This document shows, piece after piece, positions 1 through 43,323 of a stretch of DNA of 43,323 nt. The stretch's first letter is position 1, and every line of letters begins with the position of its first letter. The translations under genes were made by a program, and so were the position numbers. Source of the stretch: Chrysochromulina tobinii (Eukaryota); assembly GCA_001275005.1 (NCBI GenBank), contig JWZX01003171.1, positions 1 to 43,323 of the forward strand, written 5' to 3'. The notes beneath the pieces were generated by a model. It worked only from the letters and a program-made list of their open reading frames with translations, did not search any database and was not told the DNA's origin.

Positions 1-100
1 TCCTGCTGATCCCGCTGCTCCTGCTCTGCTATGGCCTGCTGTTGCTGCTGCCTGCTGGTGCTGCTGCCTGCTAGAGCTGTTGCTGCTGGGAGAGGACACG

Positions 101-672
101 TTATCCGGAAAAGCCATTACAAAAGGGGACGAGGGTTCGTCCCCTGAGTTGGCATGGTATGTACAGCGTGGATGGTACGATATGCACTGTGCTCTGTGGT
201 AAGTGGTATTCGACAACAGCGAACAGGTAACGAGGTGTAAGGTGGGCGCCACGCGGACTCGCGGACAATGCTCGCGCGGAGTAAGGATCGGTAACAGGGA
301 AAGTGACAGGGGAGCCCCCCGCCGCTCCGTCAGCCGGCGGCGGTGGCGACGGATACGAGCACAATCTCCAGTCTTCACCCTGAGTACCAGCCCATTGGAT
401 CGTTCCCGGGCCCACGACGAAATTGGAAGGCCCGGTAAATCCTGAGAAGCTCGTCAACGACCCTGACGGGTAGCTAGGTATGCGAAGAAGTCCATCCAAG
501 TATCCATATGGATAGGTCGCTGTCAGGGGCTTTCCTATGGCGAACGCAGTCGGCGTGATGGAGCACGACTGGTAGCTGCCGTAATTCGACGAAATTCTGG
601 GCGAGAGAATGCAGTTCGGTGAGCTGGGATCGACGGTGCAAGAGCCGGAGACGACGGTAAAGTAGGTGTTCA

Positions 673-709
<37 letters not shown>

Positions 710-1101
710 GAGAGGGGGCGAGGGCGGAGAGTGGCCGTGCGGAAAGTGGCTGTGAGACGGCAAGCGAGGGCCACAATCGTAGCAGTCGGTGCCCAAGGTG
801 CAGTGTGAGTACTCTGATCCGGGGCTGCCGTCATCGCAGTCGCCGTCGGAGGCGTAGTTTGTGCACGTGTTTGAGCATTGTCCCGCGCCAGAGGGAGAGT
901 GGCCGTGCGGACTGTGGCCGTGTGGATCGTGGCCGTGGAAGAAGAGCTGTCTGCGGATTGAGGCCTGCACGAGCAGGGTTGTGCAGAGATGTCCCACCGT
1001 GCCGCGTAGCTGGAGGAGGAGCAGAGCAAGTATGCAATGAAGATGATGGCCGCACTCGCTCCTACCGCCGATCCGGCCACGCCGGCCAAGGTGTGTCGCA
1101 T
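101..1101 (-). CDS. Putative secreted/surface protein: His-Ser-Pro repeats, Cys-rich module, poly-Pro linker, CUB-like domain; gene structure uncertain
   Basis: ORF 101..1120 encodes HGHSP repeats, CSNTC..DGDCDDG..C..GTDC.DCGPR, a Pro run and CTVD..CILSP..NY..CSIT (CUB-like start). A hydrophobic N-terminus (MRHTLAG..AIIFIAYLL, ATG 1101) lies in another frame and could join through a short GC-AG intron near 964-1001. The 3' end is unclear. Confidence 0.5.
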
Positions 1102-1841
1102 GATAGGGGTACGGGTACATACATCATGCTGTGATAGATTGTAACCGGGCATACCATACGCCCGCCACGGTCCACACCTCAGATGGCGAGGTGGTTGCAC
1201 GGTCGGAACCGTGTCCGTGGGGACTATAGGTCCTGCCCGGGGTCGCATACGGTGGGGCTCGGCCGCGCGGTTTCGTCAACGGCTGACGAACCCAAGTTTA
1301 GTCAAACGGTGGCGAGACGCGCGGGCCGGGCAGGTTACGCCACGGCTAACCGCCCACCGACCTTCAGGAGGTATTTTGATCATCATTAATCACTCAGTTT
1401 GAAATCAGGGTATGAGGATAGGGTGCAAATCCAGATATAAATCCCTCCCCTGCCTCCTTCTCGGTCCTTGGTTTAAACGATGTGGATGAGAACGCCGCTG
1501 AACGGGTCTACTGATAGAGCAGACTACTGCGGTCGACCCGTTTGAACTTTCACACACACGGCGGAACAGGACCACTCAGAACTCACACAGACGAACCTCG
1601 TAACGGCCTATAAGGGCGCCGCACATGGGTACCACGTCTAGAGACTACACCCACCTCCCCAGTACTCACAAAACTTCGAATCCCACCTTTCCTCGCACCT
1701 CAGTCGCTCGTGGGGCGGGATTGAGGATTCGCCGTTTCGGGAGATAGTTTCACCCGCCAGCTGGCGCCCTGGCTCGAGCTGTTGCGCCTGCCGCCCTTCA
1801 CGTTGTTCGCTCTGGAAGACAACAAATCTAGTGCTAACGCG

Positions 1842-3998
1842 CTAGAACCCACCGCATGCGGCATTCCGGCACCTCTCGTCTTCTGATCCCATTATCACAT
1901 TCCGATCGTTAGAGATGTACTTGCGCTCGCGGTGGAAGGCGACGCGCTTGAAGAGCTCGATCGTGCCGGTCGCCTCGAGCATTGGGAGGAAGTAGCCGGC
2001 GGCGGTGACCATGCGGATGGAGTCGAAGGCCGTCACGACACCGTCGATGAGCGGAAAGCTCCCGTGCCTCATCACGGGCGAGTGCAGCCCCATCTTACTC
2101 ACTTGGGCGATCTTGGTCACGGCGGCGGGGATGGCCGCGCCGGTAGTCGAAGCGAGCCACATGGTGTCGCCCAGCTTCATCTCGCTCGCCGTCTTGACGG
2201 TGGCGCAGCAGGACGGGCCTACCGGTACGCGATGGCCCTCGGTGAGGGTCACGTTGCGGCCGTCGGCCGTCGAGAGCATGAGGAACGTCGACACCGCGTC
2301 CTTGTTGGCGAGCGAGAGCGAGCTCACGGAATCGGTAGTCAGGATGCCATCAGCCGTGGCCACGACGATCTCGTCGCCCACATGGAGAGCATCGAGCGAG
2401 CGCTTGGCACCACTGGCCAGCACGACAGTTGCTGAGGATGGGAAGCACGGGTCATCATCATCATCATAGCAAGTCCAAGGTCTCCGTCTCGCTGCAGGGG
2501 GGCAAGTTGTTGGCGCTGCGACCCCCCCAGACGGCCTCTCTATCGCACGCAGAAAGACTTTATCGCTGGACTGGATCTGCATCGTGGCGGTGTATTTCAT
2601 CGACGCATGCCCTGGGAATGTCCTCCAGACGCAGCCTGCGGTACGGGTGAGGGTAACGATGTTGGTGAGGGTGGGGTGGAGGGTGCGGGTGCGGGTGAAG
2701 GAGAGGTGAGAGTGAGGTTGAACCTGTCGTGGCCTGGGCGAAATTGAATGTTGGGACGTCGTCCTCGTGGTTGTACCAGAGCAGGACGTACCTAAGGTTA
2801 TAGGGTGAAAAAGGGGCATTGAGGAGGTGAGAACAGCGGGAGAGAAGGATGCGGTCCGGACGATGGAAGGCTCTTTGCCGGGCTGTCAGGCGAGACATAG
2901 GACGTACTGCTTCGTTGTGTCCGTCGAGAGGCCTTTGACGGTGATGGTCAGCGTGAGGTCCATCGATGCCGGCCGGGGACTATCAGGGTTAATTTCTTCT
3001 TTCTCGATCTCGGGCGCTTCGAAGGTCTTGTCACTCGTCATGACGACCTGGAGCAGCTCGTTGTTCAGATCGACTGGGCCAAGATGAGCTATGCCAGAGT
3101 TATGCTCGTCGTCTGGCATTGTATACATGGAGCTGGTGCGTGCGACGGCATCGTATCGGGAACCAAAAAAGCGGTCGGTCAAGTTGTTCAATACAATGCG
3201 TGTGCAACTTGAGGCGTCGACGCCGCCGTTCGCTGCAATATCCTGCCAGTCACTTGCCGTGTAACCTCCATCATCCGTGTCATCATCATCATCGCCATCG
3301 GCGCCCAACAAATCGAGGGCGAATCCGAACAAATCGAGGGCGAGTCCGAAATTACCCCTCCTCAACCTCCTGCCTGAGGCGCGCGAACCACGCCGATCAG
3401 GATGGGCACCGAGGTGGTCACAGATCGTGAAGGCGTCTCCGGTGTGGAAAAGGTCGTCGTTGAAAGTCGACTCATACGAGATAGCGGTCATGAAATGACG
3501 GCCCGGATAGTCGAGATCCGGGCGGCAGTCTTTGCAATACACCTCAATGATCGGCGCGCGGCCTTGCCGAAGCTGCGCTTTGATCCATCCTAAGTAATGG
3601 CTCACGTCAGGGGCAGTCGGGTTGTAAAAGTCCCTACAACCCACCGGAGCGGAACTGTAGATTTCATACCGCAGCTTGAGCTTATCGGAAGCGACCTCGG
3701 CCTCATCTTCGAACAAATCACAGTTGAAGTTAAAGTGATTACTTGGAATGCGAAGCTTATACTCCTTTTTTTGCGCTCCGCAGTCGCTGAGATAGCGGTT
3801 AGCAGCAGCCCTCACATCGTACTCGGAGACGTATTGGCCAGCCAGATGCATGCCAGCCATGATGAACGACGTTTCTGCGCTGTAGGCTCCGTTGTTCTGC
3901 CACTGCTGCCGGTCCTTGATCAGATTACCATTGGCATCCCTGAGATCCCACGTGATACTCGCAACAAGCGCGCTCCATGAAAGTAAGAGAAAAAGCAT
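1842..3998 (-). CDS. Secreted protein: papain/C39-like-looking N-terminal domain plus C-terminal Hedgehog-type Hint autoprocessing domain; 3 exons (3998-2908, 2791-2724, 2635-1842)
   Basis: Signal peptide MLFLLLSWSALVAS. GT-AG introns 2907-2792 and 2723-2636 join three ORFs in frame (TKQ-YVLLWYN, ATTG-CVWRTF). Hint motifs: CFPSSATV (Cys1 at 2447-2445), LHVGDEI, LTEGH (TxxH), GLHSP..LIDGVVTA. Confidence 0.8.
2636..2723 (-). other. GT-AG intron (88 nt) with degenerate (CACCCK)n hexamer repeats
   Basis: ACAG|GTTCAAC...CCGCAG|GCTGC; splicing restores the frame into the Hint-containing exon. Confidence 0.75.
2792..2907 (-). other. GT-AG intron (116 nt) whose first 9 nt duplicate the start of the next exon
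   Basis: CA|GTACGTCCTAT...CCTTAG|GTACGTCCTGC; splicing restores the frame. Confidence 0.75.
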
Positions 3999-4044
3999 TG
4001 TACGACCCTGATAGTAGACTGTGGAATCCGAGTCCTAGATTTCA

Positions 4045-4122
4045 GTCAAGTCAAGTCAAGTCAAGTAGACAGGCTTTTGCATGGTTGTCTGTTGTTTATG
4101 TATTGACTTGACTTGACTTGAC
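4045..4122. mobile_element. 78-bp MITE/foldback-like insertion with (GTCAA)4 terminal inverted repeats and a 9-bp target duplication
   Basis: TAGATTTCA (4036-4044), (GTCAA)4 at 4045-4064, 38-bp spacer, (TTGAC)4 at 4103-4122, TAGATTTCA (4123-4131). Confidence 0.75.
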
Positions 4123-4785
4123 TAGATTTCATGTATGGTTTGTTCGTTGGGAGCGCTCAAGCTCTCTGTGAATGGTATCCTGTGAATGGATACATGGAAC
4201 ATCTTGCTATGCTATAAGGAAAAATTTTGGTATTGGGTGCCCAACCGATCCTCGGTTGCATCTCGCGCTTCCACGGGCGCTTCACCAGAACTCGCCGAGA
4301 TATCAATATGGGTTCTCCCGCATAGCGTCGTGGTGCGGGGAGCCGGCCCGCGTGTTGGCGGAGATGCGCGCGCGTTGTGTTGAACATCAACTACAACTTC
4401 TATTCTTAGATTTTTTAATTCTTCTTCGCCGACACGGCCTTTACTAATAGCAGTTGTGTCGGCCACACCTCCATCCAAAGCGCTGCTACGTGTCAACGAC
4501 GTGTGCTACGACCGACCCCAGGTTTGGACCGCGCTCGGCAACGCACACGATGCGATCTCGGGCGACATGCTGCACGCGCAAGAGAAGAGCTTCCAAAGGG
4601 GGGTCTTGCACGGCAAGTGGCTGCTCAAAGCGCAGTTTAAAGTTCGACGACGCGGCCTCCCTGCAGATGAGGGTCAAGCACCTCGAGTACGTCGTCGGGC
4701 ACTACGAGCGCTGGGTGCGCCAGCTCAAGACCCAGCTCGGAGAGCGCGAGCCTTTCTCATCTAATTCTAACTTCCCACTAGACCC

Positions 4786-5232
4786 GTGAAGATGAGCGAA
4801 GGTCAGCTCAAGAGTCTCTTGGTGCAGGCTGCGCAGGGCGCCATGATGGTCGGGGGTCTGTATGCAGGCGCGGCGGTGTTGTGTGAAGTAAACTCGATCG
4901 ATGACATGCGGACTGTTGTTATGGCATCGAGTGCTGAAACCCCGATCCTTTTGATGGGCGCGGCGTTTCTCGGTTACGGACTCCGGACCTACGGACCCCC
5001 ACTGCGGCGTTTCTCGGTTACGGACTCCGGACCTACGGACCCCCACTCGTCGCAGTGCCATCGGCGCATCGGCCGCTGTAGCTGGCGCAATCGTCATTGG
5101 GGCTCTGGCTGCGACGTGGGAACATGCCGGTGGCTTCATGGGCATCCACATCCACACTCACTCACTCACTCACTCACTCACTCACTCACTCACTCACTCA
5201 CTCACTCACTCACTCACTCACTGCATTCATAA
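4786..5232 (+). pseudogene. Possible small membrane-protein gene disrupted by a 44-bp tandem duplication
   Basis: Two hydrophobic segments precede a perfect 44-bp duplication (4960-5003/5004-5047). The ORF then runs into a microsatellite. Confidence 0.25.
5155..5222. repeat. (CACT)17 microsatellite
   Basis: Read directly from the sequence. Confidence 0.95.
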
Positions 5233-5453
5233 TGAACGTTACAATTGTAACACGACAGTCACAGCTCAGGACGCGGCACGCGACAACCAAGGTGTGCCGG
5301 GGTCTGGCTGAGTGTCTGGCCGAGGGCCCTGATACTCGGATATAAACCGACTGCGCTAGACCTGGCCGCGTCTGCCTCCGCGCTCACGCGACCCTGCCTG
5401 CCCAGGCTCTTTTCGTTGCAGGCGGTCGCGAGAAACTGTTAAATTTGTATACA

Positions 5454-7640
5454 ATGATGAGCCACGAAGGCGAGAAGGAGAAGAAGATGAAGAAGCTCCA
5501 GAAAGTGTTGCGTCAGATTGACGAGCTCAAGGCGAAGCAGGAGAGCGGCGTACAGCTCGAGAAGACCCAAGAGGGTAAGATGGAGCGGGAGGAGCAGCTG
5601 CGCGCCGAGCTCGCCGAGCTGGAGAGTAGTTATGCAGCAGGAGAGTATACGACAGCTCCGCCAGTTGTGCAGCAGGAGAGTACGCGACAGCAGCAGCAGC
5701 AGCAGCCTGTGCCAGGCGCCAACCCAGGGGACGCGGCTCCGAGGCCAATGATGAGCAAAGCAGCGCTCAAAAATGAGAAACGCAAGGCGGCGCGGCGCAA
5801 TCCTACTGCTGTTGCAATAGAAACCGAGCTCGCACGCGTCAAAGACCTGACAGAGCAGGAGCGTGCGCTCGTGGGCAAAATCTACACGGACCCAAAGGAG
5901 TTGTGGCGTGCGCTCGATGCAGGCGGCGGCAGTGCGACCTGCATTCTCCGCGCGTCGTGGTTCAAAAAGCAGCGTGGTGGACGAATGCCCAAGCGCGGCG
6001 ACGAGCTCCCGCCCGAAGCGACCATCACAGTCGCCGAGCTGCGTGACATCTCAAGGCGCGCCAAGTGCAAGTACGGCGCGCTGCCAGTGATCGCGCTCTC
6101 GCATTTCTGGCGCACCATGGAGCATCCCGACCCGGACGGCGAAACGATGGAGCTGATCGTCGCGGCGCTCACACAGCGCTGGCACGAGTTTGAGGACAAG
6201 GGCGTCACGGACCTTGGCATCCTCGTAGACTGGTGCGCCCTCTGGCAGGCGCCGCGAGAGACGCCCGAAAAGGAAGCCGCATTCGAGGCGGGGCTCGAGG
6301 GCATCAACCTTTGGTATGCCCACCAAGGCACGACGGTGTGGCTCGTTACGGGGGGTGCCGACCGCACCAACGGCCTCACGTATTGGGACAAGGGATGGAC
6401 GTCATTCGAGTTCGCGCTGGCGATGCTCATCAAGCCAGCAAACTCGTCCCAAATCAAGGACTGGCCGCAGGTGGTCGACCTGGGCAAGGAAGGGGACGCA
6501 CAGACTGCCTTTGCCCGCCCCGCGCTGTCGGAGCCGCTCGCTTTCTTCAGCGGCCATGCATACGGCGACAAGACATACACCAACGGCGCGGACCGCGACA
6601 AGATCGTGGCGCCCAAGTATCGGGACACCATGTTTCAGGTCATGGGCGGCGTGGAAACGCTCAACTTGAACAAGCTCAACTGGGGAGATGAAGAGATCAA
6701 GGCGCTGGCTGTCGTGCTGCCTCTGTGTGGGCAGCTGAGGGAGCTGTATGTTGGTGCGAATTCCTTTGGTGACACTGGCATGATCGCCCTGGTAGATGCC
6801 ATTGTGGCCATGGCGTCACTCAAAGTGCTCTGGCTCAACGGCAACCAGATCGGCAAAAATGGCGTCACCGCTCTCAAATTGGCCTGCGCGCGCTGCGCCG
6901 GTGGGGCCATGTCGCAGCTCCGGCAGCTCGATATTTCCCTCAACCAGATTGGCGATGATGGTGTTTCAGCCCTCGCGTCGGCCTGTGAAACTGGGGCCAT
7001 GGCACAGCTCACGTGGCTCAATCTAAGCGGCAACCAGATTGGCGACGCGGGCACCACTGACTTCGCCTCGGCCTGTGCCGGTGGGGCACTGAAGCAGCTC
7101 ACGCATCTCTATCTCAGCAACAATCAGATCGGGGATGCCGGCTGCAAAACCCTTGCCTTGAAATGTGCCATTGGGGCCATGAAAAAACTTGAAAAGCTCT
7201 GGCTCGACCAAAATCAGATCGGCGACGTTGGCGTCTCGGCCCTCGCAGAGGCGTGCGCCAAAGGGGCCATGGCAAAGCTAAAGAGGCTCTTTCTCGGCGC
7301 TTTTTCGACGACCCTCCCTCTACCGGTGACGTTTTCGACGACCCTCCCTCTACCGGTGACGTTTGTGCACAGCTGCCACAAGGGCGGCGGCGGCAAGGCC
7401 CACGGCCGCGGCAAGGGCGGCGGCGGCAAGGGCCGCGGGAAGGGCGAAGGAGGCGCTACGACGGGCGCCGGTCGCGGTCAAGTCTTTTCGACGACCCTCC
7501 CTCTACCGGTGACGTTTGTGCACAGCTGCCACAAGGGCGGCGGCGGCAAGGGCGGCGGCGGCAAGGGCGGCGGCGGCGGCAAGGGCCGCGGGAAGGGCAA
7601 GTTAGGCGCCGCGACGGGCTCCGGTCGCGGTGGCTGTTGA
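5454..7640 (+). CDS. HET-like domain + ribonuclease-inhibitor-type LRR protein with N-terminal coiled coil
   Basis: ALSHFW..HPDP, LVDWCALWQ, LWYAH..TTVW and YWDKGWTSFE parallel the HET-domain motifs (ALSY.W, WID..CI.Q, IY, RGWT.QE). About 7-8 LRRs of ~28 aa (L.L..NQIGD.G). The N-terminus resembles the PYM/eIF2A C-terminal coiled coil. Confidence 0.75.
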   Translation: MMSHEGEKEKKMKKLQKVLRQIDELKAKQESGVQLEKTQEGKMEREEQLRAELAELESSYAAGEYTTAPPVVQQESTRQQQQQQPVPGANPGDAAPRPMMSKAALKNEKRKAARRNPTAVAIETELARVKDLTEQERALVGKIYTDPKELWRALDAGGGSATCILRASWFKKQRGGRMPKRGDELPPEATITVAELRDISRRAKCKYGALPVIALSHFWRTMEHPDPDGETMELIVAALTQRWHEFEDKGVTDLGILVDWCALWQAPRETPEKEAAFEAGLEGINLWYAHQGTTVWLVTGGADRTNGLTYWDKGWTSFEFALAMLIKPANSSQIKDWPQVVDLGKEGDAQTAFARPALSEPLAFFSGHAYGDKTYTNGADRDKIVAPKYRDTMFQVMGGVETLNLNKLNWGDEEIKALAVVLPLCGQLRELYVGANSFGDTGMIALVDAIVAMASLKVLWLNGNQIGKNGVTALKLACARCAGGAMSQLRQLDISLNQIGDDGVSALASACETGAMAQLTWLNLSGNQIGDAGTTDFASACAGGALKQLTHLYLSNNQIGDAGCKTLALKCAIGAMKKLEKLWLDQNQIGDVGVSALAEACAKGAMAKLKRLFLGAFSTTLPLPVTFSTTLPLPVTFVHSCHKGGGGKAHGRGKGGGGKGRGKGEGGATTGAGRGQVFSTTLPLPVTFVHSCHKGGGGKGGGGKGGGGGKGRGKGKLGAATGSGRGGC
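7302..7630 (+). repeat. Nested duplications forming the Gly/Lys-rich tail of the HET-LRR gene
   Basis: 30-nt unit TTTTCGACGACCCTCCCTCTACCGGTGACG at 7302, 7332 and 7485; the ~150-nt block 7332-7478 is repeated imperfectly at 7485-7630. Confidence 0.9.
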
Positions 7641-8076
7641 TAGCTGTGCCGGTGGCAACTCTTGAGTCGGCCGCCGTGTGGGCCGTGGCATGGCCGAGGG
7701 TTTGCTTGCGCGTGCGTCCGTGAATCGGACGCTCGGACCGGTGCCGGTCTTGTTCGTAGTGTGAACAATTGAGTGTGAATTGTGTGTGTCCGGCTCCCCC
7801 TGGTTTTTAGCCTTTGACGCACACGCAGCCCTGGGCGCGCAGCCGATACGCCCGATCGCCCGAAGCCTTATGTTTTCCTGTACTCATACAATGGCTACTG
7901 CCAGTGCCTTGCCCTTGGTGTCTGTGGACGTACCCGTATCGAGGAAAGGGGTTTTGGTAAAATGTTAGGTCTGATTTGGGTCTGATTATCATTTGACGAA
8001 ATCACCGGTCAAGTACAGGTCAGTACAGTACCGGTACCTAAGGTATCTGAAGGGTGCGCGAGGTCGAACCTGGAAA

Positions 8077-9528
8077 ATGTCTCAGCGCACTCGAAGAGCA
8101 CCGGCATCGCCGTCGGCCGATATAGTCTTGTCGCCAGCATCGCAGGCGCTGCTGGAAACGCTTTGGGGAGTTCTAGATCAGGATCACAATGGCCGTCTCA
8201 ATCAAGATGACTTTGCTGCGCTGATCCCAAACGGTCAAGCCGCAATGCAGACATGGGAGAGGATCAGGGGAATGTTCGACAGGGACTACTCTGGAGACAT
8301 ATCGCCTGCGGAGTACATCGAGGGTTTCAAGAGACTTGCGATGGAATCTGCAATCGACGACGGAGCCTTCGACTTCGCACCCACGACACCCCTCGATGGT
8401 ATCCAGCGAATCAACACTTCGCTCAACTTGACAATCGACAGACTATGCAGGAACCTGCATCAATCTGTTGTGCCTGGTCGGGCGGTTCCCGTGGGTCCAC
8501 CCAGTGCTTTCTGGGGGGGGGATCCAGGGCTCGCCAGCTTCGGCAATGGCCAGATTCTCATCAGCCAAGAGCGTCTTAGCCAGCTCGAGGGCTTGTGGAC
8601 ACGTCTCGACGCGGATGGCGATGGAGTCCTCACGATCCACGACTTTCAGCGTGCTCGTGGCCCAGGCGCGCGTCAGCGTGCTGGCGATCTGTGGAGCCGG
8701 CTCTCCGCTCGCCTGGACATGGACGGCGATGGGAGCATCACGCCGGAAGAATTTGTGGCGGGGTTCAGGGATTTGGCGCTCCGCTCTGAACTGAGGATGA
8801 CCTCGAGGCCTGCGACCCATCACGACTTCCTCAATAGGCTCTCTGAGGACATCAACAGCAAAGTCGCAGGGCTCGTTGGTGAGTGTGAGAGAGAGTTCGT
8901 GAATCTGGCGCCTCCGCCACGTGGCAACTGGGGCAACGGCAACTGGGGCGCAGGCGGTGGGAGGGGAGGTGCAACTGGAGGTGCCGCAGCCGCAGCCGCA
9001 GCAGCCGGGCCGCCGCGGCGACCGCGTCGTGGCAGACGGCGGCACAGTGTGGAGGACGGCGAGGACGAGGGCTGCGACTGTGGCCATCCTTGGAGTGTGT
9101 TAGATGGCATTCACGTCTGTCGATACTTTGGCCACTTTCAGTGCGACTGTGGCCGTTGGTGGACGAGTCCCTGGTGTTGGAGGGACACAGCAGTACCCGA
9201 GCAGTGCTTTCCCCAGCAGTGTCAAAGCTGCGGTACGAGCACTTGGCCGTACCAAACAGACCAACTTGATGGCCGCCTGCACGTGAGTGACACAGTGCTA
9301 GTGCTTAGCGCATCTGACCGGGAGACGCGCCCGTACGTGGGCGCGACCGGCAGGCTAGTCGAAGACGACCAGTCGCGTCGCCCGTTCAAGGTGGAGTTCG
9401 ATGACGGCCAAGAGTTGTGGTTCAGGGAGAGTGAGCTCGAAAGGGTCACCACTATCACGCCCCCCCACGACGTGAGTCGCTGCAGCATGTGCCAGCGTCT
9501 CGGTTACGACTGCAGCACCGTGAGGTGA
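8077..9528 (+). CDS. EF-hand (two pairs) + 3CxxC-type zinc finger with an inserted SH3/KOW-like module
   Basis: EF loops DQDHNGRLNQDD, DRDYSGDISPAE, DADGDGVLTIHD and DMDGDGSITPEE. FGHFQCDCGRWWTS..QQCQSC..PHDVSRCSMC matches the zf-3CxxC (RTP/ZAR1) pattern. Confidence 0.75.
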   Translation: MSQRTRRAPASPSADIVLSPASQALLETLWGVLDQDHNGRLNQDDFAALIPNGQAAMQTWERIRGMFDRDYSGDISPAEYIEGFKRLAMESAIDDGAFDFAPTTPLDGIQRINTSLNLTIDRLCRNLHQSVVPGRAVPVGPPSAFWGGDPGLASFGNGQILISQERLSQLEGLWTRLDADGDGVLTIHDFQRARGPGARQRAGDLWSRLSARLDMDGDGSITPEEFVAGFRDLALRSELRMTSRPATHHDFLNRLSEDINSKVAGLVGECEREFVNLAPPPRGNWGNGNWGAGGGRGGATGGAAAAAAAAGPPRRPRRGRRRHSVEDGEDEGCDCGHPWSVLDGIHVCRYFGHFQCDCGRWWTSPWCWRDTAVPEQCFPQQCQSCGTSTWPYQTDQLDGRLHVSDTVLVLSASDRETRPYVGATGRLVEDDQSRRPFKVEFDDGQELWFRESELERVTTITPPHDVSRCSMCQRLGYDCSTVR

Positions 9529-10074
9529 CCATGCCAAGACCTGGCGTCGTGGCGAGCGGAGCGGAGGCGTCCAGCGGAGAGCGGCAGGGCAAGGCGCGGG
9601 TGGGGGGCGGCACCACGCGCACAGCAGGGCCGAATGTGCATTTGCATAGACGGGATGGGAGACCTCGATGGGTTGAAACCGGGGGGGCAAATCCGTTATC
9701 AACATATGCCGTTTCTGCGAAAGTATGTGAGGCCGCGTTCCGAATTCCGGTGCCGGTCTAGAAAAATGCCGTTAGAGGGCGGGGTTTGGGACGCTGAGCG
9801 GCGTGTGTCCCATGGTGTGTCCTTTCGTGATCGTGTTTCGAGTGCAGTTGCGCGTCCGCCTCTCGACACGGAGTACACGGTACAAGTGCGGTACTGTATA
9901 CAGTCTTTCAGCGTGTACAGCAGTGCGCCGGGTTCATGTCTCGCCTCGTCTCGTCTCATTGGGAATAGGATGGTAGCGTTGTGAGTTGCTGACAAACTTG
10001 AATAGGCCATCAACCATTATCTCTGATCTGTGCGGTTCTGTGCGGCCACCCCGGGGGGATGGCGCTGGGGGCGC

Positions 10075-13000
10075 TCACACGCGCTCGAGGCCACGCGGGA
10101 GGGCGTCCGCCCGCGACGAAGAAGTCAGAGGTGGCCTCCACCGCGAGCGCTGTACCGGGCGCAGCTCAATGTCCATCGGCGCTGTGTCGAGCTCCGACCT
10201 GCCTATTCTGGACTTCGGCGCCGTATCGAGCGCACTCGTGTCGGCGTCGGGCTCGTCGCGCAGCTTGCCCCCGCGCCGCACGGCGCCGCGGCCGCGGCTG
10301 CTCTCGTCGGTGCTCTCGTCGGCGCGCGCGGCGCTTGCGCCGGGGACGTACACGAGGGGCGGCCGGTAGAGATGGAGAAGGAGCGACGAGCAAACGACAG
10401 AGACGGAAGAGAGGCCCATGGCGGCGCCCGCGAACATCGGTGGTAGCTGGATGAGGAGCCACGGGTAAAAGACGCCCGCGGCGAAGGGGATGCCCACGCA
10501 ATTGTACCCCGAAGCCCACAGGAAGTTGATGCGGATGCGTCGCATGACACGCGAGGAGAGGTCGAGAGCAATGCACACGTCCGTCAGATGGCTCTTCATC
10601 AGGACCATATCGGCCGTCTCGATCGCAACGTCCGTGCCCGAGCCGAGGGCAATGCCCACGTTGGCCTGTGCGAGCGCGGGGGCGTCGTTGACGCCATCGC
10701 CCACCATCGCGACCACGTGTCCTAGGCGCTGCAGCTCAGCGAGCTTGGCGGCTTTGCCTTGGGGCTTCACTTCCGCGAGCACTCGATCTCGCGCGATCCC
10801 CGCCTCCCGCCCAATTTGGGCCGCCGTGCGCTCATTGTCGCCCGAGACGAGCCACACCTCGATGTTGCGCCGCTCGAGCCATTGCACGACGGAGAAGGCC
10901 TCGGGCTTGAGAGAGTCGCTCACCTGCATGCAATGGAGGGAGGCCATCAGAGGCCATCAGAGGCCATCAGAGGCCATCAGAGGCCATCAGAGGCCATCAG
11001 AGGCCCTCGGGCTTGAGAGAGTCGCTCACCACGACCAGCCCCACAAGGCGCAGCGCCGCGACGAGCGCCGTCTCGGGCGCCACGGCGACGAGCACCGCCG
11101 TCATCCCTTTGAGCTCATAGCCCGCCATCTCCTCCTCCTGCGCCGCATCGAGCTCGAGGGCATGCGCGTGCATCCACGAGCGCGCGCCCACGAGCACGCG
11201 CGCGCCGTCGACGGTGCAGCTCACCCCATGCCCGGGCGAGGACCGAAAGTCCGAAGGCTCGGTGAGGGACAAGCCCCGCGCCGCAGCGTACCTGGCGAGC
11301 GCCTTGCCGATTGGATGCTCAGAGCCACGCTCGGCAGAGGCCGCGTAGCGCATCAGGCGCGCCTCGGCGGCGCCGCCGTGGTGAGCACTTGCATGCATGC
11401 GCGCCTCGGGCGGCGGCGGCAGCGGCGGCGGCGGCCGATTGCAGCGGCGGCTCCTGCATGCGAGTGTTCACCACGGCGCCTGTAATCTCCTGCGCGGGTG
11501 GCTGCAGCGACGCGGGCGCGGCGGCAGGTAAGCCATCGACCCCCCACACGCTGACGTGCCTTACTCGGAGCTCGCCCGTGGTCAGAGTGCCCGTCTTGTC
11601 GAAGCAGACGGCCGAGACGGTTGCCGCCATCTCGAGCACATCGCCCCCTTTGATTAGGATCCCGTGCCGGGCAGCGACGCCGCCGCCCACCATCACGGCG
11701 GTTGGGGTGGCGAGGCCGAGCGCACACGGGCACGCGACGACGAGCACGGCGCACCCAAACATGAAGGCAAAGAGTTGCGTGTCTTTCAGGCCGCAATGGG
11801 TGAGGTAGTAGTGGGGCAGGTAGCCGAGCACATCGACCGCCGTCCACGTCAGGTAGGTGAGCAAGGCGAGGCCCACCACTACCGGCACAAAGTACGTCGA
11901 GACCCGGTCGGCGAAGGCTTGGATTTTGGGCCGTCGGTGCTGCGCGTCGGCGACGACCTTCATGATCTGCGGGAGGGTCGAGCGAGCCGTTGGAGAAGCA
12001 ATCAGGGAGGCAATCAGGGAGGCCATCAGGCGCCATCAGGCACCATCAGGCGCCATCACCTGCGAGAGGGTCGAGTGCTCCGGCGATCAGGGAGGCAATC
12101 AGAGAGGCAATCAGACGTCATCAGGCGCCATCAGGCGCCATCACCTGCGAGAGGGTCGAGTGCTCCGCGGACGCGAGCACACGCACGAAGAGGACGCCGG
12201 TGCCGTTGATGGTGCCTCCCATCACCTTGTCCCCCGGCGCCTTGGGAACCGGCATGGACTCGCCCGTGAGCATCGCCTCATCGACCGACGAGGCGCCGCG
12301 CAGCACCAGCCCGTCGACTGGCACGTGAGCGCCCGGGAGGACCTTGACGACGTCGTCCTTGGCGAGCGAGCTCACGGTGACCTCGCGCGGCTCCGAGATC
12401 GTGCTCGAGATCGAGATCGTGCTCGAGGTCGAGATCGTGCTCGAGATCGAGATCGTGCTCGAGATTGTGGCTGGCCCGCTCGGGTGCTCGTCGCTGGCTG
12501 GCTCGTCGCTGTAGCTCACCCAGGGGCCCTCGCACAGCAGGGCGGTAGGCGGCTGCAGCGTGAGAAGGGCCGACATGGCTTCAGACGCCTTGCCCCTTGC
12601 CGCTGCCTCGAGAGACTTGCCTGCCAAGATGAAGGTGATGAGCATAGCCGAGGTCTCGAAGCATTGCTTGTTCTCGCCCTGCAAGCCCGCGCTCGCGATC
12701 GAGAGCACTGTGAAGGTGAGCGAGTAAAAGTAGGCTGCCGACGAGCCGAGCGCGACGAGCACGTCCATGTTCGTCGCCCCATGTGAGAGCGCCGCGTACG
12801 CTGAGCGGTAGAAGCGCAGCCCGAAGCCGAACTGGACTGGGGTCGCGAGGATCCAAAGGAGCAGCACGCTCACGTCGAGGCCGGGGACGACGGCCACGGA
12901 GAGCGGCGCTTGGAGAGGCGTCATCGGCAGCACCATCGAGATGACGAACACCGGCACCGAGAAGATGGACGCGCCGAGGAGCTGCCGACGCCACGCGCGC

Positions 13001-14093
13001 GCCTCGGCCCCATAACCGCCCTCGCCTCCGCCTCCGAGGCGCTCGCTTTCTGGGCGGAGCTGCACCTCCGCCTCGTAGCCCAACCGTTGGATGGCCGCGA
13101 CAATCTCGTCGGGGCGCGTGGAGCGCTCATCGTACCTGATGAGGGAGGCCATCAGCATGCAATCAGCATGCAATCAGCATGCAATCTCGTCGGGGCGCGT
13201 GGAGCGCTCATCGTACCTGATCTTGGCCGCCTTCCCCATGAGCGACACCGACGCGCTCAGTACGCCTGGGTGCGCTCGCAGCCCCCGCTCGACGGCGCCG
13301 ACACACGCGGTGCACGTCATGCCCTCGACGGCGACTGTCAGGGTGCGCTCGAACTTGGAGGCCGCCCAGGACGGCGCCCGACCTGAGCCGTTCAACAGCC
13401 CTTCGGATTCGTCCACGGGCCCAGCCTCGTCCGCGGGCCCAGCCTCGCACGCCTCGGCCGGAGTCTTCGACGCCATCGCTGGGAAGACTGGCGGCTGGCG
13501 AGTCCGTGCAGCCCCGCTAGAGGTCGAGAGCGCCGACGCCGCGGCGAGAGGCAAGGCGCCGACGCTCCCGAGCGGTGGCTGCGGCTGCTGCGGCTGCGGC
13601 GGCGGCGGCTGCTGCTGCTGCGGCTGCTGCTGCTGCTGCTGCGACGGCGACAGCGCCTCGCAGCCGAAGCCCGACGGCCTCGACCAGCCGCCACCAGCTC
13701 TGCGACCGTGGCGGTCCCGCGCACGGTCGCCGTCTCGGCGGCGAGGTCGACGCTCGCCGCGAGCACACCCGGCAGTGCCGCGAGCGTCTCCTCCACACGT
13801 CCGGAACAGTGCTCGCAATGCATGCCCGTGACGCGTAGGAGCGTCTGCAGCTGCAAAGATGACGGTGATGACGACGACGGTGAGCCCGCTGCGGGCACCG
13901 CCGGTGCTGCCTGGAACCCGATCGCATTGACGGCGGACACCAACGCGTCCATGGACGCCACGCCCTGGACGGTCGCCGTCTCCGCTTCGAGGTCGACGAC
14001 GACTGTGCCCACACCGGGAAGCGCCCTCAGAGTCTCCTCGACTCGGCCCGAGCAGTGACTGCAGTGCATGCCTTTCACGGAAAGAAGTTGCAT
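10075..14093 (-). CDS. Copper-type P1B ATPase (ATP7/HMA5/CopA family) with three N-terminal HMA domains; at least 3 introns, 3 apparent +1 frameshifts
   Basis: GMHCSHC, GMHCEHC, GMTCTAC, TNMDVLV, TGES, CPCALGLATP, DKTGTLT, SEHP, GDGVND, YN..GIP and MGLSS (P1B-1 signature). Introns at 13216-13136, 12144-11967 and 11029-10924. Extra bases near 13684, 13671 and 11409. Confidence 0.93.
10924..11029 (-). other. Exon-echo GT-AG intron (106 nt) with (CCTCTGATGG)6
   Basis: First 25 nt (GTGAGCGACTCTCTCAAGCCCGAGG) are identical to the next exon's start; ends TTGCATGCAG; splicing gives LVV-VSDSLKPEA. Confidence 0.88.
11967..12144 (-). other. GT-AG intron (178 nt) with CTGATGGCGC/CTGATTGCCTCC repeats and two copies of the upstream exon end
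   Basis: Splicing gives the conserved STLSQ-IMKVVADAQ. Acceptor CTCGACCCTCCCGCAG copies exon end CTCGACCCTCTCGCAG; internal copy at 12082-12060. Confidence 0.88.
13136..13216 (-). other. Exon-echo GT-AG intron (81 nt) with (GCATGCTGATT)3
   Basis: 40-bp perfect direct repeat 13101-13140/13182-13221; ends GGCCTCCCTCATCAG; splicing gives KIR-YDERS. Confidence 0.88.
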
Positions 14094-14413
14094 CTTTTCC
14101 CGGCTGGTTCTAGACTCCCGTAGGCGTTCCCGTAGGCGGGCCGCCGCTCGGACTGCGGCGCTCTCGGTCGCCCTCGGGGCCGCCGGCTCGCCCGTGGTCG
14201 ACGTGATGGAAAAGCGCAAAGCCGGCGCTAGTCCCGCCTCGGCGCAAGTTCGCTATCGAGCGCGTCCAGTTCGGCAAATTTCCCACATACTCTGCTTCTC
14301 ATTCGTGGGCTCCATGCACCAGCGTTCCCTCTGCAGTGAGAAAACGTCTCGCCGAAACTCGTTGCAAAGGTTTACCGGTACGAAACAAGCGAGGTCGGGT
14401 CCGTCGGCGACAA

Positions 14414-17023
14414 ATGGAGACTCGGGTCGGGAAGGTGCTGCTACTCATCGTGACGGTCGCGGAAGCTGTCAACAACCAATGGCGTATTGTGCATGAGCGA
14501 CGACGCCTGGTCGCACCCATCTCGGAAGAGGCTCAGAATCGCCGCACCCTGGAGCGCTTCACGAAAGGCCATCCCGACAACTCAATCTGCTGGGACCGCG
14601 ACGGCCTCGACGGCTTCATCAACGTGATCGACGCGCACCAGCACCCGGTGCCCTTCGGCGGGCCAGAGGTGCCTTTTTCGCTGTACACCGACTGGTTTAT
14701 CCAGCACGGCACAGTGTTCTCTGTCTTCATGGGCATCGGCCAGAAGATCACCAAGCAGAACGCGTCGGCGCCCGACTGCTGCTACTACATGCACTGCCCG
14801 ACGTACGACTACCCGGTGATCCCGAGCGTCGAGAACGACGAGATCAACGCCATCGCTCGGCTCGAGCACTACTACGGCAAGGTTGACCATAGGCTCCACC
14901 TCATCACCTCCGCCACGTTCCCGAGCCTCCAGAAGAGCGAGGGCGCCAAGGATCAGCTGCTCGCGCTGTGGGCAAAGTACCCGAATACGTTCAAGTGGCT
15001 GGGCGAGATCAACGTATTCAAGCACGCGCTCGCGGGCAACGCGTTCTTCTCCGACTTCACCGGCCCTCGGCTCACCGTCGCACGCGTCGAGTCGGGTGAG
15101 CTCGATGCTCTCTTCAGCGTCATCGGTCCGAAGCAGCCCAACGGCGAGCAGATCCCGGCGGCGACGCTCCACTCGGACATGGGGTGCGACACGTACCACT
15201 TCCTGCCCGGCTCGGGCGATGGCGTCACCCCTCTCAAGTGTGAGGCGTCCGATGAGGACAAGCGTATCGCGCAGAGCAACCATGCTTGGTGGAAGGCGAC
15301 GCTCGGCCCGTGAGTGCTCGCCTTCTGACTGCCTCTGACTGCCTCTGACTGCCTCTGACTGCCTTCTCTGACACGCGCGAGCTCCGGCGACCTCCCACGA
15401 TCTCCCGTGACCTCCCGTGCTCACACGCGCGAGTTCCCGTGCATGCATGCATGCGTGTGTGTGTGTGTGCCCCCCGACCTCTTTCGGGTGTGAACGCAGC
15501 TTCTACTCCGGCTTCTTCGACGAGAACGACTACCCCAAGTCCAACTTCCGAGAGATCATGCACATTCACGTGACGCACGCGATCATGGACCGGTACCCCA
15601 AGGTCAAGTTCGTCTGGGCGCACGTGGGGCTCAGCCAGGAGCTTGCCACGCTGCACCCGGCCGTGCACGCGCGCATCCTCGAAGTCTTCTTTGAGCGATT
15701 CTCGACCAACCTTTGGCTCGATACGTCGTGGGACGTGCTCGCCAAGCAGAACTTTGTGAGAGGTTACGGCGCGTCGAACCCGCCCGCGGCCCCATCGGAG
15801 CCCCGAGATGGGCCGAGATTGCGACCGAGATTGCGACCGAGATTGCGACCGAGATTGTGACCGAGATTGTGACCGGATTGTGCTCGTGCCTCCTCGCCCT
15901 CCACCGACCCCCCCCTCAAGGTTAATTACGACGGCCAGCCGATCGAGAACCTTTGGTCCTCGTGGGCGTCGGAGGACCTCACCGACGACGCTCTCTTCGA
16001 CATGCCCAAGTGGACGAGCGCGCGCGAACGACTCGATAAGATCTGGCAGGCGAAGAAGGGTTCGATCTCGAAGACGGAGAACCTCTGATGACCTCTGATG
16101 ACCTCTGATGACCTCTGATGACCTCTGATGACCTCTGATGACCTCTGATGACCTCTGATGGCCTCTGATGGCCTCTGATGACCTCTGATGACCTCTGATG
16201 ACCTCTGATGACCTCTGATGACCTCTGATGACCTCTGATGACCTCTTGATTGCCTCCTTCATCAGGTTTGATCTCGAAGACGGTCACGACGCTCACGGGA
16301 CCCTCGCACAAGATGGCCGTGCTCCTCGACCTGATGGAGCGATACCCGGATAAGTTCCTCCCCGGAACGGACTACGTGGCCTCCTTCGGCTCTCACGACG
16401 ACTTCCCCGGCTACACGCCCCTCACCGGTGCCCCGAACAACCCCGCGCACAAACGTGAGGATGCGCTCACGGACCGTGTGACTGGCGACGGCTCGGCCGC
16501 GCCGGACCTCGGCCTCGACCACGACCGTGGCGGCTGCCATAAGACGGAGATGACGCACTCCGAGCAGATCACGGATACCTCGTCGCTCAACATGTTCTTC
16601 AACGACGAGCTCTTTAGTGCCATGGTGCTCGGCACGAACTTCTTCCGCGTGGCTGGCCTCGCCACACAGTTCGCCGCCCCACCGCTGTGTCGCAACGACC
16701 CGGACACGCCGTTGCCCACCGCGACCGTCGGGTGGAAGCCGGGGGCAGCCGTCGCCACCACTATGCAGACGCCGACGACCATCTCCACGCTCGGTACGGC
16801 GCCCGCCAGGGTGGACGCCCGCGACGGCGCCGAGACCGCATCGGTTACGTCCTTGGGACGTTTAGGGGTCCCGTCGCAGGCGGTCGTGCCGCTGATGCTC
16901 CTTGCAGTCATGCTCCTCGCTGGCCTAGTGTACAGGGTAGGCGTCACCCAAGGGCAGAAGTCCGCCGTCGATCGAGATTACGCTCTCCATCAAGATGGTG
17001 CGAAGCCGCTCCTCCCGTCTTAA
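14414..17023 (+). CDS. Secreted, C-terminally membrane-anchored amidohydrolase-superfamily (TIM-barrel) protein; 4 exons
   Basis: Signal-like METRVGKVLLLIVTVAEA. Motifs IDAHQH, GEIN, LHSD, WAHVG, LDTSW and PDKFLPGTD; C-terminal TM VVPLMLLAVMLLAGLVY. Introns 15310-15499, 15756-15920 and 16060-16265 join the frames (LGP-FYSG, QNF-VNYD, KKG-LISK). Confidence 0.8.
15310..15499 (+). other. GT-AG intron (190 nt) with (GCCTCTGACT)4 and CCTCCCGTGA-like decamers
   Basis: CC|GTGAGT...AACGCAG|CTTC restores the frame. Confidence 0.8.
15756..15920 (+). other. GT-AG intron (165 nt) with a (GATTGYGACCGA)~5 12-mer array
   Basis: TTT|GTGAGA...CCCTCAAG|GTT restores the frame. Confidence 0.75.
16060..16265 (+). 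other. Exon-echo GT-AG intron (206 nt) with 16 RCCTCTGATG decamers
   Basis: Starts GTTCGATCTCGAAGACGG versus next exon GTTTGATCTCGAAGACGG (17/18); array at 16081-16240; ends TGCCTCCTTCATCAG. Confidence 0.88.
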
Positions 17024-17665
17024 GATGGTGCGAAGCCGCTCCTCCCGTCTCGGCTTCACGCGTGCGTTCGGTTGCCGTGGGGTGTGCCGTCTCGCCGGCG
17101 ACTCGATGCCATCGGCTCGGCGGCCGGACCGTGCTACGTGGCTGAGCCGTTGCACCCGTTAGTTTATTTGTCGTCGACTCGCCCACCCGGGCGTGAACCG
17201 TCGCGTGGATGCATTCAGATTCATGACTCCTGGAAGCTGGATCAGATGGAATCTCGTACCGTGGCGTTCCCGTCAACGCCGAACCCCGCCCGACCGCGAA
17301 CCGAACCGACGCCGGGTCCCGGTCCCGGTCACGTGTCGTGTGAGCTCCGTCGTCTTCGCCTCATCGTCCATACGGTAAGTCGAGTATGCGTTGACCGTTG
17401 TGCCATTGTGGGCCTGGGTGGCGTGGGGGGTTCTTTAGGCGTTCCCGCTCGCGTACACTATTTGGAGTTAAAAGGGTTAACTACATTTGTGCGGTGGGAT
17501 TCGATGGGCGATTTGACCGAAGGTCGCGTGTCTCATGCATGCGGGTAGGGGTACGTGTATGATCCTATGGAGATCGATGCTCGTGTGGAATGGGGAGATC
17601 GAAGCGGCGGGCGTCCCAGAGTAGTAGAGAGTTGGGTCCGGCCGCTCGCAGCGCCCCGACGTGAT

Positions 17666-18793
17666 CTACGCCCAGATCGCAAGCAACGCCATGAGGGCGG
17701 CACCCACTCCGGTGCTCATCATCCGAAGCACAGGCAGCGAAGGTATGCAGCGTGCTGGCAGGCTGGGCCAAGGGCTGGGCGGTAGTCTCTTCGCGTCGCA
17801 CGAGTCGAGCATGATCGCGAGCATTCGATCCTGGGTGCTCTCGGTGAGATTCGATCTCCCCATCAAGCCCTCGGTGAGATTCGATCTCCCCATCGCGAGC
17901 ATTCGATCCTGGGTGCAGCAATCCGTCATCCCCTTCTCGTCACGCCCGGCCGGCCAGCACTGCTGGCCAGCAGTCAGACTGCGGCAGTTCAGATCGTGTA
18001 TGAGCGCCGGTGGCCGCGGCTCGTCGGCATGCGCGCTCACCATGTGCATACTGATGTGGGTGAGGGTGCCTGCAGCTAAGCCATTCATCAGTCCTGAAGA
18101 CCATCTGAACGTGAGATCGTGGGCCAATCCGGCGTAGACCTGACGCGCCGCGAAGCCAATCGCGACCCCAAGCGGGAGCGAGAGGGTGAAGACAAGGTAG
18201 GTACGGCGCCATGCGGACCGACGGAGGCCGCTCTTCATCCCGAGGAGGCCTATAGCGAGCCCTTCGAGGCATTGGTGGACGCTCAGCGCGAGGCCGAGTA
18301 CGAATTGCTCCTGGGCGCCGAGCTCTCCCAAGCCAAAGCCGAGCCCGACGAGCACCGAATGGATCGAAATTGACGCCTCTAAGACGTGGAACGTATGAAG
18401 GAGCTGCGGAGAGCCGAGCTCCGCCACCGATCCTTTCGACAACAGCGGTAAACCAGCAACGCTTGGGACATGATGACAGGGCCACGTGAGTTCCTGGACG
18501 GTCGCCATCATCAGGTAGCCTGTAAGCATGGCAGCATTCGCGGCAGGATACATCGTCAGCCCTTCAAGCCGCTCCTGTGCGTCATTGAGCAGGTGCAACC
18601 ACGCCACTGCCACGAGAACACCGGCGGACATGCCTTTTAGGCACTCGAGTCCACGCGATGGGCCAGCAGTCTCGGACGCCTGCGCTGAGAGCAAGCCGAG
18701 TATCGAGCATAGAGTGATCCCCAGCACCACGCAAATGGAGACGAATGCGTTGCGCATGGGGCGGTCAAGAACCCAAGCAGCTCCGAGTACCAT
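17666..18793 (-). CDS. ZIP-family (ZRT/IRT-like) metal transporter
   Basis: Multiple TM helices; SAGVLVAVAWLHLL, SISIHSVLVGL, HQCLEGLAIG, GLAAGTLTHI and terminal MALLAIWA. Start chosen at ATG 18793. Confidence 0.85.
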   Translation of the reverse strand: MVLGAAWVLDRPMRNAFVSICVVLGITLCSILGLLSAQASETAGPSRGLECLKGMSAGVLVAVAWLHLLNDAQERLEGLTMYPAANAAMLTGYLMMATVQELTWPCHHVPSVAGLPLLSKGSVAELGSPQLLHTFHVLEASISIHSVLVGLGFGLGELGAQEQFVLGLALSVHQCLEGLAIGLLGMKSGLRRSAWRRTYLVFTLSLPLGVAIGFAARQVYAGLAHDLTFRWSSGLMNGLAAGTLTHISMHMVSAHADEPRPPALIHDLNCRSLTAGQQCWPAGRDEKGMTDCCTQDRMLAMGRSNLTEGLMGRSNLTESTQDRMLAIMLDSCDAKRLPPSPWPSLPARCIPSLPVLRMMSTGVGAALMALLAIWA

Positions 18794-18927
18794 CGCGTTC
18801 AGGACAGCCCCTCTTTTCTCATTGTGAATGGGGGCTCCCCCGCCGAGCGCCGGCGCCGGGCCGACTCCCCTGTGGGGAAAACGGGGAGGAGTGCGTTCAG
18901 GAGGACTGCGCCCAACACAGGACGTCC

Positions 18928-18990
18928 TGTGAACGTAACGCGACACGGGCCGTAGCACCGGTTGTCGCGTGTGTCGCGTTAACTTTCACA
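18928..18990. promoter_or_regulatory. Candidate bidirectional promoter: two divergent copies of GTGTCGCGTTA(A)CKTTCACA
   Basis: Minus-strand copy at 18928-18946 and plus-strand copy at 18971-18990, between divergent genes. 18949-18989 matches 30876-30916 at 37/41 nt. Confidence 0.45.
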
Positions 18991-19098
18991 CAAGCGGTGT
19001 TTGTATGAATGTGAATGTGTGTCTGTGTGATTTCTAACACACGCGGGAAATCCGCGTCGCACTGAGCACATTGAAAACTATGCGGTGAGCCGTATCGT

Positions 19099-21951
19099 AT
19101 GAACGCGCTGCGTGCTCGAGACGTGAAACAGTTGAAAGTCCCCTTTTTCAGATTTCCCCTGGCATTACACTCGTTTCCTCGTGAGAGACAAGGTTCGAAG
19201 TCCGGAGAGTGTGCGCGTTGTGTTGAACAGCAGCAGCAAGGTTCGAAAGGTTGTGCGCGTTGTGTTGAACAGCAGCAGCAGCAAGGTTCGAAACCGTCCG
19301 ACTCTCACGATGTCGAGTTCTCGCAAATAGAACGTACGCGCGCGCCGCGCGCCGCGCTCCCGCCTTGTTTGCAGGTAGAAGGCCTTCGAGCGAAGCTGAT
19401 GGCGAAGGAGCAGGAACTAATGCGCATGCGCCAGGCCATCTCCGAGCTGCGCCAGCTGCATGATGGCGAGCCCTTTGCGCCCTGGGCACGCACGTCATTC
19501 ATGCTCGCGCCAGAGGCCGCTCATGATCCGGCAGCGGCCGCGAGGTCACGGCAGCCATCGGTAGAAGACAACTCTGTCGCTGTCAAAGCCCCTGTGGCCA
19601 CTGTCCGGCTCACCAGGCCGTCCTCGAATAGGCCATCAATCGACGACGTCCGGCGATCCATCAACGACCACCCCTCCTCGATGCGTATTCACACGCAGTT
19701 GCGAGCAGCGAGTGCATCCAGGGAGCTGCCTCAAGAGGACAGGGCCCGCGCTCTACAAAAGGCACGCGAGGAACGGATTGCACGAGGCTCGACGCTCGTG
19801 ACAATCCTGTACGGTGGAACGAGGATCGTCGATGGCTCTCTCTCAAACCAGTACCTCGATGCCATCCACACGGCAGACGGTCTCTCCAGCGCCTTTGTGC
19901 CGGAGGAGAGCGAGCCCGACGACTTTCTGCCGCCGCATCAATCTGACCCGGGGTCGAACTTAGCACTGAGACCCGCGACCGCACCAGACCTGGCCTTGTC
20001 TTCGACTGCTTCGGCTTCAATGCCAAACCTCCACAGCGTTGCGCACGCTCCAACAAGGCCTGCAACCGCCTTGGCTTCATATTGGAGCACTCCGAGCCCG
20101 CCACATGCCAACGCAGCGAGCTGGCTGCCAACTAGTGTGCCAACCAGCTCTTCCAAGAAGCGAGTACCGCTGGCATTAGCAGCGAGCTCCCTTCGGGCCA
20201 ATGGTCAAGGCTGGCGCGGGATGGATATTGTTCCAATTGAGGTGCCAACCAGGGAGATGGCCATCCAGGGAAGTGGCACACCAGTGGCGCTGAAAAGGAG
20301 GGCGACCAGAAGAAAGCGCCAAGTCTCAGTGTCGATGCAGGCGGCGTTGAAAAAGATGCAGAGTGATGATATTGGGATGCCGCTGCTGCCAACGCCGCAC
20401 AAGCAATTGACGAAGGTGCAGCTGGAGCAGCAGGGGAGGATGCGCACAGCCTGGCGACTCTACAACTCTCGACAGACGGCGCGGGGCAATCACGCCAGCC
20501 GCGTCGGTGCGATGATCGATCGCCAGTCAACCAGCGCGCCACAGCTCCAGCTCGCCTACGATCACGCGTACTTCAACGTCTACTCCAGCCGTTATGTTGC
20601 TTCAGAGCCCCCGATGATTCTTCTGCGACGCAGAGCCACTGCGTCGCCGAAGCAACCAGAGCAGCCACCTAAAGTGGCACCCAAACCTGCGGAACAATCG
20701 CGCCAACAAAAATTCATCTGGCAGCCGCGCGCCGCGTTCGCCGACTCAAAGGACATCTTCGACACGGATGAGGTGGAGCTGAAGCGGTTCAACGTCGACT
20801 GGAAGCAGGCCTGCGAGCTCGGCCTTTCGAAGCTTATCGACAAGCTTGACGATGGCGGCGGCGTTGATGCCGACGGGGATGGCATCTCGGACGAGGTGGC
20901 GGAGACGAAGGCGGTGCTGTGGGACTACCACGACCGGATCGTGCAACTCTTCGAGTACTACGCGGCAGTCGGCGGCAGCCTCTCGTCCCTCGCCCTCAAC
21001 CAGTGGAGCGCGTTTATTGAGGACTTCAAGCTGGTGGTCGACGGCTCCAAGTTCTGCAAAAAGTCGGACATGGACACGCTCTTCATTGCCGTGAATGCAC
21101 GCTCTGTCAACTACGAGAAGGCCAAAGCAAAGGTGCAAGGCAAGGCCGTCACACACTCGGACGCCAAGGCTCTCAATCGAGTCGAGTTTCTATACTTGCT
21201 CGTTGAGGTCGCGATCAATCGGTGGGTGAAGCCGGGAGCTATCCGCGACATCTCGATGGCAGTGCGGCAGCTCTTCGCCGAGTTGATCGAGCCGCGCGTC
21301 GACAAGAGGATCTTTCGAGACTACAATGACTTCCGCAAGCTCGCGTATGAGTCGACCGTGAATGACGTGTTGTGCAAGTACGAGAGCTCGCTGCGCAACG
21401 TGTTTTCAGTGGCCTCGGGCACGGAATTTGGACACAAAAACTTGCTCAGCCTCGCAGAGTGGTCAGAGTTCATCAGGGCGCTCGGATTCATCGGAGTGGA
21501 CGTTTCCGAGCGGGACGTTACGCTGAGCTTCGTGATGAGCCGCATGGCCGTGATCGACGCACGCATGACGAAGGGCGAAACCAAAGAAAACCACCTGCCG
21601 TTCGAGGGATTCATGGAGGCGATTTGCAGGCTGAGCTTGGTCAAGGCGTTACCAACTGACGAGGAGCTCTCGAAGGCGAAGTGCTCCGACGGGGGAATGT
21701 TTCTGCTCATGCTCATGAAGAAAGAGTTGGACGAGGAGATCCTGGACGAGTTTGTCGATTTCAAGAGCACACATGCAGTTGCTTGGGGCGGCGAGCCTAT
21801 GCAGCCCCTCGCCCGCTGCGTGGAGCATATGGTCACAAGTATCATCAGGACCATCATTGACGAGGTGTCCAGTGCAAGCGGCAGTGTGGTCCTGCATCTC
21901 AGCATAAGAGATGCCCGTGCCTGGGCCAAGGTCAAGCTCGGCGAGGATTGA
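19099..21951 (+). CDS. Uncharacterised protein: disordered N-terminal half, C-terminal helical EF-hand-like region; true start probably downstream (e.g. ATG 19399)
   Basis: 950-aa ORF. The C-terminal part (LNRVEFLYLL, LSLAEWSEFI, FEGFMEAICRL) looks like degenerate EF-hands. The first ~100 codons overlap a promoter-like repeat. Confidence 0.65.
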   Translation: MNALRARDVKQLKVPFFRFPLALHSFPRERQGSKSGECARCVEQQQQGSKGCARCVEQQQQQGSKPSDSHDVEFSQIERTRAPRAALPPCLQVEGLRAKLMAKEQELMRMRQAISELRQLHDGEPFAPWARTSFMLAPEAAHDPAAAARSRQPSVEDNSVAVKAPVATVRLTRPSSNRPSIDDVRRSINDHPSSMRIHTQLRAASASRELPQEDRARALQKAREERIARGSTLVTILYGGTRIVDGSLSNQYLDAIHTADGLSSAFVPEESEPDDFLPPHQSDPGSNLALRPATAPDLALSSTASASMPNLHSVAHAPTRPATALASYWSTPSPPHANAASWLPTSVPTSSSKKRVPLALAASSLRANGQGWRGMDIVPIEVPTREMAIQGSGTPVALKRRATRRKRQVSVSMQAALKKMQSDDIGMPLLPTPHKQLTKVQLEQQGRMRTAWRLYNSRQTARGNHASRVGAMIDRQSTSAPQLQLAYDHAYFNVYSSRYVASEPPMILLRRRATASPKQPEQPPKVAPKPAEQSRQQKFIWQPRAAFADSKDIFDTDEVELKRFNVDWKQACELGLSKLIDKLDDGGGVDADGDGISDEVAETKAVLWDYHDRIVQLFEYYAAVGGSLSSLALNQWSAFIEDFKLVVDGSKFCKKSDMDTLFIAVNARSVNYEKAKAKVQGKAVTHSDAKALNRVEFLYLLVEVAINRWVKPGAIRDISMAVRQLFAELIEPRVDKRIFRDYNDFRKLAYESTVNDVLCKYESSLRNVFSVASGTEFGHKNLLSLAEWSEFIRALGFIGVDVSERDVTLSFVMSRMAVIDARMTKGETKENHLPFEGFMEAICRLSLVKALPTDEELSKAKCSDGGMFLLMLMKKELDEEILDEFVDFKSTHAVAWGGEPMQPLARCVEHMVTSIIRTIIDEVSSASGSVVLHLSIRDARAWAKVKLGED

Positions 21952-22613
21952 TATTTTGAGATACGCGACGTGGCAATGAGGCGCGGTATACATTTAGACA
22001 CTTCATGATCTATGTAAATGTTGGTGCTTGGCATGTCGTGGAATTTACTTTGCTAGGACCCCTTCTCGTTAGAAGACACACACAAGACTCATGGCCATGC
22101 GTTAACAGCGCCCCAGCGCTTCCCCAGGTCGCCAGCAGAGTGTTTGTGACACGCAACAACGGAAAGGAGACTCTCGCGTATGTCAAAGCGTACGATGCCG
22201 TGCAGCAAATCTACACGGTGGAGCTCGAACAGCTTGACTCTAAGAAGTTCAAGAAGTGCGACGAAACATCTCTGCGAGAGGCCAACATGCTCGAGGGGAT
22301 GATCTATAGCATCTCTGCACGCGCCAACCCTGCACGCGTCGACGATGACTTCTTCTTGGGTCATACAATCGGGTACTGTAGGAACGGGTCGGATAGATTT
22401 CGGTAAGTCAGTCTGGTCAGCGCGCTCCACGCCGCGCGCGCCCCAATTTCCTTTTAGGGGTCCGGAGATCGCGCGCGTTGTGTTAAACAGCAGCAGCAGC
22501 AGCTTTCCTTTTTGGGAAAGTGACAAGTCACAAGTGCGGTGTGAGGGGCCGTCGTTTTACTTCTCCTGGAGAATGCACGTTGTGCCCGTCGTGTCGCACG
22601 CCCGCGGGACTGC

Positions 22614-25600
22614 ATGGGTGCCGGATGGTCCGCACGGGTGGGCCCCGTCGAACAGGCTGTGGACGCCAAGAATTCATCATCGACAATTGCGTTCCCGATC
22701 AAGCTCTTCAAGGACAGCTCCCCGATAGGGATCTTGCTTCAGGGCAATTCTTACGAGCCTCCCACCATTATCGGCGTGTCGGAGGACTCGCCAGCCGTGC
22801 GAGCGCGACCTCGGCTAGCCGTGGGCATGCGCATCTTGTCCATTAACGGAATAGCAGTGAACGGTCCGTACGAGGCCAGCCAACTCCTGAGAGCTGCAGT
22901 TGGCATTGTCGAGCTGGAGGTGGAGGGAGAAGAAAGCCTTGTTAAAGGCGCGGACATTGATTGGTTCCCCATCTTCAAGATGGTCGAGCTGCGCAAAAGG
23001 GCCGTTGCACGACTGGAAGAGAAGAGCGATCGATTCGCACGGCTGCGAAAGCAGGCCGAAACCGGCATACCGGTAGCACCCCGCGAGCCCACAATATTCC
23101 AAGTGGTGCTTCGCAACCCACAGGGCGCGAAATCGCTTGGACTGGTTCTCGGAGGCAAGGCAGCAGAGGCGCCCAGGATTGTTCAGGTGACCGAGAACAG
23201 CATCATCTCGCGCGCTGAGCCCCGGCTGCTTCCGCGCATGCGTATTCTCGAGGTAAATGGCCGACCGGCTGTCGGCGCTGGCCCAACGAATATGGAAGCG
23301 CTCGAGGCGTCCATCGCAAACGGCGAGGTGCGCCTGACAATCGAGGATCCTGAGCGGAGGGTTCCATCGAGCACGCCAAATGTGTCGTCCGTCGAGGCTG
23401 GCTTCGAGGCCCTGCTCCGAGCTCGAGAGTCGAAGCGGCGAGTCACAAGCTCAAAGCTTCGTGTCAGGAAGAAGAGAAGAAGCAGCGAAGAGGACATCCC
23501 GAAGCCTGCAGTCGAGTCGTCAGCCGAATCGGCAAGCGTGTCGTCAGCCGAACCGGCACGCGTATCGTCAGTCGAGGAGGTCGACTTCGAGGCCCATCTC
23601 CGACTTCAAAAAATGAAGCGGCGGAAATCTGTGACGTTGTCGAAAAAGGAAAACAGAACGTTGGCCGACGCCGTTGTCGAGGCGTTGCAGGGTGCTTCGG
23701 CTTGTGCTGATGGCATTGACGGCGACGACGACGACTTCATGGATTGGACCCTAGATGCATGGCTGGACGCCCTCCAGCCGCACCGCGTGCTGTCTTCTGG
23801 CTTGCAGGCTCTGCTCCAAGAAGAGGTGCAGAAGCTGAGCCGCCCCTTGACCCCCGGTCTCGAGTATCACTTTGTCACGGCTCTCGGCGCGATGCCCGCC
23901 GAGCGTGCGATGAAGCTGCTCGTCTCACTCATCGGCCATAAGACGGTGATACAAGCAATTGCTGAACTGTTGCTCAACGGTGCAGGCGTGGTTGCACGCG
24001 CCAAGCCGCACACCGCAGCACATGTTGTACGCATCCCTAATGTTGATGACGTGTCTTCTGGCAAACATGGACACGCCTTTGACAACGTTGATCGCATCGA
24101 CGGCAAAGACGAAGACCCCGATTCCAAGCCCCTACGTCCGCCACTGATGGCGACGATCGATCGTGAGTTGCTCAGGCTTGTGTTCGACAAGTTCGACGCC
24201 AATGCATCGGGGCGTGTGTCCACGGCGGAGATGTCAGCAATGCTCACGGAGATCGATGCCAAAAAGACACCGGAGGAAATCGCAAAGATGATGTCAGATG
24301 CTGACCGTGATGATGATGGTGAGATTAATTTTGAGGAGTTTGTTGCAGTTGTGCAGAAGCAGACGGCGAGCGGCGGCGATTTCGCCAATGTCTTCATAAA
24401 CGCACCAGGATTTTTCGGCTTTCTCAATCGGAACACGAAGCTCGATGAGGCTAAAGAACGCGTCGAGTTGGCGGCCAAGGAGGCGGCTATACGGGTAGCT
24501 CAAGAGACGGCTGACTTTGCCGCGGCCGCCTCCGCGGCCGCGGCCTCTTCAGCCGCCGATGGGGCTATCGCACGCGCCGAGCGGGACGCCAAGGAGGTGA
24601 CTCAAAGGGCCATCCAAGAGGCGGCTGAATTAGCTGCGGCCGCCGCTGCGGCCGTCGCCGAAAATCAGAAACAGATGGACAGTTTCGCGGCCGAGAGAGA
24701 TGCCATGAACGAAAAAGTCGCCAAACTCGAGGCGGCAGCTGAAGCACAGGCTGCCCAGGTTGCCCAGGCTACCCAGGCTGCGCTGGCTAAACTTTCTGAA
24801 GAAGTGGCAGCTGCCAAGAAACGTGTTGAAGAAGCGGCTACTCAGCAGAAACGTGCTGAAGTGAGCGCCGCTGCCGCCGCCGCCGCCGCCGCCGCCGCAG
24901 AGGCGCAGCACAATGCGGACGCCGCACAGAAGTCGCGAGAGCTCGAGGAGCAGGCGGCCACCTTGAAGGCGGAGGCGGAGAAACAAAAGCAGGTGCTCAG
25001 GAAGCAGCAGCAAAAGCTCGAAGAGCAGATGCTTGCCGTGCAGGCGGAGAAGGAGCGAAGAGAGCGCGAGGCAAAGGAGGAGTCGGAGCGCAAGGAGGCG
25101 GAGGCCAAGGCCAAGTTGCTCAAGCTCGAAAAAGAGAAAGAGCGCGAGAGGCGGCGGCTCGCGGAGGAGCTCTACAAGACGCAGGAGCAGCTGCTGCAGG
25201 CCAATCTGACCTTGAACAAGGACGGGGTGCCGGTGATCCTTGACCGTTACATCGAGAATAACCCGGCAGGCTTCGAACTCAAGTACGGCACACTCGATGA
25301 CTTTCGCGGAGGTCTCAAGGTGCTTTTGGGCGCGGACGTACCGCCGCCCGATCAGGTCTTGTCCGGCATGGAGGCGGAGCACACCAAGCGCTTGGACAGC
25401 GATACGCCGTTCGAGGTGTACAATTACGGCACTGTCACCACGAGCCGCTATGAGTTCTACTTTGTAATAGATCCCAGCGGCACCCGACTCAATAGCCTGG
25501 GAATCGATCAGTGGCCAGTCGACACGAAGCTCAAGGCTGCTGGTCGACCGTGCCGCCAGGCCAATTCTGTACGATCCTTTCGAGAGGTGCGCGCCAACAT

Positions 25601-27089
25601 AAATACGCAGCTTGAAGAGGCTGGCTCCTCACCACTGAATCTCGAGGAATTCTGTGCTGCTCGACTCTACACGGGCCCTCTGTACATGAAGTACAATGGC
25701 TGCCTTCGAGGCATCCTACCGGACTCGCCGCAATTCTTTCAGATCGCCTACGAGCGCCTTTGCCAGGGCAACAGCTATGCCGCAACCATCCACACAATCA
25801 ACCTGGCCCTCGTCAAACTGAGCATGCTGCAGAAGGTGCAGAAGGTGTACCGCGGCCTCGCTGGCAAGCTGCCCAAGCCCTTCCGCGTCGAGGACAAGTA
25901 TTGTGCGCGCGGGGGCGTCGAGCTGGGTTTCATGAGTACCACGACGAACCAGCACGTTGCCGAGGAATATGCGTCGTCCGCGCCGGGCTCTCTGCTGCTC
26001 GAGATTGAGCAAGGGCTTCTGGACCGAGGTGCCGAGATTGCGTGGCTCAGTGAGTACCCTGGCGAGGCGGAGGTGTGTTTTCCTCCTCTGACAGCCCTCG
26101 GCGTGCGTACGACCAAGGTGAAGGGCGCCCTCCTGGTCGTGAGCTGCAGTACATCGATCTGCTCACGGCCAGCTCTGCGTGACAAGAACGAACGCTTGCC
26201 TCAAGAGCTGGTGAGATTGACGGAAATGGCACTCGCTGCTGTTGGCGACACAGTAGCCGGAGCGGTGAAGTACTTGACCGGGTGCCCTGCTACCGTGCAG
26301 CACACGCCTCTTGGCAACAAAAAAGCATTCCTACCGCCTGTCCTACAGGCTGGCATCTCGAGGGTGGCGCTAGTGCCCAAGGAGACGCGGACCAGGGACG
26401 CTATTCTCGACGTGTGCCTTGACATCGACCTGGTCAATGCAGGCGATACCAAGAGCGAACGCGAGGCGGTAGTCGCACAGCTTTCCGACGTGCTCAGTGT
26501 GGCGACGGAGATCATCGACGGGCTCGCGCACGCCGAGCTGGCCATCAATCCGGATGAGGAGCAGGCGGAGGCCGAGTACTGGGCGCGGCTGTTCTTCGAT
26601 CGTCTATTTCCTATTGTGGACGCCGACATGCGGGCCATGGTCAATGTCGAGAAGTTGGCCGAAATTAAAAGGTACAGACAGCCTCCAGAAGCCGTTGCAA
26701 AGATCTTGACGGCTGCCGTGATCCTGCTCGAAGGAGCCCCCGGCCGCGGAGCGCTTCCAAAATTGAATCATGACGCGCTGTCCAGCTGGACGGGGACCGG
26801 AGGGCTCCGAAACGCGCTTGATGCCCATGCCATCCTCAAGGCGCTCTCCGATTTTGACCTTACCGCCGTCTCGACAGCGCGCTGGAAGAAGGTCAAGAAT
26901 GCGCTCGGTGACGTTACGACGCGCGAGGCGATGATGAGCTCGGCGCCGCTCGCTGCTCTCTTCCGCTGGATGAAGATGCAGGGGCTGCGCGCCGAGAGGG
27001 TCAAAACCACGAAGAAAGAAGCAAATGCGGCGGCCGATATGGCGGCGGCCATTGCGGCGAAGCCCGATCCGGATGAAGACTTCACTTAG
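22614..27089 (+). CDS. PDZ-PDZ / EF-hand pair / coiled coil / R-S-E mono-ADP-ribosyltransferase / dynein-stalk-like domain protein
   Basis: PDZ: IGILL..SPA..LAVGMRILSING and LGLVL..RILEVNG. EF loops DANASGRVSTAE and DRDDDGEINFEE. ART motifs RLYTGP, VYRG (Arg 25851), FMSTT (Ser 25935) and EAE (26064-26072). Tail LAEIKRYRQPPEAV..AVILL..W..SSAPLAALFRWM. Confidence 0.8.
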   Translation: MGAGWSARVGPVEQAVDAKNSSSTIAFPIKLFKDSSPIGILLQGNSYEPPTIIGVSEDSPAVRARPRLAVGMRILSINGIAVNGPYEASQLLRAAVGIVELEVEGEESLVKGADIDWFPIFKMVELRKRAVARLEEKSDRFARLRKQAETGIPVAPREPTIFQVVLRNPQGAKSLGLVLGGKAAEAPRIVQVTENSIISRAEPRLLPRMRILEVNGRPAVGAGPTNMEALEASIANGEVRLTIEDPERRVPSSTPNVSSVEAGFEALLRARESKRRVTSSKLRVRKKRRSSEEDIPKPAVESSAESASVSSAEPARVSSVEEVDFEAHLRLQKMKRRKSVTLSKKENRTLADAVVEALQGASACADGIDGDDDDFMDWTLDAWLDALQPHRVLSSGLQALLQEEVQKLSRPLTPGLEYHFVTALGAMPAERAMKLLVSLIGHKTVIQAIAELLLNGAGVVARAKPHTAAHVVRIPNVDDVSSGKHGHAFDNVDRIDGKDEDPDSKPLRPPLMATIDRELLRLVFDKFDANASGRVSTAEMSAMLTEIDAKKTPEEIAKMMSDADRDDDGEINFEEFVAVVQKQTASGGDFANVFINAPGFFGFLNRNTKLDEAKERVELAAKEAAIRVAQETADFAAAASAAAASSAADGAIARAERDAKEVTQRAIQEAAELAAAAAAAVAENQKQMDSFAAERDAMNEKVAKLEAAAEAQAAQVAQATQAALAKLSEEVAAAKKRVEEAATQQKRAEVSAAAAAAAAAAAEAQHNADAAQKSRELEEQAATLKAEAEKQKQVLRKQQQKLEEQMLAVQAEKERREREAKEESERKEAEAKAKLLKLEKEKERERRRLAEELYKTQEQLLQANLTLNKDGVPVILDRYIENNPAGFELKYGTLDDFRGGLKVLLGADVPPPDQVLSGMEAEHTKRLDSDTPFEVYNYGTVTTSRYEFYFVIDPSGTRLNSLGIDQWPVDTKLKAAGRPCRQANSVRSFREVRANINTQLEEAGSSPLNLEEFCAARLYTGPLYMKYNGCLRGILPDSPQFFQIAYERLCQGNSYAATIHTINLALVKLSMLQKVQKVYRGLAGKLPKPFRVEDKYCARGGVELGFMSTTTNQHVAEEYASSAPGSLLLEIEQGLLDRGAEIAWLSEYPGEAEVCFPPLTALGVRTTKVKGALLVVSCSTSICSRPALRDKNERLPQELVRLTEMALAAVGDTVAGAVKYLTGCPATVQHTPLGNKKAFLPPVLQAGISRVALVPKETRTRDAILDVCLDIDLVNAGDTKSEREAVVAQLSDVLSVATEIIDGLAHAELAINPDEEQAEAEYWARLFFDRLFPIVDADMRAMVNVEKLAEIKRYRQPPEAVAKILTAAVILLEGAPGRGALPKLNHDALSSWTGTGGLRNALDAHAILKALSDFDLTAVSTARWKKVKNALGDVTTREAMMSSAPLAALFRWMKMQGLRAERVKTTKKEANAAADMAAAIAAKPDPDEDFT

Positions 27090-27533
27090 TAACCTCAGTC
27101 CGCTACGTGACGGAAGACGAGGGGAGAGCACAACAAGAGCCGAGCCCGTCCGAGCACGAGCATGAAAGCGCGAGCATGATGTCACGTGAATCATGATGCG
27201 TGCATACGTGATACCTCGACGGGGATGGTTCACGTCTCGTCTTGACATCTTGTGCAGGGGTGGAGAGAGAGGCAGCAGAAAGATTTACCGACCGGTAAGC
27301 GGTATGCCCGCGTTAGCCCCTAGTGGCACGACGATCTCTTCACATATCACGACCGTTGTATTTGACGATTACACACGCGCGAATAGGTCGGCACCTCGTC
27401 GTCGTGCAGTCCCACCGCCCACGCGCGCATCTCCGCCTATAAAGCGGCGCGTCCGCGCACGGCTGCACCGTGTACGTGCAAGTCGTGGAGCCGTGGTACA
27501 TGTACCCGATGCGGAGGGGAGCCATAGTCGCGC

Positions 27534-29179
27534 TCACCCGCTTCGGCGTGGCTGCTTCCGCTCCGGCCCTGCGCCGTCGCGGCCGTCAGCCAACCCCTCA
27601 TCGTTCGCCGTGGCGCGCTTGGGAGCAAAGAAGGCACCGATGCCTCTGGCGGCGGCCTTGGGGGCACGTGGCAACGGTTCCCCTGCGAGTGCATGCACGA
27701 GCTGCTTGAGCTTGCGCGCGTTGTGAGGCATCGCCGCATTCTGATCGCAGTTGAGGAAGAATACGTACGTGCGGACGGCGCGCTGCCGGTAGCCGTGAAG
27801 CGCCGTCGCGAGCGTCGCCAGCTCACCGTCCGAGTACGTGTACGTGTGCTCGTCATTGTCGCCATGCAGGCGCACATACGCCCAGTCACATGTGAGAGGC
27901 CACTCGGCGCCACGAAGTGGCTCGAGCTCATAGCGCTTGCCGTTGAGATCACCGGACTTGTCAACCGTCGTGGAGCGGTCGAGCGTGTTGGGATGCTCAA
28001 CCAAGCACCAGCGCAGCTCATGCAGCAGCTCGAGCACTCCGTTCGTCGCAAAGGCGAACCACGAGCGGTGACGAACCTCAAAGGCTATGCGGGCATTTGG
28101 GATGGGACTGGCCGCGATGACCTCCGCCAGCGCGCGCACAAGACCAAGGTCGCACGTGATCGAGCGTGGGAACTGGAATAAGATAGGGCCGAGGGCCTCG
28201 CCGAGCCCGGCAGCACGGGCCAAAAAGGTGGCGAGCTCGCGCCGCGCCTCGTCACAGCCCGGCTGCCCGTCGCGCCGGTGCGTCACTGTGGCAACCATCT
28301 TGAGGCAGAGAGCAAAGCCTGGGGCCGCGCGTGACCGCCACAGCGCGATCGAAGTCTCCGAAGGCATTGCATGGTTGGTCCCATTCACCTGCAGTCCGCG
28401 GCACTCGGAGACACCATCAGTCGCACTCGCTCTCCGTCTCACTCGGTAGCAAACCGGTGGGCGCGGCGCACCTCACACACATCGAAATACTCTTGAAGAA
28501 AATCAAGCGCGGTCGAGGCTGGCTTCCCCTTGGCGCCCGGGGGGAAGAAGGCGCCAGCCCAGCTGGCGGTGACGTCAGCAAAGCCCGCCGTGCCCACGTG
28601 GATGGTGCCGCACTTCGCATGCGGCTCAGCGGCGGCCGGAACTGCGATGGAAGTGCTCGAGGTGCTCGAGGGAGCGGCAGCGGAAGTGGCGGCGGCAGGA
28701 AGCGTGGACCAGGGCGCGCTGGGTGTTGAAAGCGCAGACGATGGCGCGATGGATGGCGCGGGCGGCGCAGTTGGCAGCGGTGACGAGCCGGCGCTCGTCG
28801 AGATCGTCGTCATCGGCGAGATGAGCTGCTGCCGGCCTTCGTCACGGAGGACGTCGGCGGCGCTGCGGAAGCCAGAGGCGGGTGGCGTGTTGCTGGCTAC
28901 GGAGAGCGGCGTGGCATGAGAGGCAGCAAGTGAAAACGGAGTGACAGCAGCTGCTTTGGAAGGAGCTGCTGCGGGAGCCGTAGCAGGAGCTGGGGCAGCA
29001 GGAAGAACAGCGGCCGCGGCAGCCGCAGGCTCTGCGCCCATCAGCGTGGCACCGTCGAAGTAATGGTTGGCCGCTGTTTCGACGTCCATGCCCGCTCCAC
29101 GGAGGAGCGCCTCAAGGTCAGTCCGGCTTACAGACTCGCCCACGATTGAGCGGAGCCCTGCGATCGCGTCGGGATCCAT
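27534..29179 (-). CDS. DUF72 (YecE-like TIM barrel) protein with N-terminal UBA/CUE-like domain; intron 28471-28389
   Basis: IHVGTAGF..W...FFP, FDVCE-VNGT, LGPILFQFP, AFEVRHRSW, YVRLHG, YSDGEL and YVFF.N are DUF72 motifs. N-terminal LLRGAGMDVETAANHYFD is UBA-like. Confidence 0.85.
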
Positions 29180-29491
29180 CCTTTTGCCGCGAACTGTGAA
29201 AAAGGTGTGAAACGCATGCGCAGTTTGTGAAGTCAGGCAGTTGACTCGTGTGAACACTTGGTTTTCTCACGTACAGCCAGGTTGTCGTGAAAGTAACGCG
29301 TAGTGCGAACAAAGCCGGCTCAGGGTCGAGTGTGGCGCGCCCCCAAAATACGTTTGCAGGCCCAAGAAATCCTCTAGGCAGAGAATTTCTTTTTCGACAG
29401 AGTCAATCAACCGGTGCCGGGGGGCATCGGTGCGTACAGTACAGCGTACACACACCACACAGCTCGCTGATCCGATACACGAAATTCGAAA

Positions 29492-29905
29492 TCAAACGTC
29501 TCGTGAATCAATTGAGCACACAGGCGCGACCGCCCTCGCCGCTGTCGGTACGACCTGCCCGCTCAGCGCAGCATTGTCGGCAGGCCCCCTCGGCAGTGGC
29601 TCAATGGGCTTCCTCATCAGCCGCCGGCTAACCGTTTCTAGTTCGAGAGACCAGCGCTTACGTACAATTTCACGGCCGAGAGTGATCCCGGCCGTTTCGT
29701 ATCCCAGGCGCTGGCACAAGTGACGCACGCAGCAGTCAGCGCGATAGGCAGTGCGACAGTCAGAGTGACAGGACATAATGGGACATCTGAGGCACTCAAT
29801 GGCAGTCAGGGGCATCGTCATACCTGGTAGAAGTCAAATGCGCCGGTGTTACTCATCGACACCTCGAGCCAAACGCAGGGACTCTCCCTGCTGCTGCTGC
29901 CGCTG

Positions 29906-29938
<33 letters not shown>

Positions 29939-30528
29939 CTGCTGCACTGCTCCTTCCAGGCGCGGCTGCTCTGCGTCCAGCTCGCCGCCTCCGCTTCGCA
30001 TGCTGCCACCAGCCGCTGCCCGATGCCACTGCGCCGCTGCGACGCGTCGACGGCGAGGTTTGACAAGTACGGTCGCAGCTCGTGCGAATTCGAGGCCACA
30101 ACGCGTGAGTCACCCTCAGGCCGCTTCGGGAGGCTGAAGCTATCCTTCTGGCGGTCGTACAACGAGAGCCCCACGTCGGCAAAGCCGAGTAGCGCGCCCG
30201 TGGCCTCAACTTGAGCCACGTAGACTGCTCCGACGTGCGTGAGCTCGCGGCAGCGCGCCTCTTCGTAGTAGCGCAAGCGCGCTGCCAGATCGAGGAGCAC
30301 GTCCGATTCGATGATGCCGCGCTGTACGTACATCGCTGGGCCGTGCGTCCAGCTGTGCTCGCCGTAGAAGGCCTCCACCGCGAGCTGTGATAGACGCCTG
30401 CATGTGAGATAATCGCCCGGCTCGGCTCGCATGATGCGAATCCCATCGCTGCTGGGTGCTGAGACGAATCCTGTGGTTAGGCTTCTGCTTGGCACCAGGT
30501 GGAGGGTCCAGAGAAGAAGGAAAACCAT
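29492..30528 (-). CDS. GNAT N-acetyltransferase with probable signal/plastid-targeting presequence; intron 29823-29711
   Basis: YLSNLAVDASQRRSGIGQRLV (acetyl-CoA motif A) and WLEV..SNTGAFDFYQ-RLGY after splicing; hydrophobic N-terminus MVFLLLWTLHLV. Confidence 0.85.
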
Positions 30529-30875
30529 GGATGGATGCGCATCTCTCATGACGAAAAATAAATAAAAGTGCTCACCAAATCGCGCTATAAAATGGGCATC
30601 AATCTCTACAGATCGATACGAGGTGCGCCGTGTTGCATTTCTGCCCAACCGTGCATGGGGGTCCGGAGAGTGCGTGCGTTTGTGTTTCACAGCCAATGGT
30701 TATAATTCGACACCCAAGACACCGGACCGGCGTATATACGGATGCGTGGATCACAGCAGCAGCACAGTGAAATTCCGCACACGTGTTGTCGTATTGTCGA
30801 GTTAATTCTCGCGTCTGTCGTGTTAACGTTCACGGGTCATGTAAGGTGTGTGTATTCTGAGCGGGCAGTAACAGT

Positions 30876-30916
30876 GCCGTAGCACCGGCTGTCGCGTCTG
30901 TCGTGTTAACGTTCAC
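30876..30916 (+). promoter_or_regulatory. Second copy of the 41-nt candidate promoter element, with a partial extra copy near 30809-30833
   Basis: GCCGTAGCACCGGCTGTCGCGTCTGTCGTGTTAACGTTCAC ends ~64 nt upstream of ATG 30980. Confidence 0.45.
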
Positions 30917-30979
30917 GCGTGACGGGAACTCGCGCGAGCCACAGCACACACGCTTCCGGCGCGCTGACGCCCGCCCGCG

Positions 30980-32767
30980 ATGGCAAAGGCAGCCAAGGCG
31001 AAGACGAAGCAGTTCGCGGCGACCACGCGAATGATCACGCCTCACGGCGGCCGCATCGTCAAGCCCGCGCACCAGCTGCTCCTGCAGCAGCAGGTTAAGA
31101 AGAAGCCCGCCGGCGGAGCTGCGAAGGGTCGCGCTGGCGCTGGGCGACGACTTTGGCGTGCTCTTCGTCGCGCTGTCCTATCGGTGGCTCACGAAGGAGC
31201 ACCCCGACGACGTCCACCTCGGCATCATGGCCCCGGTCGCCGAGCTCTGCCTCAACCTGAGGGGGGCACCTCTTGGGGCGGCGGCAGCAGCCGCAGCCGC
31301 GCTGCTGAGGCCGAGGACGAGAAGGCACAGGAGCTGCGCCGGCACAAGAGCGCCATCGAGGAGGCCTTTGCCGAGCTCGTCTGCCCCATCACTTTTTCGC
31401 TGCCCTTCGACCCGGTCATCGCCAAGGACGGGAAGGTGTACGAGCGATCGGCCATCGAGGAGTGGCTCAAGCAGCAGGGCAAGAGCCCGTTGACGAACTT
31501 GCCGATGGGCAAGAAGCTGCTGCCGGCAATGCACGTCAAGAATATGATCCGTGTGATGGTCGCCTCGGGCACTCTCACGGGTGACAAGGCGGACGAGTGG
31601 GAGCTGAGGCGGAAGGAGGAGGAGCAGGCAGCGCCAGAGAAGGTTGCGGCCGAGAAGGTGGCGGCTGAGAAGGCGGCGGCTGAGAAGGCGGCGGCCAAGA
31701 AAGCGGCGGCCTTGAGGAAGGCTGCTCGTAGAGGAGACGTCCATCAACTTCGCAATCTGCTAAAGGCGGGGGCGGCAGTTGACGCAGCCAGCGACAAAGG
31801 CTGGACTGCCTTGATGAATGCTGCCCAAAACGGCCACGAGCCCTGCCTTCTCGTCCTGCTCGAGGCGAAGGCCGACCCAAATATGGCAAAGTCGAACGGC
31901 TCGACCGCCTTGATGCTCGCTGCCCGAAACGGCCACGAGCCCTGCCTTCTCGTCCTGCTCGAGGCGGGCGCCGCCGTGAACGCTCAGAACAACGCCGGCG
32001 TGACAGCCTTGATGCTCGCTGCCCAAAATGGCCACGAGCAGGTTGCTCATGTCCTGCTCAAGGCGGGGGCAGCCGTTGACGAAACCGAGGAAGACGGTTG
32101 GACGGCGCTCATGTTTGCTGCCCAAAAGGGCCAGGAGCAGGTTGCTCTCGTCCTGCTCGAGGCAAAGGCGGACCCAAATAAGGCTTTGCCCGACGGATGG
32201 ACCGCCTTGATGGCAGCTGCCCAAAATGGCCACGAGCAGGTTGCTCTCGTCCTGCTCAAGGCGGGGGCGGCCGTTGACAAAACCGAGGAAAACGGTTGGA
32301 CGGCGCTCATGTTTGCTGCCCAAGGTGGCCACGAGCAGGTTGCTCTCGTCCTGCTCGAGTCGGGCGCAGCCGTGAACGCTCAGGACAACGCCGGATGGAC
32401 CGCCTTGATGTTCGCTGCCCAAAGTGGCCACGAGCAGGTTGCTCATGTCTTCCTCAAGGCGGGGGCAGCCGTTGACGAAACCGAGGAAGACGGTTGGACG
32501 GCGCTCATGTTTGCTGCCCATGATGGCCACGAGCGTTGTGCTCTCGCCCTGCTCGAGGCAAAGGCGGACCCAAATAAGGCACAGCCCGACGGCGTCACAG
32601 CCTTGATGCTTGCTGCCCATCATGGCCACGAGCCCTGCCTTCTCGTCCTGCTCGAGGCGGGCGCCGTCGTGAGCGCTCAGAGCAACACCGGCGTGACCGC
32701 CTTGATGTTGGCTGCCAATAATGGCCACAAGCAGGTCGCTCTCATCCTGAGCGGTGCTTCTTACTAA
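30980..32767 (+). CDS. U-box E3 ubiquitin ligase with ~11 ankyrin repeats
   Basis: U-box LVCPITFSLPFDPVIAKDGKVYERSAIEEW..SPLTN; ten 33-aa G.TALM.AA..GH repeats plus one degenerate first repeat. Confidence 0.92.
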   Translation: MAKAAKAKTKQFAATTRMITPHGGRIVKPAHQLLLQQQVKKKPAGGAAKGRAGAGRRLWRALRRAVLSVAHEGAPRRRPPRHHGPGRRALPQPEGGTSWGGGSSRSRAAEAEDEKAQELRRHKSAIEEAFAELVCPITFSLPFDPVIAKDGKVYERSAIEEWLKQQGKSPLTNLPMGKKLLPAMHVKNMIRVMVASGTLTGDKADEWELRRKEEEQAAPEKVAAEKVAAEKAAAEKAAAKKAAALRKAARRGDVHQLRNLLKAGAAVDAASDKGWTALMNAAQNGHEPCLLVLLEAKADPNMAKSNGSTALMLAARNGHEPCLLVLLEAGAAVNAQNNAGVTALMLAAQNGHEQVAHVLLKAGAAVDETEEDGWTALMFAAQKGQEQVALVLLEAKADPNKALPDGWTALMAAAQNGHEQVALVLLKAGAAVDKTEENGWTALMFAAQGGHEQVALVLLESGAAVNAQDNAGWTALMFAAQSGHEQVAHVFLKAGAAVDETEEDGWTALMFAAHDGHERCALALLEAKADPNKAQPDGVTALMLAAHHGHEPCLLVLLEAGAVVSAQSNTGVTALMLAANNGHKQVALILSGASY

Positions 32768-33272
32768 GGGGGGTCTTGTTAGTGTGCATCACTGCAGACT
32801 GTACACTGCGTAGTACACGCCCATCGCTTTGGGAAGGCATGCTGACCCTTGGGTGCGTGCGTGTATAGGTGTGGCCCGGTCACCAAAAAAAGCAAACTTT
32901 CCTAGGAGCGAGCGGATACACGTATACAGGATGGATTTTTTACTCATGATGTGTCGCGGTCCGCTGTGGTTCGAATTCCGATCGCGTTGGAACCGTATCG
33001 ACGGTCCGGATTCCATACCGTACCGTCGATACGCCACGCATCGTATCTTTCAAATGCTGCTGCGGCGTCGAGGGCTGCACATCCGGGCACGCGGAGAGTC
33101 GGCATGTCTGCTTCGTCGCTCACAATTGCGCCGTCACAATCGCGCCGTCTCGGATCATCTCTCGCACGTGGTCGGCCAGCAGCGCGTGGCATTTTACATG
33201 GCTCAGCGTAGTATAAGCGGCCAGCAGCGCGCGGCACGTGGTTCAGCGTAGGATAAGCGGGCAATACATGGA

Positions 33273-35210
33273 TCAGCGGGTCCAGCCTAGCCTTCTGGCA
33301 GCCTCGGGTGAGGGTGGCGCCTCCGACGAGACCAAGTCCCATCGATTTACAGGCACGAGTGCTCCCGAGTGCAGCAGCCGGTTGACAAGCGAATCCTCCT
33401 CCTTGGCGAGAGCGAGCTCGGCACGGCGCGTCTTGCTCCCCCTCGGCTTGCGGGCTCGCGCCCGCGCCGGGCTGCCGCGTGCACGCAGGTACGCATCATC
33501 GGCCTCATCAAGATCGACCCATCGCCGGGAAGGCGATGCAGTCGACCGTCCGGACCCCGGCGTCTTCGGGGTGGCGCCCTTCCCGACCGGCGACTCGTAC
33601 CGGAAGGACGAGGCGTCGTCGTCGTCGTCGTCATCTTGACGAAACCGGACCGAGCTCGGCTTCTTGCCTTTCTTGGGCGAGGACGACATGGCCGCCGCCA
33701 GCGCCGCCTGCCCTAGCTCACGGGCCGCGGCTGCCTTTTGCGCCTCCGCAACCGCCAGCGCAGAAGCCTTGCGCTTCAGCTCCGCCTCCGCCACCTCCAT
33801 CCTCGCTCTCGCTTCGTCCGCCTTGCGCTTCATCTCGGCGAGGAGCTTGGCCATCTCGGCCAGCCTCCGATCGGCGTCCGCCCTCTCGGCGCGTGCAGCG
33901 GCGGCCTCGGTCAGCTGATGGGATGCCGCCGCGAGCTTCGACTCTGCCTTCTGGGCTGCCGCCTTTGCTTCGGCCATCTGTGCCTCCATCGCACTCATCC
34001 GCTGCAGGACCTCTGCACTCGCCGGCACACCGCCCGATTTCGACTTGTATTCGGCGTGCTGCCGCGCCAGCTGTGCCTTGAGCTCCTCAATGAGCCTCTG
34101 CTTCTCCACATTCTCCGCGCGCAATCTCGCTATCTCGGCCTCGCGGTCGGTGGCCTTCGCCTGGGCCACCCGATTGGTGGCGACCTTGGCTGCGAGTGTT
34201 GGCTTGTACTCGCTGCTGCTCGCACCGGTCGAGAACGCGCTGTCCTCTTTCCCCTTCTTCGCCGCCCGAAGCGCCGCTGCGAACTCCGCCTCCTGTTTCG
34301 TGATCCGTGCAACAAGCTCCGCCTCCTTTGTCGCCATGCGTTTCTCCATCGCCGCCAGCGCCTCCTCCGCAGCGTGCTGCCTCGCCTCAGCCTCGTGCGC
34401 GACGACTGCCATCGCCTTGGCCGCGCTCTCGGCCGCCCGCTCCTCGTCCAGCTTGGCAATCCAATGCGCCGCCGTCGCTTGCAAAAGGTCCTCTTCCGAT
34501 TGTACATCGTCGACATGCTTGTCGTGCCAAGTGGCCATCCTCTTCAGAGGCACCCGGGGGGGCGTCGGATGAAACAGGGCACCTTCCGTCGTCTTCGCGG
34601 CCGTCGCCTCCGCCGCCGCCGCTCGTGCGAGCGCCGCCGCGAGCTTCGCCTCCAGCGCCGCCACCTCCGTCGACAGGCAAGCTCGCACCACCTCAGCTGA
34701 AGGGTCGTCCACAACCTTGGTGACCACAACGGCGCCGCCTTTCTCGACAAAGCCTCGGACGGGCGCGTCGTGGCGGATGTCCTGACCTTTGATGTCGGTC
34801 TTTGCCTTCGCATCCTTCAGCTTGGCCTTCATCTCCGCATTCTTCTGGCGCAGCTCGCGCTCAACATCAGCTGGCGACCGTGTCAGCGCGTGCTTGAGCT
34901 CACTGAAATCGACATCGCCGCTGCGGTCCGCGTCGAACGCGTCGAAGACAGAATCGATCGCCGCCGTCGGCGCCGAGAAGCCCATCGCCCTGATGCCGGC
35001 GTGGAACTCATCGCGGGTGACGGACGCGCTCTTGTCCGCGTCCCACTCCTTGAACAGGTCCATGACCGTGAGAGCGTTGGCATGGAGCTGCACCTGGAGC
35101 TGCTCGCCCACACTCAGGTCGGCCTTGGGATCGATCTGGATCAAATGCGACGGCAGCGGTTTCGTGTTCTTGTTGAGCTGCTTGGCAGGCTTCTTGAGTG
35201 CTGGCGGCAT
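33273..35210 (-). CDS. EF-hand pair + long coiled-coil protein
   Basis: DLFKEWDADKSASVTRDEF and FDADRSGDVDFSEL, followed by Ala/Glu/Lys-rich heptads; 645-aa ORF. Confidence 0.8.
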   Translation of the reverse strand: MPPALKKPAKQLNKNTKPLPSHLIQIDPKADLSVGEQLQVQLHANALTVMDLFKEWDADKSASVTRDEFHAGIRAMGFSAPTAAIDSVFDAFDADRSGDVDFSELKHALTRSPADVERELRQKNAEMKAKLKDAKAKTDIKGQDIRHDAPVRGFVEKGGAVVVTKVVDDPSAEVVRACLSTEVAALEAKLAAALARAAAAEATAAKTTEGALFHPTPPRVPLKRMATWHDKHVDDVQSEEDLLQATAAHWIAKLDEERAAESAAKAMAVVAHEAEARQHAAEEALAAMEKRMATKEAELVARITKQEAEFAAALRAAKKGKEDSAFSTGASSSEYKPTLAAKVATNRVAQAKATDREAEIARLRAENVEKQRLIEELKAQLARQHAEYKSKSGGVPASAEVLQRMSAMEAQMAEAKAAAQKAESKLAAASHQLTEAAAARAERADADRRLAEMAKLLAEMKRKADEARARMEVAEAELKRKASALAVAEAQKAAAARELGQAALAAAMSSSPKKGKKPSSVRFRQDDDDDDDASSFRYESPVGKGATPKTPGSGRSTASPSRRWVDLDEADDAYLRARGSPARARARKPRGSKTRRAELALAKEEDSLVNRLLHSGALVPVNRWDLVSSEAPPSPEAARRLGWTR

Positions 35211-35379
35211 TCCGGCATTGTGTGGCCGGATGTCGAATTGAGGCAGAAACTTTTTTGCTGTGAAGACATGGCCGCCTTCTAGTGAACTTCACATTGTGAA
35301 GTGTTGCGACACGACACCCAGCTGAGAACAGACACACCGGACCGCGATAAATGAGAAAGACAGTCGCCCGTGGCAGATC

Positions 35380-36924
35380 TCATTTCTCGCGGGGCTTGAC
35401 GAAACTGTTGAGGAGGTTCAATCCGAGGTTGATGGCGCTGTAGCCGGCGTTTGCCTGCTCGGCGCTTGCCGACGCGATCGAGGCCTGTCCGTCGCCTTCA
35501 CCGCTCGGCGAGGCGCCGACTCCGCGCCGTCCGAAGACCTCGGTGAAGGCTTGTCGGCTGACATGGAGCGCCTGCGCCGGCAGTTGGGTGGAGCCCTCGG
35601 GCTTGTACACTTTCAGGTCGCTTCGCACCGCCGTGCCGTAAGCGTGGAACTCAACCAGCCCGTTCGCGACCTCGACGATGTCGAGCTCCAGTCCGATGAT
35701 CTCGTCCGCGCCGAGCGCCAGGGCGTCTTGGTAGATCCCGTCCATGACGTGTGCACGCGCCGCCTCGAGCACCTCATTGTATCTGGTGATCTCGCCACCG
35801 CGCATCTCTTGCCCCCAAGATTTGAGCATGCCTCCGAAGCCCACGTTGAAGACGCTCGTGCGTGTGACCACTCCGACGGGCAGCATCCCACAGTCCATGC
35901 AGGCCCACAGATCCGCTTCCGGCAATGAGGAGGTCTTGACGTCCTCGGGCGACGCCGGAGGCCGTAGGTCTGAGTGGGTGCATGCCGTGCCGCGCACGGC
36001 AACCTCCTGGAGAAAGGACCAGTTGGACGCCTGCATCTGCACGCCCGACACGAAGGGGCACCCTTGCTCGTGCGCCTCGACGCACAGGCGGTAGAGCGCG
36101 GCATTGCGAGCTCGATTGAAGACGTCCGAGATGGCTGGCACCTCCCCGGACGAGATTGTGCTCGCAACGGCGGAGCGAAAGAAGCCTCCCAGCCCTCGGG
36201 AATAGGCGTCGTTGCCAAAGACCACCGTCTTGGGCGTGAAGCCGCACTCCAGCAAGCAGTAGAACTGCTCGCCAGAGCAGCCAGCCACGAACAGAGTGGG
36301 CGGCGGAGCCACCTTAGGATGATGAGTCTCCTCATCAACGGAGAGCCAGTCGGAATGGACTCGTGGAGATGCCCCCTCGGTCGGTGGAGACGCCCTCTCG
36401 GTCGGTGGAGACGCCCTCTCGATTGGCACGGGTGGACACTTCTCATGATCTTCGAGCGCGACCACGGTGCTGCCGATTGCCACGACCTCGAAGTGCGATG
36501 CCTTGTGCACGAGTTGCAGGCTCGTCCCTACGACGCCCGCCCCGCCGCGTGCCACGGCCTCTGCCATCAGCTTGTCCATCGCCGTTTGCCGAGCACTCGA
36601 AATCAGCCCGGTGACCTCGGCGTTGCTTCCTCCCTGAGTTTGCGACCACGACGAAAGGAAGCCATTGATCATACCCATGCTCTGTGCAGCCGAGCCGAGG
36701 ACCAGGTGGTGCGGCCGGAAGCCCTTCTTCCTCAAGCAGTAAATCTCGCTCCCATTCAAACGGGTCGCGCGGCACGAGCTCCACCATTGCGCAGGTGAAA
36801 GTGACTCATCCACTGAGGCGGGAGGAGATGAGCGAATGGGCTCGGCTTGCAACCAGCAGCGCCGTCCGAGCCGCAGCACTGGGCCCCTGAACGGTGCCGA
36901 CACCAGTTCCGGCACCTTGAACAT
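35380..36924 (-). CDS. Protein with three tandem YbjQ/UPF0145 (putative heavy-metal-binding) domains
   Basis: Three repeats of GE....L..AR..A...L..EA...G...V.G...EV.A.GT.V, e.g. GEITRYNEVLEAARAHVM..ALALGADEIIG..EFHAYGTAV. The ORF is open to 37071; first ATG at 36924. Confidence 0.78.
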   Translation of the reverse strand: MFKVPELVSAPFRGPVLRLGRRCWLQAEPIRSSPPASVDESLSPAQWWSSCRATRLNGSEIYCLRKKGFRPHHLVLGSAAQSMGMINGFLSSWSQTQGGSNAEVTGLISSARQTAMDKLMAEAVARGGAGVVGTSLQLVHKASHFEVVAIGSTVVALEDHEKCPPVPIERASPPTERASPPTEGASPRVHSDWLSVDEETHHPKVAPPPTLFVAGCSGEQFYCLLECGFTPKTVVFGNDAYSRGLGGFFRSAVASTISSGEVPAISDVFNRARNAALYRLCVEAHEQGCPFVSGVQMQASNWSFLQEVAVRGTACTHSDLRPPASPEDVKTSSLPEADLWACMDCGMLPVGVVTRTSVFNVGFGGMLKSWGQEMRGGEITRYNEVLEAARAHVMDGIYQDALALGADEIIGLELDIVEVANGLVEFHAYGTAVRSDLKVYKPEGSTQLPAQALHVSRQAFTEVFGRRGVGASPSGEGDGQASIASASAEQANAGYSAINLGLNLLNSFVKPREK

Positions 36925-37308
36925 GTCGACCAGCACCACACTGAACTGTGAATTTGAATCGGCGGGACCCAGATTCGTCAAGCCTCTAGCTGCAAGCTGG
37001 TATCCCCCCGACCCTCGCCAGATTCCTTTAGAAGGAAAATCGGTCAGCACATTTGCACATAATGAACTCACGCAATCTTTGAAAAGTTGGAGTGATGAAC
37101 ATGACTCAGTCTCTCAGTGAGTGATGAACTGTCCATGTGTGATGATAAATTCCTAATCTGTGTAATACTGTAACTGTTCACAATGAGCTGAGCGCAAAAC
37201 TCTGGAAATGTCCTCTCCGTTGCCCTTTTTCATCTAGATGTTGCCCCGCACTCCTCGAGCGTTTCTTCTACACTGCGTGTACATAAGGAGTGGCCTCCTC
37301 GCCAGGCT

Positions 37309-40139
37309 CTAGATCAGGAGCTCCAGCTGCGCCGCCTCGCCCGCGTCCCGGAGTGCCGCCACCGCCTGCTCGTCGTGCGTCGTGCGGAGCAGACCGTGCG
37401 CGTCCGGCGCGCGCGCCTCGTCCAGATAGTTCTCGCGCACGTCCACCCGCCGCAGTCGCAGTGGCGGCGCCCGAGACGACGCTCCCGCCTCAGCCGCCGC
37501 CCGAGACGACGCTCCCGCCTCAGCCGCCGCCCGAGACGACGCTCCCGCCTCAGCCGCCGCCTGACTCGCCTCGTCGCACGCCTGCCGAAGGCATTCGGCC
37601 AGCAGGGCGGCGCCGCCAGATCCAATCTGATTCTCGGCGAGATCGATCGAGGTGAGAGATCTCGACGCGAGCATGGCGCGCGCGAGAGCATCGAGACCGC
37701 TCAGATCGGGTGCGAGCGGACACACCTTGACTTCGGTGCCATCCCAGTGCGTGACTACTACGGCGCGCCCCAAATGGGCGACGCGCGCGCCGACCTCGAT
37801 AGGGCCACCCTCCACCGCGCTCGCCGGCAGGTAGCCGCTCTCGCCGTCGCCGAGATTGTTCGAGCTCAGTCGAAGGCAAGTGAGGCTCGAGCAACGCGCG
37901 AGAGCGGCCGCCACGGCCGAGGCGACCGCGGGTCCATCCACCAGGTTGGCGTCATCCACAGACCTGATGAGAGAGGTCATCAGAGGTCATCAGAGGTCAT
38001 CAGAGGTCATCAGAGGTCATCAGGGGCCATCCGCCAGGTTGGCGTCATCCACACACATGGACAGGTTGAGTTCCGTCAATGAGGGCGTCGTCTCGAGCGC
38101 GCGCGCGATCGCCTCGACGCCAACAGCCCCCATACCCGTCTCGGATAGGTCGAGGGAGCGCAGCCGCGGCAACTCCTCGAGCGCCGTCGCGAGCGCGACG
38201 GCTCCCTCCGGGCCGATGGGATTGTGCGCCACATCGAGGCTCGTGAGGGCCGTGAAATGGGGTAGCGCCGCGCTGAGCGCCGTCGCCTCTGCCGCCGTCC
38301 AGGCCAACGTGCTGAACGAGAGGCTCGTCGCGCTGACCGACACGGCGCCAAAAAACGTGCGGTACACGCGGCTCACAACGGCCGCGTCGGCAGGGTCGCT
38401 AAAGGCCTTGGCCTCTCGGAAGAGGGCGTCGGCGGCGTCGGGCAGAAGCGGCGGGGGCCGGTGCGTCGAACAAACGTGCTCGAGCCGCCGGCTCGGCTTC
38501 CAATAGCCTCCGGCATACGCGGCCGATGCGTCGCGGCCGGCGTCCGGCGACCGATGTCGAGGCGGCGCGCATGGCTCTTGACCACGGCACTCGTGGCCGC
38601 CTCGCAGAAGCAAAAGCCAGAGGCGTCGTAGGTGGCGCCGCTGAATCCGGCCGGGACGGCGCTCTGCATCCAGACGACTGTGTGGGCGTGGCCGCACCAG
38701 AGGTCGGTCGAGTCGCGCAGCCCACGGACGAAGAGGAGCTCTTCGGGCAGGGTCCGTGGCGGCTGGAAGAGGGAGGCAAAGTCCCAAAAGAGGCCGAAAT
38801 CGGGAGGTTCCGTCAAGCCGGCGCCCTCAAAGGCGGCGGTGAGGGGCGAGCGTGAGATGAGGGATCGCTCGGCCTCGAAATTGGGCAGCAGGTAGGTCTG
38901 TGCCACGTCGGCGACGGCGTCCAGATGGAACCGATCCGGGTCGCAATGCCACGTCGCTAGCCACTTGTACGACAGGATGACGAAGAGCAGCCCGAAGTCG
39001 GCGCCGAGAGCGGTGGCAAGGCGGCGGAGCGTCGGCGCACCGAGGAAGGCCTCAGGCGGCAGATCCTGCCGGCGCTCGATGCGCCCGCCAGATCGGCGCA
39101 GATTCACGAGCCATCGGCCCGAGATCGGCGAGATTGCACCCGATTCGACCGTCTCGAGCAGCGACTCGACTGCGAAGTAGCGGTCGACTTGGCTCAAGGC
39201 CGCCGTGGTGTACGAGCGTTTCAGTGGGTGCGGGATGGAATAGCGCTCGTTGAGAGTGAAGCTGCGGCTCAGCGCGTGCCCTCGCGTAGCCTCCGACGCA
39301 GCCGCTGTGCTCGTGGACTTGTCAGCTGCTCCTGTGGAATCCTCAGGAACGCTCTCTGAGAATCGAATCTCTGAGAATCCAGATGTGGAATCCGCAGGAA
39401 TCTCGTCGAATCGAATCTCTGAGAATCCAATCTCGTCGACCTCCTCGTACGTCTCGGGCACGCCGAGGCCGGAGGAGGGACCGACGTCGATCTCGAGCAG
39501 CATGCCCGCGTACCCATCCTCGGGCACCATCACGATCAGTTCGGAGCCCTCCCATTCCACGGTGAACTCTTCTCCCGGCACACAACCGTCGGGCACCACG
39601 GCTTCAATGGTCGTCCACGTCGTCGCAGAGGGCTCTGAGGCCGTGGCGTCCAACCCGTTCGATGCTGAGGACTCTGAGGCCGAGGTCGACTCGATGATGG
39701 CGGCGGCGAGTTCGCGCGCGAAATTCCGGGTCTCTGTGCGGTTGAGCTTGAGCGGAGGCTTTGGTAGAGGCACGGCGAGCAGCAAGTCGTCGTCCTCCTC
39801 CTCGCATCTCCCATCCGTGCCCAGGAGCGCATTCGCGACGGCCCGCAGCGGCCAGCCCGGCGCGTGTCGAGCATCGTTGAGGACCTTGGAGAGTGCTGCC
39901 GCCAGCTCGTTCAGCTCACCCGCACTGGGCCTTGTGGCGGTGGAAGGCGCAGCAGCGGTGGGCGGAGCCCTGCCGTCTGCTTGTGCCTTCAGGTGGCTGC
40001 CGATGAACCCGAGCCGTTCGGCGGTTGGCACAGGCAGCGATGCTTGGACTGCCGCCGTCAGAGCGGTCTCTAGACTGGCGCGGATATACTGCTCCTCAAA
40101 GTACGGCGGCAGCGTCTGCTCGTCGAGCGCTTCTAGCAT
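37309..40139 (-). CDS. Second HET-like + LRR protein with N-terminal Dpy-30/RIIa-like helices; one frameshift near 38530 and intron 38056-37964
   Basis: LFVILSYKW..HCDPD, LFWDFASLFQ, LWCGH..TVVW and YDASGFCFCE; LRRs LDVAHNPIGPEG, LDLSETGMG, LSSNNLG and LAENQIG. Confidence 0.7.
37964..38056 (-). other. Exon-echo GT-AG intron (93 nt) with ~5 ACCTCTGATG decamers
   Basis: First 34 nt match the next exon's start at 31/34; ends GACCTCTCTCATCAG; splicing gives LNLSM-SVDDANLV. Confidence 0.85.
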
Positions 40140-40281
40140 CCCGAGGCTTCCGCGCTTTCCGAAAACATCGAAAACATTTTGAAAAGTGAAGTTCAACACA
40201 GAACACCAATCGGGCCAAACTCACCTCGAGCTCTCTTCGCGAGTGCCCTAGAACTGTGAACGCATATTCCGCAATCCTTCC

Positions 40282-40782
40282 ATGTCTCGCCGAGCCCGCG
40301 CTGCACCCAAGGCCAACGTCTCCGCCTCTGTCCGACTCGGCCTGACCTCGCTCGCCGAGGGCAACGAGGACGCCATTGCCTCGATGCTCTCGGTCGCCCC
40401 GACCGACGACCTGGTCGAGAAGATGATAGACTGCATGGGTGTGAATGGCCTCTCCGCCGAGATGCTGATCGCAAGTTACTTTGGGCAGAGCATGCTCGCA
40501 ACGTACTGCGTTCGGCGGCTCAACAAGAGCGACAAGGGCTCAGTGCCAGCGCTCGCCGAGCGGATCGCACGTGAGTGGGCCAAGCCGAGCTTTGAGCCGT
40601 TGTCCGCGCATGCAGGGCTCAAGAAGAGGTCGGCGGAGGCTGCTCCGGACGACGAGGAGGACGTAGCCGCGAAGCGCGTGAGCGCGCTCGAGGAGATCAA
40701 GACAAAACGCGCGAGGCAGGCCGAACAGGCTGCCGCACGGGTAGCGGCGACGGCGGCCAAGGCGGTCGCGAAGGAGGAGTAG
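40282..40782 (+). CDS. Small hypothetical protein with a basic, probably nuclear tail
   Basis: 166-aa ATG-initiated ORF with GC3-biased codons, divergent from the HET-LRR gene. Confidence 0.6.
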   Translation: MSRRARAAPKANVSASVRLGLTSLAEGNEDAIASMLSVAPTDDLVEKMIDCMGVNGLSAEMLIASYFGQSMLATYCVRRLNKSDKGSVPALAERIAREWAKPSFEPLSAHAGLKKRSAEAAPDDEEDVAAKRVSALEEIKTKRARQAEQAAARVAATAAKAVAKEE

Positions 40783-41177
40783 AAGGTACATGTCATGTAG
40801 GTCCAGGACTCTATAACATTCAAGTTGTTCAGCTAACATTCCAATGCGTCGTAGTTTCATAGATCGTTACCGCCTTCCAGCGACGCACACGTGGCGAGGG
40901 TGAGGCCTAGAGGAGCAGAGCGTGGTCAGCGCTAGTGAGGGGGAGTGTGTCTGAACTGATGAAAGTTCGCATCACGCAAAGGCACATCCGAGAGGCGGGG
41001 GTCGCTACCGATCGGCGCGGTCTCGGTTTACTATTCTTCTCTGCATCTAGCCCCCATCAAAGATTCGGTTTCGGAATCGAGCGGATAACTTTGGCATGCA
41101 TCGACAGATACGTTCAGATTACAAAAGTTCACCAGGGCCCGACGGGCTGTAAAGACCTCTGACCCGCCGCCGACTCC

Positions 41178-43323
41178 ATGCGGTACTCTGCGCCGTACAT
41201 GTACGACGCGCCCAATGCCTTCGCCGCGCAGCCCACGCATCTGCGCGGCATCGCACCGACGGTTTTGAAGCTGCAGCTCACGCCGCTCGGGCTTCCATTG
41301 CCGCACATCGCCGGACCTCCATCGCTCGGCGAGCCCGCGCTGCCACGAATCTTCAACACGTTTAACCCGTCGATCGCGCCGGCGCCGCACTCGCTTCGTC
41401 GACTTTGCCCTCGCTGCGCATACGTAGTGGCCTTGCGCGCCGAAGCGCTGCACCAGTGCAACGCCTCGTCGCCGCTATTGAAGCCGACCAGCAGAGGCAA
41501 GGCCATCGCAACGGGCGCCTACTTCAAGGGCACGGCGCTCGCCGTGCTTGACGCGTCGCTGGAAGTACTCGCATGGACGTGGATGCTGCCGCGGCCCGAG
41601 GATCAGGTCTCGATTGCGCACAACGGCAGCCGCTGGTTTGTGCCTCCGGGCGTGCACGACGGCTTCGCGACACCGCCGTGGGGCAAGCCCGCATACGATA
41701 CGAGGCTGCTCCTCTTGGATGGGGAGCACCTGTTCGCGACGACGAACTGCAAGGCGTGCACATTCATGGTCGCCAAGCTCGAGGTGACCGCCGAGCCGAC
41801 GGCGAGCCATGCATCCTCGCCCAGCATGCAAGCGCTCACCACGGCGGGCCCTGCGAGCCATGCATCCTCGCCCAGCATGCAAGCGCTCACCACGGCGGGC
41901 CCTGCGAGCCATGCATCCTCGCCCAGCATGCAAGCGCTCACCACGGCGGGCCCTGCGAGCCTCGCCCAGCATGCAAGCGCTCACCACGGCGGGCCCTGCG
42001 AGCCATGCCTCCTCGCCCAGCATGCAAGCGCTCACCACGGCGCCGTGTCCCTTTCCCACAGGTGACCGCCGAGCCGACGGCGAGCGGCACGCTCACGGCT
42101 CTGCGCGTGTGGGCGCCCTACCGTCTCCGTGGCTTTGAGAAATGGCTTCAGGGACGGAACCAAGCGCTCTTTGGCGGGCCGAGCGCGGCGCCGATGGAGC
42201 GGCACGAGGGGGAGGGGATGGCGGCGGAGGTAACGACGCCGTCGCCGGCCGGGGTCCGCACGGCACCGTCGGCGACGAAGGCGAGCGCGGTGGTCCGCGG
42301 ATCGCCTTCAGCGCTCCTGATTCAACCGTGGCTGGGGCTGGTGGCCTCGATGGGTGTTCCTCTGTTCCGACGGCAGTACCACGCCCAATGCTATCCGCAG
42401 CAGGCTCAATGGTGGGGCTCGACCACGGTAGAGGCGATGGCTGCCAAACTAGGCAAGGCGAGGGCGCACCGCCTGTGGGAAACGTCGACGTGTGGGCCGA
42501 CACCGATTGGAGCACCTCTGAACGCGACCGTCCTTGAGCCGCGCCGCTGGGCGCTCGAGCACGGCGTGGATGACACGGTGAGTGCGCGCCGCCTCGCCCG
42601 CCAGCTGCTCCGCGCGCACCGCGCGGAGCGCGCGGGCTGGCACAATGCGAGCGGCGCGCTGATCGGTCTTGCCAACTTGGGAAACCAGACAGTAAACCAG
42701 ACAGGGTGGGGGCCTAGCGCGTTCTCGTCCTCGTCTTCGTCCTCGTCCTCGTCGTCCTCTTCCTCGTCGGCGGTGGGCGAGGGGTCGATCGCGCGGGGTC
42801 CTCGAACGCTCGATAGGACGCTCAACGGCCATCCATTGCGCTTCGGAGAGATCGCACTGCTCTTCAACCACACGGGCCTCGAGCGACGGCGAAGGACCTT
42901 CGACGTTGGGGGCTCTCGTGTGTCTCCAACGGCCAATCTCGTTCTCATCTCGCGCCCTCGAGGCTCGGCCATGGGAGACGGCGGCGGCGAGGGCGGCGGC
43001 GAGGGCGGCGGCGAGGGCGGCGGCAGGGGCGGCGGCAGGGGCGGCGGCAGGGGCGGCGGCGAGTGCGAGGCGCTGCTCGGGATCGGGCACACGCACCGCG
43101 GCACCGGCCATCTTGAACGCCGAATGCTTCGTGCAGACGCGGCGCGTCGAGAAGACTATTCCGCAGGCCTCATCTCCGGCAATGGTCGTCATGCGATGCG
43201 GCGGCGCAAGGGTGGCGGCAAAGGCGGCGGCCAGGGCGGCGGCAAGGGCGGCGGCGGCGGCCTGGGCAGCGGCAAGGGCGGCGGCGGCGGCAAGGGGGGC
43301 GGCGGCGGCAATGGCGGGGGGGG
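41178..43323 (+). CDS. Hypothetical protein, 3'-incomplete; intron 41784-42061
   Basis: Exon 1 (FNPSIAPAP, YFKGTALAVLD, YDTRLL) splices KLE-VTAEP into a frame open to the window end (WLQGRNQALF, IQPWLG, ALLGIGHTHRG), which the ORF track misses. Confidence 0.7.
41784..42061 (+). other. Exon-echo GT-AG intron (278 nt) with five copies of a ~51-nt unit
   Basis: First 24 nt (GTGACCGCCGAGCCGACGGCGAGC) are identical to the next exon's start; unit GCGAGCCATGCATCCTCGCCCAGCATGCAAGCGCTCACCACGGCGGGCCCT; ends CTTTCCCACAG. Confidence 0.85.

Follow-up and report, generated by a model that had tools for sequence, protein, structure and literature searches.

Introns that begin with a copy of the next exon in Chrysochromulina tobinii: a possible record of break repair

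Introduction

Many introns of unrelated genes in the haptophyte Chrysochromulina tobinii, and in metagenome loci with related intron satellites, begin with a copy (an echo) of the exon that follows them. Half or more of this large intron class retains a long and unambiguous record of the exon as it stood before insertion. The source of new introns is a long-standing question, and the repair-born introns in the literature excerpts consulted number in the tens, with repeats of 4-12 bp. If the introns described here are new, a large set of intron births is open to study. We regard it as possible, though somewhat doubtful, that ordinary spliceosomal introns have spread here without being transposons: the acceptor or donor half of an intron would be copied into staggered breaks genome-wide, a long target duplication would provide the splice site that the copied half lacks, and inserts that succeed would serve as templates in turn. 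If true, this would be a self-amplifying, element-free path to mass intron gain, reversible via recombination between the duplicate copies.

Results

The window, by which we mean the whole 43,323-nt stretch of contig JWZX01003171.1 (assembly GCA_001275005.1), holds the features collected in Table 1. An earlier note, made from this sequence alone, had listed six introns with an echo; all six run from GT to AG with the echo where the note had placed it, and its echo lengths and mismatches agree with those tabulated. With the first two bases left out, the probability that such a match arises by chance at a given site lies between 1e-8 and 1e-19 in the five longer echoes. For the 9-mer of 2907-2792 it is 9e-5 beyond the first two bases, and this intron is possibly an older or unrelated event. 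Removal leaves a stop-free frame, as had been claimed, for the five; at 2907-2792 no stop interrupts the frame at the junction itself, but one follows downstream, so that a further intron is needed there. Tandem periods of 10, 11, 10, 10 and 51 nt were also verified, except that the 51-nt repeat is unrelated to the 10/11-nt satellite and is a second cargo in iterated form. What the note missed is a mirror class of introns and a sixth event, 12144-11967, in the same ATPase gene; inside this intron, 85 nt made up of exon end and satellite are duplicated. The insertion at 11404-11363 may be translated in frame or may be spliced out as a weak GC-AG intron.

Table 1. Echo introns and related features of the window
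Feature	Position	Strand	Length (nt)	Gene	Echo or copy	Echo nt/mismatches	Cargo and 3' end	Basis
Echo intron	10924..11029	-	106	Cu(+)-type P1B ATPase gene	11029-11005 duplicates exon 10923-10899	25/0	10-nt satellite; acceptor of TGCATGCAG type	
Echo intron	13136..13216	-	81	HMA domain, Cu(+)-type P1B ATPase	13216-13182 duplicates exon 13135-13101	35/0	11-nt satellite; acceptor CCTCATCAG	
Echo intron	16060..16265	+	206	Gene without Pfam match	16060-16077 duplicates exon 16266-16283	18/1	10-nt unit x16.6	
Predicted echo intron	37964..38056	-	93	Leucine-rich-repeat gene	38056-38023 duplicates exon 37963-37930	34/3	10-nt satellite	
Predicted echo intron	41784..42061	+	278	Upstream ORF without Pfam match	41784-41807	24/0	Second-cargo motif x5 in 51-nt unit, then pyrimidine tract and AG	
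Candidate intron	2792..2907	-			9-nt echo	9/0	Neither cargo	Frame and echo match
Mirror-type intron	11967..12144	-	178	ATPase gene	3' end, supplying AG, duplicates the end of the upstream exon over 16 nt (1 mismatch)			
Insertion	11363..11404	-	42	ATPase gene	Short direct repeat flanking the cargo		Second-cargo fragment without its own AG	
Intron, internal control	15310..15499	+			Echo at neither end		Related 10-nt satellite	Exon sums, echo scoring
Intron, internal control	15756..15920	+			Echo at neither end		12-nt satellite	Exon sums, echo scoring

At two of the ATPase junctions (11029-10924 and 13216-13136) the spliced forms align gap-free to homologues, and the retained forms hold stops. 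RNA contigs of two runs have the exact length expected if 16060-16265 is spliced out: from 15309 to 16265, record 12 of run X13 and record 20 of run X15 both leave 394 nt, as much as the exons add up to once 15310-15499, 15756-15920 and 16060-16265 are taken out. For the two ATPase introns, among the matches listed, records 2 and 4 of run X12 end at 10898 and 13182, the exact echo edges, with the remainder unplaced, which is consistent with their splicing. Record X13-10 ends at 12145, beside the mirror intron, with 25 nt unplaced.

The alignment of intron starts to the next exon that the note had proposed was made on 134 metagenome loci together with the window, and the echo pattern is widespread. 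It is present at 64 of 128 satellite acceptors, compared with 3/372 swapped and 12/128 offset controls, and in 40 loci, the window included. Among 'no-echo' GT/GC acceptors, a further 22/50 hold a short echo (8-of-10 match) where 4.9 would be expected. Echoes measure 12-40 nt, with a median of 21 (37 single-copy cases), and differ from their exons at 40 positions in 895 nt. Target duplications overall span about 12-45 nt, some being shorter or longer, and are neither short nor of fixed length; census and junctions alike match the long, variable, GT-supplying duplications first described. The exon begins with GT at 94 of the 128 acceptors (73%), against 566/6869 arbitrary CAG sites, and within 500 nt the strand is the same in 241 cases and opposite in 3, a count made up partly of pieces of one array. 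Selection alone can explain both biases; a strand test from ORF length was uninformative (20/37). An acceptor stands just before 13 of the 64 echoes, echo-plus-cargo units are iterated in 10 of 47 clean cases, and two loci from different assemblies (L018 and L067) differ by one 56-nt echo-plus-satellite unit.

An unbiased scan for echoes with GT and AG proved too noisy for counting (235 hits against 114 on reversed strands), yet exposed the second cargo. Mostly single-copy, it behaves like the satellites, with an echo at 13/28 sites and 0/297 controls; satellites are therefore not essential. Related intron sequence lies in many unrelated genes, the flanking ORFs being diverse host genes, and three tail variants account for 40 of the 128 acceptors (last 20 nt). 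As the note had read it, the cargo brings the AG. The commonest tail folds as a 7-bp hairpin (2/3 window tails), so that repeat unit and tail are inverted copies, and the second cargo has no hairpin. Fixed terminal inverted repeats at both ends were not found, as the note had held, the hairpin lying inside the tail only. Similarity does not reach both intron boundaries: the 5' part is host-derived and the cargo start varies in offset and phase, the first satellite unit beginning anywhere between -5 and +24 relative to where the echo stops. Folding of one whole intron was no better than shuffles (z 0.55), and an Rfam search of the window returned no structured-RNA match. Carriage by viruses or prokaryotes was considered and rejected, the sequence patterns matching viral contigs 0, 2 and 1 times (L001 is unrelated, L165 lies at a contig end) and prokaryote genomes 0 times. 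Relatives of the ATPase in viral contigs are 30-49% identical and were left out of the analysis. Of 350 flanking ORFs the 60 longest were compared with protein families, and no transposase or reverse transcriptase (RT) family stood among the best five per protein. A donor within the same gene was rejected, since neighbouring introns resemble each other no more than introns far apart do (p 0.25 and 0.18, 108 acceptors).

Sorting of 245 regions gave 28 with a 5' echo, 12 with a 3' echo (mirror), 2 with the repeat in the middle, 24 in no register and 179 with none, so that 66 are repeat-flanked, against 9/725 controls. The mirror class copies the end of the upstream exon, which supplies the AG, with a duplication of 14-45 nt; both middle cases contain satellite cargo, and several of the regions in no register represent a second hit on a donor that was already in place. 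A direct repeat of the adjacent exon stands at the intron's far end, as in break-repair neointrons of the Daphnia type. Upstream junctions begin in 8 of the 10 satellite phases. Direct joins make up 16/40 of them, every one with 1-5 nt of microhomology (mean 2.4 vs 0.87, p 0.015), and 8 of the 30 downstream junctions scored, with 2-7 nt (mean 4.6 vs 0.74); most junctions carry filler instead (24/40 upstream, 22/30 downstream). A precise 3' end combined with a ragged 5' end and variable duplication is confined to the 5'-echo class, the mirror and no-register classes having ragged 3' ends, and only 13/37 duplications share at least 2 bases with the cargo's end. These ragged, variable junctions support the preference of the note for repair or template switching over a classical transposon. 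The note's further idea that reiterative copying of a short template lies at the core fares badly, given that the second cargo is usually single-copy and that local snap-back of the exon start, tried as the source of the satellite, was undetected (p 0.26 and 0.08, 112 acceptors).

Judged by sequence comparison, the introns are likely to be recent gains. On contigs of 268-632 kb, ATPase homologues called as single ORFs continue uninterrupted across two or three of the sites where the ATPase gene has introns, an argument from homologues about 50% identical, with ORFs as called and no tree; the clusters with uninterrupted ORFs also contain split pieces on other long contigs. A search for an intron-free allele or paralogue among the fetched loci gave 0 hits at 63 of the 64 junctions (one was dropped as pure satellite) after satellite and low-complexity filtering. 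The 'age series' that the note had read in the echo mismatches found no independent support across 37 introns, where mismatches follow neither tail decay (rho -0.10, p 0.57) nor satellite purity (rho -0.14, p 0.42). Most of the mismatches are non-synonymous (18/26), as changes on the intron side of the duplication would be.

Origin of the introns

What the loci directly display is duplication, shared cargo, a splicing-compatible register and ragged junctions with microhomology. That they arose when a staggered exon break was repaired with a partial copy of an intron already present, primed by microhomology and filtered by splicing, we consider evenly balanced between true and false. The staggered ends would be filled in, giving the host-exon duplication. 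The right-hand end, often with a GTGCG or GTACG start, would pair with the AG/GT junction of the donor, and copying from it would proceed to the left, across the acceptor and then the repeats with the branch point, to produce the 5'-echo class; a left-hand end finishing in CAG would copy the donor's 5' part and produce the mirror class. Insertions in a non-splicing register would be purged from exons by selection and persist only within introns, echo-plus-cargo repeats may arise later via slippage or unequal exchange, and the copied template could be DNA or unspliced RNA. Priming predicts that donor and target are coupled; the signal of this is weak in 64 rare-tail pairs (p 0.048 and 0.054), all 8065 pairs show no trend, and the clearest case (3/7 vs 4/121, p 0.003) was spotted before being tested.

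Other routes leave some of the same traces. Target-primed reverse transcription is marked by a precise 3' end, a 5' end that is ragged and shows microhomology or filler, and a variable duplication, and the introns recall non-LTR retroposons in that the AG end is precise and abuts a duplication of variable length, the 5' end being truncated and ragged with microhomology and filler. A LINE-type endonuclease and RT might then have copied an AG-ending RNA, whether excised intron or short retroposon, into nicked DNA, with 5' truncation dropping the donor, the target duplication giving the GT and RT slippage making the satellites. We think this unlikely: the ragged 3' ends of the mirror and no-register classes would need internal priming, poly(A) is unseen in the listed cases, so few duplications share bases with the cargo end, and in the flanking ORFs searched neither a partner LINE nor an RT family was found. 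Reverse splicing moves a whole intron and leaves no long duplication. Bacterial IS1549 and IS1634 leave long variable repeats behind, a precedent for a non-autonomous DNA transposon (introner/MITE) that ends in a hairpin and is inserted by an integrase whose target duplications are long and vary in length. The tail hairpin would fit such an element, as would a GT from the duplication and an AG from the element, the pattern of Polarella glacialis introner classes 4/5 and 6/8/10 (bioRxiv 2020.10.14.339549, in excerpt). It is nonetheless very improbable, with a 5' end that is not fixed, two unrelated cargos, whole-intron structure at shuffle level, no transposase in the ORFs searched, and published introner duplications, in the excerpts, of a class-specific 3-8 nt.

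The introns might also be old, with local tandem duplication and satellite expansion having remade their ends and the echo displacing an earlier donor at the same position. Iterated echo-plus-cargo units are indeed common and vary between assemblies, second hits at existing donors occur, and an empty site was not found at the 63 junctions. Such an origin, which we hold to be decidedly unlikely, requires that at least half of the introns lost their former donor precisely, leaves the cargo common to unrelated genes and the excess of GT exon starts unexplained, and sits badly with homologous ORFs that pass through the sites on long contigs. Finally, satellite-rich reads could have been mis-joined, doubling exon starts. 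Short-read contigs do break at these repeats, and the window apparently has single-base errors, at 13684 and once inside 10980-12051 (vs run X2). Yet one record of that run (DNA record 27) covers 10980-12051, and so joins satellite, echo and upstream exon, and a locus from another assembly (L098) matches 37674-38303 at 625/630 nt with the complete intron 38056-37964 and substitutions of its own, one of the three echo mismatches there being a strain difference in the exon. With echoes in so many loci and diverged from their exons, an artefact has next to no probability.

Relation to known systems

The introns resemble both introners and the break-repair introns of Daphnia, and differ in duplication length and cargo. 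Comparisons here draw on excerpts of the cited reports. As in the P. glacialis classes named above, and in Symbiodinium and Aureococcus, the 3' AG arrives with the insert, the start of the target duplication serves as the 5' site, and copies lie in many unrelated genes (10.1101/2020.10.14.339549; 10.1101/2022.06.06.494994). Unlike those introners, with duplications of 3-8 nt fixed per class and defined ends, the present introns have duplications of 12-45 nt, a ragged inner junction, two cargos and both polarities. Introner family 5 of Chrysochromulina sp. is likewise from a haptophyte, lacks TIRs and co-opts one splice site (10.1101/2022.06.06.494994), but it has a 4-bp duplication, brings a 5' site of its own while recruiting the 3' one, and is set apart by description, not by sequence. 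Its polarity is nearest to the mirror class, from which it differs in duplication length. About 72% of introner families are unclassifiable (PMC12130899).

Neointrons of Daphnia pulex are attributed to staggered double-strand-break repair, with 4-12 bp repeats and AT-rich inserts mostly of unknown, unshared source (PMC4202315); a counterpart literature exists for Drosophila (PMC2809761, PMC3296678). Repeats here exceed those lengths by a factor of 2-5, and what is inserted recurs as part of other introns, so that the Daphnia-type pairing of a 4-12 bp repeat with an unshared insert is not seen. Among intron-gain models (PMC3296678), tandem genomic duplication and intron transposition resemble the present case in that a duplication gives a splice site and an existing intron is the source. 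The tandem-duplication model takes both sites from AG/GT in the duplicate with no foreign insert, whereas here 2 of the 66 repeat-flanked regions are of the middle type, and those hold satellite cargo. Literature searches, covering parts of the sources and including PMC4580454 and PMC2784329, yielded no description of the exon-echo pattern; the supplementary introner tables of Gozashti could list these families.

Introner pipelines that demand similarity at both boundaries would miss echo introns, and the echoes lead read aligners to misplace junctions, which matters for annotation. A long pre-insertion record in a culturable alga would make the source of intron gain, its junction chemistry, age and reversal measurable in bulk. 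The host alga is in culture, its sequencing runs being labelled mixed culture. Tandem repeats of 10-11 nt within introns are reportedly described in the Emiliania genome paper.

Echo introns in the window and their host genes

The five introns of the window that open with an echo, a copy of the next exon's first bases that supplies the GT donor, and the 9-nt case at 2907-2792 were all found as the earlier note had described them, far beyond chance, and removing each of the five leaves an open frame, as it had also claimed. A window-wide GT/GC...AG search for copied exon starts retrieved all five; its remaining matches come from repeats in coding sequence, from satellite matching itself and from these duplications seen on the antisense strand, apart from a few weak pairs. 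RNA comparison covered the three left-hand introns of the five: the spliced length across 16060-16265 is exact (394 nt) in two RNA runs, RNA records end exactly at the echo edges of 11029-10924 and 13216-13136, consistent with splicing, and one ends exactly at the donor of the mirror intron described below. When spliced, the ATPase aligns without gaps to its homologues at both echo-intron junctions. Echo introns are real, widespread and spliced where testable. Intron 38056-37964 recurs in locus L098, from another assembly, with five differences over 630 nt; because one of these makes the L098 exon match the echo, an ancestral exon base can be preserved in an echo.

Features of the window and of related loci
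Feature	Position	Strand	Remarks
Cu(+)-type P1B ATPase gene	~10075-14100	-	HMA, E1-E2 and hydrolase domains
Mirror-type intron	12144-11967	-	copied upstream exon end
18-nt repeat in ATPase exon	12394-12465	-	in frame; encodes Ser/Thr/Ile run
ORF with Hint module	1842-2885	-	PF01079, E 3e-18; adjoins 9-nt-echo intron 2907-2792
GAGAACC-variant intron	L010:4976-5060	+
GAGAACC-variant intron	L114	-
GAGAACC-variant intron	window 16060-16265

The window is eukaryotic, with a GC content of 54-71%, and the best named relative of its ATPase is a Prymnesium parvum protein (52% identical), on which basis we take the host for a haptophyte. At 13684 and at one site within 10980-12051, DNA sequencing run X2 is one base shorter than the window, and the gene shows apparent frameshifts in both regions, so single-base errors in the window are probable there. 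Run X2 also contains diverged second copies (~10% different) of 2793-2880 and 5506-5582, which are paralogues; the former covers the 9-nt-echo intron.

Scale and classes of the pattern

The 9937 records of run X2 placed on 17 kb of the window are heaped on satellite bins, and the cargo, the remainder of the intron that supplies its AG, is therefore a dispersed repeat. In 3 of the 64 parts into which the metagenome collection is divided, a three-unit satellite pattern matches 139 stretches, spread over 134 loci; the estimate for the whole collection is ~3200, many of which come from repeated assembly of one organism. Reducing 196 satellite acceptors to 128 non-redundant ones, we found an echo (score at least 12) at 64, against 3/372 swapped and 12/128 offset controls; as loci were selected for satellites, these fractions apply to the satellite-intron class and not to introns at large. 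Subtracting 13 inner copies of iterated units and four acceptors with satellite as 'echo' leaves a clean set of 47, of which 40 start with GT or GC and 10 are iterated; the 37 single-copy echoes span 12-40 nt (median 21), 15 being perfect, with 40 mismatches in 895 nt overall. A short echo (8-of-10) occurs at 22 of the 50 GT/GC acceptors that lack a long one, versus 4.9 expected, and GT stands at the exon start of 94/128 satellite acceptors versus 8% of arbitrary CAG sites, a control not made up of verified ordinary acceptors. Two satellite introns of the window have no echo. Cargo introns cluster in some loci (L069, L075, L050, L034), with up to nine well-separated satellite acceptors per 10-kb locus.

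A second cargo, mostly single-copy, consists of a ~20-nt motif with a pyrimidine tract and AG downstream; 13 of 28 cases carry an echo versus 0/297 swaps, 11 further copies with no clear AG or at an edge being counted outside the 28. The 51-nt repeat of intron 41784-42061 is this cargo, iterated. One viral-classed record, L165, ends (760-1060) in what looks like an intron, with the second-cargo motif, pyrimidine tract and AG; this is probably a chimeric contig end. When satellite regions were merged (n = 245), 28 proved to be of the 5'-echo class, 12 were mirror introns, in which a copy of the upstream exon's end supplies the AG, two had AG|GT in the middle, 24 had a flanking repeat in no GT/GC-AG register (several being second insertions at an existing donor) and 179 had no flanking repeat; 9/725 controls had one. 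The satellite cargo of the earlier note is present but is not the constant: given the second cargo and the mirror class, both missed in that note, the constant is a 12-45-nt duplication around an intron piece.

Origin of the introns

Introners that take GT from a duplication and bring their own AG are already known, with duplications of 3-8 nt (10.1101/2020.10.14.339549; 10.1101/2022.06.06.494994), as are Daphnia repair introns with 4-12-bp repeats and unshared inserts (PMC4202315) and a few repair-intron cases in Drosophila (PMC2809761, PMC3296678). As far as these sources describe them, both introners and Daphnia introns work alike to ours, but ours lack the defined element ends of the former and, unlike the latter, carry recurrent cargo. 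No description of the echo-intron pattern was found in the literature searched, subscription journals and supplementary introner tables lying outside its scope. We regard it as a variant form of intron gain by duplication-assisted insertion, the mechanism of which we infer.

That these are old introns, later remodelled, seems doubtful. An intron-free allele was sought for the echo junctions and not found. As indirect evidence, ATPase homologues called as one ORF on four long contigs (632, 387, 360 and 268 kb) cross two, three, three and three, respectively, of the three intron sites tested, with no gap at the sites crossed. Elsewhere on long contigs, proteins from these clusters appear as separate tiles, which suggests that the caller was blind to introns. 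This favours gain, though the homologues are distant. The age series that the earlier note read from echo mismatches finds no support from an independent clock; iterated echo-plus-cargo units differ between assemblies (L018 versus L067), so the arrays are still changing.

Introns of the 5'-echo class have a precise AG end but an imprecise other end, where the offset between the end of the echo and the first satellite unit ranges from -5 to +24 nt and the satellite begins in 8 of 10 phases. Upstream, filler of 1-62 nt lies at 24 of 40 joins, and every one of the 16 direct joins shows 1-5 nt of microhomology; in those cases in which the downstream end is the ragged one, 8 of 30 scored joins are direct (2-7 nt of microhomology; 8 of 38 unscorable). 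A DNA transposon is quite improbable: the commonest cargo tail is a 7-bp hairpin, yet such hairpins are not terminal inverted repeats because a fixed 5' end is absent, which bears out the earlier note's claim that there are none. Templated repair of a staggered break, to which we give an even chance, is the best fit overall: polarity is symmetric, there are two cargos, joins are ragged and microhomologous, and the duplications are long and variable. The mirror class, the second cargo and the junctions speak for intron parts as what is copied. For the main class, LINE-driven copying of intron RNA would be an equally good explanation, for the mirror class a poorer one, and we consider it rather unlikely. 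Selection could account for the near-complete strand bias, since satellite read in antisense offers many AG and GT signals. Neither a local snap-back origin of the satellite nor a donor within the same gene was supported when tested.

In the priming step of templated repair, donor and target would be expected to share junction sequence, and such sharing has marginal support plus one suggestive lineage, the GAGAACC satellite variant. All three introns with this variant precede GTTCG/GTTTG exon starts, in different genes, and the L010 and window cases agree at 11 of the 12 bases that open the exon; the three possibly form a donor-recipient lineage. Separately, L006:190-1692 and L039 contain a repeat element whose ends are AAAACAC-rich and whose interiors differ; it carries CTGATTGC satellite close to one end and may be a transposon family by which this satellite was acquired or is being spread.
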